This document shows, piece by piece, positions 1 to 64,000 of a stretch of DNA of 64,000 bases. Positions within the stretch are counted from its first letter, which is position 1. Each line of letters starts with the position of its first letter. The stretch comes from Psilocybe cubensis. Lineage: Eukaryota. A model generated the notes under the pieces. It ran no database searches, had not been told where the DNA came from, and saw only the letters and a list, made by a program, of their open reading frames with translations. The DNA lies in contig CM038999.1 in the NCBI GenBank assembly GCA_017499595.2, positions 4,216,001 to 4,280,000 on the forward strand, read 5' to 3'. The position numbers and the translations under genes are program-made.

Positions 1-2632
1 CGGCGGCATGTTCAACTTTCAAGCGCAACACACATCAGACGTGATCAGACAAGAAGTAAGTTAGTTTAGTTTAGTTTAGTGTGCAGCACAACACAACACA
101 CACGACGTCACGTCGAAACAGGAACCTGGAACACACGCACACAAAAACGAAGCCGAAAATCTGACATGAACACGATCAAAAATATCAAATTTAAAAGATC
201 GACCTGAACCATCACATTGCAAGTTGCACAGAAAATAGTGCTCTACTTCGGTCTTTGGACTCGCGAGGGTTCGAGAGTCGAGAGTCGGGATCGACGAGTA
301 GCGAGTGACGACGCGTTCAAGTTGCACGTTAAATCATGAATCATGAAGCATAAAGTCCGAGATCCCCGTGGGCACAAACTCCTCAAAGCGTCCTAGTGAC
401 GCCAGAGCACTCTGCCCAGTGCTCGCACCATTGCACACAATCTCCCAAACACAATCCATCACACAATCACTATCACTATCGCTATCACTGCACTGCACTG
501 CACAATAGACATCCCAACTCCAACTCCAACTCCAAACTCTGACAGCACGCACACGCAAACGACAACGCAAACGCCTCCCCCAAAATTCCAATTAAATTAG
601 TAAATTAATTCCCAACCCACGACGCGACTCGACTCAATCCAGCCCAATTCATCGTGTCACCCCTCCCCCCATCCTGCCGCTGTCGCTGTCGCATCCCACG
701 ACGCCTTGCAACGCTCGGCACACCCGACGCCGCCGCGCCACTGTCCCCACCCACGACACGGAGGATATAACTTGTAAGTACTTGCAAGGTATAAATGTAA
801 CATGATCTGTATTCGTATTCGTGTTCGTGTTCGTAGTCTAAATGACATGTGCGATATGACACTTGACACTTACATACCTACTTATCTATCCACCCGTCCA
901 CCGACGCACGGACAACGACAACACTTGAGACATGCACATAACACATACACCAAATCATTTAAATCTTGCCTCGAACGTGTTGGTGATGGGTAGACGTAAA
1001 CATATATGTATCGTAGTTGAAATTGTAGTCGTAGTTGTAGTTGTAGACACACCATCAACGAAGCGAAAACGAAGCGAAAATTGAGATGAAACTAGATGAG
1101 ATGAAATAGAACTAAACGTGAAAAGAAGATGAGAGGAGAGGAGAGAAAATGAGAAAATGAAGTACAAGACGAGAGGAGTAGAGAGTAGAGAGTAGAGAGT
1201 AGAGAGAGTAGAGAGTAGAAACGTCGCACCATACCATGACCATACCATGACCAACAAAAAAAAAAAGAAATAAGGTTTACAGTACACTCAACGAAGATAA
1301 AAAACGAAAATGAAAAAGATAAGAAAATGGAAAAAGAAAAAGAGGAAAAAAAGAATAACATAGAGTAAGCATCGAACAAACATTCCCCACCTCCATCCCG
1401 CTCCTCATCCTCACCCTCACCCTTATCCTCATCTCATCCTCATCCTCGTACCAACTTCCATTACACCATCGTCCGCTACCTCCTTTCTACCACACCCCAT
1501 CCTCATCATCCCCCCTTCCAACCTCCTCCACGATGCCCTCTCAACCCCGGCCCCAACCCCAACCCCAAACCCAACCTAAACCTCAAACGCCATCTCAACC
1601 TCCTCCACAACCACCCCACCCGACTCCGGTGCCACAACGCAATGTACATGCACATTGGCCTCCATATGCTCTATTGCTCCGTGTGATACGCAATACGCAA
1701 TATGCTATATCGAGCTTGAGCGCGAGATGTAGGTGGGCCGTACGTCGTATGTCGTACATCGCATGCCGTATGTCTTCCATACAGATCGACCAACCGAACG
1801 GGTCTGCGGGTGCACAGCAGAGTCGAAAGGCTATACAGTTGATCGGTGATCGCTGAACGAATCCTTGACGTCCAATCCTCGACTCCCGACTCCGGACTCT
1901 CGTCTCTCGACTCCCGACTCTCGATTCTCGATCCCATACACCACACCGCACCGCACCCTTCATCTCTATCACTACCACGCCCACCATTCCCACCACCAAT
2001 CCCATCCAACAATTAAACTAAAAACCACACAAATAAAAGCAAGCGGTCCATATCCACAAATCTGAAAGATGTAAAAGGCAGGGGTGAAACTTTCGACGGG
2101 AGGTGGAAAGGGGTGAGACGGGGGGTAGTGATGAGACGGGGGATAGTGTTGAGACGAGGGGTAATGGGCGACGACGAAGGACGAAGGGCGATAGGCGACG
2201 GGCGACGGGCGACGGTGAGAAAGTGATGCATAAAATGCATAAATGCGCGAAAAAAAGGGGGAGGAGGAGGCGTATACAATGTGAATAGCATAATTTGCGT
2301 TCGAGTTGAATTTCAATTTCGAGTTCAATTTCGAGTTCGAGTTCGAGTTCGAGTTGCGGATGAAGGAGGAAAGTTGATCGGATGGCATGGCAGATGTCGG
2401 AGAAGAAGAAGCAGGGAGGCGCAGGGACGTAAAATGTGACGTATATAAGGCGATGTGGCAAATGTGGGATAGCGTAGCGTAGAGGTGGAGGGTAGAAGTA
2501 GAGGACGAGCCACAAAATGCGAAATGCGAAATGCGACGTGAAAGAAAAACCAAACCAACGAACCAAAAAAAAAAAAAAAACAAGGATGAAGAAAAAAACG
2601 CGACTAATGTCGAAGGTCGAGGTTGAGGGGTG

Positions 2633-5566
2633 TCACAGGATCCCTGAATCTTTGAGCGCATTCTGCAATATCGTCTCTTTGACAGCCGCAAAGACAAGCC
2701 TAATATTCGTCGTATCCGTCGCCTGCGTCAAACTTCCCACACAAAAAACATCAATCAATCAACCCAAACCACCCAAAACAAACAAACAAAAAAAGAAGAG
2801 AAAACACTCACTGCGGATACACACTCAACCGCGCCCTATTCGCCTGCATAAACTTCCACAAAATATACTTGGCAGCCTTATTAATATCCGGGCCACCCGC
2901 ATACTCCGAGAAATACCGCTCAAGGGGCACTTTGGGGAGTTTGTTCTTGAAGACGTCGATTTTGTTCAGGAAGAGGATGATGGATGTGCGGAGGAACCAG
3001 CGCGAGTTTATGACGGATTCGAAGAGGACGAGGGATTCTTGCATGCGGTTCTATGAGTGGGGTTGGGTGGGTGAGTGAGGGGTGAGGGGGTTGGATGAAA
3101 GGATGAAAGCGCACCTGTGATCTCTCCTCCAATAACACCTGGTCGTACTCGCTCAGCGCCGTACAGAAAATTATACTCGTCACACTCTCAAAACAATGTA
3201 TCCACTTCTTCCTCTCCGACCGCTGTCCGCCGACGTCGAACATATGTATTCTGCATTGCGGGGTTCGAGAGCGTGTGAGTATGCATGTTCCCGATGAGAT
3301 AAACGGAAAACGGAAAACGGAAAACGAAGAAAGGAGTCACGAAAAAAACCCAACGTAAAGCAAGCCAGGCAGATAGGAGGCCCATCGAAACAAAAAAGGA
3401 AACCGATCAAACACGCCGCGGAAATAGCGCAGACTTAACCGTGACCTAAAAGTCTCCTAAACGTCTGTAGGAGAAGCCGGATTTGGAATCGGGGGCTCAT
3501 GATCATGCTCAAGCTCAAGCTCAAACTCGAACTCGAACACCATCGCCGCACCAAAAGTGAAAGTGAAAGTCGCAGCACAACCCAAACACCAAAGACCAGC
3601 TGCACACCAAACACCACCAACCCGACCCAAAACCCAAAAAAAGAACCGCCCCAACACGGCACGACACCACTTCACAAATAGACAAGTCACCGAACGAACC
3701 AGAACCAAAACCAAAACCAGAAACCAGAACAGAACCAGAACGAGAAACCAGGGAGATACAACCCCGGGCCCGGGTTACCGTCCAACCGCGTCTCAACCGT
3801 TTCTACCCGCCTGGGTGTCCTTCTGCCTGTCCTGCGCCGCCTGTCCTCTGCGCTGCCTGCATGTCCATCTAACATACGAACGAGCTAGCCAGCCTAGTAT
3901 CCAACCACCCACCAGGCAGGAAGGAAGGCAGATAGATAAATACCCCGCCCACTTGTCCTCGGACCCATGTCGTCATCGTCGTCATCGGTATGACACCTAC
4001 AACCTGACTCTGACTCCGACACCAGCGCGTTGCACATTGCGCGTTGTCGAGGGTCGTCGATAGGGTACGGAGCACGGAGTACAGGGGTAGGTTATACCGT
4101 ATACCGTAAAGCCGTGCAACCGTAAACCGTATACCCGTATACTGTAGTCGTAGTCGTAGTCGTAGTCGTAGGAGTCGGAGTAGCGGATGTATGCTGTACA
4201 TCATCCATCCATCCATCCATCCATCCATCCCTCTGTCCGTCTGTCCGTCCGTGTGGCCATTCGACGACCCATATCGAAACACCAAGAAAACAGAAAGGAA
4301 GAAAAGAAAAGAAATACGCCTCGAAAGCAAGGAAACGCGAAACGCAAGATAAAAAAAAACAGAAATGACCAAAAAAACAACAAAACCAAAAATCTCCAAA
4401 AAAGAAACCACAGAAAAAACGAAAGAAAAAACTCACGACAACTGCCCCATCGTAAACCTCGTCTCCGTGATACCCACACTCTTCTGGCGCGCTCTGAGCA
4501 CATCCGTCTCGTTGGGGAGATACCCCGGCGAGCCTATTCGTAGGACTTCGCTGAAAAAGCTGGATAATGCAATCTAACATCAGCCTCCGAGCGAGCGAGC
4601 GAACAAACAAAAGCGAACAAGGAAAAAGGAGGGGAAAGGGCAAGTGAAGAGAAAGCGAAAGCGAACGCGAACACGAACGAGCGAGCAACGGGGAAAAGAA
4701 ACCCAAAACGTACTAAGCAGCACTATCCATCAAATAAAAATCACTCGAATGCTCGTCCATAATCTTGGGTATAATGGGATCTTTCCAGAGCTGCGAGATC
4801 GCTTCTGCAATTTCCGTCGGGAAGTAAGGTTGCGTGCCCGCGGATGTGTCGAGCCGGAAGTCGAGGATTTTTTCGGCGAGGGCCTGGATGGATAGGGTGT
4901 GTGGTATGTCGATGTCGGTGTTTCGGTGGTGGTGTTGAGGTATGAGTATGAGTATGAGATTGACAGAGAGAGGAAGAGGAAGAGGAAGGAACAGCGACAG
5001 GGATATAAAGAGAGAAACAGAAAAAAACAAATCAGTTCCCATTCCATCGCCCCAAAAACGAAAAAAAAAAAAAAAAAAAAAAAAACAACAACACGCACCC
5101 GATTCGAAAACTCAACACACTCCATCCCAATCTTCTTCATATACACCACAACCTGCTGCGCCGAGTCAATCACATTCTTGTATATCACCGGACGGAACTC
5201 GGCGAGTTCGTGGGGCGCGAAACCGTCTTGGTGGATGATCTTCATTTGTTTGACGATGGTGGATTTTCCGGATTCGCCGGAGCCTGTTTGGGTGTGGGGT
5301 TGTGGGACGTTTGGAACGTTTGGAACGTTTGGAACGTTTTGCGTTCGTTGGAATGGGATGTATGTGGCACGAGGAGAGAAAAGAAAAAACGAAGCAATCA
5401 GCTCACAACCCAAACCCCCCCAAAACCCAAAGAAAACGAACAACGCACCTAACAACAAAATCTTACACTCCCTTTTAAACCTCTTCGAGTCCTCCTCGAG
5501 CTGGCGGTCGATCTCGTCAGAGTGTTCTTTGCCGGAGCGGTCGGCGGTGGATACGCAGCCGCCCAT
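2633..5566 (-). CDS. Heterotrimeric G-protein alpha subunit, fungal class III (cAMP-pathway type); 7 exons approx 5566-5449, 5283-5099, 4883-4714, 4559-4437, 3250-3115, 3050-2812, 2732-2633
   Basis: Spliced at GT-AG sites it gives the MGGC lipidation N-terminus, [15 protein letters not shown]-loop, DVLRAR..SVGI switch I, FDVGGQR, FLNKID, TQATDT and C-terminus LKDSGIL*. The intron at 4436-3251 is ~1.2 kb. Confidence 0.95.
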
Positions 5567-8500
5567 TGTTTTTGGTTGTTGGTTTTAGTTAGGGTTTTGA
5601 TTGGTGGTTTTGGTGGTGGGTGTTGGTGGGGGTGGGTGGGGGTGGGTGGTTGGTGGGGGTTGTTGGTTGTCGAGGTTTGTGCGTGGTGTGTTGATGGGTG
5701 GTAGTCGATAGTTGGTGTCGGTAGTGAGTCGGTGGTAGTTGGTGAGTCGGTGGCGGTGGTAGTCGTCGGTAGTCAGCGGTGGGTAGTGGTAGGACGTGTG
5801 TGTGTGTGTGCGTGGGGTGATGGTAGTGGATGATGGTAGTTGGTTCCGACGAAAATCGTGGGAGCCGCTCAAGCTCAAGCGAAACGAAGCTAAATAAGCG
5901 ACGTCTATCCCGTGTGCGTGCGCGCGCGTGTGTGTGTGGTGTGTGTTCCAATCCTCCTTCCCAAAGTAATCCAAACGTTTCCTATCCTATCCTTTCCTTT
6001 CCAATGAAATGCAATGCAATGCAAACGTATCACCCTACTCGTCTCCTAACCTGTCCTAACCTCGCACTCGTACTAAAATCGTGTCGTAGCGTGTCGTATC
6101 AAATCCAGATGCCAATCACCGCGTGCTCGCTCTCTCTCTCGCTGTTCCTTGACGATGATGGGAGGTTAAAGATGAAGATGAAGCAGATCGTTGATGGTTG
6201 ATGCAGACCTAGACTTGATGCAAGCAAGCGATGAGCGATGATCCTGCAACGTGCGTGGTATAGCGGTGCGGTGCGGTGTAGCTATGCCGTGTGGGGTGGG
6301 GTGGGTGGGGTGAGGTGAGGTGGTATCTATCGGTGTGGTATCGGTCGGTATCGAGAACGGTGTTGGGTACGGTATCGAGAGCGGTGTTGGGGTACGGTAT
6401 CGAAAACGGTGTCGGTATCGAGAAGGGTTTCAAGAACGGTATCCTATCCTATCCTATCCTATCCGTGTCGTACGTCGAGCGCAGATACTGTAAAACGTTA
6501 CGCCGTGGAAAAGCGGAGTGTCGTGCGTTGGCGTCGGCGTCGGTGCTGGAGTCGGTGTTGAGGTCGACGGTGGAGGGGTGGGCGGTATTGGAAGTGGTAG
6601 CAGTCAGAGAATCGAGTGCGGTATGGAAGAGCCGAGGAAAAAGACGGAAATTAAACCCAATGTGGATATGGACGTTGATGTTGATGTGGATGTAGGTAGG
6701 TGTGAATACAGATAGCAACGACGACGACGATGACGGAAAACGATGCTCAGACGGACAATGAAACGGAAAAGAAAAAGGAAAAGAAAAGAAAAGAAAAGGA
6801 GAACGGAAAGGGGAGACGGGAAAGGGTAAGGGAAAGGGGTGGTGCTTGTGGCGGGGGAAAGGGTTCGAAATGCAAGCTCAAGCTCAAGCTCAGACTCAAG
6901 CGCAAAGATGGAAGACCTCGGGTGTTGTAGAGGAGGAGGAGTAGTTGATAGCAGTAGCGTATGTAAGAGTTTGCGGAAAGGGTTCGCAGTCGGACAGGCA
7001 AAAGCCAGAAGATGGCGTGAGTGAGTGAAGAGGAGAGAATCAGTCGACGCTCCGATCGCACAGCTCACAGCTAGCTCGTTTCGTTCGCGGCGGTTCGTCA
7101 CACACACAGCGAAAAACCGCACGCGGCAATCACGGCTGATCGAACCAGCCCAGTCCGCTCATCAACGCCGCTCGTTCGGTTCGCCTGATCTCTGATGCCC
7201 TGTCCACTGTCCTGCCCTGATTGCCGACGCCGCACCGCGCACGTCTATTCGCATATTACGTAACCACGACGAATCGCCGTGTACACGTTTGTCAGATTAT
7301 GTTATGGCTGGCTTGCCTTGTTCCCCAAAGCGTGCGTTCCTTTCTTTTCTTTGCTTTTTTCTTTTTGGTTGCGCGTGAATTGGTGATGGTGATTTTGTGA
7401 TAGTATCACTATCGTACATATGTGTGCGACTTTGTACTCTTTCTGGTGCGTATGTGTGACTGCTAGTACTAGTTAACAACTTCACAACCCCCCACCGCCA
7501 CTCCAGTCTCCAGCCGCCTATTCTCCGACCCGACTCGGATGCTTCGAAGTTGGTCCCGCTCCTGTACATGTTATCCCATATGTATCGACGATCCTCCAAC
7601 GGTGCTACCTTGCAGCGTGTACTCAAGCTACTATCTCGTCTGAAAAAGTACCCCTACACTCCACTCTAAAGCACCAACGCTCGCCAAGTTCAAAGCACCA
7701 ACCTTCACCTGCCGCACATATATCCAAATGCGTCTACGAGGCTCCCGGTCCCGCTCGAGCCATCTACGTAGTAACTTGTCTGCATAACTTACCACTGAGC
7801 AACCGAATCGAATCCGTAACCCCGTTCCATCCTTGACTCCCTTGTCCTCGTTCTCGTTCTCGTTCTCGCTATCGTTGTTTTTCTTGTTGTTTTTCTTTTT
7901 CTTGGATACTGTCCCCTTTCAGCTGCCACCCATCGTTCCTCGTTCCTCGATTCGCTTATCCCTCGAATCAAAATTTAATACCATCAGGCCGTCCCATTGA
8001 CTGTAATATGTCTGCACAGTTTCTTGAAGCGGGATGAGGGATGCGGCGACGTTCGGTCTCCCGCGAACCGTGTGTGATTGTCAATGCGACAAGCTTGTCA
8101 CCGCTTGTCAACTGCACAATTCACAATGCACAATTCACATCTTGGAATTCACAGTCAAGCTTCAAGGTTCGCTTGCCTCTGATGCGCCCCGTTTCTTGCT
8201 CTTGCTCTTGCCTGGTGTCCTTTAGGTGTTAATTAAACCCCTCTCTACTGGGGCTACCCCTCTTACCCTTCCCCGCCCTGTCCTGACCCGCTCCGAGTGC
8301 GTCCGAGTCCGAGTCCGGCTTCACTGCAGTTCATTGCCCTCTCATTCTCATATCCAGACTTCTGTTAACTGAATGTACCAAATTAAAATAAACTCTAAAT
8401 CTGTATGTTTTAATTTCATCCACAGGTCAACTTCGAGAGTCAGCATTCTCTTCGTTTCCGCTTCGTCTCCGTCAAACCGGAATTCCGTCAATTTCGTTGT

Positions 8501-10271
8501 CTGATGTCGGTGTGTGGTCATTAATTAAACCGCTAGAATATCTGTAAGTAGTAAATACGATGAGCGAACAGCGAGCGGCGGAACGGCGTCTCTCTCTCTC
8601 TCTCTCCTCCCTCTTATACAATGGGATCATCGTACAGCACTACTGAAAGGCATCAGTATCATCGACAATAACATCCAACCCTATCAACTGGACCCACATC
8701 CACACATTCCCGTTCCCGTTCCCGTTTTCATTCCCTAAGAGCTGCAGAATCAACATATTGGTTCGCTCCAAGAATAAAACACATCTATACCCATACCCAT
8801 GCCTATGCCTATGCCTATGCCCACACTGTGCTTAAGCCATATCCATCCAAAATAAATCATTGCATTCTACAGCTCTATATATAATCCCAGCTGAGCCGAC
8901 ATATAATCAATCCTATTGCGTCATAAACTCAGTCAAATACAAATTTAAATTCAACCCGGACACGGACACCGTCTCTCGACTCGACCTATAAGTAAGCACT
9001 CGACAGGCGAACGTGCCACGCACATCGTGTACCGCGCACCACACCGTGACGCCGTGCAGACAAACTCGCTCGCAGCAATATTACCCAGCAAGGTTGTATC
9101 GTATCGCGGTTGTCGGTTGTCGGCTGTCGGTTGTCGGGTATCAGTGTCAGTGTCATGTCTGCTGTCACTGGCGATGGCGGTTGGTTTGAAGCACCCCCGA
9201 GGCTCGGTCTGACTCGTCGTAAGTGTTTGGGCATGGGCCATGCGACGCTGTCTGCTGTCTTCTAATCCGCTGTCTGCTGTCTGTGCTTATTTCTATTGAT
9301 ATAGATATAGATATTATCCAAGTATGACGTTTTGTGAAATTGAAGCTTGAAACTTGAAACTTAAAGGCTTTATACCACATTTTGAACAACTATCCGCATC
9401 CACACCCGGCGCATCTATGGTTGCAGTTGCTGCTTGGGCTGGGTCAGAGGTTGGCGACACATAGTACACTGCACACACCCCATTTATCTTTCCACACATA
9501 TTCTGTTCAACGTCCACAGATGAACCGGACTCGCTGGAATCGACTCGGAAGCTGATGTGGTTACAGTCCATCATCGCTTGATGCACATACGGGATCAAAA
9601 CATGGGTGGGCGCGGGTTGACGCGGGTTTGTGTTGTATACTTATCATTGATATCATTCCTTGTAGATGACATTTAGTGGCAGTGGCAGTGGCCGATATAC
9701 TAGTATTCTGGGAAACTCGAGAATGTGGTGATTGTAAAATTCGCCAAATGCTTCAAGCTTCATGCTTCAATCCTTAAGCAAATAAATACCAGTATACAAA
9801 TAATACAAATGATACGTTACCAGCACACCCTTTACTCAGTTTAATGTACAACATATCCGTCTCAAATGTCCAAACCAATTGCAACATACTATAACTTTAT
9901 TTGCTTATCTTTGTGTTCCTTCCGCCGTAAAGGAATGCAAGCCTTGACCCCTTGTAGAGATTTATTAAACCTTCCAAAGAATCCAACCTCGTCATTCATA
10001 AGAGACATTTGGGCTCGAGGTCTTGAATCGTCACTCTCATGCATTGGAAAACCTATTGCTTTCGCCCACATTGTTTCCTTCAAACCAAGTAAAACTGTTT
10101 GATCACCTCTGGCCCAACCAGACACTCTATCAGGCCGCTTTGGATATCGTCGAGTAAAGGCAGCATCAAAGTGTAGGGTCATTTCGAGTCGAACCGAGAC
10201 ATCAACGGGGGTTATTCCTAATGGTACACGGCACATCATCAGATGCTTTAATAATATGTTTTGCGTGTTTA

Positions 10272-11852
10272 CTAAAACGTACTGTTTATTGGAATATGAA
10301 GAGTCGCACTTGCCAATGTTGCTCGAGCAGCTGCTGGGTCAAAGAAGAATAACCCAGAGCGTGCCTCGTCAAAAAGAAAGTCCGAGAACGAAGCATGATA
10401 TATTCGCAGTGGCTCGTTTCGATCCTTGGAGACATAAATGACCGAATGCAAGTCGCAGAGAGCAATGTCCACCATCCCTGGCTGGAGAGAGTAAAAAATT
10501 TCAATCCCCGCTGCTGTCGGGGATACGAGGGTGTGGTTTACCAAAAATAATACGACCAAGATCTTGAACACATTTTCAAGGTTATCGACTCCTAGTAAGA
10601 TATGACGGTAAAGAGCGTCCAATGCGGCAAATGGGGCATCCGAAGAGGGGACTGTTTGTTCCAGGATATACGACAGTCTCATGGTGGGTGAATGCCGGCG
10701 TGATCCAACATATTTCATGACTGTGGATGCATAGATGAAATGGCCTCGTGCGTGCATCATGAGCGCGCTCATTTCCTCTTTAGACGGCCACTGTGATGGG
10801 ATGCTACTTCCAGCAGGATGATTGATTTTGATTTTCTGGAATTCTGACTGAAGAAATGATCTGATATCAATATCTGTATCGTCGGTGAAATTGTCCAGAT
10901 TGATGCGTTTGGTAAATGAAGACAAAGGTTCGTCATTGAACACTTCCCGAATGACTTGTTCAGGTCGACAGGAGACAAATACCGAGATTGGTATCGTGAG
11001 CTGGGTGATTAGGGAGAAAAGCAGGTTGAGTATATGCCTATGCTCCTCCGACGAGTCACATTCATCCAAACCATCGACGACGATTAGATATGGAGCTCTT
11101 GATCTCCATGCTGCACCTGTGACCTCGTCGAGTGCCGCGGAATTAATGGGGTTGATGATCAATAGCTGCATCTGAATATCCAGCGATAATGAGAATATGG
11201 AGGGATCATTGGCCACTGCGTCCAATACAATCTCTCGAGCTTCAGGGAATGACTTCATAAGTTGGTACGCAAGTGTAGCTATAAACGGGGTCTCGGAGTG
11301 CCGGTTCTGTACACCTCGTGAAAAGAAGAAGCTGGCCACCAAACTGCCCGATTTCCAACACAACTCTGAGAGCGTTTGCGCTATCGCCGATTTTCCTACT
11401 CCCGCAGAACCATACAGCCACATGATTTGTGCCCAGGCGTTCTTGTCTTTTAACCATGTTATGATGTCGTCAAGGATTGCTGTGCGTGTGTTTGCGTGGC
11501 ACTTTGGAGGATCAAACCGTTCAGCGGAGTTGTGAAGTGCTCCAGGTGTGATGTTTGAGCAAAATAGCTGCAATGCTGCACAGTGACTACCAGATACGGT
11601 ACACTGTGAGCATCGTGTGCTTACAAATGTCCCTCCGGTGATGACGATGTTGCATGCACTCTCGAAGGACATATGGAACGAATGTGGGGAAGTTGTAGCT
11701 GCTTTGATCGCCATACAGTTGGTTTTACAGGTCCCAGACGGCAGATTTGCGGGAGTTTTCTCATTGGGTCTGTCTGTATAGCAGTTGTAACTTCTCACGG
11801 TGGCGACGTAATAATCAAGCTGTGTTGGAAGGAAAGTTTTGCCATTGGACAT
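10272..11852 (-). CDS. Fungal NACHT (NLR/NWD2-like) P-loop NTPase; likely start at the MSFESAC Met (~11672), possibly spliced to a further exon near 10239-9889
   Basis: GALHNSAERFDPPKCHANTR N-terminal motif, Walker A GSAGVGKS, SFFFSR, Walker B IVVDGLDEC, SCRPE, GHFIYAST, LDALY, YHASFSDFL. Confidence 0.9.
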   Translation of the reverse strand: MSNGKTFLPTQLDYYVATVRSYNCYTDRPNEKTPANLPSGTCKTNCMAIKAATTSPHSFHMSFESACNIVITGGTFVSTRCSQCTVSGSHCAALQLFCSNITPGALHNSAERFDPPKCHANTRTAILDDIITWLKDKNAWAQIMWLYGSAGVGKSAIAQTLSELCWKSGSLVASFFFSRGVQNRHSETPFIATLAYQLMKSFPEAREIVLDAVANDPSIFSLSLDIQMQLLIINPINSAALDEVTGAAWRSRAPYLIVVDGLDECDSSEEHRHILNLLFSLITQLTIPISVFVSCRPEQVIREVFNDEPLSSFTKRINLDNFTDDTDIDIRSFLQSEFQKIKINHPAGSSIPSQWPSKEEMSALMMHARGHFIYASTVMKYVGSRRHSPTMRLSYILEQTVPSSDAPFAALDALYRHILLGVDNLENVFKILVVLFLVNHTLVSPTAAGIEIFYSLQPGMVDIALCDLHSVIYVSKDRNEPLRIYHASFSDFLFDEARSGLFFFDPAAARATLASATLHIPINSTF

Positions 11853-13301
11853 TTAAAGCACTGCACTGGTATACATAGCATTCTTTATCTTAGATATCGG
11901 AAAATCCGGGCAATCTTGTTGATGACGTGAAAACAATGCACGGGCCCTGGGGTTGAATGAGGAACAGTCATGTCCATGTTAATTGGTACACCTACATACC
12001 TTCTTTCCGTTGTTGAGTTGATAATCTCGCACTTCGAGGCTTCGAAGAGGGTGGTGCATTGGATAGAGGTGATGGTGATATTGTGTTTCGTAGAGACGGC
12101 ACATTTGAAGAGGATTTTGGGGTTGTAAAGGAGTGGTCCGGGGGGGATTTTAGTGTGATCTTTGGGGTGCTTTTTGTGCGATGGACTGAAGCAACATTTT
12201 AGAAGGCAGAGAAGGTTGATTCTTTGACAAGCCTTGACATCAATCATCATTGTGGGATAGAGTTCCAACCCGCAAAGGTAGATGAATTTCTACAATCCCA
12301 GGAAATATAATATGGAAATTACTGTCCGCAATGTATGCTGTGAAAATTGTGAACAACAATTGAATATATTAACCAAAATATCGTACCTGACATATCTTAG
12401 GATAATTAAAACTGAGTCTTCCACGTCTGTCGGGCTCGTGGAAAAGAAGTAAGCAATATTTTAGTCGTTCTATTAAGTTTGAGCAGGATTCCAGATCAAT
12501 TAATTTGATTGCTCCCAAGGTATATTTCATAGAAGGCTGCGTGTGAGCTTCGAAGGCGATGTATTACGCTGGTTGGGGGTAATGCTACGTTTTCTTTTCT
12601 TTTCTTTTCTTTTCGATGGACGTGATTGTGATTTCACAAAGCCAATAAAAGATCACTCACAGTTGCGGTTCAGTACTCAGTGCTTCAACTAATATGAGGC
12701 TGAAGGGTATTTTCAAAATGCTATTGCTATTGACCATGAAGTGTTTATATCCGACTCGAAGATGGTCGTTGAGGTGCTGATGCATATTTAGCATCACTTT
12801 TATCCTACTTGCATTCTTAAGATACATCGTGAAGGTTTGTAGCTGACCTGACGCCAATACTTACTTGACCTTGAAGTCCTTTTGCTTGTTTGTATTGCCA
12901 AATTTAGGTTACGGAATATCCTCTGTTAATTGTGGATGAAATCCATCAACATATCGCGTTATCTGATGCTATGTGGTCGAAGAAGTTTCACATATGATAG
13001 GGGCATGTTAAGTAGATGTCATTTTCGCCTAAACTCCAACACAGGCAATCAATTAACCATGTCGAGTCTACTCAAAATTCTAACTATCGTGCTAACTCTT
13101 GACAGAAAATTTCGTTCTTGACTGGTTGAGAGCCATATTCTTGCGTATGTCTGGGGTCACTTGTATATTCTGCCCATGATTCACCATCAAAGAGTGATGT
13201 TTCCCCAGGAATGATAGAATCACTTGTAATCTATTGATAACCTTATCGCTGTAATTTATAAAGGGGAGTTCTTCATCCGTCGTTTCAGCCTCATTGTTCC
13301 A

Positions 13302-15297
13302 ATGTCAGAACTAGAAGATCCCAACATCGCGACAAAGCTTAATCAATCGTCGAATGGCCTGTTTGCTGGTTGTTATCTTTCAGTCTTGTCAGAACTAGTA
13401 ATCCTTTACTACTGGCCCACTAAAGCTTAGTTCATACAGGCTATATGGTGTAATGGCTCACCAAACATTGGTCTACTTTCAGCACAGCGCCAAGGATCCC
13501 AAACCTATTCGGATTCTGGTTCATATCCCTCCTACTTGTTTCATGTCTTCATTGAATCTGATTTAATTTGGTCCTTCTAGATTTTGGTTATTTGGTATTT
13601 GTTTGTTGCCTATGATGGATCCATACATTTGACCGTCCAGTAACAGGCTTTTGAACACATGTAGCATCGTATTTGAAGGTATTGGATATTACACCACAAT
13701 TCAGCGAGGTATGGCGCAGGGCCCGAAGAGTATATTTGCCGACAATGTGCTATGGTGAGTGTTTCTAATCTGTAGCAAAGACGTTGACCACAACCATGCC
13801 AAAGGGAATTCGGTGTACGCTCCTCACATTGTTCCTTTTGGCAGTACATTAAATTAATTACCTTTTGCCACTTTAACACATAGGTCGCCTTGTATACATC
13901 GGTATGAGTCAATTGTTTGTCTTGGGGTATTATTAGTAATAAAATCATTCAGTCATTGAGTGACCCAATTGTCCGAGGGTCAGGTTTCTTTATTTATCTG
14001 ACATTATTGGCGCTAATATGCAATCTCCAGATTGTACACTTATCATGTCTGGAGGCGTACGTCAATTAGGCTTTCATTATTATCAATGTGCTATATTGAC
14101 CGTTTAAATTCCGCTAGTCAGTGACAAAAACCGCCTACTGGTCTGTATTGTTGTATGTACAACGACTGGTGATAATACCTCGGATCTAGCCTAACGGTAA
14201 TCTGTTTATAAGAGCCTCCCTAACATTGCCGCCCTGATCACGAATCTTTGTATGTAAAATTTAATAACCATTTCTGTACGTTTCTGAAAACTCGCCGTGT
14301 AATTCATTTAGACCTCATTTCGGCGCTGTAAGTGTGTTTATTAAGCGATATTTTGCTGATATGATGTAATGCTCATGACATTTTATGTCCTTTAAAGCTT
14401 CAAATCAAGTGTCGTCAGAGAGCTGGACATGAATGTAAGACAGTTGATAACATACTTTAATACCTCTGATTTATTAATCTGATCCTAGGGTCTAATTTTT
14501 GCCCTCATGATTTTAGTACTTCTAGCCGACTTAGTAATTGCGGCTTCACTATGTATTCTAATTTGGAGAAGTCGGACCCCAAACCCACGGTTTGTGGCAT
14601 GTCTAGACTATTTACATTCTGATTGACTTGACGCCCTTGTAGGACATTCTCTCTCATTAGAACAGTAATATATAATACTGTGACGACAGGTCTTTTCACA
14701 AGCATGGTAACTACTGTGTCTTTGTTACTTGTAAGACTATTTTATAGGTTTTTAATAACTTCTGATACAACCCATGTTATCCCCTAGAAGATATTCATGA
14801 CAGATACAACGGCATTTACGGGTTCATACTTCATAATTAGTATCAGTCAGTTTCCGTCCATTTCTCTGAACAAAGAAAATCTAGTTGATTGCTGTACATA
14901 TATTCCGGGATCCTGCCTCCAGCATATTCGATTGGCCTTCTTGCCTCACTCATTCGCCGAGATAGCATACGAGCTAGACTAGAGGAGGCAGATGGCAGGA
15001 TTAGCTTTCCTTTACAAATCCCGAAGCAAACTGTCGCTACAGGAACCTCTTCCTTCGTACCTATGGACAAAGACAACGGTTTCCCATCTTCCATTGGACA
15101 AATGCACTGCAATCCAGGAGTTGTGGAATATTCAAAGGATATTGAGGGGAAGGAGGCGCAACATTCTCATTTTGTAAGCCATTCCAACGTGAACTATACG
15201 GTACATTTTACTGAAGATCTAATTTTCTTCGCAGGGGGAATTAAGCATTGAAGTATTCGTGGAAGACGAAAAAGACGAAATTAAACGGAGCAAATGA
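13302..15297 (+). CDS. Multi-exon integral membrane protein, DUF6534-like family, paralog 1
   Basis: Short exons with GT-AG introns give MSELEDPNIATKLNQSSNGLFAGCYLSVLLYGVMAHQTLVYF..KDP, later DLVIAASLCILIW and YSIGLLASLIRR. Same exon layout as paralog 2. Confidence 0.75.
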
Positions 15298-16117
15298 TTT
15301 GAGACGTGGGGCAGAACTATAGACTTTTCTTATTGAATTTGGGTTCACTTGTAACACTATGGATTATTACACTCACAAAACCGGTTTGATCTTGAATATA
15401 AATCCAAAAAACTTGTCTGAATTTCATCTGCAAGCTCTTGAGAGTCAAAGGAGTGGTTGAAGTGGTTGAAGTGGTGGTTTACGTTGGTAGCTACTTTAGG
15501 ATGATCCAGAGCGAAATTGAGCTATGAAGGATAATGTGCCGGCACAGAGATATGTGTACAAGCTCGCACATGTCTGCGAAGCAGCTATGAGCCGTCTGAT
15601 TCTAATCTTGGGATGGCTGCTGAAGTCGACTATTTGTGATAGTTGGTGATCTATTTCCGTGACGCTGGGATTGCCATTGGTGGGCCGTTTGCGCCGTTGT
15701 AGAGTCCAATACCCAATGCTTTAGATGAAATCTTAAGTTTGAAGATTAATGTATGGGGTGAGCTATATCACGATATTTAGGACTCCCCAACGGTGCCCCC
15801 TCGGAGCAATGAACCCCACGGTTGAAACGTTGAGGTTACCACAGTAAAGTTCCCACGGTTCACGCCGCGGGTACGGCATATTTCTAATCAAACTCCGCTT
15901 GAACTCAATGACAGTTGACTTGACTTGTTGGCAAACGACAAACGACATCAATGCCTGTTATATTAACCCCTGAAGCTTGAAGATTGTAGCTTGCATCTCC
16001 ACCATCGCTCATGCTCCGCGGGACGTGTTTTCTGCGTGCCATGAGAATGGAAATGGGCCAGCAGGATTCACAGGATTCGGTCCTTGGTGCACTCTTGTGT
16101 AGAACCCCATCTCGCAC

Positions 16118-16365
16118 AGGATGCTCAACACCTTCGAGCAGCTACTGTTGTCCTCGTTGGCACACGAGCGCGCGGGGAGTATGAGGCGAAAGACGGTGGA
16201 TACAATCTGTGACTTTGCGAATCAGGGGAGGACGGTGGGTAGACCTTGACATGCGTTGCTACTGCAGGTGTTTAGTATGACGCATGCGCAGGGGCTTGGC
16301 GTTGAGGAGGGTTCTGGGGGTGTGGGAGGTGGTGCGGTTCCCAGGTTGTGGATGTTGAGGGTCAC
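16118..16365 (+). pseudogene. Decayed fragment of the importin beta-3-like gene (copy of ~21960-22198)
   Basis: Clear nucleotide similarity (LAHERAGS.RRKTVDT..D, MTHAQGLG.EEGSGGVGGGAVP) with an in-frame TGA replacing Trp near 16247. Confidence 0.85.
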
Positions 16366-16959
16366 CAAACACTCGATTCTGTATCGTTCCCAAGACATCA
16401 ATTTTGCAGATGGCTGGAGAGATCCGATTGTTCGAGGTGGTAATGCATATACGTCTGTCATATGGATTTTCTGGAGTAACCCAAAAGTGCAGAGAGCTCT
16501 AACATGCGTATTACACAAACTTTTCTCACTCAAAAAGTAATTTATTCAATGATTTGAGAGGCAAATGGTTCCCACGGATAGCGGCATGGAAATTAATGGC
16601 GCGACAACACCATTAAAACTCTGCGTAACCTGAAACGACTTGACTTCAACTTCCAGTTCACGAACGACACACCACCTCAATACATACATGTCGACTCATG
16701 GCCCCTTTATATGCTTCAAAAAGTACCAGATAGGCTATATTACCAGAGATTAGTATGTTTGAACTATATCTATATCCTGTACCGCGAAAGTGCATATTCC
16801 ACGCTACTCTGCCACGTAACTCCCTTTTGCAGAGCATCCCGGCAATATATCTGACCTCCCCTCTCTCGTCTGGAGTCACCGACGCCGTTGACGGTGGTTA
16901 TTCACTGTATTCAATGCATTACATGGGTTCTCCGCGCAGCACATCTCTCATCCGCCCCA

Positions 16960-17460
16960 GATGCCAAATAGCTGGCCCAATCCATTTCCCTCCTACCATT
17001 AATCAAAACCCTATCAGGAACCACGCAAACAGATCTACCTCTACATACTTTTCTACCCTCCTACTCCCAACCGCTGAACCCCGCTTGCAAGTACACATCC
17101 CATCCTTTTATGGTCGCGCTTCCAGAGTTTCATTCTGCGTCCTGTGTACTGTGGGCCAATACCGACTATTGGGTGTCCGTTTACCGTAAGCGGTGGCGGG
17201 AGTAGGGGAAAGACGAATGGGAGTGGGAGCGAGAGTGGGGGCGCAATTGGGAGACAGGGTGAAGTGCTAGTACGACGAGCGCTCCATGGTCTTTCTCTCC
17301 GCTGCGAAATTTATGAACCAGCTGTCCGACGCCAAATTGCATGTCGGGAGAAAGTCATTGGACAGCCGTAGATCGTGCATTCTTGGAGGGAATAGGGGAG
17401 CTTGAACACGATGCAGAGTTTTCGTGGAATGGTGGGGGGTGGATGTGAGTGCCAACTACG
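16960..17460 (+). pseudogene. Second decayed importin fragment (copy of parts of ~22455-23215)
   Basis: Degenerate matches such as TGTGGGCCAATACCGACTATTGGG vs TGTGGGCCGACGCCGACTGTTGGG, GACGAGCG, and GGATGTGAGT. Multiple indels. Confidence 0.65.
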
Positions 17461-18586
17461 TGTGATATCAGCAAACATACGGCGTGCGTACCTCCGTAAT
17501 GGATGAGAAGTGTCAGGCGTCAGACACTGGTTGTATATTGCTGGACGCAGGGCACTCTGTCCGTGCCCGCGTGTGAGGTGTGTTTTATTTTGTCTGTAGT
17601 TGATTCGACTTTCGCACCCTCCCACCTTCATGCCATACAGGCCTGCTCCAATACGGCTTTGTTCTGCAGTAAACAGAACGGGCGCTGACCGCACGGCCAA
17701 ACTGTGTCCCATTAGCTCAGCACATACATCAACACCGAGTTGGCAACGATGTCGCGGCTTCATGCTATGGCCAACAGACGCAAGACGTGCACCGCAGGTG
17801 TAAGAGCCAGTACCGCGCATATAGGTGTTAGCATGAGCAGTAAGCTTTCCATGTACGAGAGATTTGGGGCTCAATATGCACGGTAGTGATGAGGATGGTG
17901 ACTCGCAACTTGCCCCCAAACCCTGCAGCACTGTCAGTCTAAAAGTAATCTGTAACATAATTATTTGTTCTCACTCCACTCCATGTTGAGAGACAAGATT
18001 ACTACATTTGTTGAAAAGAGCAGCATGAATAGGTAGCGCTATCATGATTATGTCTATTTTGCTCTGATTTTTTGTTGCAGCAATGGGAAAAGCTTCTTTG
18101 ATGATGAAACTCTCTCTTTTTCATGACGGCGTGTGAACACAAACCTTGTGAAAGACGATAGAAAATCTATGCCGGTCCGGCTTGTCCATGCTACAGCTTC
18201 TAGGCATTCAGGTGAGTAGGCCGTGCAGATTGCGCATGGAATTCATCACAACGTGATGCTTTCGGATGCTATACTACTAGACAGGGAAGCGTTCTAAATC
18301 GACGCTGGGTAGACATTAAATTTTGGAGACATGGTCACCAAGACATGCAGATACAGATACAGTCAAATCTGCAAAAAATGTCAGAAATTGTCTATACACC
18401 TGAATTCATGAGTGTTGTAGTCTATGGCTATAGTGTTGGGGTGTCCTTTGGGTCTATAAAGAGATAACATCAAAATGTGATGCTTCTCGTCCTATGTGGA
18501 GAATGATATGATCACTTCTTATCTATTGATTCATTCTTGTTGTGGAATATAAAGAGATTTTGTTCATTTCGATTTCACTGACACCA

Positions 18587-20569
18587 ATGGCGGAACTAGC
18601 AGACCCCAACTTGGCCACACAACTTAATCAATCGTATAATGGCCTCTTTGCTGGATGTTACCTTGCGGTTCTGTGAGTAAATGCTGTTTCACTCATTCGT
18701 AATGTACGGACAATTGAACCCTATTCCATGATATAGGCTGTATGGTGTGATGTCCCACCAAACATTGGTGTACTTTGAGCAAAGCACCAAGGATCCCAAA
18801 CCTATTCGGATTCTAGTGGGCATTCTATCTTTTACTTTATATCTTTGTTGAACCGCCCTAAACCTTCCCTTTTAGATTTTTGTTATTTGGTATATATTGA
18901 ATGATTGAAACCAGTCATAATATTGACCATTAATGTCAGGACCTTGAGCACATTAACCATCATCTTTGAAGGAATGGGTTTTCACACCGTAGTTCAGCGG
19001 GCTCTCGCAGGGGGGCCTCAGAGTCTATTTTTAGACAACTTCTCTTGGTGAGTGTCCTTCGCCGTAAGCAGAGTTGTTGACCGGAACCATCTCAAAGGCA
19101 AATTGCTGTAAGCTCCGCATTTTCATAATTCTACGCCGTTTAAATTTACCATCTTACCAATGCCATCGCAGGTTGGCTTGTATACTTGGGTATTGTTTAA
19201 TTGCACGATTGACGCATTCCCACTGATAAACTTTTTAGTCAATGACTGATCCCATTATTCGAGGGTTAGTTTGCTTCGTTTATCTGATATTGTTTCATTA
19301 ATATTCACTCTTTAGACTCTACATCTATCGGGTATGGAAGCGTATGTACATCATGCATATACCTGCTGTCATAGTGGTCATATTGATTGTTAATTATTGA
19401 TAGTCAGTGACAGAAACCGTCTGCTGGTCATCATCGTGGTATGTGAAAGAGTTTGTGACCCCATTCAGCATTCAGATTTAACTGTTATCCGCTATAAGAG
19501 CCTCCCTAACGTTGGCGCCTTCATCACCAATATCTGTACGTATCATCTAATAATTTGCTTTTGAGCGTTCGCAGAAATTCACCTTACAGTTTCATCCAGA
19601 TCTGGTTACTGTCTTGTATGTACATTCTAGAGCGAAGCTGCATCGCCGTGATTCAAGGCTTATAATGTTGCTTTCAGCTTCAAATCAGATGTGCTCCAAG
19701 ATATTGCGATGAATGTACGAAGTTTTAATAGATAACGCAATGCGTCTGACTCCTCACCTGGGTCCAGGGTATAACTTATGCCATGCTTGTTCTGGTACTT
19801 CTAGCAGACTTAGTAATTGCCGCTTCGCTATGCATTCTGCTTTGGAGAAAGAGGACTATAGTTCCACGGTGTGTTGCATTATAATACCTATAATATCTAC
19901 AAATTGACAAGGAACTGACGGACGTGTAGGACTTCTTCCCTCATCCGAACGTTAATATATAATACTTTGACAACGGGGATTTTCACAAGTATCATAGTGA
20001 TCATATCTCTGATTCTTGTAAGGTCTTTGTATACTCTTTATGAAGTCGTCATATAACTGGGACCTTTTTAGAAAAAAGTTATGCCCGATTCTTTTGCATA
20101 TGCGGGTTCATACTTCATAATCAATAACAGTCAGTCCTTTCAACTTCTATGAGTCAGCAAAATCTTATTCAGTGGGGGAATATACCCCGGAAAACTCTCC
20201 AAAAGCATATTCCATTGGCCTCCTAGCATCTTTGACTCGTCGTGACAAGATGCATCCCAGATCACACGAGTCTCGCGGAGCGATCACATTTTCTCAAGAA
20301 ATCTCCAAAGAAGCAGTGTTGTCAGGCACTTCCTTCGTGCGCACGGATAAAGACAATTCTCTCCGGTATCCCATTGTAGAAGTGTACCGATCCCCTGACG
20401 TGGTGAACTATTCAGTAGATGTTGAAGCGGATCAAGCACAATATTCGCATTTTGTAAGTCGTCCTCGGGCACTGTGAGGGACAATCTATTGATGATATAT
20501 TTTCTTTACAAGGGGAAAGTGGATATTAAAGTGGTAACGGAAGTGGAAACTGATAATAGTACACGGTAA
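18587..20569 (+). CDS. Multi-exon integral membrane protein, DUF6534-like family, paralog 2
   Basis: MAELADPNLATQLNQSYNGLFAGCYLAVLLYGVMSHQTLVYF..., exon-by-exon similarity to 13302-15297. Confidence 0.75.
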
Positions 20570-21164
20570 CTATAGCTTAACTGGATTCTGTCCAGCAGTT
20601 CAGATGGAAAGAAGCGACGGGGCAAAAGAGGAGAATTGTAGCTGCTGTAGGCGAGTTTGAATAAATTGTAGGAAAAAAGAATCATTTAAATACAAATCCT
20701 TGGATATCAATTCGTGGAATTACCTATACTTACCGAAGGTAAATATTCAAGTCAATCCTGCTCAAGAGTCAAATGCCGGGAAACAGCGTGACCTGGAGCC
20801 GCGTATTTCGAACTCCGCGCTGGAGCCCACAGCTCACACATCCCGTATCCGTCCTTTTGCCAACCTCCAACGGGTCGTCCTTCTCGTGCTTAAAGCTTAA
20901 TCGATGATTGAAATCACCAACCTTTACGTTCACTTTCACCACCTTTGACCTTTTCATGTGCCCTTCCTCTTCATCCGCATATACTTCTCCTATACCCGTT
21001 CCAGATGTTATCCAGGCTGATTTACACGTTGACCGCACTTGCGAGCGCATATCCTCGATAATGCTTAACCCGAGTTTGATGTTGCATCCTGTGGATTGCA
21101 GGCCCTTGCCAGTAATTGGGAAGCCGCTTCCTGTTTGATGAAGTTGTGGAAAGGTGAATGAGCA

Positions 21165-21388
21165 TGGAATGCTTCTTCTTGCTCGTCCTCGTCCGCCTCC
21201 TCTTCCGGCCGGCTCCAATACGCACAGGAAACAAGTGTAGCTCGCCTGTCCCCGAGTTCAACATTTACCAGCCATCGCAACAGCAACACATGCCCTCACA
21301 CGCCACACACGCGAACCGCTCCTCGTTGTATGACCAGCTTTTACACCAGGCATTCAACCGCAGGGGTTTGGAGGTGAGGAGGGCTCAG
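21165..21388 (+). pseudogene. Third importin fragment (copy of exon 3 pieces ~21745-21960 and ~22134-22156) directly upstream of the importin ATG
   Basis: LV.RLLFRPAP...QQQHMPSHATHANRSSLYD is nearly identical to the exon at 21745-21960, followed by GGAGGTGAGGAGGGCTCAG. Confidence 0.8.
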
Positions 21389-21402
21389 ACCGACGACTGA
21401 CG

Positions 21403-24400
21403 ATGGAATCTGTCGTCCCGCCCCAGATAACCGCCGAGCTGACGCAGATCCTGTCCAATCTCATCCTGGGTGATAATGACATCCGTGCCAGGTGTGTCTT
21501 AGCCTCCCCCCTTCCTTATATCTCTTCTTCTCAACGTGGTTGACTGGGGTGGAATAAAGCGCAGAGATAGCCGTCAACGAGCGTCTGACACATACACCCG
21601 ACCTGTACCTGCTCGCCCTTGCCCAGTTCGCGATCACGGCGGACACAGAAGTGGTCAGTACCCTGCCTTGCTCTCATACCCTACACTGTCTGATCTAAGG
21701 GATAACATCCATCTATCTTTCCATGTACCCAACTATCTATCCAGATGCGCTCGTTTTCGCTTGTTCTCCTCCGCCGCCTCCTCTTCCGCCCGGCCCCCGT
21801 ACTCACAGCGAACAACGGCGGCCCGCCCGCCCCCGGCTCCGACATCCACCAACAACTGCAACAACAACAGCACCATCTACAGCAGCAGCAACAGCAGCAC
21901 ATACCCTCGCATGCCACACACGCGAACCGTTCCTCGCTGTATGACCACCTCTCGCACCAGACGCTCAATACCCTGGAACGGCTGCTTTTATTCTCATTGG
22001 CGCACGAGCGCGCGGGGAGTGTGAGGCGGAAGACGGTGGATACGGTGTGTGATGTCGCGAATCAGGGGATGGCGAGGGGTAGACCGTGGCATGCGTTGCA
22101 GGCGCAGGCGTTTAGTATGACGCATGCGCAAGGGCTTGGAGGTGAGGAGGGCTCAGGCGGTGTGGGTGGTGGTGCGGTGCCCGGGTGGATGTTGAGGGAG
22201 AGCGCGTATAGAGTTTTTGCAGGATGTCCGAGCCTTGTGATGGACCTCCAGATCGATGCCGTGCTCGGTGTGTTCCAGCGCGGCTTGCAGGATCCTGAGG
22301 ATATTGAGGTGCGTCTGCTTTCCATTATAAATTCAGTACGACGGTGCTGACAGCTGGGTTCTTGATGGTTTATACAATGTATGGTATTGAATAGGTTCGC
22401 CATGCAGCGCTCCTGGCGTCCGTCGCGTTCCTCTCCTCGGCAGACGCCACCCAACTCGCCCAGTCCATTTCCCTACTCTCACCAATGCTCGACACCCTCC
22501 CAGCCCTCTCCAACGCGCTCTCACATCCACCATTACACGCTCCCCTCCCTCCCCCGACAACATCTTCCTCTACATACACCTACGCACCCTCACGACCAAA
22601 AACGTCCAACTACCACTACCTATCCACCTTCCTCTCGACGCTCACCCCGCTCGCGAGCACACATCCTATACTCTTCGCACCGCATTTGCAGACGCTTCTG
22701 ACGTTCCTGCCGAGTTTGATTTTGCCCCCGGTGGATTGTGGGCCGACGCCGACTGTTGGGCGGCCGTTTCCTGTCGGTGGTGGGGGCAAGGTAAATGGGA
22801 ATGGGAATGGGAGGCAGGGTGCATTTTTGTTTCCGCCTGTGCCGGGAGGAGGAGGGGGGATGCGTTTGGACGATGACGATGGTGATGGTGGAGGTGGGTC
22901 GCATGGTTCAACGCAGAACGGACATCTTTCCTCCTCTTCTTCCTCGTTATCCAATTCTTCCTCTTCTCCCTCCTACAACAATGATCATGATCATGATCAC
23001 GACCACGACGCAGAAGACGACGACGACGCGTCGCATGACGAGCGGTCTACTCTCCGGTTCTCAGCGTTGGAATTCATGATCTCGCTTTCGGAGGCGAGAC
23101 CGAATATGGTGAGGAAGGTGGTTGGGTGGACAGAGGTGATTGTGCGTGCGTGTTTGGAGGGCATGGGCGAGCTTGAGGAGGATGGGGATGTGGGGGAGTG
23201 GTTGAGGGAGGATGTGAGTTTTTTTTTCTCTTTTCTTTCTTTTTCTTGCCTTTTTTCGGGTTGTGTTTTTTGGGTTGGTTCTTTCTTGAGAGGACGGGTG
23301 GGTAGCACACTAAGTTTTGTGTGTTTTTGCGAGTGATGTTTTTTATGGTGGTGGGGTAGTGATTGTGATGATCGTGATTCTGATTGCTGGTGTGATGGAC
23401 AAGGGGTAACGGGTGATGGGTTATGGGTGATGGGTGATGATGATTGGAAGGTGATATATGATGATAGTCGTGTTAAGATGGTGGTGGTGGGTGTTGAAAG
23501 TCAAGATGCGATGGGATGCAAATCGTGGGGGTGGGGTGGGGTATTGACGTTTAGCTTAGCGGCTGACGTGCGGGTTATATGGGTATTGGATGGACGGAAG
23601 GACAGGGACTGAGCCGCAGAGCCGCAGAGCCGTAGAGAAGGGGCAGAGTTTTTACCCTGGTCTGACTTCTTGCGATTTTTTTGATTTGATTTTTTGATTT
23701 TTTTTCTTATGTTGGCTGTTTTTGTTTTGATGTGGATGTGGACGGGTGTTGTGGATAGGTGTTGTGCTTGTGCTCAAACTTGATTTGTCGGTGTATGTGT
23801 TTGGCGTGGTCGGGGGTGGGTGGGGCCTGGATTTGGAAAAGAGATTGGAGGTGTGGACAGATAAATGGAAAGCTGGATAGATGTGACATACGGAGTAGGG
23901 GTTGGGTAGATGGTTTGACGGAATAATTGCGGTAATGGATAATGTACTTGCGAATCGGAAGTGGTGTTTTGATTTTTTTTTTTCTATTCGTCTAAGCTAC
24001 TTGTTTTTTCGTTTCTTTTCTTTTAAATTCCCTTTTTTACCTCTCTGGGAACGTTTTTACTGATTCGATTTTTGACAGCCCTCGACTGCTTCGAGTTCAG
24101 CAGAAACAGATGCGCCGCCTGCGTTGTATGAGCAGAGTTTGGATCGGCTCGCGTGTGCGATGGGTGGACGCGCGATTTTGCCACCTGCGTTCCAGGTGCG
24201 CCGTACTTCTTGATTTTTCGCTTTTTTGCGTGTTTTAACTGCTTTTATATTCGTTCTTTGGGTTGTACAGTACATTCCATCGATGATGGCGAGCTATGAT
24301 TGGCGTGTGAGGCATGCTGGGTTGATGGCGATCGCTGCTATTGGGGAAGGGATAGGCAAGGTACGTTTGTGCAGCTACATTTTTTACGTTATCTCACTGT

Positions 24401-26439
24401 ACTGAATTGTCTTAATAACGTTCTTGTAGGTTATGCAAAAGGAACTGGAGAAGATCGTCGAGTGTGTTGAAATCTTATGTTTTGGTTAGCTGGTCAGAGC
24501 TGATGATGTGTGGTGTAGCCTTGTGACGCCCATGTTTAACGATTCACATCCTCGCGTCCGGTATGCGGCGTGCCAGTGTATGTAAGTTTTTGATTTCGCT
24601 TGTGTTGACTCTTTAGCAGTGTCTTGGTGCATACCGCGTCGGTTTTTTCTTTTGATATATTTCCAGACTGCCGACGTTGACGTTGACTGACTGATTTTAC
24701 CATGTAGAGGGCAGCTGTGTACAGATCTCGAGGTACGCTCGACTCCGTTTATAAGAATTAACCGTAGGAGATTCTGATATCGCCACACGTCCAGGAAATC
24801 ATCCAACACCGCTTCCACCGCCAACTCTTCGCTGTCCTCATCCCCGCCCTCGAAGATCCCGAACCACGAGTCCACGCGCACGCCGCATCGGCGCTTATCA
24901 ACTTCTGCGAGGGCGTCGAGCGTGATACCCTCCTTCCCTATCTCGACCCGATTGTCGAGCGGCTGCTGAAGTTGTTGAATCCGGGCGGTGACCAGACGCA
25001 GGTGAGGCGGTATGTACAGGAGCAGGCGATCACGACGCTTGCGATGGTTGCGGATGCGAGTGAGGTTACGTTTGGAAAGGTCCGTTTTGTTTGTGCAAAG
25101 CATTGTGATTTCTGTCTGATTTTAGTTACCCCCTGGATGTGTGCTAGCATTATCCAACGATTATGCCGCTTTTGTTGAATGTACTTCGGAATGCAGAAGG
25201 CCCGGATTATAGAAAGTTGCGGGTGAAGGCTATGGAGTGTGCTGGGTTGATTGGTGCGTATTGCTTAATTTAAAGTGTTGATTAAGTATCTGACAATGTT
25301 TTGAAAAGCCATCGCTGTTGGACCTGATGTGTTCAGGCCCGACTCGAAGACGCTCGTTGAGCTGCTAATGCATATTCAGCGTGAGTTTCATATCACGTTC
25401 AGCACTGGTATCTTTCTCATTTATTTCTCAGAGGGACCTCATGATCCCAATGATAATCAAGTAGGACACTACTTGATTGCGACGTGGGCTAAGGTGTGCC
25501 AGGCTCTAGGTCCAGAGTTTGAGCCGTACCTAGCTCTCGTGATGCCCTCGCTGCTTGCGACGGCTGGTGCAAAAGCAGATTTATCGCTATACAGTACGTA
25601 GTCCTTTCCCTTTCCCATGTATATTCTATTAACCTGACATCTCAATGTAGACGACGAGGATGAATATAGTGACGAACGTGACGGGTGGGAGACCATCGTG
25701 ATGGACGGGCAGACGTACGCGTCCGCACGTCCGCGATGGATGAAAAGTGTCAGGCATTCGAAACACTTGTGATATATTGCTCGACACTGGGTCCGCGTTT
25801 CGCCCCGTTTTTGGGCCCCACACTCGAGGTGACGCTTCCGTGTTTGAGGTTTTACTTCCATGAAGGGGTTCGTGAGGCGTGTGTGATGTGAGTTTTGCTT
25901 CGCCTATAGTTTTTTTGCTTTGCTCAGTCTCCATCTTCACCTCATACAGGCTGGTCCCGATGCTTCTTGCGTGCGGCAAGCAGAGTGGTACCCTCACGAA
26001 TCAGATGGTAGCCACTGTCTTCCATCAGCTCATCACCTGCATCAACACCGAGCATGACGCGACCTTCCTCGCCTCGCTGTACAAATACTTTTCCGAATCC
26101 CTACGCGTGATCGGGGGACCCGAGGCGCTCTCGCAGCAGTTCCACGAAGCGGTGATGGAGGCAACGAAACGACAACTACACTCGATGGCCGACAGACGCA
26201 AAGCGCGCGCTGCACGCGTTAATGGCACTGGCGGACCCATGAGCATGAGCATGGGGATGGGCGACTACGACCGCGATGAGATGGCGCTCGTAGAGGAAAT
26301 TGAAGATTTCGCGCTGGAGGATATGGGCAAGATGTTGATGTGCTTTGACCCGAACCATCCGCTACTTGTGGCTGTTGCGGGTGTGAGGGACTTAGGGTTC
26401 AATACGTATGATAGTGATGAGGATGGTGAGGAGGAGTGA
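21403..26439 (+). CDS. Importin beta-3 family (Kap121/Pse1/importin-5-like) HEAT-repeat karyopherin; multi-exon, with an apparent 1-bp frameshift near 25719
   Basis: MESVVPPQITAELTQILSNLILGDN; YEQSLDRLACAMGG; W..RHAGLMAIAAIGEG; D.HPRVRYAACQ; EPRVHAHAASALINFCEG; VQEQAITTLAMVAD; KAMECAGLI; LRFYFHEGVREA. Confidence 0.88.
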
Positions 26440-27217
26440 GAGTTTTTGATTTGGTTAATGTGATGGTCATCTGATTGATGAAAACTTGTGTATTTGTGGT
26501 GCTGTGGGAGGAGGGTGAAGTGAGATGAGATGATGTATCCGTGGAGACACAAATTTCCGTCTTTCTCATTTTTCCACTGATTCTTGGTTATCCCTATTTA
26601 CTATTCTTTACATGAGCGTTGGAGACTTTCTGACCGAAATCGGTTTCTTTTCTTACGCGATACTAGTGACCTCTTGATCAAAGTTGGTTCATTTACGGGA
26701 CAGATCTTATTTACCATCTTATATTCTATTTTGACTTAACTGGCTTTCTCACTACGTTCTATCATATCAACCAATCACAATATTTTCCCGTCTTCTCTGT
26801 TGGCTTGCTGTTGGATATCATTAGATCATCAACTACTTAGATATATTCATACCATGTTCGGCAGGGAGAATTACTGTTGTTTCATTTGACTGTTAGACGC
26901 TGTTAACTCGATAATCTATCCCTAAGGCGAAAGGACGACACATTGAATGTGGAACTGATAGTCTGCTATCGAATCTGTCATCCGCGGTCATGCCTGAAGC
27001 TTCAGTGCCTTAGAGGTCTCACTGCAATGCCAAACATCCCATGGCTGTCAGAATCCAAAAACTGATGTTATATTCCTGTCATTCCGCGGTCGGGTCTAAT
27101 CAGGATTCCAATTTAATTCTTCTTACGCAAGCGATGATACTGTTCATAAAATCCAGAGTATAAAACGCAATAGTTGTCTAAGTCTCACGGACGTCTCTGT
27201 TTCGACCTTCACAAGCA

Positions 27218-27377
27218 ATGTCAGTAATCGAGGGCTCTAACGTACTTGTCAAGCTTCGCCAGTCGTATAATGGCCTCTATGCGGGGTGCTACGTATCTGT
27301 CATGTCAGTTACACTGCTGGTTATCTCTGCTTTCACGGCTGGCCTCACTCTCACTCTCACTCCAGGCTTTACGGGGT
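27218..27377 (+). pseudogene. DUF6534-like paralog 3, truncated 12 nt into exon 2 by telomeric repeats
   Basis: Exon 1 MSVIEGSNVLVKLRQSYNGLYAGCYVSVM, intron 27304-27365, exon 2 start LYGV (as in both paralogs), then TTTAGGG repeats. Confidence 0.85.
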
Positions 27378-27405
27378 TTAGGGTTTAGGGTTTAGGGTTT
27401 AGGGT
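27374..27405 (+). repeat. Telomeric repeat tract (TTTAGGG)n
   Basis: Four perfect TTTAGGG units, G-rich strand on +. Confidence 0.95.
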
Positions 27406-27688
27406 GCCCAACGAGCAGCGAGCGAAGCGAGCTGCGAGTTGGTTAGAAAAGGCTGGATGGCCTAAGGCTTGTGGACAAAAGTGGGGGCTTGGAGAAGCTC
27501 CCTTCCACTTTTTTGCCTTTTTATAAGGCTCATCAGGTCCATATATAGCCATTTTACCTATATTAATCCGAGGTCCGAAGTTAAAGAAACCTCGGAGCGA
27601 GTTTTCACCTTTGTTGTTCCGAAGTTTGGCAATTTCTCCGAGGATTAGTAATATCTCCGAATTTTAAACTCCGCTTGAATTTCGGCTT
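27406..27688 (-). mobile_element. Short 5'-truncated 3' end of a Penelope-like element (family A)
   Basis: Lies between two telomere tracts. Same order (GA hairpin, then hammerhead) as the RT-linked element at 27736, but with different primary sequence. Confidence 0.6.
27466..27550 (-). ncRNA. Type I hammerhead ribozyme with G12->A core substitution (probably inactive)
   Basis: Minus strand: GGCU-AUAUA-UGGAC CUGAUGA GCCUU-AUAAA-AAGGC AAAA AAGUGG...CCACUU UU GUCCA-CA-AGCC. All three stems pair; GAAA reads AAAA. Confidence 0.8.
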
Positions 27689-27735
27689 GGGTTTAGGGTT
27701 TAGGGGTTTAGGGTTTAGGGTTTAGGGTTTAGGGT
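27689..27735 (+). repeat. Telomeric repeat tract (TTTAGGG)n
   Basis: About six units, one TTTAGGGG variant. Confidence 0.95.
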
Positions 27736-27799
27736 GGGAGCGAGCACCGAGCGAAGCGAGGTGCGAGCGACTAGTTTAAACTGTGAGTTTGAAGATAGA

Positions 27800-27875
27800 A
27801 AGTAGGCCAGAGGGCTGTTTGGGGGTACAAACGGCCAGCCCTTTCGTCTTTATAGACTCTTCAGTGGCTATACTT
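27800..27875 (-). ncRNA. Type I hammerhead ribozyme, intact core
   Basis: Minus strand: AAGUA-UA-GCCA CUGAAGA GUCU-AUAA-AGAC GAAA GGGCUG...CAGCCC UC UGGC-C-UACUU. Predicted cleavage between 27810 and 27809. Confidence 0.92.
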
Positions 27876-28384
27876 AGAAGGAATGTTCTGGAACATCCGA
27901 TGACAGCGCGTGAAGTGATGCTGCGCAGCTGTCATGTATCTTACCGACTATCACAAATCTGTCAATGTTTATTGTCAAGTTAGACAGGTTTCTGATGAAC
28001 AGAGTGTCACGGGTCGATGTGGCACATGGTAACCTGTCAAAAGTGGATCCAACACTTTTGTTCTTTGACATCGTGGGTTATTGACTGTGATGTGAATCAC
28101 ATGGATACAGAATACTCTGGTTACGTGGCTCCGAGTAACCATGACATGGGAATATTCTCATGTCAAGAGTATAAATAGCTTACCTGGGTCCTTACCTAAC
28201 AATCAAATGATTGATTGTTGTGAATCTTAATTGGCAGTTCATGATCCGGTCCATCAAAAATGTTTCCACGGTACTAAGGAACTTTTCCCGAAGTACTAAG
28301 TAACTTTTCCCATGTACTAAATTAGATCCGGCCCTTCACAATCACATGCCGTTCGGAAGTTCACACGCCTACCTTACTTCCTAC

Positions 28385-28460
28385 TAAGGTTAGACTTAGT
28401 TAGCTTAGGGTTGGGGTTAGGTTAGGACTTAGGGTTTAGGGTTTAGGGTTTAGGTTTAGC
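28385..28460 (+). repeat. Degenerate plus perfect telomere-like repeats inside the PLE 3' region
   Basis: TTAGGG/TTGGGG/TTAGG variants followed by three TTTAGGG-type units. Confidence 0.8.
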
Positions 28461-28571
28461 TATTTAATCCAATGTGTTGCTTGTAAGTAGATGTTTGTTA
28501 CTTTGTAGCAAGGAATACTTACGGTTAGGGTTTTTTTCTAATGCTTTACGCCTTGCACGCTAGTATTCTTT

Positions 28572-29377
28572 TCATCGGTTGTAAGATTTGGATATTCTGC
28601 CAAATTCTGGATGTTCCCTCTCTTGTGAGATTGAACGTCTATGAAGTATTATCTTGTTATCACTTTCGATACTTATCTGTTCAGCAGCTTCAACTAGAGC
28701 AGAATGATAAGTTTCATTAACGTTTTGAGTTTCGGGAACAACACCACCTTTTTCGGCAATGTCTTCATCCAGTTTACGAAAAACTGTTTTCTTCCACACA
28801 TTTGCAAGGTCGAAAAGATTAGTATTGCGTTTTTGCGATACTATCCAACGACTTCCGAGTAGTCCTATCTTCCTCAAATCCGGTACGAACTCAGTTTCTC
28901 CGTCCACGAGGATCTGTGTGAACAGCTCCGGGCGAACATCATCGAGGTCGTGAACGTAATTTGGATCTGGTTTGATAAGGGGTCTGGACGAGTCTGCACT
29001 ATACAGACCTTTCTCGGCATGTTCATACCATGCCAACCAGTACTCGGTAACAGTCTTTCCAAGTTCAGCAGCTGAAAACCAATTCCATACCTGGTCAAAT
29101 CTGGTTTTAAGTACAAGAATGGATTCGTCGTGCTCTGCAATTCGTAAAGCGAATCGCTTTTCCCAACGTTCTTGTATATTCTTCTTACACCAAGACATTA
29201 CTAGGTTTTCGGGATAGCCGCGCACCAAATAGAGAGCGTTAAGGTCTCTAATTGCTCCTATGTAGATTTCCTTAGTACTACACAACACGGCTAGCCTGGA
29301 TAACTCTCCAATGTAGACGCCACGTTTGACGTCCAAAGGATGATGTGATACCCATGGAACTTGTTCTCGGTTGTTTC
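28572..29377 (-). pseudogene. C-terminal (thumb) part of a Penelope-like reverse transcriptase; catalytic N-terminal part missing
   Basis: VPWVSHHPLDVKRGVYIGELSRLAVLCS...LYLVRGYP matches the PLE S.HP..K....E..R....CS...RGYP signature. No GIY-YIG motif visible downstream. Confidence 0.8.
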
Positions 29378-30560
29378 CTAGGCTTATTCCCCCCTGAAGG
29401 GGGGGCCTTCGTTGCATTGGGCCTCCTGTTCAGAAATCCTAAAATCTGATGCCAGATTCGGATTCCTGGACCCCAAAAACCCCCAAATACACTTTCAAAA
29501 TATTTTATTTTGTACATACGGAGGTGCTACGTAATTAAATGTGTAATTTATGGAGGCCGGCCTCCAAATTGATGGAGGCCACTGGAGGCCGGCCTCCGTC
29601 TAAAAATAACTTTTGACAGGCACTGGAGGCCGGCCTCCGTCTAAAAATAAATTTTTGACAGGCACTAGAGGCCGGCCTCCCGCCTGTCTCCCGATGCCAG
29701 TGCTCGCCGTCCCAAAGCTTGCGCTCGCCGTCCCAACGCCAGCGCTCGCCGTCCCAAAGCTTGCGCTCGCCGTCCCAACGCCAGCGCTCGCCGTCCCAAC
29801 GCTTGCGCTCGCCGTCTGCCCGACGCCTGTGCTTGCCGCTGCATGTTGTTGCGCTGCCACCTCCGGGCCGCTGCTGCTGCCGCCACCTCCACTCGACGCC
29901 TGTCGTTCAGCCGTCACCGCGTGTCATCCCGCCGTCGCCGCCTGTCGTCACGACGTCACCGCGCGTCGTCCCGCCGTCGCGTCTAGTCGCCGCCCACCAC
30001 AACACGCACTCTGCTGCGTGTTGTTGCGCCGTCACACCGGACCGCCGCTGCCACTGCCGCCTTCCCTCGCCGCCTGTCATTCCGCCGTCAGCGCGTGTCG
30101 TCCCGCCGTCGCCGTCTGTCGTTCAGCCGTCACCGCGTGTCATCCCGTCGTCGCCGCCTGTCGTCACGACGTCACCGCGCGTCGTCCCGCCGTCGCGTCT
30201 AGTCGCCGCCCACCACAACACGCACTCTGCTGCGTGTTGTTGCGCCGTCACACCGGACCGCCGCTGCCGCTGCCGCCTGCCTCGCCGCCTGTCATTCCGC
30301 TGTCAACGCCTGTCGTCCCGCCGTCGCCGCCTGTCGTCACGACGTCACCGCGCGTCGTCCCGCCGTCGCGTCCACTCGCCGCCCACCACGACACGCACTC
30401 TGCTGCGTGTTGTTGCGCCGCCACACCGGGCCGCCGCTGCCACTGCCGCCTCCCCTCCCCGCCTGTCATTCCGCCGTCGCCGCCTGTCGTCCCGCCGTCG
30501 CCGCCTGTCGCTGCCGCCGCGCTGCCTCTACTCGCCTCCTGTCGCTGCCATTTCGCTGTT
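29378..30560. mobile_element. Repeat R copy 1: hairpin-ended Helitron/Helentron-like terminus, GGAGGCCGGCCTCC palindromes and GC-rich minisatellite
   Basis: CTAGGCTTATT-C6-TGAA-G7 start. The first ~250 bp are shared with 39941 and 49608. Right boundary approximate. Confidence 0.65.
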
Positions 30561-30788
30561 TTGTCTTTGATACACCTTGGCCTTGCTGTACTGTAATTTT
30601 GTTAGATTTTTTATAACTAGTCATCTTACCCTGATATCAACTTGTGTATATCTCACGCGAGCTCTCTTGTGTAGACACCAAAAAATAAATTTATATGACA
30701 TTTTGAACAAAAAAACACGCATATATCTACATATTTTTGTTAGAATGGGCTATTCTTAAATGAAAAAACACTTACATTGACAATGTAA

Positions 30789-33700
30789 CTACAGGCCTGG
30801 GCAAACACGATAAGTTGGCACCACCGGTACGTGCCCGTTGACAAAGGCCTGAGCTCGTTGAGACGCTGCCGCCAGAAGCTTCCTACTGGGAGGAGTGCCG
30901 CGCAATATTGATTTCCATTGCACTCTTGTTAATGGCTGGGCCTGCCGAGTGCGGATGTCTTCTACGCGTTCACGGTACCATGCCTCGTTGGCAGGCGTCC
31001 ATTCCACCCATTGTGATCCGTTCATGCTGGGGGGCACCTGCCACAGGTTCGGGGGAGGGAACCACGATTTTACAGTTATTTGACCTTTAGTAGCTGAGAA
31101 AAATGTTGTTAGTGCATAAAATTGAGAATAAACAAGGAAAACATACCTGTGTACAGCGTGTAGGTGCCGCATATAATGGACAGCTCGTTCTCCGTGAGCT
31201 GGTCGTCGCAATAACACCAAGTCGTGTCGCCAGCTGGCACGATGAACCCCTGCCGGTTCTGAATGATTTCCTTAGAGGGGCCAGCCAGCCCATCGTCGAC
31301 GCTCAGAAACTCACTGGCTATCCTACCCACCAATCCACCCCTCAGCAAGGCAGCCCGACCGTGTTGTTGGTGTTTGATGATGTTCTCGCATTGCAATCGG
31401 TATGCTTCGAAGTCATCAACGCCAAATTTGTACGCTGACGGGCGGACAGATCGAGGGGTGTATGGCTCCTGGACAGTGGAGCAGCGACCCGACATTTCAA
31501 TGCCCATGAGAGTGCGACAGGGCACACCTCTCTCCAGCAGCATTTTTGTGAGGGAGTCGATGCGAGCCCAGGAGTGCTCTAACCTGAGCCGACACACGTA
31601 GAGGGCGATCTCCGCCGTTTCGACACCCAACATCCACTCGTGTTCCTCTGAACGAGGTTCTGAAAAAACAAAAAGATTCTGGTGAGGGCGGTGTATTTGC
31701 GACAGGTCCAGCAGACGAGACAGGGATGTCAGGCTGTGCGTGTTGAGATCAGACAGGGCGGCCGGCATTTCTGTGCTCGCAGGCTCGATGGAAGCCATGT
31801 AAAACATGTGGATATGTTGTCGAGCGTCCAGGGCAACTTCTGGGGTAAGTAACTCTGTAAACCCAAAGGTTTTGACAAGTTCATCCCAGTCTGACGCGGC
31901 GCAGGCTGTCGTCGTTGTGCCAGGGAGGTATCCATAGGATTGGCGCAGGCATCTGACCATATCGTTGTCGGGTGTAATGGGCAGGGGTTGCACAACATCC
32001 GTGGCGGGCGCGTCCGTGGTCATCTCAACATCCGCATTTTCATCCTCAACAGATGGGCCTGGTTCCTCCATCTCGAAATCTTCGACGACGGCAGGGGGGC
32101 TCTGTTGGACCCGCGACTCGCTCTCTGGGGAACGACGTGCTCGTGGGCGAGAGCGCGTTGCAACCTCTGGGGGTGTTGGCGAGCGACTGCGCAGGCGCCG
32201 TCCTAGCGTGGGCCGTGGGGGTGTTGTGGGTGCGCGGCGGGGTCTATCTCGCGATGACGAGGGTGTCGGAACCTCAATGACAGGCGGGTTGTTTGGAGGC
32301 AAAGGGGGTGGGGAAGGATTACGAGCGGGGGGAAGGGCCGACGTTGAGGCCACCGGCGCATCGGGGTCAGGTTCAATGGTGTCGTACCAGGGTACGCCTT
32401 CCCACTCTTCCTCGGCAGGTGCTGGTTTCGGGTGCTGCCTGGGTTGTTTTGCGGGACGTACACCTCTACCGCGGCGATGCTGGCCTCTAGCAGGCCTTGT
32501 CTGTGCCTGAATGCGCTGGTCCAACATCGCGGATGCGCCTGCCAACTCGGCTGGTGGTTCCAAATCTCGACAGAGATCCCATTCGTCTGTCACACCGTTT
32601 GTCAGGGTTTCTCCAGTTTCCCCTCTTTATCTTCACAGAATTATCTTATCCTTTCATTATCTTATCAATTATCTGATTAGATAGTTTATTTCTTTCATCA
32701 CAGCCTTCTTGCTCCACTTCTTTCTAGTAAATTCTATATGATTCCTAGTCTTACTCATCCTTTTTCTATATGATGTCACTTTTATTCTTTAACCTTCCTT
32801 TATGATGTAATGTAGAGAATATTCTAGAATAGCTGTAGAGTATAAATACTGGACTTGTAGGTAGCTGTAGCTTCAGCTTCAATCTCTTAGCATATCCACT
32901 ATCATTGGTGTGATCTCTTAGAACCATTAAATCTCTCTCACTCTCTTATTCTCTCTTTGCTCTCTTACTCTCCCTCTGCTCTCTCTCTTTCTCTCTTGCT
33001 TAATCTTTGTTGGTGGCCTTGTCACACTGATTATAGTGTTGCCCTAACACCGTTGTAGACCTTGCGGTGTGGGCGAAGTTTGGCCTCCTCGATGCTGTTT
33101 CGTGACGTTGCGATGTGTTCGCGCATGTAAACGCTGGCTCCCTCTGTGGACACCAGCGTTTTCCAGACAAATACTTTGCTACGTACCACCGATGGGTTGT
33201 TCTCTCGGTTCAGGCGAGCCTGTCTAGCTTCTGGCGTCTCTTTGGCCAGAATCCGTCGCCGTTCTTCCACCCTTGCAGCCCAGTAAGCGTCCCAGTCATC
33301 GTGCACAGAGGTCAGCAGCTTGTGGTTTTCATTCGCCAGTTCGATCATGCGCAGCGTAGGCAGGTTGGCGCTGTCAATGGCGAGCTGACGCTGTTCCTCG
33401 TCTCTCTTTTGGAGCTTTTTTTCCAATTCTTCATATGGCTGGGACATGTGCTGATCCAATGCCTCTGAGTTGTGGGCGAAATCGTTACTGAGGATAGAAT
33501 ACACCAAAGTAGTGGAGTACTCATCTCCCAGCGACTTCATCGTGAGGCCCTCCGTCGAATGAGATTTATTAAAAAATTTGCGCGCAAAGGCGGCTGCGAG
33601 AGACACGTCCATAGACTTGAACAGGTCGGTAAGTGTTGCCGCCAACAAGTCGCGCGGGGGGCGAAGCTCGAGATTGAGTATTTTGTGGGTGAGGAAGATT

Positions 33701-34536
33701 TCCTCTTCCCGCATCCGCCACGGATAATAGACTGGAACATGGTGTTCCAGAAGCCATTCGATGGGAGGGCGTGTCGCGTGGGTGCTGCTCAACTCGTAGA
33801 CCATGCCGACACGAGGGGTTCTGGCGTTAAACGAAAATACGTTGGAATGATACAAGCCATCCAGCCATACTTCTGAGATGTCAGGATGCTCAGCGCGGAG
33901 GCGTTCATGCCATGCAGGGACGGGGCTTTTGGGATCGTGCTTGATGTGCTTTGAATAGATCTCGCGACGACTTTGGGCGACGAGATACGACAGGTAGCCC
34001 ATCCACAGGATAAACGCGTTTCGGGTGGCCTCAAAGCTCCTTTGCGCGTCTGCTTCACAGCTATACCTGAGATCATAACCGAAGCTTTTGGGGCTAGGAG
34101 GTGGGGTTCCAGGAACGCGACACCATAAGCGGATCTTTTCACACAGAAGGGTGATGTTTTCATCCAATTGGCGCCATTCTTTTACGCTGTGCCACTCCAT
34201 TTCATACGTGGCCGGAGACTTGTGCGGTTTATTGCGCAAAATCTTTGGAGACCAGCACAAAAAATTAAACGGCAAGGACACGAATGATGGCGCCAAGGGT
34301 ATGAAGGCGATCCACCTGTACTGATCGTGCCAGCGCACTGGCTGTTTGACGCCCTCTAAATCCAGGTCTCGTCGCCGAGGTTCTGCTCGTGTCGCCTTTT
34401 GTTCGAAGGGGTTGGTGACGTCGACCTCAGCGGGTGGGATGATGACGACACGCTTGCAGTTGGGGGACACGTATATGGTGCCCTTCTGGACAAACGCGGA
34501 CCCTTGGGCCCAATCAATGTGGGTTTGCTGGGACAT
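30789..34536 (-). pseudogene. Large (~1080 aa) agaric hypothetical protein gene interrupted by a solo LTR; intron 31146-31094
   Basis: Removing 32600-33049 plus one TSD fuses the ORFs in frame (KVYNG-VTDEWDLC). C-terminal motifs GRAALLRGG, DD.LTENE..IICGTY, SWFPP..W...WTPANE.WY. Confidence 0.75.
32600..33049. mobile_element. Solo LTR (450 bp)
   Basis: TGTCAGGG...CCCTAACA termini, perfect 5-bp TSD CCGTT (32595-32599 and 33050-33054), AT-rich with TATAAATA. Confidence 0.9.
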
Positions 34537-34637
34537 CTGCAGCAGAGTAAGTAACAAGCATATGTGGGCAACGAACGTGAACACTTACGGTGGGGGCAGA
34601 GCAGAACGGTTAGGACGATGGCGATGGCCTTAGATGG

Positions 34638-35155
34638 CTGCAGAAGAGATTCTGCAGTGGCCTCAGATCGCTACAGAAGATCTTCTGTAGTTTTCAGAGG
34701 TCGGGGGTGTTGGTGTCGGTGGACGCGTCTGGCAACAAGGGCGGAGGAGAGAGCGAGGGTGGCTACAAGCAGAACGGTTGGGATGATCGGGATGGATCCA
34801 GATGCCTGCAGAAGAGCTTCTGCAGTCGCCTCAGATCACTACAGAAGATCTTCTGTAGTTCTCAGAGGTCGGGGCCATGGGTGTCGGTGGACGCGTTTGG
34901 AAACAAGGGCGGAGGAAAGAGCGAGGGTGGCTACAGAAGAGCTTCTGTAGCCTATCTCGGATGGTACACGCGAAGTCGAAAATGGGGGTGGAGGGAAGAA
35001 CGAGGCTGGCTACAGAAGAGCTTCTGTAACGATTCTCGGACGGCTGACGTGAAGTGTCAAACGTCGGGGCAGGGAAGAGCCAGAGTGGCTACAGAAGAGC
35101 TTCTGTAACCTTTCTGGGATGGCAGACGCGGCGTGCTACAGAAGAGCTTCTGTAG
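34638..35155. repeat. Array of ~8 copies of the palindrome CTACAGAAG-AG/AT-CTTCTGTAG
   Basis: Copies near 34638, 34671, 34806, 34839, 34931, 35010, 35089, 35136. Confidence 0.9.
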
Positions 35156-35297
35156 TGTGCGTGCGTGCTAAAGAAGGAAGTGGACTTAGCGTTGGAAGGT
35201 TGAAAAAACGCCCAGAGCGGAGTTTCAATTAATCACGTGACCGCTCGCGGGCCCTGTTGATCGCAACCCCCAGAGTGTTCCTGTTCTCCATCCACCT

Positions 35298-35787
35298 CCA
35301 AAGCTCTTTGGTCGTGGATCGCGGGCCAACAGTACCAAAGCTCTTTGGTACTGCCTAGCCCATCCTCCTCCGTGTCGCACCCCCCCTCACGGTGCTCTGA
35401 TCCTCAAGAGATCTCAGGTTCTATCCACCTCCAAAGCTCTTTGGTCGTGGATCGTGGGCCGTCAGTACCAAAGCTCTTTGGTACTGCCTTGTCCATCCTT
35501 CTCCGTGTCGCACCACCCCTCACGGTGCTTCGATCTTCAAGAGCTCGCTCCTGCCAATGCCCCCCCACATATCCATCCGCCTCCAGAGCTCTCTGGTCGT
35601 GGTTCCCCCCAACGCTGCAAACCAAAGCTCTTTGGTTTGACTCCACTTCGTCCAACGATTCCGTCGGCCTGGGATACGTGTGCCAGTCGACCTCCTACCT
35701 TGATTCTGTGATCGTGAGTCGATATACCCGCCTCCAGAGATCTCTGGTCGTGGGCTGTCGCGTTATCGTGCAACCAGAGCTCTCTGG
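35298..35787. repeat. Array of ~8 copies of the palindrome CCAAAG-CT-CTTTGG / CCAGAG-CT/AT-CTCTGG
   Basis: Copies near 35298, 35335, 35431, 35468, 35583, 35622, 35734, 35774. Confidence 0.88.
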
Positions 35788-36145
35788 TTTGTGCGCGTTA
35801 CACACAACCTGGCCTCCCGATATGCTTGCGCACAACGCCTTGCCGCCGTCGATTGTGTCGGGCGCGATGTTCGATTGGGACGCCTCCGGACTATCGGGCA
35901 CTCAGGTGTCTGATTAATTCAGCCCTGTCCTCTTATCGGAACGACAGTCAATCAACTATCGATCTCTTCTTTAACCCCCTATACGTCTTCTGAAGGGCAA
36001 TTGCTTGGGCCTTCCATCGCAGAGCGTAGGGCGTCGTTCTCAGATATAGATCCCTTCCACCCCCAGCATCGTTCGAGGACCTATCCTGTTCCCTTCCCTC
36101 ACCCAGACACCAAACTTCCAAACATTTTTCAAACAAAAAACGGGG

Positions 36146-39100
36146 ATGGAAGGTAAGTAGGGTGTTTTATAGCGGTTACATGTACTAACTGTTTGATTCC
36201 AGATCCATCTGAACCAGCGAAGCGACGCAGGAGGGAAACAGAAGACGATGGTGGACGTGAAGGGCGTGCGAGGCGAAAAGATAACCAGCGATCGGTCACA
36301 GTAGGCGATACAGTCGTGCCACGCAACGCCGACATGAAATTTCCGTGCACACACTGCCGCAAGGAGTACAGTACGCCCTACAGTTTACAGGTGAGCCAGT
36401 TTCCAATCTGTTTTGATTTTTCACGCTAAATCCATACTACAGCGTCACTTTGCTGATTCGCACGCAGAACCGTCGTTGGAGGTTCCCCAGCAGACCTCAG
36501 ACAACGAGCGATCGTTATCTCCACCGTCGCCGGAGCCCATGTTTCCATCGCAGCTCCCTCGCCCATCTTGGGGAGCCGCACCTCCTACAAGAGCCCCACC
36601 TCCCGCTTCACAGCTTCATCCGCCGTCTACGCGCTTGTTTCTTATCCCGCACGCTCCCCGCAGGCAAGCGTCGCCGCGTCCCTTGGGCTCGAGGGCAGGA
36701 TCTCCCCCAACAATGATTCCTGCGCCGGTAACCCCTGCGGCGAGTCGGCCATCTACGCGCACGTTTCTTGGCGCGCGCGCTATCAGCAGCCAGGGGTCGC
36801 CGCATCCGTTGGTCTCGAGCCCAGGATCGCCCCCAACGATGATACCTGGGCCCGTTTCTCCTGCGCCACTGCGCAACATATCTGCGCAGAGGATGACACC
36901 GACACCTCCGGACATGCATCAGCCACCTGCTATTCGAGCCACGCCCACCACTGCGATGGAAGTAGACATTTCGCTCTACGACATTGCACCCGATGACCAC
37001 ACAGTGATCTACGACGACGTGCACAATCTTCCGGCCCTTGGAATTGTGATCAACACTTTTCTCAAGGTTGTTATCTGCATAGAATGTGGCGAAGCGATTG
37101 AGCCGGCGTTGGTCTGCGCACACGTCAAGCAGCACAACGCACACTATACACCAGGCCCCACATTGCTCGAAGATCTTCGGCGGAAATACGGGATCGTGTC
37201 GCTGGCTGAGATAGCCTACAGCGCTGGACCAATCCGTCCGATTTTTGGGATTCCTATCGAGGCTGATCAGCTCCATTTTTGTTCCAAATGCCACCGCGGC
37301 TACAACTTGTTGTTGAGCCTGCGGGGTCACCAGTCTAACGGGCAGCGTTGCCAAGTGCCTATCACGCAGCGCGCTTGCTACACGATGTACGGGCAGATAC
37401 TTACAAAAGGCCCAAGCAAGCGTTATTTTCCAGTCGATACTTCGTGCCTCTCGCTTCGCCAGGACATTCCCTTTGCATACTCGACTGTTTTTGGAACAAC
37501 AATGCCGCCTCCACCCGATTACACACAGTTGCCCGTCCAAGACATTGAGGACCCACAAAATCTGTCCTCGTTTCTCTTCCGCGAAGGATGGCTTGACGCT
37601 GTCAAAGGGTTGACCCCTGTCGACATCCAGGAGGTTACCAGGCTACCAGACGCCAAGACCGAGCCATGGGGCAAACAACTCCAGCTCGCAGCCCATCGCG
37701 CACTGGCCAGCATCCAGCTACTGGTGAACGAACACCATACGTTCGGCATGACGCACAATATTGCTCAGTTCAATCAATCGTAAGTTTAATTGCATTAAAT
37801 CAAAGCTGATATTCACTGCACACGGTAGAAGCAACATGTTGTCAAACAATTTCAACCACATTCAACCTGAGACGCAGCAGCGATACGGAAACATTATTGT
37901 GCGGCTTATTTTCAACGTTTTGCGCACCATGGACCCCGCGTGGACATCTCCCGTGCGCTACCCCTCTCTCGACGCATCTCAGAAAGTAATTTTGCTAGAG
38001 CTACAAGCCAAACTGGATGGCGCAGACAAAAAGCTCATCGACGAGGCATATCAGAAGGCGTGCTACTCATTATTTGCACACGAGCGACGCCAGTACCCGA
38101 TCAGCTCTAAGCTGCGAAAATTCTTCTCGCCCGTCATCTTGTTCGTAGTTTTCTACTCTCTGCGCGCGAACGGGAGCTTCCGCTTGGCGTCAGAGATTAC
38201 GGGCATATGCGCCGCCGTTGAATACTGCATTCGGACGACAATGCTCTTTGAAATCGAAAGAATATCCGAAGAATCCAACGTATCGTCATTCGAGTAAGTT
38301 CCTTACTTTTTTCATGTTCATTTGTTAATATATGGTTCCTAGCGCTCTCAAAAAGGTGGAAAGGTACATCTCAACGGGGCAGGAGACGCCAATGGCGTTT
38401 ATTTACAACGTCCACCGTGTTCTCGCATCCGTGCGCTCAGACGAAGTCACCGCCTCCCAGTTTCGTTTCACGGACAAGAACGGAAGAGAGGTTAGCTGCA
38501 ATGGCCACCTCATATCTCTATCGATGATCAAGAAAATGCACGACGAGGAGCATGTTCGGTATGAGAACATGGTGCAGGATCGTCTCTTTTTTGGCGAAGA
38601 CATACCCAGCGATCTCTTCCCTGAACTCGACCTCGAGAGCATAGTCAACAGCTCCAACAATACATCTGCTGGCTATTGCTTCCTGGACGACCCTCGTAAC
38701 AATTTTTCTGCTTATCGGGACTCTTACGGACGTTGGTTGCTCTCCGACCCTGTGCGAGCCCAGCGTTTCGTTTATATGCATGAAGGCGAACTCGTTTGGA
38801 AGCCTTCTGCCGCCCTTGACCTATTGCGGCGCATGGAACGCGTACGCGAGGTCCTAGCGCCGGGGGTTTCCTACTCGACTCTTCTGCAGGTTCGGGGGTC
38901 GGAATTTGCACGCGCGTTACTCAGGAACACACCCGCAGCCCTACGAAACCTGCGGTTTGAGATGCACTTGCTGGCGCACGTTGCGTTGCAGGACAAGACA
39001 TCGCATCTACATCTCAAGGATCGCCACATTCCTCACGTCATTACCCGCGAGTGGGCAGAGTCCCTCATCCGAAACCTTGCTGTATTTCGCCCGTTTGAAG

Positions 39101-39940
39101 AAGTTCTGGTGGCGAAATTCCTCAACCCCGAAGCACTTCATCGCTATCGCGTTCAGCTTTGGCCGGGCATCAAATCGACGATGACGTCTGAGGCATTCAG
39201 TGCTCGATGTGGCAACATGACAATGCGCTATCTCCTGCAGCCGTTCAAGCCTCTTCGCTGGCGCTCTCTGATCACGGCGTTTGCGCGTTTCTTGCCGGAT
39301 TCTCGCTCATACGAGTCGCAAAAGGAGTTTTTTGTCGACACGGCCATGATGCACTCAACGGCGATGAGCAACAATCGATACGGGCGACATTCTGACCAGG
39401 CATCGCAGTCCGACTTTCGTACAACCATTGGGTGCATCCAGGCCGCTTTAGACATGCAGAAGCATGTTGGGATTGGACAGGCGCGTCCGTTTACGCTCAC
39501 TGTACCGTCCGAGGTACCTGAGACTTCCACTGGCGGCGCTCAAGGTCAGTGGCATAACTAGACCGCAATTTATGCGTTATTAATTTTTATTTAGGAATTG
39601 TACACGACGTTAGCTCGCTGGAGCGCATAGCGCGGTCAGCTATGCTCAAAATCACAGGAAGTTTGGAGGATCGCGTGAAGGAGACCATCCTCGACTCTAT
39701 GGCGGTCGTCATGGCGCAGATTTTGCCCAAGACACCTCGTCCGCTCAACGAGAACAACCTCCGCCCTGTTGCAGACATTGACCCCCACCCCTCGCGCCTA
39801 CGCTCTCTGCGTCAATTCCTCAAGCGGCCTGCAGCGAACTTTAGCTGCCCCGAGCAGGCGCTCCTCCTGGAGCTCATGTGCCGCGGGCAGCAGAGCGTGC
39901 TGGGTATCTTGGGCACGGGCAAGGGAAAGACGATGCTAGT
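36146..39940 (+). pseudogene. Telomere-linked helicase-like gene: C2H2 finger + DUF3505-like Cys/His domain + tyrosine-recombinase-like domain + start of RecQ/SF2 helicase, truncated at Walker A
   Basis: Spliced CTHCRKEYSTPYSLQ|RHFADSH finger; ICIECGEAI..HVKQH; RGSE...DK...WR...MHS...RYG; F.CPEQ...SVLGILGTGKGKT, then repeat R. Short GT-AG introns at 36153, 36391, 37780, 38294, 39544. Confidence 0.7.
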
Positions 39941-40690
39941 CTAAGCTTATTCCCCCCCGAAGGGGGGGCCTTCGTTGCATTGGGTCTCCTGTGCAGAATT
40001 CTTGAAATCTGATGCCAGATTCGGATTCCTCGACCTCAAAAACCCCCAAATCCACTTTTAAAATATTTTATTTTGTACATACAGAGGTGCTATGTAATTA
40101 AATATGTAATTTACCGAGGCCGGCCTCCAAATTGATGGAGGCCACTGGAGGCCGGCCTCCAAATTGATGGAGGTCACTGGAGGCCGGCCTCCAAATTGAT
40201 GGAGGTTACTGGAGGCCGGCCTCCGTCTAAAAATAAAATTTGACAGGCACTGGAGGCCGGCCTCCGTCTAAAAATAAACGTGTTGAGGCCACCTGAGGCC
40301 GGCCTCGATTCGTACGCGCGTACAACACGCTAGTGGAGGCCGGTCTCCTGCCTGTGCTCGCTGCCCCAACGTCTTCGCTCGCTGCCCCCGACGCCTTTGC
40401 TCGCCGCTGCGTGTCGTTGCGCCGCCACCCCCCGGGCCGCTGCCACCTCAACTCGTCACCTGTCGCTGCCGCCGCGCCGCCTCCACTCGCCGCCCACAGC
40501 GACACGGCATTCTGCTGCGTGTCGTTGCACCGCCACCCCCACGCTGATGCCGCCGCTGCCGCCTCCCCACTGCTGCCGCCTCTACCACGCCGCCTCGTGA
40601 GTTGTTGTGTTCTGTTTGTTGCTCGACATCTTCACCGCCGTGCGCGGAGTTTGAATGTCCCTGACAACAGCAGGGACAAACAACAAGACA
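39941..40690. mobile_element. Repeat R copy 2
   Basis: CTAAGCTTATT-C7-GAA-G7, the shared core and ~31-bp tandem units with GGAGGCCGGCCTCC. Confidence 0.65.
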
Positions 40691-42599
40691 TTTGTCGTCT
40701 TCTACCACCATCTCTTTCCCAACCACTTGAACGACAACATGAACATTACAAGAGGCTGGGAATATGCAATTGGAAAGATGGGACGCAAGGTAGCAAGGCA
40801 GAGGCACAAAGCAGGGAGAGGCATTAGGTGAGCGGTTCACGTTTGATTTTTGATTTTTTTGTGACTCGAGAACACCCACAACCCTCCCCTCTCCACCGCT
40901 ATCACCCTGAATTTCCTATTATGCTGGCACATACTTAACATTGACACCGCTGCAGCTGCACAGCATCCACATACATATATGCGAGACCTTGTTGTACTGC
41001 CAGCATCGTGAAAGACCGCGACCTCAACTTGAAGAGGGGGCAATGTCTTGCCTTATTCGGCATCGAAACTCGCGGCGGTCTGGAATGTGGTGTTGCATGG
41101 CGCAGTCACTGCAAGGGGTGTTAATCATAGATAGGTTAGTGATTTGAACAACATATGACCCGCTCTGTTACTCACCGTCGTTTTCCCATCCTTCAACCCT
41201 AAACCCGCAAAACACGTCGTCTCGTTCATTTCGTCTCGCTTCACCTCCTTCGTTTTTAGTGCGTGTTATGTCTAGTTTAAATCCCTTTGTCGACCCTCTT
41301 TCTTCCCTGTCAAAAGTACCACAGTAAACAGATACCTGGTGTATACAAAGGGTGGCACCTGCAACAATGCACAGTGTAGACAAACATGAGCGGCATTCTG
41401 TGCGTGTTTCTTTTCTTTCCGCCTTTTGGTTCATTTACTTGCCGCCATGAAAACAGCCTGGACAGACTGACCAACAACGACGCAACGACGCTCATCGTGA
41501 AGGACATGTTTTGGCTGGAAAGGATGCCGGATGATGTGTGCGGTGAGTTCTTTTTCTTACACCCACACTGCCCTTGAAACCCGCGCATCCACCCAGTTCC
41601 CATCGTCTGTGTACCATCAATTCCATCTCATTTCAATCCCCATCCCGACCTTCGCTGACACCAAGACGCTCTCACCCCGAGTCGTCTTGACCTCCACTGG
41701 CACCATATCATGTAGGAACAGCGCAACCTTGAATTGCATTGTCGATACGAAGTGGTATGCCTTGTAGTTCAAGAAGATTTCAGGGGAGGGGAGATCGAGG
41801 TGCCACGCATGCTTAATGGTGTGCTGCTCCGCAAAATTGTTACACACCTGGTACACCATTAACGGTTAACGTGCTCGCCATACGAGGTAGCGAACACCCC
41901 GAGGCGATACGAGTGCATACACGCACTCAGATCTGAACATCGATGGTCTTTACAAGATGGTAGACACGTGTGGGTCTGTAGGGGGATAGACTGGATGTGG
42001 AAATGCATTGTGTTGTCGATCTTGAGGATAAGTTAAAAGTCAGCGCAAGGGTTTGAGATGGGGGAGTTGTGACGGAGTACGCATGTTTCTGGGAGATCGT
42101 CGATCGTGAGTTACTGGTTGTGTTTGTTCGTCTGTTGCTTACCTTTCTTACCCTTTCCACCTTCAATCCTCCTTCGCACGCGACTTTTCAGCATCCAAAA
42201 TTTGGCCCACCGAGACTGATATCCGCACCACTACCCAGGATAAAGGTGTTCACTAACAAAAAAAACACTTTGTGGACCTAAAAAACATGTCCCGGAGAGT
42301 ATACAGATGAACGTGCTTTTGGTAGTCAATGGTATCTACTGGATAATTCCGCCTCTTTCCTCCCTTACTTCCCCTCCCTTCTATCCCGCTCCATCTCCTA
42401 CGTGTTCCCCTCCAGATCACAACCACCTCGAAAAATCTCATCACATCGGATGCAAAGGCCCTCCATGCATCCAAAGTCGTGCGAGCGCAGGTTGTCTCGA
42501 GGTGGGTAGCGCGGTATGCTCCTCTTTCTCCGATCTTTGTCTCTTTGCATGGTAAATTCCATCTCGCTGTGTTACGCCTATCCCACTCTGTGTGATTTT

Positions 42600-44700
42600 G
42601 ACGCTCTCGTCCTACCACATCACGACAGCCTATGCATATTTACATATTGCTCACGTCTGCGGTGCACGCAGTGGGTGTTGTACCCGCTGTGGTGTATTTG
42701 TACCTGCGGTTGTATGTTTATGGATGTTTCGTTTCAGCTGTTTGTGTGCGGGTGTGAGGATTTGGGTAGGGGGGTGGAAAGTAGACAATATAAGATGGAG
42801 ATGAGTGTCATTGAATGGAAAGGCTGGAGTGGAAATAGGAATGCTGTGAGTGACAATGTAGACACCCCACCACCTGAAAAGACAGTGCCGTCCAACCCCT
42901 CTGCTTTTTGTCCACCATGAGATTTGCCTGGCCCGCGTGTTTCGACCACGATAGGTAAGATCATAAGATGCATGACGAGCGCAGCGGGGCGGTGAGTAAC
43001 CCTGTGGACAAAGATACACGACTACTCACCGTGTCCTCATCTTTGAGAGTTTTAGTACTCCTCCAGCAATGACCTGTGAGTGTGTCCGGGTCAGTGACTA
43101 GACACACCTATACGGGATTACTCACCTTTGATTGTCATAGGTGACCATGACCTGCCATGCAAACAGCGTCTCAACAACGCTATCATACGACGTGGCAACG
43201 TGCAGGCTTGCAGACCGTCCGCGGCGCTCTTGATCACGGTGAGTAGTCGTATATCTCTGTCTACAGCTATTCTGTTTCACTTAATACCCCGCTGCGCTCG
43301 TTGTGCATGCTGTATGTTGTAGTCAATAAATGCGGCGGCCGCGTCTGGTGTTCTTGTCAGGCGAATATAGCGTATTTTGCGTACGTATTATAGAGCAATA
43401 CTCACCCGCGTTCACAGCATATATGTTGATGGTGTTTGACACGGGTCTCTCTCAACGTCTGCGGTGTGCAATAAGCAAGGCAACAGGTCAGTACGTGATT
43501 TCTGTGCATGGATGTGCGCTACTCACCCTTGTTTCAAGGATACACTCTTCGCTTCCGTGACGTTGACTGGGTCTGTCTGTCCTCGACGTGCATGCTGGAC
43601 TTCTTGTCAACTTTTGTGGTGCGGTTTGGAACTGTGACGACTCTGCAGTAGCCATTCAAGGTCTGTTACTGTCTCTTCTGTAATGATATCAAATGAACTC
43701 ACCCTTGTTCTAGCCTCCTCAAATTTCTCCATCGGCAACAATGACGTCGTCACTCGACGAGCATGAGGTGTTGGACAGTGCAGCAAGGTGGTCAGAGGCT
43801 CTAATACATTGTCAACCAATCACGCCAAAGCATTCACGAATCACCGTGGCACCGCTGGAGAACAGGACAGGCAGGATGGGGGGGGGCATCTGTAATGTGC
43901 ACCGGCAAGCGTGTATCAACTGGTCGGTATGTCAGTCCGTATTCAGCCTTTAGCAATCTTTCTGCGCGGCGGGGTCCCTTATTGACGTGCAAGCTTTGCT
44001 AGAGAGTGTGAAATGCCGATTGGTGAGCTCCGGGGGTGTCTGCGCATGCAATCACATTTCGGGTACGTTAGCTCTTTTTTTATGTATTGGACAGCGTTGC
44101 TTATCTGTGTTTTAGTAAACATGTCGATGGGGTTTGCAATACGTCTCTTCTCGACGTCTGCGGTGTGCAGGACAAGGTAACAGGTCAGTACGTGTTTTCT
44201 GTGTAAAAGTGGGCGCAACTCACCCTTGTTTCTCAAGCTTTCTCTCACATCGACAGTTCCCGGCGTATGTTGCGCCCTGGACCTCCTCTGGCGCGCTTTA
44301 GACATGGACATAGCGGTTGGGTAAGTGTGGCAGTACTGCAGTAGACATTCAAGCTGTATTAGCATTTGTTCTATGCACAACATCAGACATACTCACCTTA
44401 GGTTTAGCATCTTCAAAGTCGTTGCCATCGTCGAACAAGGCACCCGGGACCCTTATAAATGTACAAGGTCTGCTGGAGAGGTTCCCGAGCCATGGAGCTT
44501 TGGAGATGGTTTGACAGATTCTTGATATTCGTGCTTTGGGTTATTCTAAGAACCTGCAATCTGTATCACAATTTCAGAACTTGAGAACTGGATTATTTAG
44601 CATGTACCTGTGTCTCATTGTGTGTTGTGTTCCAATTCTATTAAAATGCTTGAATTGAATACAAGATGAATGAGTTTTAAAGATTGCAATAAGTGCAACC
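42600..44700 (-). pseudogene. Possible decayed multi-exon gene with an internally repeated exon (HTADV)
   Basis: Many minus-strand splice donors (ACTCAC/CTTAC on +) and a repeated CGTCTGCGGTG(T)GCA at ~42654, 43457 and 44155. No recognisable family. Confidence 0.3.
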
Positions 44701-44737
44701 TGCATGAGATTTGTGCTTCAACAATTGTAACACCAAC

Positions 44738-44902
44738 ACCACAAAGCACATATTAGCTTTGGTTAGGGTTTATGGTTTAGGGTGACCACAAAAATACATA
44801 TTAGGATGGTTTAGGGTTTAGGTTTTAGGGTTGGTTGGGATTTGATATACCACAAAAGCACAGATTAGTCCGGTTAGGGTTGGGTAGGGTTGGTTAGGGT
44901 TG
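44738..44902 (+). repeat. Degenerate telomere-like repeats interleaved with an ACCACAAA(A)GCACA.ATTAG unit
   Basis: TTAGGG/TTTAGGG variants in three blocks, each preceded by the ACCACAAA unit. Confidence 0.7.
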
Positions 44903-45062
44903 GTATTTTAGCGCCCAAACCTCTCACACGCCCACTGCCCATGGCCACTCCTTCCATCCATCACCAATACCACCGCATACCCCTCCGCAGAAGTCTTGAC
45001 AGCAAAGAATTGCGCCATTGTTCGGTTACTTCTCGACCAATCGCGCATGTTCAGGCGATTTT

Positions 45063-45376
45063 GAACTTCTCCATTCCATCCCCGTCCTCATCTGGAGGTG
45101 CCTTGTCGCTGAGAATGCCTGGTATGTTACTGAGTTACACTCTACATCAGCAATACACACAATGATTTTGAATTTTCCTTATTTTCATACAGTGTTGTTG
45201 ACGAAGAACACGAACACGAACACAAACACAAACACAAACACAAACACAAACACAAACACAAACACTAAATCTAGCATGCGCAGGTGGAGGATGGTATAGC
45301 GAGGGTGGCAAGACACCCCACCCTCAACGCTGATGGGCTGTATGCGCATGTATCAGCCTTGATGTTGACGAGTACT
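45063..45376 (+). repeat. Dispersed ~300 bp repeat, copy 1 (copy 2 at ~51993-52282)
   Basis: Collinear similarity from AACTTCTCCAT.CCAT to TGATGTTGACGAGTAC; copy 1 has an expanded (AACACA)n. Confidence 0.8.
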
Positions 45377-45949
45377 TCAACATGTTCACCGCCGTGAGTC
45401 CATACGAGGGTTGTGGAGCACTCGGTTGAGTAGCATGAGGCTCAATGCAATGCCAGTGTCAACAAGAGTGTGCGCGGGGTGGGAAGCAGCATGACGTCCG
45501 TCCTGTGTCCTCTCGCCTGCCATCTCGATACACAAACTGTCACTTGGTTGAGTATCATCAGTAATGAATGCGAATATCAGCGACCGACCGTGTGGGGCAG
45601 GAAGCAGCATGTCCCCCGTTCTGTATTTCTCTTGTCTGTCTCAACACACACCATCAACGAGTTGTCTACAATGGTGCGCAAGAGTCCTTTGGAGACACAA
45701 ATTCCTTACCGTACCATATCTTCAGTATCCTTCAAGCGACGGGTGCATGCCTCCGTCAAGGCCGAGCGTCCGCACCTTTCTCGGACTCGCTCCTCAACCA
45801 CTTCAACATTTCGAATCCACACGAGGGCGGCGGAGCACTTGGTCGATGTCAACAAGCCACCACGCGGGGCAAAAACGCATCCTGTACATCCTACTATTTG
45901 ACTCGACACCCACGCCGTCACCGACTTGTCCACAACGGTGCGCAAGTGC

Positions 45950-46640
45950 GCTGCTGTGTGTGTGAGGATGGAGAGGTCAGTCTTGGCATTAAAAACCCAT
46001 GGCGGATGACTTATCTTGTGTGCACCCGACGAGGCGCAGTGTGAATGTGAGGGGCCGCGTGCCGCCATGGCTTGCAGCCTGGGACGTGTCGTAAAGAGGT
46101 GAGTTTAGCAAAAAGTAGACTTTTTCGCACCTAGTATACTGCCGCATCTTTTAGGTGTTTGATGGGGCGCTGGGATGGTGTCGGACGGTGAGCGTGGGCG
46201 TTGTTGCTGTGTGTGTATGTGCAGATGGAAAGGTGAGTCTTGGCATTAAAAGTATGACGGATTACTCACCCTCCATCATCATCGAGGGGCTGTGTGCCGC
46301 CGTGGCTCGTTCCGGCTCTTGCTCTTGTGCAAACTGGGGACGCGTCGTAAAGAGGTGAGTTAGCAAATAGCAGACTTTTGCGCACATCATATTCTGCCCT
46401 ACATCTCCCAAAGGTCGTTAGCGGGCCGCTGGGATGGTGTTGGATGGCGAGCAGAGACGTTTCTGCTCTATATGTGTAGGTTAGTCGTGGCATTAAAATC
46501 ATGACAGAGTACTCACCCTGCATTATCGTTGAGGAGCCCGTGGCTCGTTCAGTCTCTTGCTCTTGTGCAACCTGGGGACGCGTCATAAAGAGGTGAGTTT
46601 AGCAAATGACAGGCTTTTCACGTACCTAGCATACTTTCGC
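45950..46640. repeat. Three diverged ~230-250 bp tandem repeats
   Basis: Repeated GGCATTAAAA...ACTCACCC...GGGACGCGTCGTAAAGAGGTGAGTT(T)AGCAAA. Confidence 0.75.
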
Positions 46641-49607
46641 ACATGTCCTTCAAGTCGTTGGTAGAACGCTGGGTTGGATTCGGGCGGCGAGCGTGGTGTG
46701 CATCGCAGTGTGCAGTCTACACAACCCAGTTAGCCACTGTACAAACTACACTGTGCAAGACTCACCGAGGGCTGCGAATGAAAGTGGGGAACTCAGGGAT
46801 ACCCGGTCAGCTCTCCCCTCCTTTTATAAAATTCTGTACCCCTTGTATATCTGCATTAGTGTCCATGTTTAATGTCATGCTTTTCTGCCCGCAGTTCAAT
46901 GGGGAAATGTGCAAAACGACAACTTGTCGGCGCTAAGCGAGAGGTTGAGTGACATACTTGGTTCATCTTTTGCTCGATGTACATCTCCCCCTGTGTGTTA
47001 GATTTTCAATATTTGAGATTCACATGCTCGCTCTCAGAGTGTCGGCCTGAAACTTGACACTTTTGGAGTGTCATTGGTGTAGTTTCTGTTGCTCAATTTT
47101 AGGACAATGCCCGTCTAACCAAAAAACACACAGTCTGTTTTCTAGGTGTTTAATCGAGGAGAGCTGTGTATCTCCCATCGTATATTCTATTCCTGAGCTC
47201 TGTAAATCCTCTACGCAAGGGCTGATGACACACGCGTACTGGGTTATACAATATGGAGTGGGTATTTACACAGGAACAAGCTAAATTCAATCCGATTGCG
47301 TCGATCGCACCATATCGCAAGTGGAATTCAACGTGAACCACTTTCCATGTTGAAGAAATCTATGTTGCATTCCAGCATACGTAGCGCCGGATGTAAATCC
47401 GTGATGGACGGAGAATCCAGGGCTGAGCGAGAAACGAGCGTTTTGGAGCGCAGGAATTGGGAGAGTTGGGGATGGAGGAGAATGCCCTTGTCTGCATGTT
47501 GGTGCAGGTATGTTGCTGCTCTAATTTTTTTCCAGGATTCTGAGCTCGAGTTGGTCTATCTATTGCACCTCCAGCTGCCGCTCTCTAGCGCTCCTGAATT
47601 CCAGTTTTGTCTTATTTCATGCGTATTTGAGACGTTTGATGAGATATTCAAGAATCGTCAATGAGTTGAAGCGAATCTCGACCCCCTCACCTGTGTGCAA
47701 ACTCGGACTCATGGTAGCGTAATAATCCCTGTTTCAATCATTTAATTCAACTCAATTATGACGATAAACGCCGTTCTCCATGCAGAACTGCTGGGCATGC
47801 CTCGTTATGTTCACGGACTCTGGTCAGTGTTTCTTGTCTTCTCGTTTACATCTTTGCTGATAGGTGTCGTAACAATGTCCAGGAAATTCAGATTGTCGTA
47901 TACCTACAGGCGAAGCAATCGTTTGTAAACGAGAGATAGGGCAAATGGGGGATGGAGGAGGTATGGCAATCAAGATTGAGACCATCAAGTTCAGTAAGTT
48001 TTGGGAAGACTTTGTGTTTGTGAATTGATGTTCTACCTTTGACAATTTCATATAGAGAACCTTTCCGTGGCTTGGAGAGATACGACGCAAGATTTGCAGT
48101 TTTGCGCAAAGATTGAAATTGTGACATCAAGGTGTGCATCTTCAAGTTGTTGAACAACCGTCGACTATTCTTCATTCACAGAAATGGTAGTCATCACATA
48201 CCTTCTTCATTCATAGCACATACCATCTCGTACCAGGCCATTTCAGTCATCTACAAGCACGGGAGAAGCACCGGAATAACAGGGTAGGCTTTTCGTGCCT
48301 TCAATCTCGAATCGACTAATTGTCCATCTACCAAACATTTCAGCTCACATTATTTGCCTGAGTATGGTGAGATGCTGAGATACTCAGATGAGATACAGAA
48401 GAAACGGTGTTTGGAATGGAAAATATTGGCGAAGAGGGCCAGGAGGAACAGATTGGATCACTTGGACTCCAATGTACTCTGTTGGTTCCGCCGTTGGATT
48501 TGAGGCGGCATAGTCAGTGAATGGGTGAGCTCATTTAGTATACATCTGAATGACATACTTTTACCCTGTAATTGGTTCGTTTACACTGTTTGAACAGTGG
48601 TTCAACGGCGGCTAGGCAAATATCTCGAGAATCCGGTGAGTTTTTAATTTTCAAAAAATCTTTCAATAACGCATTTAAACTTGACTCTCAGTACTACCTA
48701 TACACCCATACTGCTGGATAACAGCTAAACCGCAGGGAAATGGGATAATAGAGCAAGGTATGCCATACCCATTCCTTGATTAAATGTATATTGGCATTCA
48801 AACCTTTCGGCCAATCTCGAATGTGTCTAGTCTTCACAGAATGTCGTGATACTCGCCCGAGATGCGGGGAGAATGCGTTTTTTACGCTAGAAACGACAAT
48901 TGGAGCTGGAGGACAAGACCCGGATGATATGCATCCGCGTCTGCTCGTCATCTTTGAAACAAACCGCGATTAGCTTGGGCTGTCGATACTTTATGTGTGA
49001 GTGGCTACTTTATATTGTATTTGACTACTTAATAAGCCTACTGGGCACAGAGAACACACATGGCAAGTGCAAAATACACGAATATTGTGGAAATGACGGT
49101 TTGGGCGCTTAACGAATGACAAGTTCAAATTTTATTCAGAGGTCTTTTAAAGTATGTACCCGTCTTCTAAATACCTACTATAACAGCTTTATTACAGAAC
49201 CACTCGTATATCTCTCGGAACAGCCGCAGATTCTCTGTTTTTTGAAAGGTACACATGAGCTGGAATCTCAACTTTGGAATGCGTTGAACTCGGGCTCACG
49301 GTGATACAGCGTTGAAACATCTCGATTTGTGTATCCCCGGATGCTCTGTCTGGAAGCAGGGATGGTAGGTAGAAGCAATAAATGTTCAGAATCGCAGGGC
49401 AGGAGGAGCGGCTAGGCTTTGGCGGAAAGGGATGTCATTTTCTTTCATTAGGTTTGAATAGAGTAGTCCAGGCTCTTTACAGCTGGAATAGTGTCTATAT
49501 ACATTTAATTCGTGTCAATCGACGTGAGGTGTAAAGGTGTTTGAGAACAACATGCCCGAATTTCAATCCAAATACTTATATTGATCGCTATGTACTAGAC
49601 TAATTCA

Positions 49608-50285
49608 CTAGGCTTATTTCCCCCCGAAGGGGGGGCCTTCGTTGCATTGGGCCTCCTGTTCAGAATTCCTGAAATCTGATGCCAGATTCGGATTCCTCGA
49701 CCTTAAAAACCTCCAAATCCATTTTCAAAATATTTTATTTTATACATACGGAGGTGCTACATAATTAAACATGTAATTTATGGAGGCCGGCCTCCAAATT
49801 GATGGAGGCCACTGGAGGCCGGCCTCCAAATTGATGGAGGTCACTGGAGGCCGGCCTCCAACTAAAACGCGAGTGGAGGCCGGCCTCCCGCCTGTCTCCC
49901 GACGCCTGCACTTGCTGTCCCGATGCTTGCGCTCGCCGCCTGCCCGACGCCTGCGCTTGCTGCTGCGTGTCGTCGCACCGCCACCTCCGGGCCGCTGCTG
50001 CTGCCCCGCCGTCTCCACTTGATACCTGTCGTTCAGCCGTCACCGCTTGTCATCACGCCGTCACCGCGTGTCATCCGGCCGTCGCCGCCTGTCGTCACAT
50101 TGTCACCGCGTGTCGTCCCGCCGTCTTGTCTACTCGCCGCCCACCACGACACGCACTCTGCTGCGTGTTGTTGCGCCGCCATCCCCGGGCCGCTGCTGCT
50201 GCCGCCCGCCTCCACTCGTCGCCTGTCGCTGCCGCCGCGCAGCGGAGTTTCAATGTCTTTTGACGACAGCAAGGACAAACAAAGC
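49608..50285. mobile_element. Repeat R copy 3
   Basis: CTAGGCTTATTT-C6-GAA-G7, the shared core and palindromes. Its distal CGGAGTTT.AATGTC...GGACAAACAA is shared with copy 2. Confidence 0.65.
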
Positions 50286-50604
50286 GCCACTGGCAAAATT
50301 TGACCAAGTAAACAACCCTGCGCTGTCTCAAACGTTCCCTACCGACCATCAGGGAGCGGCATCAAAGGTCTGTAACACAACTGCGAGAGGTACTCACCTT
50401 GGGGGAGGTGGCGGTTGGTGTTGGGCAGTGGTTTTGTGTTGGGCAGGGACAAGGTGAGAGGGTGTTTGGGTTCAACGAGGAAGGGAACATTGTACGTCTC
50501 TTTCCCTTCTTTTGCTGCTGGTTTTGATTGATTCATTTTAGTGGTAAAAAAACCAGCCATTTATGATCCCGCTTGTCTTGACGTGTGCGTTGACGCTGTC
50601 GCAG

Positions 50605-50790
50605 GGGACTATCACGCTCAAAATCGGATTTGTACGTGCTCCTTCCTCTTCCTCTGCCTCTTCGGTTGACGACGCGGGTACAGGTGTGGGCACGGGAGGA
50701 GGAGAAAGGGAGGCAAACCAGATGTCGTTTGAGGAAATCTACGATGTGTTGGTGAGGAGGAGTCAGGTGTTGTTGGTTAGTGCGCCGTCT
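50605..50790 (+). pseudogene. Isolated exon resembling the post-C2 segment of phosphatidylserine decarboxylase 2
   Basis: GTITLKIGFV...MSFEEIYDVLVRRSQVLLVSAPS, preceded by a CAG acceptor and followed by a mutated donor ATGAGT. Recognised from memory only. Confidence 0.4.
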
Positions 50791-51992
50791 ATGAGTCTTT
50801 TTTTCGTATTTCTTTTCTTTTTTCGTTGTGTTTTATTTTATTTTATTTTCAATGGATGATTTTATACGATGAATGCTTATGTATACACACTTTTTTGATC
50901 TACATGCTATGTGCGAGAGGCATAGAAGATTTAAGATATGGGATGTACAGATTATGAGGAGATAAGATGGGAGGAGAGTGTAGGTTAGTAGGCTACTGAA
51001 CATTGAGTAGAGCCACCCGGGTTCCAGTGGTGTTGACAGAAATCTGCTGTGCGCAGGCAATTAGAAAGCACATATGCGTCTTGAACGCAGATTGGGATTT
51101 GTTTGAGATGTCTGCTGAGGGGATGGAAGGGACGGCAGGCAGGGCATACCTTGGGCTTGCAGTGCGTGATGTACCCGGTGACATGAACAAAGACGTGGTA
51201 TTTGGAACATGAGCCCAGAGGGCGTTAACTCGGTATGGTCAAACTCACCAGCACGTATGTATTAATGTGTGCGTTGTGCGTGAAAGATGAGAAGGGGTCT
51301 GTGAACCGTGTGTTGAGTTTGAACATCACGATTCACCCCATAGGCGAGATACATGTCAGGTTTAGGCGTTATTTTGAGATATATATGTTGAAAAGCAAGG
51401 TGAATTATACAGAAGGGGGAAGAAAAGCAACGAACCTTGACGTTCTCCTTCATGGCAACACTGTGTTGCAGTCAACCTAGCACACAACCCTTCCTGTTGA
51501 CAAGACATACCAGTGTCCGCCATTCGGGGGAGTAGCCCGTCAGTTAAGCAAAGTATACCCAGTGCACTGATTTTATAAAAGGAGAAATGCAAACACACCC
51601 TCAGGTTTGTCAACGTCCGCCAATATCCACTCAAACCCTAAACCCTCTATCAAATTGTGCATATATTCCACGGTTGTTGACGCATATATGCGCATGGCGT
51701 GTCTCTCCATCACTGCGAATTTGTGTACATGCCGCAAAATCTGCCAAAGCGCTTGGTGATCTCTCATCTCACTATGCGACGACTTTACCTGTGTGACCTC
51801 TATGTTGTTCGTTCTACATCAAAATACACTAAATTGGGGCACAAACTTATCAAAATATTCAGTGACATCCACGGTATATGTGTTCTTAAACTTGTTATTT
51901 TCATTGGATACTAACTACAATTTTACTTCGCCTCGTTATTATTATCATTAATCTCAAGTTTCACTGCCTAAACATTATCCCGTTTGATTTCA

Positions 51993-52282
51993 AACTTCTC
52001 CATCCCATACCCGTCCTCGTCTGAAGGTGCCTCGCCGCTGAGAATAGCTGGTATGTTGCTGAGTTACACTCTCCATAAGCGTGACACATGATAGTTTTGA
52101 ATTTGCTTTATTTTTCAGACAGTGTCCTTGACAAAGAATGTGAAGACAAACGCGAACATGAACATGAACGCTAAATCCAGCACAAATATTTGGAGAATGG
52201 AACAGCGAGGGTGGCAAGACTCCCTACCATCAACGTTGACGGACTGTATGTGCATGTATCGGCCTTGATGTTGACGAGTACT
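51993..52282 (+). repeat. Dispersed ~300 bp repeat, copy 2
   Basis: Matches 45063-45376. Confidence 0.8.
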
Positions 52283-52530
52283 GATTCGACGACGAGCGGG
52301 GTGTATACGCAGCGTCTGGCTGTGCCCGTTGAGCAGTGGTGTTCTAGTGTGTGAACAGGTGCGCATGTGAGGGGTGTAAAACTGTGTATGATGGGTTTAA
52401 AGAGGGCTTTTTGTAAGAGGTGCTGGTGAGTGTTTGCGTGTGTGAATACGAGCGAGCAAACATTGTCTTACCCTCTATATTTCTACACCAGTATCTATGC
52501 TTTTCACAACTACCACTATCCCTCACCCGT

Positions 52531-53604
52531 TGAAGATCGAAGTTTGTGATTGGTTATAAACTATATGTAATCCAACAAACACAAACTCCAGGGAAAGAGT
52601 GGTCCAGACTGGATAGGACGAAACCTTCTCCTAAGTTTCTTAAGGGAGGACGCTGCCTAGGATTTAAGTAGATTAGGATGGTGTGGATTGTGAAGGGTAA
52701 CGAAAGCGAAATAGTAAGAAGAGGATAACCGGGTCGTCTGGGTACGATAGTAAATAAGCCTTCCGAAAATGGGATGGAACCGTGGAATTGGATGGCGGGT
52801 GTATATGGAAAGCGTGAAGAAGATGCGTAGATTGCGTATGAGAAATCAATAAATGTGAATCTTAGAGGGGTTGTCTGAAGTGAGTGGGGAACGTTCCGAG
52901 GGGAGATGAGGAGATGACTAGGAGTTGGGATGTCGTTGAATGGCTGAATCTTGATAAGCGGATGGTAAAGGCAAAAGTGTCCTTAAATTGACAATCTTTC
53001 TGATGCTTGGAATGAAGCTATACGTCGCGGGAGTATCGACTGAATCAAGGGTGAAAGACTAAGTCTGTCTCGAATGAAATCACTCCAGATGAGTTGACGG
53101 AGGGAAAGAATGTCTTGAATACACTCCTAACGGCAATGGTTGGAAGGTGTAGAAGGAGTAGGAGCGGTGACAGATTGAACGGAGGAGGGAAAGTAGGGAA
53201 GTACTGGATGTCTGGATAGAAGTTGGATATTCAACGCTGAGAAGAAGAGGCGTTGGATGAGAAGGATGACTGGTCTCGGATGAAATCCTCTCTTAATGGA
53301 AAGCGAGATGACTTCGGATGAATGGAAGTAAACTTGGTTTCGACGGAGGGTGGAACTGATGACTGAAATAGACTTGGGTTTGGGCTTGGCTTGAACTTGA
53401 ACTTGGAATTGAAATGAATCGATGTGGATTGACTTGAAATTGACTTGACTTGGATGAAAATTGACTTGCTTTGAAGAAAGTGGGGACTGGGTGTAACTTT
53501 CCTGTCATTTCGTGTAATTCTACTACAGCTTTTATACTAAAAGCTACGTGAACGAAATACCAATCTGAGCTACTGAAAACCGAGTCATATACTGTACAAA
53601 GTGT
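52531..53604 (-). repeat. 3' LTR (part shared with the other LTR; the true boundary lies further right, before 54230)
   Basis: Aligns with 62384-63457 with only scattered differences. Confidence 0.9.
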
Positions 53605-54229
53605 CAAGAATGAGGCTACGCAAGTGTAACAATAAGCAAGAACAATAAGACATGTCGATATCGACACGACGACAGATAAGAAATGAATAGGATGAGTAAG
53701 AAAGAAGTGTATGACGAAGGTGAATGGTAATACAGATTAGATAAAAGAAGCAAGGATGGGTCAGAAAGCATAGAAGATTGGTAAGACAAAGACAATAAAA
53801 GCGCAAGAGACAATAGAAAAGATATATATAACACAAAAGGATGAGTAAGACAAACCAAAAATAAGTTGGAATGAGTAATCCGAAGCATGACGCTGAGTAA
53901 GACCATTGAATTGATAAAAATAAAGTTGACAGTCCGGCTGTGCAAGGCAGGGTAGAAAGCTGTGCAGTTTGATGTTTGACTGATCCGTCGCATAGCCTTG
54001 ATGATCCGACGAAGTGACATGATCCGGAATAACGTGGCTCCCATGTGACAAGTGTTGATAAGATAAGATGTGTGGATGACTTATGGAAAGAATGACTGCT
54101 TGGGTTGAGGGCGTCGTGTGTAGATCCAAAATGAACATCTCATCTCCAATCAGGATTGGGGTATGATATCCGTCCCAAACTTGAGAAATCAACCGTCCCC
54201 GGTTGCGGAAGGAAGGGGGGGGGAATAGA

Positions 54230-57200
54230 TTAGAAGTCGTCCATGTCGTCGCTCCATGTGTCTTCATCTTCCTCACTCTCATGTCCAAGTTCTCTGATCA
54301 TCCGGTCTAGCTGTGGTCGAGGAATGACTGAACCGTCTCGTGGAAAATAGTGAAGAAGTCGGAAAGCAGCTACGCCTTGAGCCAGTTGCGTACCATTAAG
54401 TTCTCTAAGCACATATGATCCTCCTCGTGTCTGTCGTACAACTTCGTAAGGTCCAAGATATCGTGGCTTGTGCTTGCGATTCATCTCCTTCTCAACTTGA
54501 CTGTTCCTGACTAGGACTAGATCACCAAACTTGAAGCTTTCTTGTCGAAGACGTCGAGCAAATCGTCGTTCAAAAGTAGCTTTGGATTGAAGTCGTGATT
54601 GTTTCAGAACGTCGGCTATGTTGGCTAAGTCTTCATCTCGTTTCATGAGTTGTCGAACACGGAGAGCTAAGAGATCTTCGGAACTCATTCCTTGTCGGAA
54701 TCCATCAACTAGAAATGTGGCTTCAAGGAGATCAAATGGAAGAACAGGATGAACACCATGCATGACGTAGAAAGGGGAATGTCCAGTAGAGCGTCGAGTG
54801 ATGCATTTGTCAGAGAAGAGTGTGTGATGAACGTACTGTGGCCAGTCTAGAGGTCGGTCGCCGCAAGCTTTGAGAATGGATTCACGGAAGTCAATGTGAC
54901 CACGTTCAATAGATCCATTGGCTTTAGAGTTGTAAGGAGAAATGCAAACTTGAGGAATGCCGTACTTTTCCATCAAAAGACTGAAAGCGCCAGAGACTTC
55001 TACTCCATTGTCTGTGCGTACAATAGCAATAGCACCATATCGGCATATGACTTCTTCCCAAAAGAAAGTGGCCAGCTCTTCGGAACGTAAAGACTTGAGG
55101 GCACGTCCTTCAGGTGCACGTGATAAGTCGTCTCGGGCTAGGACTACGTATCGGAAGCGTCCAGATTTGGGCATGTACATGACGTTGACATTGATGATAG
55201 TGAAGATAGTTGGGGGAGCTGTGATAGTGATAGGAACTTCGCTTTTCTTGGTGGATCTGATCTGACATTCATGGCAAGTAGCGAGATGATGCTTGATATC
55301 CTGAAAAAGAAATGGCCAGAAAAACCGAATGCGAATAACTCCAAACACACCGTATACTCCTCGATGTCCAAGTTCTTCATGAGCTTGAGTAAGAATGAGA
55401 CATCGCTTGTCTGGATCTAGAATAACCAAGAGTGGAGGTCTTCCTTGTCGTCGTCGATAGAGTTGATCATCTTTGAGATAGTACTGAGTAGCGCGAGCAA
55501 GGAATCGTCGTTGGGACTGCAAATTGGGAAAAGGGGGTATAGTTTGGTCTGTAAGAAATTGAAGAATTTGTCGAAGTGTCCGTTCTTGAGAAGAAGAAGA
55601 AGCAATAAAAGAAGGAAGCGAGATAGAGTCATACGATGGCATAGAAGAGGGAGTAAAAAGAAAAGTAGGGAAAAATTTGACCGTATTAAGAAGAGCAATA
55701 TCGTCGAGCCAGTCATCATCTTCTTGAGGTTCTTCTAACTCTTCAGAAGTTGGTTGTCGTCTTGAAAGTCCATCAGGTCCACGATGATTACCGGCCTTTA
55801 CATGGATGAGCTTGAAGTCAAAGAGAAGAATGCCTTGTATCCATCGATTCATACTAGCACTAGGCTGCAAGTCAGGCTGATTGAGCATGCCTTTGATGTA
55901 CTTGGCGTCGACTTCAACATAGAGGTTCTTGACTCCAATAAGATAGAGGCGGAATTCTCGAAGAGCACGGAAAAGACCATATAACTCGAGCTTGGGCTGA
56001 CTGTATCGTGCTTCTCGTGGATTAAGTGAGATAGAACCATAGCGGACAGGTCGTCGGATGCCTTCTTTGTCAAGTTGATAGAGAATGATACCAATAGCAA
56101 TGTGAGAAGTGTCCACAGCAAGAATAACTGGGCGATCGGATGAATAGTCAATAGAAGTGAGAACAGGAGGATTGGAAATGATTTCTTTGAGAGTTTGGAA
56201 AGAGTCTTCTCGTTGTTGAGTCCAGACAAAGGGTTCGTCCTTACGATAGAGTTCTGTGAGCGGTCGGACAAGGGCTGAGTAATTTCTGATCCAAACACGC
56301 ATTGTTCCGCATAGACCTAGAAAGGATCGGATGTCGTGAACAGACTTTGGTCGTGGCCAATCAGTGACTTTCTGTATCTTGCTCTGATCGGGTAGTCGTC
56401 CATCCGGAGTGCATAACTGTCCAAGAATAAGAACTTCAGGCTGAGCAAGCTGAGTCTTTGGTCCAGAAAATGTAGCACCAGCACATCCCATGCGATGCAT
56501 AACTCGATGAACATCTTGAGCATGTTCCCAGACAAATCGTCGTATTCCTGGATTTTCTGGAAGTGTTTCTGGATTGCCGTCCTCGTCTAAGTACTGTGTT
56601 GGAGGGCCTTTGATAGGAACATCGTCGATAAAGACATTGGCTACGTGAGGGATCTCATCACGAAGAATGAAGGTGGTATAGGCTTGAAATTCCGCTACTG
56701 CATTCGTATATCCCATAGGCATTGAAGTAAGTCGAAGAGGTCCAATAGGCGACTGGAATGTGGTAAGATCTCAGCTCATAGGATGGATTTTGCGTGCGTC
56801 ATATCCCCAATATAAGTCAAAGACCGTGTAAATAGAATGACCAGCAAAGGGAACCACAAAGTCGTCAAGAACTGGAGGAACTCCTGCGTCTCGATAGGAA
56901 ATAGAGTTAAGAATCTGCAGATCATGAACTAGACGGATAGCACCAGATGTCTTCTTCTTGACCCAGAAAATTGGAGAGCGATACGGAGCTTGGCTTGGTT
57001 CGTATACTCCAGCGTCTATCTTTTCACGTAAGAGACTGATAACTTGATCCTTGATGCCGGGTGGAATAGGAATATTTCGGACTACCCAGGGCTCGTGATC
57101 CTCAACAGGAAAGATGTATGGAGAGAAGTATTCTTCAGAAAATGTTCCACGTTCGGACTGATGAAAAGCGAGTGAGCGTTCATTGAGTTTAAGAATATGA

Positions 57201-57500
57201 AGGAAAAGCTTTTCTTCTTCCGGCCATAAGAATTTGTTGGCGTTAATGTTCATTGATTGTATGCGTTCAAGAGTGAGTCTGGTTGTTGGCGTAAAGGCAG
57301 GGGGATGGAGTGGGAGAGGTGGGAGAGATAATAAGGGATCAACAGGAATTCGTCGTATAACTTTGGCCGATTCTGGAGTAACCCGATTTATAGGTCTAAC
57401 TTTCCGATCGACTCGTTTATAGGCTGTATTGGCAGAAGAGGGGGAAAGAATAGGTGATATGAATTGATTCATGGAGGCTCGGAAGGTTGATAGTGTCGAT
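54230..57500 (-). pseudogene. pol (RT, RNase H, integrase) with an in-frame TGA at 56771-56773
   Basis: YKRVDRKVRP, VHDLQ.LN, FDLYWGY, HPMS*DLTTFQSP, PMGYTN, FIDD, LAVDTS, ELYGL, HHCC zinc finger, TDNG, GSIERGH, YLGPY. Confidence 0.92.
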
Positions 57501-58306
57501 CCTGACGCGGCAGTGAATACAAAACCAATTGTAGGAGAGCTTGACGACCTTGCCGAATTAGTTTGGTTGACGGTGGGTTTAGCAGTAATATCTGAATTGA
57601 GTGACCATGATCTCGCATAAATGCTTTGATCTATCCGAAATTTCTGTAGGTCTTGACCCATCAGAGGTAATGGAGTGGTCGTCCTTCTTATCTTGTCCGT
57701 AAGCTTGATTTTTCGCTCTTTGTGGATAAGATGAAGCCCTTCCCGATTCTGTAGGAGTTTGAGGTGTATTGGAGGCGTGATGGTGGTGTATATTGGAGAT
57801 AGAGATTCCGTATAGCATTCCTTTGGGAGGTTGCGTGTGTTTCTCCAAGAACTCTGCAATAGGTGACCTGAGGATTTGTTTGCGGACTGAAGTGGTAAAG
57901 CGGGGGTGGAACAAATAAATAAAAGGGAGGAATAAATAAAGGTTAGTTTAACGACTTTTCGGTCGACGTACATACAAATGGATAAAGTGGAAAGACAATG
58001 AAAATAAAAGGTAAAGGAAAAGGTTGTATGGCGTGGAGTTGCCATTGAGAGTGTGAATGTGAAGAAAAGGCGCATAAAAGAAAAGTGGAGGCGTTCAAGA
58101 ACTCGTTGCACAAATGAAAAATCTACATAAGTGTCCGTGAAATGAAAAAGAGAAACGCAAAATGTGGAAATAAAATAGAAGGTGGGATAAAGGCATAACG
58201 ATGAGGAAGAAGAAACAGCAAAGGTGACAAAGAAAAATTGAGGGGATCGGAGAACAAAGAGAGGGCGTTGAGGAAGCAAGCTGATGTCCATGCACCATCC
58301 AGATAG

Positions 58307-61300
58307 TCAGTACAATGTGTTGGCGTCCAAGGGATGTTCTTCCGTGTTGTCGATACCAAAGGGACTTTCTTCTCCATACTGATAGTACCATTCGTTTCCA
58401 TCATCCATATTTGAAGCTCGTGATTCGTGCATTGTGCTGGTTATGGGAAGAGGTAAAAGGGAAGAATTGTGGTCGACCTCTTTGCCATTTTGGGCGATTC
58501 GTAGCTCTTCTTCATCCTCGTTTAATGGCTCCTTCGGACTGTTGTGGGCTACTCGCAGAGGATGTACCAAAGCTTTCGGGCCTCGATGATGCTCGTCTAC
58601 ATTTGCGGTGACCGTCGATGATACACGTGTTTCCTGGTGAATCATAATCGAAAGAGGCGTCTCTGGAAGAGCAGAACTTCGGGAATGAGGTTGGGGAATA
58701 GGAGAAGCATTTTGAGAGCGAATGGATTGGGGAATAAAATGAGTCCAGGATGCTGAGTGACGTTGGCCCATTGGATAGGCACTGACTGAAGCAGAGTGGT
58801 TAGATTGAGACGAGATACCAGTGCGACTGAAGTGTAGAATAGTTGGAGTCGTCGTCAAGTTTATATGACTGTCTCTCTGCGGATAAACATAATGGACAAA
58901 GGCCGTTCCTGTTCGGTCAGAAACAACACGAGTAGGAGAAGAATAAGTGGCGTTGTATAGAATCCAGTCTTCAAAGCGCAAGTGGGGGTTGAGCATTCCC
59001 ATAGCCGTAAGGTGAGTATTGTCAGAAGAGAATTGAATAGCTTCTACTTTGGGTGAGCTCAATTGTTCCATTTCTGGATCGTCGTCAGCTGGTTCTTCTT
59101 CATGTGGGTTGTTATTGTCTGAAGTGTGGGATTTGATGGACGGATTGACAGATGGTGATGGTGGCTGTTCTATTTGTGGGGCCTCATTTGTGGAATCGTA
59201 AGATGGTGTGGAAATATGACCATAATGGGCTGTCGCATTGAATTGAGAAGTTCCCGAGTCATCTTGATACATTGAGTCATAATCGGAAGCGTAGAGACCG
59301 TGAGAGGAGTCCTGAGTCGAGTCATATTCGCAGTTGGAGTCAGAGAAAGAGGGTGCATCTTGTGAAGTGGATAAGTCCTCATTTGGGTTAGCAGATTCGT
59401 GCCGATTCAGAGATTGTTGCCTAGTAAGGATAGATAACTCGATCATGGAAGGGGTAGGTGATGGATAGCGAAGGTCGTCCAATAATTCACCAGGTTCTAG
59501 ATCTTCTTCAATTTCACCTTCTTCGGCATCCGGATTAGCTAAGGAGAGGTCGTTGTGTGCTAACATTGTGTGGGGGGTCTTGTCGTAAATGGTATCCGTG
59601 AAGTAATGCCGGTTGTGCTGAGTATCAGGTGTCACAAGGAATTTCTGCTCACGTGTAGGATCTTTGACGTCATAGAAGGCAATGAAGGTCCCTTCGGGTC
59701 GTTCTAGAATGTCCACATAGTTGTCACGGGTCCATGGACGTCCCAAGAGTATATCAAACTGGACTTTGTCGGATACATAGCAATGAGCACGCGTCCTGAC
59801 TGTACCAATATCAAGTTGAACATTTCCAACGAATCCAAGCATGTGGGATTTGCCACCATGAATATCAACCATAACAATAGTATTCCGGCTGTCCATCGGC
59901 AACTTGACAATCTTCTTCCAAGCCTGTTCGCTTAGAATGTTCTGCGTAGATCCACTGTCAATCAAGGCATTGAGTTCGTGACCATTACACATTAATGTGA
60001 TTCGAAGAAGGGGCTCGTGAGCGCGAAGGGATTCGACTGAATTGGTCTCGTGCATGTATTGAACAGGTACGTCCTTTTCGGCACTGCGAATGATGTCTAG
60101 AACTTCCTTATCGGAAAGCTTTAAGTTGCCGTTTGCCAATGAAGCTTTGAATTCGTCGACAGTAAGGGTCTTGCCTTTGATGCTGTTGATAAGAAGGGTC
60201 CTAAGGTCCTTTGAAACTCCAAGTAACTCGCCGAACGTCGCATTAACGGGTTGATTAAGGCATCGTCTGAGAATGGCCATAGTGTCGACAGTTTGGGATA
60301 TATCAGAGACACGTTTCTGAGGGGCTGCACGTGGCTTAGTAACTGATTTGCCTCGTTCTAGACTAGGAGTGACATCTTCCATGATTTGATCATCATCGGC
60401 CGGATCAAAAACCTCGTGTCGTTGCGCAGTCTCGGGATGTTCCGTTGGATTTGCCCTAATCGGGACATTGGGTTGAGCTTGTTTGACAGGAATTGATGGA
60501 TTCATTTCGGCAGAAGGTTGATTAATTGACGGGATTGGGACAGGTTGAATGGAAGTGGAGCTAGGCACGTTGTTCGGCAATCCAGAGTTAGCCGGACGTT
60601 TAAGAATAGATGGGATCTGAGAAGAATCCTTAGCTTTACTCATTTCCGCTCGCTTCCCTTTGAGATACGCGGGTTCCGGAGGTACCACAGCGTCCATGAC
60701 CTGTTTGCGTGCAGCACGTGTTCGCTTTTCAGTTGGGATTCTATTACCAGGACCTGCCAGCGTAAACTCAAACTCGTCTTCTCCATCCCAGGTTCCAATG
60801 TCGTCCTCTTCTTCTTCTGCGACCATGGCTCTGTAGTTCTTGAACATCTGACCATAATATGCTTCGGATACGGCTATGCTTTTGGTAGCAACTTGAGGAG
60901 GAGGAGGAGGAGGCTGTTGTTGACGAAGGACTGCTTGTGCGATTGACTCTCCATTCTGGCGAATAATGCGGGATCCATCAGGAAAGACAACTCGATTGCT
61001 ACTGTCTCTGGAAATGAGCTTGCGGTTCGTAAGATCAATGAGCGTTGGGCAGTTGTTGATTCCATGGCCTTGTTGATGGCAACCATAGCAGATGATCTCG
61101 GATGCAGACTGACGTGGTGGTCGTGGTGCTGGAGGTGCTGTCTGACTTGCGATTGGGACTGGCTGAGCTGGCTGTGCACTTGGATTCATAATGGCCGGAG
61201 CAATGAGCATGTTAGCAAGAGCGGGTTCCAACTTGATGGCGCGAAGATAGTAAATGGCGTACGAAGAATCATGGATGGTGAGCTTCGACATCTGCTTGAT

Positions 61301-62188
61301 CAAGTTCTCCACTTCGTCGTCCTTGTGTGCTTGCTTCTCTTCCTTGTCTAAATCCTGAAAGATGCGCTTGGTCTCTTCCGGGGGATTGTATGGACGTTCA
61401 CGGGCATCGCGCGTCTCGATGTTAGGAAACATCTCCTGTAAGTACTTCTTGATCTCGTCAAAGACTGATGAGCGCTCTGAATACGAATCCTTTGGAGGAA
61501 TAAGAGACGTGAAGGGGCGTGCAGAAGGGTTGTCAAAGATTCCAACGTCAAAGCGGTCTCGTTTAAAGATGATTTCAACTGCCTTGGTGACGTCTTCAAT
61601 AGAAAAAGGTGAGGAGAGATCGATATGAGGATTAAAGACCATGATCTTGCTTTCGAGCGCAGGTCGGAGGGATTCATTGATTCCTAGCCAGAAGTATTGA
61701 TTGTATTCCGTCTTGGATATCTTGTTGTTGTTGAGAAGCCAACCAGCGATGCGAATGTATTGCTTCTGATACTCGCGGAAGTCATCAAGAGAACGCATAG
61801 AAAGATTGGAGTGTTGAAAAGCGTAAGCACGAAGAGTACTCAACGTGAACTTCTGCGTCGTCCTAGCATGGTCAAAGATCTTGAGCATATCAGTCTTGAG
61901 TCGTTCCCATTGCTTGGCATGGTGGCTGGGTAAACCTTCAATGATTTCTCTGCTCTCTTGGTTGCAGCATTGAACCATGTATCGTACTTTGTCGTCGTCG
62001 AGAGTGACATTGTACTGATCAAAAATGCGGTCGCAGTGATCCAAAAAGTTCTTGACGTCGACGTAAGATCCAGTGAATTTTGGAGCAGCACTAGATTTAG
62101 GAACGAGCATATCGACAGGAGTACGTTGGATGATGGTAGTAGCCATAGTGGGAGTAGAGGATGGAAGCGGATTGCCAGAATCAGTCAT
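58307..62188 (-). CDS. Gag-protease polyprotein of the Gypsy element
   Basis: APKFTG Gag start, zinc knuckle CYGCHQQGHGINNC, aspartic protease LIDSGS...ILLGRPW, long acidic C-terminal tail. Confidence 0.9.
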   Translation of the reverse strand: MTDSGNPLPSSTPTMATTIIQRTPVDMLVPKSSAAPKFTGSYVDVKNFLDHCDRIFDQYNVTLDDDKVRYMVQCCNQESREIIEGLPSHHAKQWERLKTDMLKIFDHARTTQKFTLSTLRAYAFQHSNLSMRSLDDFREYQKQYIRIAGWLLNNNKISKTEYNQYFWLGINESLRPALESKIMVFNPHIDLSSPFSIEDVTKAVEIIFKRDRFDVGIFDNPSARPFTSLIPPKDSYSERSSVFDEIKKYLQEMFPNIETRDARERPYNPPEETKRIFQDLDKEEKQAHKDDEVENLIKQMSKLTIHDSSYAIYYLRAIKLEPALANMLIAPAIMNPSAQPAQPVPIASQTAPPAPRPPRQSASEIICYGCHQQGHGINNCPTLIDLTNRKLISRDSSNRVVFPDGSRIIRQNGESIAQAVLRQQQPPPPPPQVATKSIAVSEAYYGQMFKNYRAMVAEEEEDDIGTWDGEDEFEFTLAGPGNRIPTEKRTRAARKQVMDAVVPPEPAYLKGKRAEMSKAKDSSQIPSILKRPANSGLPNNVPSSTSIQPVPIPSINQPSAEMNPSIPVKQAQPNVPIRANPTEHPETAQRHEVFDPADDDQIMEDVTPSLERGKSVTKPRAAPQKRVSDISQTVDTMAILRRCLNQPVNATFGELLGVSKDLRTLLINSIKGKTLTVDEFKASLANGNLKLSDKEVLDIIRSAEKDVPVQYMHETNSVESLRAHEPLLRITLMCNGHELNALIDSGSTQNILSEQAWKKIVKLPMDSRNTIVMVDIHGGKSHMLGFVGNVQLDIGTVRTRAHCYVSDKVQFDILLGRPWTRDNYVDILERPEGTFIAFYDVKDPTREQKFLVTPDTQHNRHYFTDTIYDKTPHTMLAHNDLSLANPDAEEGEIEEDLEPGELLDDLRYPSPTPSMIELSILTRQQSLNRHESANPNEDLSTSQDAPSFSDSNCEYDSTQDSSHGLYASDYDSMYQDDSGTSQFNATAHYGHISTPSYDSTNEAPQIEQPPSPSVNPSIKSHTSDNNNPHEEEPADDDPEMEQLSSPKVEAIQFSSDNTHLTAMGMLNPHLRFEDWILYNATYSSPTRVVSDRTGTAFVHYVYPQRDSHINLTTTPTILHFSRTGISSQSNHSASVSAYPMGQRHSASWTHFIPQSIRSQNASPIPQPHSRSSALPETPLSIMIHQETRVSSTVTANVDEHHRGPKALVHPLRVAHNSPKEPLNEDEEELRIAQNGKEVDHNSSLLPLPITSTMHESRASNMDDGNEWYYQYGEESPFGIDNTEEHPLDANTLY

Positions 62189-62363
62189 AGCGTAAACCAG
62201 TTACAGAGTCAGAAAGTGTTGCCTAGAATTGTTGCCTAAAGTTGCCTAGAGAATAGACCAGCGAAGTGAAATAACCTGTAAAGAAAAAGAGTCGAAATGG
62301 ATGGAATGGAAGTGATAAAGTGGTAGATTGCTGTGTTCCTAATACAAAATCCTAATTAACCCT

Positions 62364-62381
62364 CCCTCGCGGTGGGCTCCA
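62364..62381 (-). promoter_or_regulatory. Primer binding site
   Basis: TGGAGCCCACCGCGAGGG begins 2 nt after the CA end of the 5' LTR. The primer tRNA was not identified. Confidence 0.7.
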
Positions 62382-62383
62382 GA

Positions 62384-63457
62384 TGAAGATCGAAGTTTGT
62401 GATTGGTTATAAACTATATGTAATCCAACAAACACAAACTCCAGGGAAAGAGTGGTCCAGACTGGATAGAACGAAACCTTCTCCTAAGTTTCTTAAGGGA
62501 GGACGCTGCCTAGGATTTAAGTAGATTAGGATGGTGTGGATTGTGAAGGGTAACGAAAGCGAAATAGTAAGAAGAGGATAACCGGGTCGTCTGGGTACGA
62601 TAGTAAATAAGCCTTCCGAAAATGGGATGGAACCGTGGAATTGGATGGCGGGTGTATATGGAAAGCGTGAAGAAGATGCGTAGATTGCGTATGAGAAATC
62701 AATAAATGTGAATCTTAGAGGGGTTGTCTGAAGTGAGTGGGGAACGTTCCAAGGGGAGATGAGGAGATGACTAGGAGTTGGGATGTCGTTGAATGGCTGA
62801 ATCTTGATAAGCGGATGGTAAAGGCGAAAGTGTCCTTAAATTGACAATCTTTCTGATGCTTGGAATGAAGCTATACGTTGCGGGAGTATCAACTGAATCA
62901 AGGGTGAAAGACTAAGTCTGTCTCGAATGAAATCACTCCAGATGAGTTGACGGAGGGAAAGAATGTCTTGAATACACTCCTAACGGCAATGGTTGGAAGG
63001 TGTAGAAGGAGTAGGAGCGGTGACGGATTGAACGGAGGAGGGAAAGTAGGGAAGTACTGGATGTCTGGATAGAAGTTGGATATTCAACGCTGAGAAGAAG
63101 AGGCGTTGGATGAGAAGGATGACTGGTCTCGGATGAAATCCTCTCTTAATGGAAAGCGAGATGACTTCGGATGAATGGAAGTAAACTTGGTTTCGACGGA
63201 GGGTGGAACTGATGACTGAAATAGACTTGGGTTTGGGCTTGGCTTGAACTTGAACTTGGAATTGAAATGAATCAATGTGGATTGACTTGAAATTGACTTG
63301 ACTTGGATGAAAATTGACTTGCTTTGAAGAAAGTGGGGACTGGGTGTAACTTTCCTGTCATTTCGTGTAATTCTACTACAGCTTTTATACTAAAAGCTAC
63401 GTGAACAAAATACCAATCTGAGCTACTGAAAACCGAGTCATATACTGTACAAAGTGT
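62384..63457 (-). repeat. 5' LTR, truncated
   Basis: Identity to the other LTR stops at ...ACAAAGTGT, where TAGGGTTTAGGG begins. Confidence 0.92.
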
Positions 63458-63490
63458 TAGGGTTTAGGGTTTAGGGTTTAGGGTTTAGGG
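63456..63490 (+). repeat. Telomeric repeat tract (TTTAGGG)n
   Basis: TTAGGG followed by four TTTAGGG. Confidence 0.95.
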
Positions 63491-64000
63491 GGGGAGCGAG
63501 CACCGAGCGAAGCGAGGTGCGAGCGACTAGTTTAAACTGGGAGTTAAAATGGAAAGAAGCCAGAGGGCTGTTGATTGATATCAGCAGCCAGCCCTTTCGT
63601 CTTTATAGACTCTTCAGTGGCTATTCTTAGAAGGAATGTTCTGGAACATCCGATGACAGCGCGTGAAGTGATGCTGCGCAGCTGTCATGTATCTTACCGA
63701 CTATCATAAATCTGTCAATGTTTATTGTCAAGTTAGACAAGTTTCTGATGAACAGAGTGTCACGGGTCAATGTGGCACATGGTAACCTGTCAAAAGTGGA
63801 TCCAACACTTTTGTTCTTTGACATCGTGGGTTATTGACTGTGATGTGAATCACATGGATATAGAGTACTCTTGTTACGTGGCTCCGAGTAACCGCGACAT
63901 GGGAATATTCACATGTCTAGAGTATAAATAGCTTACCTGGGTCCTTACCTAACAATCAATTGATTGATTGTTGTGAATCTTAATTGGACAGTTCATGATC
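63491..64000 (-). mobile_element. 3' end of another family B Penelope-like element (runs off the window)
   Basis: Closely similar to 27736-28245, including hairpin and hammerhead. Confidence 0.85.
63554..63628 (-). ncRNA. Type I hammerhead ribozyme, intact core
   Basis: Minus strand: AAGAA-UA-GCCA CUGAAGA GUCU-AUAA-AGAC GAAA GGGCUG...CAGCCC UC UGGC-UUCUU. Confidence 0.92.

Follow-up and report, generated by a model that had tools for sequence, protein, structure and literature searches.

The window, the whole 64,000-nucleotide stretch of DNA analysed here, contains what is probably a Psilocybe-like subtelomere, in which short telomere tracts are interleaved with cut-off retroelements, a helicase gene, a Gypsy element and a Helitron-ended repeat (termed Z below). 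The layered chromosome-end region noted in a preliminary description of this DNA is real and is confirmed here; its features, in order along the forward strand, are as follows.

27374–27404, plus strand: telomere tract T1, about 4.4 TTTAGGG units, adjoining single-copy host sequence
27405–27688, minus strand: module A, 284 bp comprising the 3′ terminus of a second PLE-like family; truncated 5′, it has a hairpin at the end and a hammerhead that has decayed
27689–27735, plus strand: telomere tract T2, 6.6 units
27736–28400, minus strand: element X, a PLE 3′ region with a predicted type-I hammerhead at 27806–27864
28400–28460, plus strand: T3, a degenerate telomere-like tract, probably inside a composite PLE 3′ region
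28461–29377, minus strand: Coprina-type RT, reduced to its C-terminal 271 codons (coding from 28575), with a 3′ UTR of 114 nt, cut by Z1 at residue ~906–908
29378–30600, minus strand: Z1 head, with a GC hairpin, 7-nt spacer and CTAG, 42-bp palindromic repeats and a GC-rich minisatellite
30792–34536, minus strand: complete P0064-like gene, three exons, 1075 aa, from a large unnamed fungal family
34600–35543, no strand: tandem repeats of 168, 79 and 133 bp, between the divergent P0064-like and tlh1 genes
36202–39940, plus strand: tlh1-type subtelomeric RecQ-like helicase gene, cut, residues 1–1186 of 1634
39941–40690, minus strand: Z2 head, ending in TTAG instead of CTAG
40691–44739, no strand: uncharacterised stretch with no convincing ORF or domain
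44740–44900, plus strand: T4, a ~20-nt motif with a degenerate telomere-like tract, repeated in tandem to give three units
44901–49607, no strand: uncharacterised stretch, of which 45057–45376 is 75% like 51986–52282
49608–50290, minus strand: Z3 head, ending in CTAG, with T as flank
50291–52530, no strand: uncharacterised stretch between the Z3 head and the Gypsy element
52531–63457, minus strand: Ty3/Gypsy LTR retrotransposon, its 3′ LTR running from 52531 to 53604 or probably 54191
54230–62200, minus strand: Gypsy gag-PR-RT-RNaseH-INT frame with two in-frame TGA stops
62384–63457, minus strand: Gypsy 5′ LTR, cut or flush at the telomere tract
63456–63490, plus strand: telomere tract T5, about 5 units
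63491–64000, minus strand: second X copy, running off the window, with a predicted hammerhead at 63558–63617

Tracts of TTTAGGG, the telomere repeat given for Stropharia in the available text of PMC8874372, are present at all five places named in the preliminary description, always on the plus strand. Double units with at most one mismatch give 17 matches in the window, on that strand only, against 0.01 expected; exact single units number 19 on the plus strand, with three scattered CCCTAAA units on the other. T1, T2 and T5 consist of perfect or near-perfect repeats, while T3 and T4 are degenerate and may never have been chromosome ends. The window had also been taken to reach a chromosome end, which it does not: its right edge falls within the second X copy (63457–64000 is 94% like 27700–28246), and since it contains no terminal telomere, the end would lie beyond it at a distance that can be judged from strand polarity and gene content only.

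The minus-strand frame at 28575–29429 corresponds to residues 906–1176 of a 1176-aa RT protein (P0003) at 96% identity, and tblastn with four full-length relatives as queries finds no N-terminal part in the window, bearing out the earlier statement that the PLE lacks its RT N-terminus. The part retained lies downstream of the DKN and YIDD motifs, which were read in relatives: D573, K574, N575 and Y846, I847, D848, D849 are invariant or nearly so among 26 aligned sequences, RVT_1 is detected at E ≤ 0.01 in five of these, and Pfam finds a GIY-YIG or other endonuclease domain in none of the 26. C-strand telomere repeats occur on the RT sense strand at 39 of 80 related metagenome loci, G-strand repeats at 0 of 80, and telomere repeats lie downstream of the RT at 26 of the 80; in the window, each of module A, element X and the RT module has a tract ahead of it on the plus strand. 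Searching the RT-family profile against solved structures returned only a weak match to the Drt3a RT (E 0.0078), uninformative as to PLE versus other RTs, and was set aside.

Read on its minus strand, X proceeds from the hammerhead through ~70 nt including a hairpin to CCCTAAA repeats. Because Rfam at gathering score gives no hammerhead, the call is made with our own strict descriptor, which within the window matches only the two X copies, has no match in 50 shuffles, and among the 80 related loci matches 34 in the sense and none in the antisense direction. Rfam Hammerhead_3 reaches E 0.25 on X, under its gathering score; 15 of the 80 loci (65.9 kb) searched with Rfam at E 0.05 contain no hammerhead, and across the whole window no Rfam family appears at gathering score and ARAGORN finds no tRNA. 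The X copies are 94–95% alike, with an identical hammerhead core and a variable helix III loop, and in seven loci the hammerhead stands 41–104 nt upstream of the repeats, compared with ~70 nt in X. In module A, CUGAUGAG is kept and the GAAA box has A replacing G. The closest relatives (L003, L004, L013 and L055) carry (CCCTAA)2 ~117 nt past the RT stop and a hammerhead ~560 nt further; as all four have the same order and spacing, T3 probably sits within a composite PLE 3′ region, so that the tract at 28430, earlier counted as an interleaved telomere layer, is present but probably belongs to the element itself. By their sequence, the modules with predicted ribozymes are endonuclease-deficient Penelope-like elements of the Coprina type, an assignment made from RT motifs, the missing endonuclease and 3′-end features.

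Raw reads and contigs from independent runs bear on the junctions up to 29540. In run X18, depth is ~60 over the unique flank, ~265 over A, 980–1570 over X and 640–870 over the RT 3′ part and Z end, placing A at ~4–5 and X at ~16–26 times single copy. Other copies of these modules differ in extent: 152 reads continue past 27689 into a longer version of A, most other copies of T2 have a longer tract (joints that go back, 1639 + 437 reads), and 607 reads go on as RT past 29379. At least 10 different junctions in the independent reads lead from a cut-off element through a telomere tract to a new element of the same polarity. In X18, X, RT or Z is cut at 28097, 28178, 28185, 28438/28452, 28617, 29379+25 and 29528 and followed by telomere repeats and then by a new X or A, and X1 contigs add cut points at 28234, 28913 and 29245. 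In four cases X, cut at 27780, 27839, 28158 or 28199, runs straight into the Z end at 29377–29382. None of the 15 joints listed, out of 68, changes strand, and as the loose ends listed are 24 of ~324, opposite-strand junctions could be among the rest. The proposed alternation thus holds in the window and recurs outside it: telomerase tracts take turns with endonuclease-deficient PLEs that lie on the minus strand, carry predicted hammerheads and point their 3′ ends at the centromere.

These data also speak to whether the 36-kb order is real, since a long-read assembler could have mis-chained the multi-copy X, RT, Z and tlh1 sequences. All modules except the flank are indeed multi-copy (4 to ~26 times the unique depth in X18), no record among the matches listed spans the compared stretch, and the best run contains just 0.65 of the sampled words. 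Such an artefact is nevertheless very improbable, judging by the junctions up to 29540: that between flank and T1 has about single-copy support (88 X18 reads, with a tract 28 nt longer than that of the window), the junction from A through T2 to X is bridged by X1 and X8 contigs and 23 X18 reads, and about one-tenth of the reads crossing 29378 leave RT there, which fits a single RT–Z junction in ~11 copies.

A genuine but old subtelomere, now interstitial through chromosome fusion or translocation and no longer extended, would accord with the degeneracy of T3 and T4, the lack of a terminal array in the window and the two in-frame stops of the Gypsy coding frame. We regard such a relic as unlikely. 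T1, T2 and T5 are well preserved, X copies are 94–95% and the Gypsy LTRs 99.3% alike, and T1 differs in length between the window and X18. Contigs carrying the unique flank (to 27371–27374) extend distally by 754 (X1), 6972 (X3) and 3391 (X8) nt; among the matches listed, none of their pieces falls on 27375–29540, and in X3 and X8 the block distal to 27371 appears to be missing. Near-perfect tracts, similar copies, variable T1 length and apparent absence of the block in X3 and X8 together point to recent activity.

Distal to the PLE layer, the exons at 36202–39953 on the plus strand correspond to residues 3–1186 of the 1634-aa protein P0055, named tlh1 by its source, a full-length relative with zf-C2H2, DEAD and Helicase_C domains; one cluster lists seven fungal members that are nearly identical. 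The gene breaks off right after the Walker A motif GTGKGKTMLV; Helicase_C and what remains of the DEAD domain occur nowhere in the window, so that its reported loss of the C-terminus is correct. The same gene neighbours recur at a second locus (protein models P0236, P0219 and P0214), whereas P0217 and P0229 are apparently the window's own gene models and not independent evidence. No Pfam domain was found in the P0064-like protein. Elsewhere, a P0064-like protein is fused to or adjoins a Plavaka transposase. A Plavaka/KDZ transposon was considered for the Z unit and rejected, the window having no Plavaka domain, and ESM Atlas matches of a 517-aa exon were dropped (scores ≤0.88, unrelated clusters). 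Pfam searches of 127 ORFs of at least 78 aa (27–53.7 kb) and 81 ORFs of 50–77 aa (40.6–52.5 kb) revealed no RT, helicase, Rep or transposase beyond the parts listed, and 40–53 kb has no match to the 80 PLE loci by blastn or tblastx.

In the Gypsy element, Pfam domains follow the order Asp_protease, RT_RNaseH, Integrase_H2C2, rve, with RVT_1 undetected because a TGA interrupts the RT; a variant genetic code for the two TGA codons was considered and set aside in favour of ordinary decay, as neighbouring genes read normally. The LTR sequences at 52531–53604 and 62384–63457 are 99.3% alike, their identity ending exactly at the tract start, and no target-site duplication is found at the element. 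A PPT-like GGGGACGG followed by TG, spotted by eye 30 nt past the pol stop, suggests that the 3′ LTR extends to 54191, in which case the 5′ LTR would be short of ~587 bp. That the 5′ LTR abuts the telomere tract is plain, and its truncation, as first described, is probable. The broader statement that every module lacks its distal part applies to the RT, the helicase gene and probably the LTR, but not to the P0064-like gene, which is complete.

The repeat Z was earlier described as a hairpin-ended DNA element. Its hairpin is subterminal, with CTAG behind it, which as far as the sequence goes makes a Helitron-like 3′ end and not a hairpin-closed one. Judged by the criteria in the available text of PMC4289320, two of the three Z copies have the 3′-end structure of Helitrons (a GC-rich hairpin, a 5–8-nt spacer and CTRR), with a GC stem of 6–7 bp, a loop of 2–4 nt, a spacer of 7–8 nt and CTAG. 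The descriptor used is permissive, with 20 matches in the window against 5.8 in shuffles; Z1 and Z3 alone combine a GC-rich stem with a position exactly on the repeat boundary. The bases after the ends of Z1, Z2 and Z3 are G, A and T, which departs from the A|T insertion rule of Helitrons. No Helitron_like_N or PIF1 domain occurs in ORFs of at least 50 aa between 27 and 53.7 kb, and no Helitron 5′ end (TC) for Z was recognised, although autonomous copies could lie elsewhere in the genome. Metagenome contigs scanned for the exact pattern of the Z end gave 0 matches. Z always meets arbitrary points of its neighbour by one and the same end, which is ragged by up to 4 nt in the reads, with 0–3 nt shared at the joints; its polarity is uniform in three of three window copies and four of four read-derived X–Z junctions, and the interiors of the three units differ. 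We read this joining in either of two ways: an eroded chromosome end captured Z by its fixed end, or Z inserted with strong polarity and the distal side was lost afterwards.

Taken together, these observations make it likely (probability about 0.72) that the region is a subtelomere with its end to the right, made by repeated rounds of terminal loss, telomerase addition and Coprina-type PLE terminal retrotransposition. The host chromosome would have been broken at 27374 and then healed, in line with the X1, X3 and X8 contigs that leave the flank there without a listed match to 27375–29540. CCCUAAA repeats at the end of the PLE RNA would anneal to the G-rich overhang, which would then prime reverse transcription, a step established for the family and presumed here; the available text of PMC8557442 describes the attachment of endonuclease-deficient PLEs to G overhangs through reverse-complement repeats and a hammerhead. 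Priming at the G-rich overhang would place the copies on the C strand with the 3′ end facing the centromere; copies would often be 5′-truncated distally and recapped by telomerase afterwards. Between PLE layers there is a repeated unit of Z head, P0064-like gene and divergent tlh1 gene, and beyond it come two more Z-headed units and the Gypsy element, each with its distal side missing.

In a second account, possible though distinctly less probable, Z is a conventional minus-strand Helitron, ordinary insertions are nested, two terminal breaks occurred and only the PLEs were added terminally. Z1 would have entered a Coprina element, bringing the P0064-like gene and tlh1 as cargo or having them for neighbours, and Z2 would have entered tlh1; a break in Z2 near 44760 would then have been healed, after which Z3 came in, the Gypsy element landed in Z3 and the end was broken and healed again at 63457, all missing distal parts having been lost in those two breaks. 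The alternative offered in the preliminary description, nested insertions and a single break at 63457, survives in this modified form. It draws on the Helitron-type 3′ ends, two of them on repeat boundaries, on interiors that vary between units as in Helitron families, on the telomere-like tracts at 44740–44900 and 63456, and on Botrytis cinerea Vv3, where, in the accessible part of 10.1101/2022.03.07.483234, Helitron-like elements flank TLH genes at nearly all subtelomeres. However, it has to accommodate the missing Rep/helicase domain and 5′ end, a T as 3′ flank in just one of three copies, a permissive descriptor, raggedness and microhomology unlike the precise joints of a transposase, and a polarity that does not vary in any window copy or read-derived X–Z junction.

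Under terminal addition, Z itself might mark a unit that derives from a Helitron and carries TLH; its single strand would be caught by the 3′ end (...CTAG-3′) at eroded ends, the chromosome 3′ end annealing to the last 0–3 nt of that strand and priming copying. We hold this idea to be speculative and rather improbable; it would account for the fixed polarity, the fixed and slightly ragged end, the arbitrary cut points in neighbours and the absent A|T specificity. If true, Z would be a DNA counterpart of the PLE RNA, and a rolling-circle element, telomerase and PLEs would alternate in rebuilding one end. Z is worth following for its discrete Helitron-like end, single polarity and microhomology on both cut-off PLEs and cut-off tlh1: terminal addition would make it a third, DNA-based end-healing route tying TLH/Y′-type units to rolling-circle elements, whereas mere insertion would leave an ordinary fast-turning subtelomere.

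The PLE layers resemble the endonuclease-deficient Coprina and Athena elements in their RT with DKN and YxDD and no endonuclease, in 3′ reverse-complement telomere repeats with an adjacent (here predicted) hammerhead, and in centromere-facing 3′ ends, 5′-truncated copies and short tracts between them. They differ in the TTTAGGG unit, in a 60-bp telomere-like tract between the RT and hammerhead parts, and in X, which is present at roughly double the abundance of the RT part and also builds X-tract-X arrays without it. Telomere attachment of Athena and Coprina is credited to Gladyshev and Arkhipova 2007 in the available text of PMC8557442, and that of PMC13159263 places Coprina (Coprina-1_Alen) at 13 chromosome ends of Ascochyta lentis. 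For Agaricus bisporus var. burnettii, PLEs are reported together with subtelomeric RecQ helicases in whole and truncated copies (PMC7473861, as far as accessible). The layering of PLEs and telomerase repeats seen here extends knowledge from Agaricus and Ascochyta and forms a natural record of fungal end loss and rebuilding in a lineage with the plant-type TTTAGGG repeat.

The Terminons of bdelloid rotifers are giant, Athena-based telomeric units of tens of kilobases, co-oriented and containing an endonuclease-deficient PLE, telomere repeats and extra genes. The present region shares with them tens of kilobases of co-oriented end material, an endonuclease-deficient PLE with telomere repeats, and extra genes; it is not a single unit in their sense, co-oriented and bounded by a PLE RT and one 3′ telomere-repeat end, for it has five tracts inside it, carries genes on either strand, and shows three Z ends whose interiors are unrelated. 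The tracts, the opposite-strand genes with introns, the LTR element and the Helitron-like ends point to a stack of separate events and not to one transcribed 36-kb unit.

The locus shares with the TLH, tlh1 and yeast Y′ units a RecQ-like helicase that is subtelomeric and multi-copy, has C2H2 fingers at its N-terminus and occurs both whole and truncated; it differs in the divergent pairing of the helicase gene with the P0064-like gene and in the Helitron-like end that bounds the unit on the centromere side. Helitron-type sequence at subtelomeres beside TLH copies likens it to Botrytis cinerea Vv3, although there, in the accessible part of 10.1101/2022.03.07.483234, the Helitron call comes from a helicase domain, whereas that of Z comes from 3′ end structure, with no Rep/helicase in the window. 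Subtelomeric Helitron derivatives are known from cnidarians as well (PMC11934779, available text). Our literature search returned no printed description of such a locus type in Psilocybe. The architecture as a whole is mostly a known kind of chromosome end, and the Helitron-like repeat Z alone is unusual or new: its polar, microhomology-type joining to cut-off PLEs is a feature that the accessible parts of the Botrytis and cnidarian reports do not describe for their elements.

Ordinary genes, including those for a NACHT/NPHP3_N protein and for importin repeats, occupy the left 27 kb of the window, and the closest proteins to the window genes (93-98% identity) are labelled Psilocybe cubensis by their sources. 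Short tandem repeats are unusually frequent in 1-10000 (TRF rows at score ≥30 number well over 100), and the gene-bearing part also holds old dispersed duplications of 74-82% identity (13299-14702 with 18584-19989; 16098-16361 with 21938-22198). The NACHT gene and the five telomere tracts are placed as follows:

10272-11852, minus strand: NACHT gene, to the right of the tandem-repeat-dense 1-10000
27374-27404, plus strand: telomere tract T1
27689-27735, plus strand: telomere tract T2
28400-28460, plus strand: telomere tract T3, degenerate
44740-44900, plus strand: telomere tract T4, degenerate, three tandem units
63456-63490, plus strand: telomere tract T5

In the related mushroom Stropharia rugosoannulata, TTTAGGG is the reported telomere repeat (PMC8874372), and the tracts are therefore read as the host's own telomere repeat. 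A scan of the window found 17 double units with at most one mismatch, all on the plus strand, against 0.01 expected, which bears out the five tract positions of the preliminary description; the exact single unit occurs 19 times on the plus strand and 3 times, scattered, on the minus strand. Since the G strand runs 5' to 3' rightward, the chromosome end is expected at the right, and we infer that the stack lies near a present-day end. The end of the window is not itself a telomere: in its final 544 bp the element next to the second tract appears again, the two copies being 94% alike. Within T4, each of the three tandem units pairs a motif of some 20 nt (CCACAAA...ATTAG) with the degenerate telomere-like tract that comes after it, and the units look like slipped duplication or repeated abortive additions.

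The element recurring at both positions, X (27736-28400 and from 63491, minus strand), is the 3' region of a Penelope-like element (PLE). The ORF at 28575-29429 on the minus strand is 96% identical to residues 906-1176, the last 271, of an RT protein of 1176 aa; four full-length relatives used as tblastn queries found no other RT parts in the window, so that the reported lack of the RT N-terminus holds. DKN and YIDD motifs are invariant across 26 aligned RT relatives, none of which carries an endonuclease domain. Among 80 metagenome loci with related elements, mostly contigs of 4-5 kb with one element each, at least two C-strand telomere units occur on the RT sense strand in 39 and G-strand units in none; the C-strand repeats lie downstream of the RT in 26 loci and upstream in 14.

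A type-I hammerhead descriptor with strict requirements (CUGANGA, then helix II ≥4 bp, GAAA, helix III ≥5 bp, H, and helix I ≥3 bp) matches the sense strand in 34 of the 80 loci and the antisense strand in none. Its only matches in the window are 27806-27864 and 63558-63617, both on the minus strand, with none in 50 shuffles. The cores of the two X copies are identical and distal helix III is hypervariable; the distance from hammerhead to terminal repeat is 41-104 nt in seven loci and about 70 nt in X. Rfam gives X a sub-threshold Hammerhead_3 hit only (E 0.25), with nothing in the window at the gathering score and no match at E 0.05 in 15 of the relatives. Descriptor and conservation thus form the basis on which X is predicted to carry a hammerhead ribozyme; its cut would fall between 27810 and 27809 on the minus strand. 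In five loci (L008, L021, L030, L046, L075) a hammerhead stands on both sides of the RT ORF, a sign that in other fungi, too, the elements have terminal direct repeats or lie in head-to-tail arrays.

In the four nearest relatives (L003, L004, L013, L055; 72.7% nucleotide identity across the RT part), (CCCTAA)2 lies about 117 nt past the RT stop and the hammerhead about 560 nt beyond, and in L055 terminal repeats come after the hammerhead. The window has the matching order of RT stop, 114 nt, T3, X with its hammerhead, and T2. This shared order and spacing suggests that RT fragment, T3 and X may form one composite 3' half, and hence that T3, where the telomere-like sequence listed at 28430 is indeed present in degenerate form, may never have been a former chromosome end. 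Against a single composite, the abundance of X is about double that of the RT part, and reads show X-tract-X arrays as well; composite and stand-alone forms evidently both exist. Module A (27405-27688, minus strand) is the 3' end of a different family; its terminal hairpin is similar, and its hammerhead is decayed.

The same architecture recurs in reads. Contigs of sequencing runs X1, X3 and X8 and raw X18 reads were compared over 25500-29540. X18 depth is about 60 in the unique flank (bins range from 20 to 83, the low ones falling at a 402-bp indel), about 265 in A, 980-1570 in X, 640-750 in the RT part and 780-870 at the RT/Z boundary, so that copy numbers of the modules run from roughly 4 to 26, counting copies with ≥90% likeness. 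The indel, 26732-27135, sits in the last single-copy sequence ahead of T1 and is skipped by an X1 contig and 13 X18 reads, with one T between. Eighty-eight X18 reads contain the junction of flank and T1, their tract being longer by 28 nt. Cut-off elements that pass through telomere repeats into a new X or A are found in X18 with cuts at 28097, 28178, 28185, 28438/28452, 28617, 29379+25 nt and 29528, the last inside repeat Z, and in X1 contigs with cuts at 28234, 28913 and 29245. None of the 15 joints listed, out of 68, involves a change of strand. The strains differ at 27374: unique-flank contigs reach 27371-27374 and then extend distally by 754 (X1), 6972 (X3) and 3391 (X8) letters, and the flank-bearing records have no piece listed on 27375-29540. 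On the simplest reading, these genomes have other single-copy sequence past 27374, and the window chromosome was cut there and healed.

In the PLE family an RNA with C-strand repeats at its 3' end anneals to the G overhang and is copied from there, giving minus-strand copies that are often 5'-truncated, after which telomerase recaps the copy. This attachment mechanism is established for the family, and the window data are consistent with it. Breaks at 27374, about 44760 and 63457 would likewise have been healed by telomerase.

The truncated helicase gene is a further module. Exons at 36202-39953 (plus strand) encode residues 3-1186 of P0055 (1634 aa; labelled tlh1 by its source), a protein with C2H2 fingers, DEAD and Helicase_C domains. 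As the preliminary description held, the C-terminus is missing: the gene is cut at 39940, directly past the Walker A motif, and the other 448 residues are absent throughout the window. On the upstream side of tlh1, and divergent from it, is a complete gene of three exons (34536-30792, minus strand). Its 1075-aa product, here called P0064-like, is a member of a large and unnamed family of fungi, with 955 representatives at E≤0.001, and no Pfam domain was found in it. Their divergent promoter region, 34600-35543, contains tandem repeats of 168, 79 and 133 bp that hold 8-bp palindromes such as TACAGAAG..CTTCTGTA. Protein models from another locus have the same neighbours, with fragments of an RT (P0236) and of tlh1 (P0219) beside a P0064-like protein (P0214), the last model extending into GC-rich repeat; this marks the P0064-like/tlh1 pair as a repeated unit. 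Models P0217 and P0229 match the window at its distinctive residues; they appear to be its own models and are not counted as independent. P0064-like relatives at other loci (P0216, P0215, P0070; 31-36% identity) are fused to or adjoin a Plavaka transposase with DUF6830, so the family may serve Plavaka/KDZ transposons as an accessory gene; the window holds no Plavaka domain.

Both the RT fragment and tlh1 are cut where repeat Z begins. Z has three homologous heads, Z1 at 29378, Z2 at 39941 and Z3 at 49608 (start positions), whose left flanks are unrelated: the cut RT for Z1, the cut tlh1 for Z2 and unknown sequence for Z3. Read on the minus strand, every head closes with a G/C hairpin of 6-7 bp (loop of 3-4 nt), then a spacer of 7-8 nt and finally CTAG, or TTAG for Z2. 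Helitron 3' ends are defined by this structure (PMC4289320); the element earlier described as hairpin-ended does have the hairpin, followed by the spacer and CTAG of a Helitron-like terminus. The descriptor is permissive (20 matches in the window versus 5.8 in shuffles), and GC-rich stems at an exact repeat boundary are seen among its matches only in Z1 and Z3. No Rep/helicase domain was found in ORFs of the Z region, and beyond 650-1150 bp the units have nothing in common except one 320-bp piece, 75% alike (45057-45376 and 51986-52282), which contains an intron-like GT...AG piece within otherwise unrelated stretches.

How Z arrived can be read in two ways. An ordinary polar Helitron insertion, with everything distal then lost in two breaks, needs few events and agrees with the end structure. 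Alternatively, eroded chromosome ends would have captured a fixed Z 3' end, through end joining or through synthesis primed by microhomology. Copies of X that are cut at 27780, 27839, 28158 and 28199 pass directly into the Z end and have 0-3 letters in common with it (27773, listed as a fifth, is probably another reading of the first of these junctions); RT/Z1 shares CT, seen directly against 607 reads running on as RT, and for tlh1/Z2 the next codon suggests CT too. Capture agrees with this microhomology, with the ragged Z end (29377-29382), with the missing A|T specificity (T follows in one of three copies only) and with one polarity in 7 of 7. The Z end is entered by 168 reads with heterogeneous flanks (agreement 0.42).

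The stack also contains a Gypsy element whose LTRs (52531-53604 and 62384-63457) are 99.3% alike. Protease, RNase H and integrase are encoded in its frame, 54230-62200 on the minus strand, which is open across 2656 codons but for in-frame TGAs at 58307-58309 and 56771-56773; Pfam RVT_1 is undetected because the latter falls within the RT motif region. About 350 codons from protease to RT appear non-protein-like. No target-site duplication was found at the element. LTR identity stops exactly at the telomere tract, in keeping with the claimed loss of an LTR end; the extent of that loss is suggested by one motif, PPT-like GGGGACGG followed by TG 30 nt past the pol stop, from which the LTR would be about 1661 bp and the 5' copy short by about 587 bp.

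Overall the preliminary observation was real and well read, its tracts, truncations and polarity being confirmed, and parallels are known. Athena and Coprina are described as endonuclease-deficient PLEs that join G-rich overhangs and carry reverse-complement telomere repeats with an adjacent hammerhead (PMC8557442), a description that the motifs, missing endonuclease, C-strand repeats and hammerhead of the window's RT family all fit. Coprina elements with flanking telomere repeats are reported at 13 chromosome ends of Ascochyta lentis (PMC13159263), and telomeric PLEs together with complete and truncated subtelomeric RecQ helicases in Agaricus bisporus (PMC7473861). A literature search for Psilocybe with 'Penelope-like' returned no publication. 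Helitron derivatives are described in cnidarian subtelomeres (PMC11934779), and a Helitron-like element flanks TLH genes at nearly all subtelomeres of one Botrytis strain (10.1101/2022.03.07.483234). The core of the region is thus a fresh instance of a known architecture, in which only the Z unit, with its polar, microhomology-type junctions, may be new.

Follow-up and report, generated by a model that had tools for sequence, protein, structure and literature searches.

A strand-asymmetric GA-rich hairpin between telomere repeats and hammerhead motifs at the 3' ends of what are very probably Penelope-like retroelements in Psilocybe cubensis

The window analyzed here is a stretch of 64 kb from contig CM038999.1 of Psilocybe cubensis, and all positions given below are positions within it. 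Near its middle and again at its right end, interstitial telomere tracts are joined to short retroelement-like sequences, which carry a GA-rich hairpin directly behind the tract and a hammerhead motif on the opposite strand. The features are the following:

27374..27404, plus strand: interstitial (TTTAGGG)n tract before hairpin A, G-rich strand, followed by the junction TG(C)
27408..27442, plus strand: hairpin A, CCAAC-GA-GCAGC-GA-GC-GAA-GC-GA-GCTGC-GA-GTTGG, the 3'-terminal hairpin of element A as read on the G-rich strand
27408..27685, minus strand: fragment of element A (278 bp), truncated at its 5' end and capped by the telomere tract that follows
27470..27545, minus strand: type I hammerhead of element A (GGAC-CUGAUGA-helix II-AAAA-long helix III-UUU/GUCC), recognized by eye from the sequence
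27689..27734, plus strand: interstitial telomere tract before hairpin B copy 1, followed by the junction TG
27737..27771, plus strand: hairpin B copy 1, G-GA-GC-GA-GCACC-GA-GC-GAA-GC-GA-GGTGC-GA-GC-GA-C
27737..28427, minus strand: element B copy 1 (B1), about 0.69 kb, ending at the degenerate telomere-like tract 28400-28460
27800..27875, minus strand: type I hammerhead of B1, core and helices recognized by eye, with a weak Rfam match
63457..63490, plus strand: telomere tract before hairpin B copy 2, adjoining the right LTR of a Ty3/gypsy element
63493..63527, plus strand: hairpin B copy 2, identical to copy 1
63493..64000, minus strand: element B copy 2 (B2), continuing past the window end
63553..63628, minus strand: type I hammerhead of B2

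The three hairpin sequences quoted in the first-pass annotation of this DNA matched the window exactly in letters and coordinates. That annotation had also described the features as retroelement 3' ends joined to telomere repeats, and the order of telomere tract, hairpin and minus-strand hammerhead was indeed found in A, B1 and B2. Elements A and B1 were arranged head-to-tail, each between telomere tracts and each capped by the next one. Read on the minus strand, the layout of the element RNA is 5'-type I hammerhead, a spacer of 20-75 nt, hairpin, CA and (CCCUAAA)n-3'. The protein-family matches of the window were NACHT/NPHP3_N, DUF4100 and G-alpha, which suggest fungal DNA. No reverse transcriptase (RT) of the Penelope type was found near the hairpins or elsewhere in the window.

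The hammerhead of element A is predicted to cut between 27477 and 27476, which on the RNA is 34 nt before the hairpin. With an A in the position of the catalytic G12, this copy is probably inactive. The hammerhead of element B is composed of helix I (AAGUAUAGCCA/UGGCCUACUU), CUGAAGA, helix II (GUCU..AGAC), GAAA, a long helix III and CUC/U; cleavage in B1 is predicted between 27810 and 27809, on the RNA 38 nt ahead of the hairpin. In its distal part, helix III has different letters in B1 and B2 and is complementary in both. With Rfam, the best match in the window was Hammerhead_3 at 27836-27884 on the minus strand (21.3 bits, E 1.1), to be read against a gathering score of 48.5; at gathering thresholds, the whole window gave no match.

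The 12-mer GAGCGAAGCGAG in the core of the hairpins occurred three times in the 64-kb window, always on the plus strand, where 0.25 occurrences were expected from dinucleotide shuffles, and a count of three was reached in none of 100 shuffles. Each copy of the 12-mer started 14-15 nt past a (TTTAGGG)n tract of the same strand. A hairpin stood behind three of the five telomere-like tracts in the window, and none was found behind the tracts at 28428-28455 and 44769-44830. Hairpins A and B have a 26-nt core in common that differs by one compensatory pair (G-C to C-G); their outer stems, CCAAC/GTTGG in A and G-GA-GC/GC-GA-C in B, are unrelated. The claim that the stems covary was thus overstated for the window, in which covariation is thin because the two cores differ by that single compensatory pair, and it held once the hairpins from metagenomes described below were added (16 among the matches listed).

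Further copies were collected by a metagenome scan with the pattern GGGTT(N)AGGG, followed by 6-36 nt and GAGCGNAGCGAG, which gave at least 120 loci. The inner GA pair, the GC pairs, the loop positions G and A and the orientation towards the telomere are dictated by the pattern, and free observations are limited to the stems, the outer loops and the middle loop base. Most of the matches listed were bacterial, with 45 of the 120 listed in a GGGAGGGGTTAGGGGTGGG repeat and 6 in GTCATYYY-core-RRRATC palindromes. At least two tandem telomere repeats preceded the core in 16 of the 120 loci among the matches listed, and for 13 of these 16 at least 120 nt of downstream sequence was present. A hammerhead core (TTTCG..CTCNTCAG on the G-strand) was found within 450 nt downstream in 9 of the 16 tandem-repeat loci among the matches listed, at a distance of 53-174 nt, compared with 4 of the other 104 listed loci, three of which (L067, L090, L117) have this kind of hairpin after telomere repeats that have degenerated. 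The complementarity of helix I could be read in the printed sequences of the metagenome loci, as could NUH triplets such as GUU, GUC and GUA, and the CUGANGA..GAAA core with helices I-III was recognized by eye in B1, B2 and 10 metagenome loci among the matches listed. The module was present behind TTAGGG as well as TTTAGGG repeats.

An RT was found with one family among the collected loci. L005 and L043 carry an RT open reading frame upstream, on the hammerhead strand (RVT_1, E 3.9e-7, 30.4 bits, cut-off 29.6), and this frame ends without an endonuclease (EN) domain. Its motifs are presumably those typical of Penelope-like RTs. In the atlas clusters nearest to it (score 0.97), RVT_1 occurs together with HTH_animal and in some cases also with GIY-YIG, a Penelope-like architecture; the L005 RT matched no PDB sequence at E values of up to 1.

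For the counts given below, hairpins A and B were combined with 16 metagenome hairpins among the matches listed that are symmetric around the core. Left out were L090, whose hairpin is identical to that of L067 and which forms one family with it; the branched or double hairpins of L005/L043, L111 and L045; L032, L100, L105 and L108, in which the core lies off the center of any symmetric hairpin; L023 and L060, which are bulged or of uncertain origin; and every locus without telomere context. The same pattern gave 17 loci in viral_contigs, with tandem telomere repeats in L121 and L124 only, and these two were kept outside the counts since they are not clean symmetric hairpins.

A GC-rich hairpin followed by CTAG or TTAG also resembles the 3' end of a Helitron, which consists of a hairpin and CTRR and inserts before a T, and the first-pass annotation had raised this as a caveat. 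In the window, the letters after hairpin B are CTAG-T and those after hairpin A are TTAG-A. The aligned span of B1 and B2, which includes the telomere tract before each copy and runs to the window end, is 94% identical. Rightward of CTAG the homology continues for about 480 bp, up to the window end, and on the left side the telomere repeats alone are in common, which is the opposite of what a Helitron would leave. The tetranucleotide is not conserved, as YTAG followed only 2 of the 18 hairpins (16 among the matches listed), and the motif is linked to telomere repeats and accompanied by hammerheads and an RT. Among 14 open reading frames chosen from the 20 of at least 200 aa in the window, no Rep/helicase family match was obtained. 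The Helitron explanation is exceedingly improbable and was rejected.

The hairpin is very probably a conserved 3'-end module of Penelope-like retroelements of the Coprina type, which lack an endonuclease and attach to telomeres. According to the available text of two sources, EN-deficient Penelope-like elements are attached to telomeric G-overhangs and bear reverse-complement telomere repeats at the 3' end by a hammerhead motif, and their copies are 5'-truncated, receive new telomere repeats as a cap and form head-to-tail arrays (PMC8557442, PMC6431247). In fungal copies the hammerheads are of type I and their helix III is long, as stated in the accessible part of PMC4209133. The elements of the window resemble Coprina of fungi, plants and protists and Athena/Terminons of rotifers, so far as these are described in the portions available, in the telomere-joined 3' end, the hammerhead and the truncated, capped arrays. 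They differ from the described Coprina/Athena ends, in which the available text places the repeats "immediately downstream" of the hammerhead (PMC6431247), in that a hairpin and a spacer intervene. The word "hairpin" occurred 0 times in PMC8557442, PMC4209133 and PMC13159263. No description of this hairpin was found in the literature searched; the primary papers (PMC1890498; 10.1093/molbev/msx159) lay outside the search, and an earlier description is possible. The telomere-hammerhead 3' end is thus known, and the hairpin between the two, with its DNA-type, strand-specific build, is apparently undescribed in the literature searched.

The build of the hairpin was analyzed outside the core that was fixed by the search pattern. 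On the G-rich strand, the 18 hairpins (16 among the matches listed) contained 145 Watson-Crick pairs and 18 tandem 5'-GA/GA-3' loops, with no other 2x2 loop. The same count gave 6 G.T, 0 A.C and 5 other mismatches, 4 of them purine-purine, under an extension rule that lets G.A and G.T through more readily than A.C. A strand-symmetric rule, which demands at least two Watson-Crick pairs past each loop and loses hairpins with GA blocks one pair apart, left 13 non-Watson-Crick runs, namely nine GA/GA together with GAA/GGA, G/A, GGG/AAG and T/G; none of the 13 was a pyrimidine-pyrimidine or an A.C run. A Py-GA-Pu context surrounded 29 of 36 tandem GA in the 18 hairpins (16 among the matches listed), each of which had one to four GA blocks spaced 1 to 10 bp apart. 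The hairpins were 29-49 nt long. Their complementary stems are non-repetitive and differ freely between families (GCACC/GGTGC, ACCAC/GTGGT, AAAAATC/GATTTTT, ACAATTGC/GCAATTGT, CACAACAATC/GATTGTTGTG). The GA/GA loops had been called constant, which held for the outer loops, the inner loop being fixed by the search pattern. The cap had been called invariant, which went too far: GC-GNA-GC was present in all 18 hairpins, though fixed by the pattern in the 16 from metagenomes, and the middle loop base varied (A in 13, C in 2, T in 1 and G in 1 of 17 listed rows).

The 6:0 bias in wobble pairs is small (one-sided, about 0.016) and is independent of the energy asymmetry described next; it could instead come from strand-biased C-to-T mutation. 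Hammerhead helix I was tried as a positive control for wobble pairs and discarded, because the wrong partners had been taken in at least L068, L005, B1 and B2, which made the tally (5 G.U, 4 A.C) unusable.

The fold had been proposed to be strand-specific and weak on the strand of the element RNA, and the calculations supported a markedly better fold on the G-rich plus strand. In each of the 11 hairpins that were calculated with RNA parameters, the G-strand had a more stable fold than the complementary strand (G-strand/complement in kcal/mol: A -18.9/-14.7, B -15.5/-11.0, L071 -17.9/-9.2, L026 -16.6/-10.3, L080 -16.4/-9.3, L068 -13.8/-4.9, L012 -13.8/-9.6, L117 -12.9/-9.4, L038 -14.7/-7.0, L067 -13.4/-5.7, L005 -28.6/-21.2). 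The G-sense z-scores ranged from -2.2 to -5.2; for the plus strand of A and B they were -5.2 and -4.2, and 0 of 200 shuffles were as good for either. With DNA parameters the G-strand fold was ahead in 6 of 6, with small gaps. Hairpin A reached -9.1 kcal/mol with DNA nearest-neighbor parameters (z -3.3, 0 of 200 shuffles as good) and hairpin B -6.3 kcal/mol (z -1.0, 37 of 200 shuffles as good), and with these parameters B, L071, L026 and L068 were no better than shuffles. Standard DNA parameters are assumed to miss mini-hairpins and sheared G.A pairs. The energy asymmetry is mostly a restatement of GA on one strand versus UC on the other.

GCGAAGC and tandem sheared G.A pairs, which had been put forward as stable DNA motifs, are documented as such in the available text of two sources. 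The heptamer d(GCGAAGC) has a Tm of 76.5 C, is nuclease-resistant, is more stable than its RNA version and is found at single-stranded DNA origins (PMC13037366), and consecutive CGAG blocks give stable DNA hairpins with tandem sheared G.A pairs by NMR (PMC10085684). The present hairpins resemble the d(GCGNAGC) mini-hairpin, described in the accessible part of PMC13037366 as two G:C pairs on which a sheared G.A closes over a single loop base, and the CGAG-block hairpins, which in the accessible part of PMC10085684 are C:G / G.A / A.G / G:C blocks in series; the likeness is one of sequence pattern. The known cases named in the portions of these sources available are phage and plasmid single-strand origins, a phage promoter, a human promoter region and synthetic oligonucleotides, and none of them is in a retroelement. 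The G-strand would accordingly be expected to form a GCGNAGC mini-hairpin as a cap that stacks on CGAG blocks (each with a C:G, two sheared G.A and a G:C), in alternation with freely varying Watson-Crick stems, while the element RNA would have UC/UC loops and C.A mismatches at the same positions and form a weak hairpin. The selected fold is probably the version on the G-rich strand.

Contigs from four public runs (four organism labels) were placed on 27300-28460 at 80% likeness. No variant letters were listed inside hairpins A and B, with hairpin A covered by run X1 only, and 10 variant sites and 5 indels were found in contigs of the 4 runs in the 62 nt past hairpin B (27773-27834). One X1 contig fused 27834 directly to the tract at 28429 and so represents a copy truncated inside the hammerhead. 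The hairpin could have no function of its own and be a relic carried along by copies amplified recently, or a simple repeat of the (GCGA)n kind whose self-complementarity, with GA mismatches, is accidental. Recent amplification could explain the missing variants, the inner parts of L068 and L012 are (GCGA)n-like, and part of the conservation is common descent, since A and B share their 26-nt core. However, the contigs that leave hairpin B unchanged do vary in the flank right after it, the stems between the GA blocks are non-repetitive and family-specific yet complementary, and the module follows both types of telomere repeat. A lack of function is very unlikely.

Conserved 3' hairpins of retroelements are usually RNA signals, which counts against a role in cDNA, and in R2 and the stringent LINEs 3' RNA stem-loops serve RT recognition. 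The minus-strand RNA hairpin with its UC/UC loops would in this case bind the RT and set the start of cDNA synthesis at the telomeric 3' OH, and the GA pattern of the other strand would be a by-product of the recognition of repeated GCUCG loop modules by the RT. The hairpin might in addition act as a template-boundary-like helix beside the CCCUAAA template. The template boundary helix of telomerase RNA is a comparable case: it adjoins the telomere-complementary template directly on the 5' side, in an RNA that serves a TERT-related RT. Unlike that helix, the present hairpin is read through by the RT, as the genomic copies contain it, and its RNA-sense helix is the weak one.

This serious competitor of a cDNA-level role, the strongest one, draws on the biochemistry of an EN+ Penelope-like element, in which the start of reverse transcription is located within an RNA stem-loop that follows the hammerhead (PMC11167929). 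In this element, PAc (Frangieh et al. 2024), the stem-loop is AC-rich and the start falls at 111-118 nt of the ORF, roughly 85-90 nt downstream of the hammerhead cut at 26 nt; cleavage is unnecessary (PMC11167929). The present hairpin, 20-75 nt past the predicted hammerhead cut, occupies an analogous place, shortly downstream of the cut, where cDNA synthesis would begin. The PAc stem-loop, however, is AC-rich RNA inside the ORF with non-homologous initiation at nicked AT-rich DNA (PMC11167929), whereas the present hairpin adjoins telomere repeats and has its stable form on the cDNA strand. The junction GGGTG before 10 of the 18 hairpins (16 among the matches listed) also suggests a defined start point.

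The folds of the RNA strand were divided on this matter. Those of A, B, L117 and L080 were better than most shuffles (z -3.4, -1.9, -2.9 and -2.5), whereas those of L068, L067 and L005 were no better than shuffles (z +0.5, +0.2 and +0.2) and those of L071 and L038 were weak. The RNA sense has 0 G.U versus 6 C.A mismatches in the 18 hairpins (16 among the matches listed), and the RNA-sense loop is not known as a stable RNA loop. The varying number (1-4) and spacing (1-10 bp) of the UC/UC loops fit a generic stacking module better than a fixed protein-binding geometry. Taken with the evidence on both sides, a signal at the RNA level alone is rather unlikely.

Transcripts of G-strand sense that run from the subtelomere to the chromosome end are known in general, and the G-strand fold may act there or elsewhere than in cDNA. 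It would then belong to a TERRA-like G-sense transcript antisense to the element, with a role in processing, termination or silencing, or to chromosomal DNA, as a hairpin in the lagging-strand template or as a cruciform. The strand asymmetry is equally explained in this way, and the G-sense fold is very stable with RNA parameters (z -2.2 to -5.2). The benefit for the element is hard to name, and the GNA triloop on C:G is the signature of a DNA mini-hairpin, the RNA form of which is less stable according to the available text of PMC13037366. Such a site of action is improbable.

From the strand signature we infer a function in single-stranded nucleic acid of G sense, namely the first-strand cDNA made from the telomeric 3' OH. 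Reverse transcription primed by the telomeric G-overhang copies the hairpin before any other part of the element, directly behind the telomere on the G-rich strand. It is possible, and tentatively preferred here, that the hairpin acts in this first-strand cDNA as a product-strand signal. The RNA template would be easy for the RT to open, and the first 30-50 nt of cDNA, once freed from the template, would adopt a compact hairpin fold where the old telomere meets the new cDNA. The fold may lock the priming event, by anchoring the enzyme or the product and preventing back-slippage on the repeated template, and it may protect the junction or exclude single-strand binding protein until C-strand fill-in. 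The cap motif is nuclease-resistant, as reported in the accessible part of PMC13037366. A retroelement family that encodes a structure for folding in cDNA, as an anchor, a lock or a protein-exclusion site, with the RNA template kept deliberately weak, is conceivable and still somewhat doubtful. The mini-hairpins of single-stranded DNA phage origins would be a parallel, and so perhaps would the bacterial repeats that also contain GAGCGAAGCGAG. Roles at the cDNA level and at the RNA level could coexist.

Telomerase has its closest relatives in the Penelope-like elements, of which those without an endonuclease engage chromosome ends in a manner known in outline only. Here a conserved module with a clear strand signature sits exactly at the point where cDNA starts, which makes the question open to simple experiments. 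If the hairpin acts in the cDNA strand, it would rank among the rare examples in which the structure of a reverse-transcription product is under selection, and it would provide a natural biological use for motifs known mostly from chemistry. If it acts in the RNA, the rule of internal initiation at a stem-loop, which comes from one animal element, would reach the telomere-attached clade.

Family B, a telomere-attached element family very probably of Penelope-like (Coprina-type) origin, spans window 27737-28460 and may be a non-autonomous element that is only about 0.69 kb long and whose 5' end is fixed. Among the four public sequencing runs whose contigs were compared with 27300-28460, the three runs other than X1 yielded contigs covering this unit up to 28426-28460, and in run X1 the summed contig depth over family B was hundreds of times the depth of the unique flank, a depth that is not equal to copy number. 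The spacer directly behind hairpin B contained GTTTAAAC in both copies (27772-27785 and 63528-63541). Its TAAAC was complementary to the GTTTA of the preceding telomere repeat, by which the helix could be extended by five pairs; this extension may be a chance match. In the copy of family A, the other telomere-attached family, the minus-strand hammerhead (27470-27545) carried C-AAAA in place of C-GAAA, that is, an A at the catalytic G12, and because of this replacement self-cleavage has probably been lost in this copy, as judged from its sequence.

Degenerate telomere-like tracts were also present at 28428-28455 and 44769-44900, and behind them the GA hairpin was absent and no hammerhead was recognisable. 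The ORFs past these tracts (28572-34584, minus strand) matched no Pfam family. The other features of the window were as follows:

10272-11852, minus strand: ORF with matches to the NACHT and NPHP3_N domains
29375-30536, 39941-40568 and 49604-50244: three related palindrome-rich tandem-repeat blocks of the GGAGGCCGGCCTCC type, 80-94% alike
52531-63457: Ty3/gypsy LTR retrotransposon, LTRs of 1,074 bp, 99.3% identical

The ORF is, by its predicted domains, an NLR-like protein of a kind frequent among fungi. Protease, RNase H and integrase domains were found in the ORFs of the Ty3/gypsy element, the right LTR of which directly abutted the telomere repeats that precede copy 2 of element B.

Metagenome loci from the telomere-anchored pattern scan were also inspected. 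At L085:290-324 (minus strand), (TTCAGGG)n repeats, a telomere-like unit of a different type, preceded a hairpin of 35 nt that shares its core with hairpins A and B. The metagenome contig L060 (922-1239, minus strand) gave two Hammerhead_II matches, one of 37.7 bits, which exceeds the gathering score of 37, and one of 34.6 bits; a mini-hairpin with a GTA loop lay within some hundreds of bases of them.

The 12-mer GAGCGNAGCGAG was also found within bacterial repeats of these loci. Palindromes of the form GTCATYYY-core-RRRATC with GAGCGNAGCGAG made up 6 of the 120 matches listed (e.g. L003, L022, L030, L053, L054 and L061), and the GGGAGGGGTTAGGGGTGGG-core repeat accounted for 45 of the same 120 (such as L017, L021 and L027). 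Since GAGCGNAGCGAG occurred in both types of bacterial repeat, the mini-hairpin together with its flanking GA recurs in unrelated repeated DNA.

Follow-up and report, generated by a model that had tools for sequence, protein, structure and literature searches.

The window, a 64,000-nucleotide stretch of Psilocybe cubensis DNA (assembly GCA_017499595.2, contig CM038999.1, positions 4,216,001 to 4,280,000 of the forward strand), carries host genes up to an importin-beta-like gene that precedes position 27377, where they stop. The telomere-like tract directly behind this gene marks an old chromosome end, and the region to its right is, judging by its sequence, best described as a stack of chromosome-end additions (Table 1). 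Every telomere-like tract found carries its G-strand on the plus strand and none on the minus strand, both PLE-a tails have their hammerhead core on the minus strand, and the Penelope-like or retroelement tails at 27405, 27739, 28455 and 63492 are all joined to telomeric repeats. The right LTR of the Ty3/Gypsy element likewise adjoins such a tract, with (TTTAGGG)5 directly behind it, and no target-site duplication (TSD) of this element was found. Gene X is 92-96% identical to a 1075-aa protein (P0097) from a large fungal family lacking Pfam or PDB matches. The body behind the second copy of repeat R, described below, has single-copy word depth in sequencing run X1 and is almost missing from runs X13 and X6, and the segments 45057-45376 and 51986-52282 are 75% identical to each other. 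Chromosome-end additions as the setting of R had not been used in the first-pass annotation.

Table 1. Features of the window from the last host gene rightward (plus is the strand as written).
Feature	Positions	Strand	Remarks
First telomere-like tract, (TTTAGGG)4	27377..27404	+	Directly behind last host gene
Terminal retroelement tail fragment, short	27405..27686	-	GCGAAGC-capped hairpin in first 34 nt
Telomere-like tract	27687..27738	+	
Non-coding Penelope-like tail PLE-a	27739..28404	-	94% identical to 63460-64000; minus-strand hammerhead core 27842-27864
Telomere-like tract, mixed TTAGGG/TTTAGGG	28405..28454	+	
RT-encoding terminal retroelement, 3' part	28455..29377	-	117-nt 3' UTR and ORF codons 909-1176 (1176 in all); cut by R1
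R1	29378..30575	+	Hairpin C6-TGAA-G7 at 29389-29405, 11 nt from start; right end diverged
Gene X	30792..34536	-	Three exons: 34536-33046, 32605-31145, 31106-30792
tlh1, telomere-linked RecQ-type helicase	36202..39940	+	Residues 3-1186 of 1634; four short intron-sized gaps retained
R2	39941..40684	+	Hairpin C7-GAA-G7 at 39952-39968
Body after R2	40685..44725		No recognisable gene
Telomere-like satellite, ~60-bp units	44726..44905	+	Multi-copy in reads
Block, right side cut by R3	44906..49607		
R3	49608..50290	+	Hairpin C6-GAA-G7 at 49620-49635, 12 nt from start
Body after R3	50291..52530		
Ty3/Gypsy element	52531..63457	-	LTRs 52531-53604 and 62384-63457, 99% identical
Telomere-like tract and second PLE-a tail	63458..64000		Tract to 63491, G-strand on plus; tail in minus sense, hammerhead core 63595-63617

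Repeat R occurs three times in the window, starting at 29378, 39941 and 49608 and always on the plus strand, as the first-pass annotation had noted and as BLAST and a motif count both bear out. The copies begin with CTAGGCTTATT (R1), CTAAGCTTATT (R2) and CTAGGCTTATTT (R3); the run of C6-7-GAA-G7 that had been described behind this start is present in R2 (C7-GAA-G7) and R3 (C6-GAA-G7), and R1 has C6-TGAA-G7 instead. With at most one mismatch, the motif CCCCCNGAAGGGGG was found three times versus 0.02 expected, and none of 100 shuffles gave three. Over their first 220 nt the copies agree pairwise at 204, 206 and 204 positions (~93%). Alignment of the flanks, from which a target preference and a second end were to be defined, yielded neither: the 30-nt left flanks are unrelated (9, 10 and 5 pairwise matches), and within the window nothing beyond R itself is shared to the right of the copies. 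Homology among copies stops at ~0.65-0.75 kb, or ~1.2 kb in R1, which holds GGAGGCCGGCCTCC palindrome repeats and expanded C-rich tandem repeats of 21, 42, 173 and 216 bp; the 10-kb spacing of the copies is therefore not the length of R. The right neighbours are mutually unrelated. R2 and R3 have a common right boundary, preceded by a right-end module (40644-40684 in R2), and differ in their right flanks. R is thus a discrete module of ~0.7 kb. It is also non-coding: no credible ORF was identified in it, the long frames being translations of low-complexity repeats without Pfam match.

Searches for marks of known mobile elements in R were largely negative. BLAST detected no inverted match to R anywhere in the 64-kb window, and no TSD was found at any of its copies there, so that the copies do not look like short elements with terminal inverted repeats (TIRs) and TSDs. 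The joints of R bear no trace of poly(A), and none of the three carries a telomeric repeat. The hammerhead core pattern is present in neither of the three copies, versus both PLE-a tails, and an Rfam search of R2 at E-values up to 10 returned no hammerhead. The folding energy of the R hairpin is unremarkable relative to dinucleotide shuffles (z from -0.2 to -2.1), because the hairpin is built of runs of C and G; the case for its reality rests on conservation. At the right end, a hairpin folds well in R2 alone (z -2.5), R3 giving z +0.7 and R1 showing no structure.

Raw reads reveal the same edge at other places. Among the reads of another strain (X13), 495 follow R2 rightward from exactly 39941 and diverge leftward, where their consensus agreement of 0.37 reflects many different left flanks; three X1 contigs break at 39941 and one at 39939. 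The start edge is free of nibbling in both the X13 reads and the X1 contigs. X13 depth at 39985 is 450+471, as opposed to ~100-140 over tlh1, itself multi-copy by read depth (several copies), so R is about 7-8 times commoner than tlh1 and is present in roughly two dozen copies in the X13 strain, an estimate based on ~1632 M sequenced letters and assembly sizes of 42-45 M letters. Behind 40684, 124 X13 reads break with an agreement of 0.57, which defines a sharp right edge in a subset of copies. X13 depth also drops along R, and this may be mere repeat divergence at the 90% likeness cut. Given its abundance and the boundary common to R2 and R3, R acts like a short, separate module; together with the unrelated right neighbours, these data do not sustain the proposal that it is the end of one large cargo-carrying element.

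The sharp, hairpin-adjacent ends of R cut their left neighbours in the way first described. At R1, the 268 remaining residues of the RT ORF correspond to residues 909-1176 of a 1176-aa RT-domain protein (P0016; 259/268 identical), and residues 1-908 are absent to the right of R1 and were not found in the window. At R2, tlh1 is cut straight after Walker A (GTGKGKTMLV), at residue 1186 of a 1634-aa protein (P0005), residues 1187-1634 having no tblastn match in the window; a contig of run X10 passes the same cut point and then encodes, by translation, the intact protein. Neither cut gene resumes on the right, and R1 and R2 are therefore not simple insertions. Up to two bases (CT) may be shared at the joint between tlh1 and R2. 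An X1 contig of 2,832 letters covers this joint with no differences and has words spanning it; since it enters R by 30 letters, one short of the bridging threshold, it gives no formal confirmation of the joint independent of the assembly.

R thus has one fixed start behind many different left flanks, truncates what precedes it, and lies in a chromosome-end setting with the same orientation in all three copies, in agreement with the tracts and tails. The explanation that we favor, at a probability of roughly 0.4, is that R was copied from RNA onto eroded chromosome ends, with its start fixed by the hairpin. R would then be a ~0.7-kb mobile module that is added to a free 3' end, each time beginning with the same base, and is not inserted into intact DNA. 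The plus strand is the G-rich strand toward the chromosome tip, and each R would therefore mark a time when the chromosome ended in R's left neighbor, the eroded recipients being a 5'-shortened retroelement for R1 and, for R2, a tlh1 gene eroded as far as Walker A. The most likely chemistry would be end-primed reverse transcription of an R RNA that corresponds to the minus strand as written and ends in the hairpin followed by AAUAAGCCUAG. The copying enzyme could be a reverse transcriptase lacking an endonuclease, for instance that of the Penelope-like elements present here, and the start could be set by the GC hairpin, which lies 11 nt from the template end, a role that the GCGAAGC hairpin may play in the neighboring Penelope-like tails. 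R would be a non-autonomous passenger requiring no telomeric repeat for priming, and the DNA to its right may have been copied from another R-bearing chromosome end via R homology, joined as another fragment, or derived from read-through templates.

Several observations count for end-primed copying. The stack holds other complementary-DNA products, namely three Penelope-like tails, each behind a tract, and a young Gypsy element without TSD, and the 0-2 nt of shared bases between tlh1 and R2 are what such copying would give. The tails and R also share a GAA-capped GC hairpin on the plus strand ~4-12 nt from the joint, a likeness that the first reading had pointed out. Against an RNA copy, R differs from the neighboring Penelope-like tails in lacking a telomeric repeat at the joint and a hammerhead core, and it has no poly(A) trace; all three copies in the window are near full length, whereas the graded 5' truncation of many retro-copies would be expected. 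The block behind R1 carries genes on either strand that have retained intron-sized gaps (two in gene X on the minus strand, four in tlh1 on the plus strand) and probably moved as DNA, so that a second step must be assumed if R itself was copied from RNA. Finally, HUH or rolling-circle enzymes also use precisely such a hairpin 11 nt from CTAG.

This last point leads to an alternative that we consider unlikely, a HUH/Helitron-like, one-ended transfer of DNA from a donor chromosome end. A nick by the hairpin at the R edge would be followed by strand displacement and by joining of the strand from R to the tip to an eroded recipient 3' OH, so that an entire subtelomeric block starting with R would be duplicated. 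Such a transfer would account for genes on both strands with kept introns, for the exact, un-nibbled junction and for the fact that each R is followed on its right by a different cargo. Read on the minus strand, the GC hairpin, its spacing from the end of 11 nt in R1 and R2 and 12 nt in R3, and the terminal CTAG of R1 and R3 match the canonical Helitron 3' layout, including the Helitron1 hairpin ~10-12 nt before the end, much as first proposed; R2 ends in TTAG, where Helitron1 has CTRR. The Helitron2 elements CRe-1, 2 and 3 also have a fixed hairpin-bearing end and a variable other end in the available part of the source (PMC3627910). Most of the remaining Helitron hallmarks were not found in the window. 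The bases to the left of R on the plus strand are C, T and A, so that, as noted from the start, only the third copy has the host T expected after the end and conforms to the A/T target rule, and the consensus base of the read flanks to the left of R is not A, with low agreement. The window offers neither a TC or other shared second terminus nor any shared sequence to the right of the copies beyond R itself; the R2/R3 right boundary begins, on the minus strand, with (G)TTGTTTG rather than TC. ATIRs (asymmetric terminal inverted repeats), as Helitron2 has them, were not found, local alignments of the right ends of R2 and R3 with the left subterminal 70 nt scoring 12 in both cases, a value that 76% and 79% of 1,000 shuffles equalled or exceeded, and the right-end hairpin is good in one of three copies. 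The suggested co-occurrence with RepHel or tyrosine-recombinase genes was not seen among the 105 scanned of the 197 ORFs of at least 90 aa in the window, and both the abundance of R relative to tlh1 and the common boundary of R2 and R3 in front of differing flanks speak against whole-block transfer. To our knowledge, chromosome-end transfer of this kind is not known for Helitrons. Of the rolling-circle interpretation, the end layout and the lack of TSD and TIR stand, against which must be set a host T in only one of three copies, the lack of a second terminus in the window and of a RepHel gene among the 105 scanned ORFs, and the non-contiguous flanks. As for specific classes, a canonical Helitron1 simple insertion was rejected on these flanks, with tlh1 residues 1187-1634 missing to the right of R2 and RT residues 1-908 to the right of R1, and Helitron2 is a poor match for want of ATIRs and because a hairpin occurs at both ends only in R2 (left hairpin in 3/3).

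R might also be an ordinary dispersed non-autonomous transposon that had entered subtelomeric DNA, such as tlh1 or a Penelope-like element, and whose same-oriented copies on different chromosome ends later swapped all distal DNA by ectopic recombination or break-induced replication, leaving each copy with flanks of separate origin, a scenario to which we assign a low probability. About two dozen copies with sharp left edges, and a right edge sharp in the subset marked by the 124 X13 reads, would suit a transposon; the 93% likeness of copies suffices for recombination, and viable chromosomes would result from same-oriented exchanges only, leaving 3/3 in one orientation. Fungal subtelomeres do rearrange fast, with 109 new telomeric fragments documented in the accessible portion of one study (PMC7367193). 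On the other hand, there is no TSD, TIR or target motif, the original right flank must be lost in both testable copies, an end eroded within tlh1 could be repaired by homology to tlh1 (several copies by depth), and the reciprocal joint, in which the right end of R is followed by the rest of tlh1, does not figure in the listed portion of the loose ends beyond 40684.

Site-specific breakage at the hairpin edge, through a transposase cutting the solo end of its transposon or at a structure-prone C-run/G-run, with acentric R-led fragments end-joined to eroded chromosome ends, is highly unlikely. It would fit the same first base at all joints, the hairpin of C and G runs near the edge, and right blocks that differ and can be single-copy, as translocation would leave (the body after R2 in X1). 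End joining, however, usually nibbles, and 495 reads and three contigs break at one base; translocation alone cannot lift the copies to about two dozen, and no candidate nuclease was found among the same 105 scanned ORFs. Mis-assembly by repeat collapse can hardly be credited: although R is multi-copy, short-read contigs stop at R and the X1 contig reaches only 30 letters into it, words of that contig do cross the joint, the three joints are distinct with one polarity consistent with tracts and tails, and in reads of the other strain different flanks meet the same sharp edge. Other element classes fit poorly as well. R starts with CTAGG instead of TG...CA, has no 4-6 bp TSD and is followed by unrelated DNA, which does not fit an LTR retrotransposon or solo LTR; the lack of inverted R matches in the window and of TSDs, with unrelated flanks, does not fit a TIR DNA transposon or MITE; and R contains no PLE-type RT, so it is at most a non-autonomous passenger and not an autonomous Penelope-like element.

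Among known systems, endonuclease-less Penelope-like elements were reportedly found at chromosome ends by Gladyshev and Arkhipova in 2007. As far as the available text of two sources goes (PMC13159263, PMC8557442), those of the Coprina/Athena type resemble R in head-to-tail stacking with the 3' end toward the centromere, in joining a free 3' end without TSD, and in a structured 3' end. Penelope-like copies lie directly beside R in the window, and all three R copies are oriented as the tracts and tails, at a chromosome end and without TSD. Unlike Coprina/Athena, R has no ORF, no telomeric repeat at the joint (0/3) and no hammerhead core (0/3 versus 2/2 neighboring tails), and it attaches to non-telomeric, eroded sequence. 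Drosophila HeT-A, TART and TAHRE and endonuclease-independent LINE-1 are reverse-transcribed onto receding or broken ends with no sequence requirement, truncating prior sequence and leaving no TSD. They have oligo(A) ends and LINE-type RTs, whereas R has the hairpin followed by AATAAGCCTAG, with no A run, and is short and non-coding with unrelated DNA blocks behind it. Helitron1 3' ends and the one-ended CRe-1, 2 and 3 share with R a subterminal GC hairpin ~11 nt before CTAG, and the CRe elements an intact hairpin end, a variable other end and no TIR (Bao & Jurka 2013, PMC3627910, in the part available). In that same part, 5'-truncated CRe copies have TSDs of 7-19 bp; R departs from this description in its target T (1/3), in having no ATIRs, no 7-19 bp TSD and no second terminus, and in its non-contiguous flanks, chromosome-end setting and fixed orientation.

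A RecQ-type helicase follows R1 only, R2 and R3 being followed by other DNA. The yeast Y' element is a subtelomeric helicase block, and TLH/RecQ families exist in the fungi Magnaporthe, Ustilago and Metarhizium. The accessible part of a study of Agaricus bisporus var. burnettii (PMC7473861) reports 19 RecQ-type helicase gene models, nine of them likely full-length, and complete and truncated copies together in multi-copy terminal blocks, as here. No fixed hairpin-adjacent proximal edge of such blocks is described in that part (PMC7473861); R has one, and it also occurs, far more often, without tlh1. MoTeRs of Magnaporthe oryzae differ from R in inserting into telomere repeats, and no short, adapter-like module with a fixed start is described for them in the available portion of PMC7367193; their rearrangements and arrays nevertheless resemble the present stack in interstitial telomere tracts arising from terminal retroelements, in truncations, in terminal duplication of internal sequence and in an LTR retrotransposon inside the array (PMC7367193).

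The three copies of the non-coding repeat R (R1, R2 and R3) share a left edge that can be placed to the base. Every copy opens with CTA(G/A)GCTTATT(T); runs of C and of G enclosing (T)GAA come next, the hairpin-forming part reading C6-TGAA-G7 in R1, C7-GAA-G7 in R2 and C6-GAA-G7 in R3. Pairwise identity over the first 220 nt is 204/220, 206/220 and 204/220, whereas the 30-nt left flanks match at only 9, 10 and 5 of 30 positions, and it is this difference that makes the edge base-sharp. Allowing at most one mismatch, CCCCCNGAAGGGGG occurs at three sites in the 64 kb against an expectation of 0.02, a count reached in 0 of 100 shuffled sequences. On the minus strand, as the first-pass annotation had described, R closes with a GC hairpin and then AATAAGCCTAG (R2: AATAAGCTTAG). 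The case for this putative hairpin stands on conservation. Its folding energy is not exceptional against dinucleotide shuffles, either as DNA (z from -0.2 to -2.1) or as RNA (z from +0.1 to -1.9), because the C and G runs survive shuffling; it is not significant for R1 and R3. At gathering score, Rfam returned no match in the whole window; at E≤10 over R2 it gave only miRNA-like matches on the palindromic repeats, besides a partial hammerhead (15.7 bits) in the tlh1 (helicase gene) flank, which was judged to be noise. A 21-nt R word had no match among metagenome contigs. The idea that the right flank is an inverted copy of the left, hinted at by GTCTT/AAGAC at R2, was dropped as not significant for R1, R2 or R3.

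Copies of R and telomere-like tracts, in window coordinates
Feature	Position	Strand	Basis or remark
R1	starts 29378	+	repeat family + BLAST
R2	starts 39941	+	repeat family + BLAST
R3	starts 49608	+	repeat family + BLAST
Telomere-like tract	27377	+ (G-strand)	first (TTTAGGG)n
Telomere-like tract	27687	+ (G-strand)	
Telomere-like tract	28405	+ (G-strand)	
Telomere-like tract	44726-44905	+ (G-strand)	degenerate, within satellite of ~60-bp units
Telomere-like tract	63458	+ (G-strand)	

An extension of R homology over 10 kb was not borne out. The copies diverge far sooner, homology ending at ~30550-30575 for R1, which carries extra 21-, 42-, 173- and 216-bp tandem repeats, at 40684 for R2 and at 50290 for R3. 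Internally, R is built from a conserved part of ~220 nt, from 32- or 42-bp units that vary in number and each contain the palindrome GGAGGCCGGCCTCC, and from C-rich 21-bp repeats. R2 and R3 have a 41-nt end module in common, of which R1 holds only a diverged version; of the three copies compared, R2 alone gives a well-folding hairpin in this module, which is thus not a conserved structure. The DNA to the right of each copy is unrelated to that right of the other two. The 14-nt palindrome itself occurs three to six times per copy (29551-29680, 40116-40300 and 49781-49880) at a spacing of 32 or 42 bp, in numbers that differ between R copies and between strains; they could serve as docking sites for proteins, or form a promoter-like array rich in CpG that faces the chromosome tip.

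Host genes, namely those for a G-alpha subunit, a NACHT protein and an importin-beta-like protein, reach to ~27300 from the left of the window. The telomere-like tracts beyond them all show the G-strand on the plus strand, and a scan of the window found none on the minus strand; for the related Agrocybe, TTAGGG is reported (PMC11433599). In three non-coding tails, a GCGAAGC-capped hairpin lies directly past such a tract (27405-27438, 27739-27770 and 63492-63525), within the first 30 nt of the tail, and the tails diverge deeper in. Two of them, 94% alike, carry identical minus-strand hammerhead cores (CTGAAGAG, a short stem, CGAAA) at 27842-27864 and 63595-63617, ~100-125 nt from the 3' end, which Rfam scores as Hammerhead_3 at 21.3 bits, under the gathering score. 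The 3' UTR of the RT-encoding element (28455-28571) lacks the GCGAAGC-capped hairpin. To judge by their sequence, the tails are endonuclease-less Penelope-like elements with the minus strand as sense, and the plus strand therefore runs toward the chromosome tip. All DNA right of 27377 consists of layers added to a former chromosome end. Within the same stack lies a young Ty3/Gypsy element (52531-63457; LTRs 99% identical), which lacks a target-site duplication whichever of the two plausible LTR boundaries is taken and whose right LTR is directly followed by (TTTAGGG)5 and then by a Penelope-like tail; it may be a linear cDNA, caught and later capped at a chromosome end, or a two-copy recombinant. 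Its 511-aa frame at 56774-58306, where RT would be expected, had no Pfam match at E≤0.01. The satellite containing the degenerate tract is multi-copy in the reads, where other copies extend with further units on both sides.

Both genes abutting a left edge are cut by it, as the first reading of the sequence had proposed. R1 truncates a minus-strand RT ORF of which 268 residues remain, corresponding to residues 909-1176 of the 1176-aa RT-domain protein P0016 of Psilocybe cubensis (259/268 identical); the ORF stop is followed by a 117-nt 3' UTR and then by the telomere-like tract at 28405-28454. The RVT_1 assignment of this protein's family is a precomputed Pfam annotation, and in our own Pfam scan the family member P0014 reached 26.2 bits, below the cut-off of 29.6. 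The fragment had no match among PDB sequences, and the ESM Atlas gave only weak viral-polymerase-like feature matches of low recognition, which were set aside. The DNA left of R1 is the 3' part of a terminal retroelement truncated at codon 909. At R2 the cut falls right behind the Walker A motif: tlh1, named after the public-source label of P0005 ('ATP-dependent DNA helicase tlh1'), is present as residues 3-1186 of 1634 (95-98% identical), retains four short intron-sized gaps and terminates in GTGKGKTMLV immediately at R2. Residues 1187-1634 match nowhere in the window. A contig from public run X10 crosses the cut point and translates beyond it as intact protein; the bases shared at the tlh1|R2 joint amount to at most 2 (CT). 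No recognisable gene adjoins R3 on the left. Since neither cut gene resumes, simple insertion is excluded for both of the testable copies.

Taken together, these observations favor the attachment of R to eroded chromosome ends, to which we assign a probability of roughly two in three. This reading is favored by the fixed, un-nibbled first base of R on many left flanks, by the truncated left neighbors that never resume, by the single polarity of the copies and by the other reverse-transcribed products alongside. As to the route, we tentatively propose, at somewhat less than even odds for the whole statement, that R RNA is copied onto the eroded end by end-primed reverse transcription through the resident endonuclease-less RT. 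The hairpin located 11 nt from the end of the RNA template would set the start of copying, an idea supported by its likeness to the GAA-capped hairpins in the neighboring tails. Against this route, R carries neither a telomeric repeat nor a hammerhead, and the DNA-like block right of R1 requires a second step, for instance one in which another end bearing R is copied by way of the homology in R.

That block comprises gene X (30792-34536, minus strand, three exons) and tlh1 (plus strand). Both genes, and thus both strands, retain intron-sized gaps, which points to movement of the block as DNA or unspliced RNA. Gene X is 92-96% identical to the 1075-aa protein P0097 and belongs to a large fungal family with 2148 representatives at E≤0.001. 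Pfam gave no match for any of the 15 family members scanned, nor in the window ORFs. The AlphaFold models of its two domains are confident (pLDDT 88.5 and 93.2); Foldseek found nothing in the PDB at E≤0.001 for them, VIA-align returned only helical bundles for the N domain (best Z 4.7) and, for the C domain, a single PDB representative at Z≥2 (Z 3.1). A role of gene X as nuclease, Rep or RT is accordingly unsupported by Pfam or structure matches, and, having no Pfam family and no PDB counterpart, the gene offers no clue to mechanism. Its first gap (33045-32606, minus strand) spans ~440 nt, a remarkable length for a fungal intron, with NGV on both sides, and may be a small inserted element instead. 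The stretch between the divergent gene X and tlh1 (34600-35546) consists of 168-, 79- and 133-bp tandem repeats holding palindromic CTACAGAAG...CTTCTGTAG boxes.

A DNA-based, one-ended transfer of the HUH/rolling-circle type would account for the long blocks with a single step, and the first-pass annotation had noted the Helitron 3' signature of the terminus. The layout of hairpin, 11 nt and CTAG is indeed canonical, but R2 ends in TTAG, and the host T expected after the end follows in one of the three copies only, in agreement with the first-pass annotation. Window comparisons revealed no second R terminus. Bao & Jurka describe Helitron2 families in which the 3' end is intact and the 5' end varies (PMC3627910); the asymmetric terminal inverted repeats of Helitron2 were looked for in R and not found, and whereas the truncated copies described there have 7-19 bp target-site duplications, R copies have none. 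The 105 of 197 ORFs of at least 90 aa that were scanned include no RepHel or tyrosine recombinase gene. The strongest point against a Helitron is that gene resumption fails on both cut genes, and, with the family tests failing from host T to RepHel, a transfer of this type is unlikely. An ordinary transposon, with later exchanges between R copies, is viewed with similar doubt. R is neither a solo LTR (no TG..CA ends, no target-site duplication) nor a MITE (no terminal inverted repeats, no target-site duplication). Site-specific breakage followed by end joining is less probable still.

Public runs were aligned over 36000-49500 at 90% likeness. In X13, raw reads of another strain (~1632 M letters), summed depth is ~100-140 over tlh1 and, along R2, 921 at 39985, 823 at 40059, ~510 at 40237, ~220 at 40280 and 63 at 40564. 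The conserved part of R thus has 7-8 times the depth of tlh1, or roughly two dozen copies given assemblies of 42-45 M letters; the fall in depth along R2 may reflect diverged repeats and need not be truncation. The 0.7-kb R module far outnumbers the helicase block, also precedes other DNA, and also sits on the eroded helicase gene. From 39941, 495 X13 reads align rightward, their leftward continuations agreeing with a consensus at only 0.37, and in run X1 the break lies at 39941 for three contigs and at 39939 for one. At the other edge, 124 X13 reads break behind 40684, with an agreement of 0.57. The 4 kb past R2 are almost missing from X13 and from run X6, and in X1 they have the word depth of a single copy. 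A 2832-letter contig of X1 (37139-39970, zero differences) has words crossing the tlh1|R2 joint but enters R by only 30 letters, one fewer than the bridging rule requires.

Helicase genes and terminal retroelements are already known from fungal subtelomeres, where the arrival of blocks on chromosome ends has so far mostly been deduced through recombination models. The R joints can be read per base, with an invariant hairpin-adjacent first base placed on ends eroded into an RT ORF or a helicase gene. Should R be a passenger of the end-adding RT, the enzyme would be able to heal ends without any telomeric repeat left, and structure, not homology to telomeres, would decide its template. A DNA-based transfer started by R would instead represent a new way of lengthening chromosome ends. 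A bolder version, which we consider improbable, is that R serves as start signal for a system of DNA copying by which worn chromosome ends are rebuilt without telomerase. The hairpin at its edge would place a nick or primer, any eroded 3' end could then receive the whole donor subtelomere from R outward, gene X and tlh1 included, by copying or transfer, and the tip would grow by R-led blocks. Were this true, the long-puzzling telomere-linked helicase blocks of fungi would belong to a mobile element that targets ends and has a defined origin. Whether passenger of an RT or start of a DNA-based transfer, R provides a handle for dating the layers of a chromosome end, and for catching new additions in long reads of ageing or telomerase-impaired cultures.

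Two further pairs of related stretches were noted. The sequence at 45057-45376, 5.1 kb past R2, is 75% identical to 51986-52282, 2.4 kb past R3, with an intron-like GT...AG gap, and probably represents a piece of some multi-copy gene. Among the host genes, 13209-15240 and 18501-20517, 2 kb each, are 66% identical in direct orientation.
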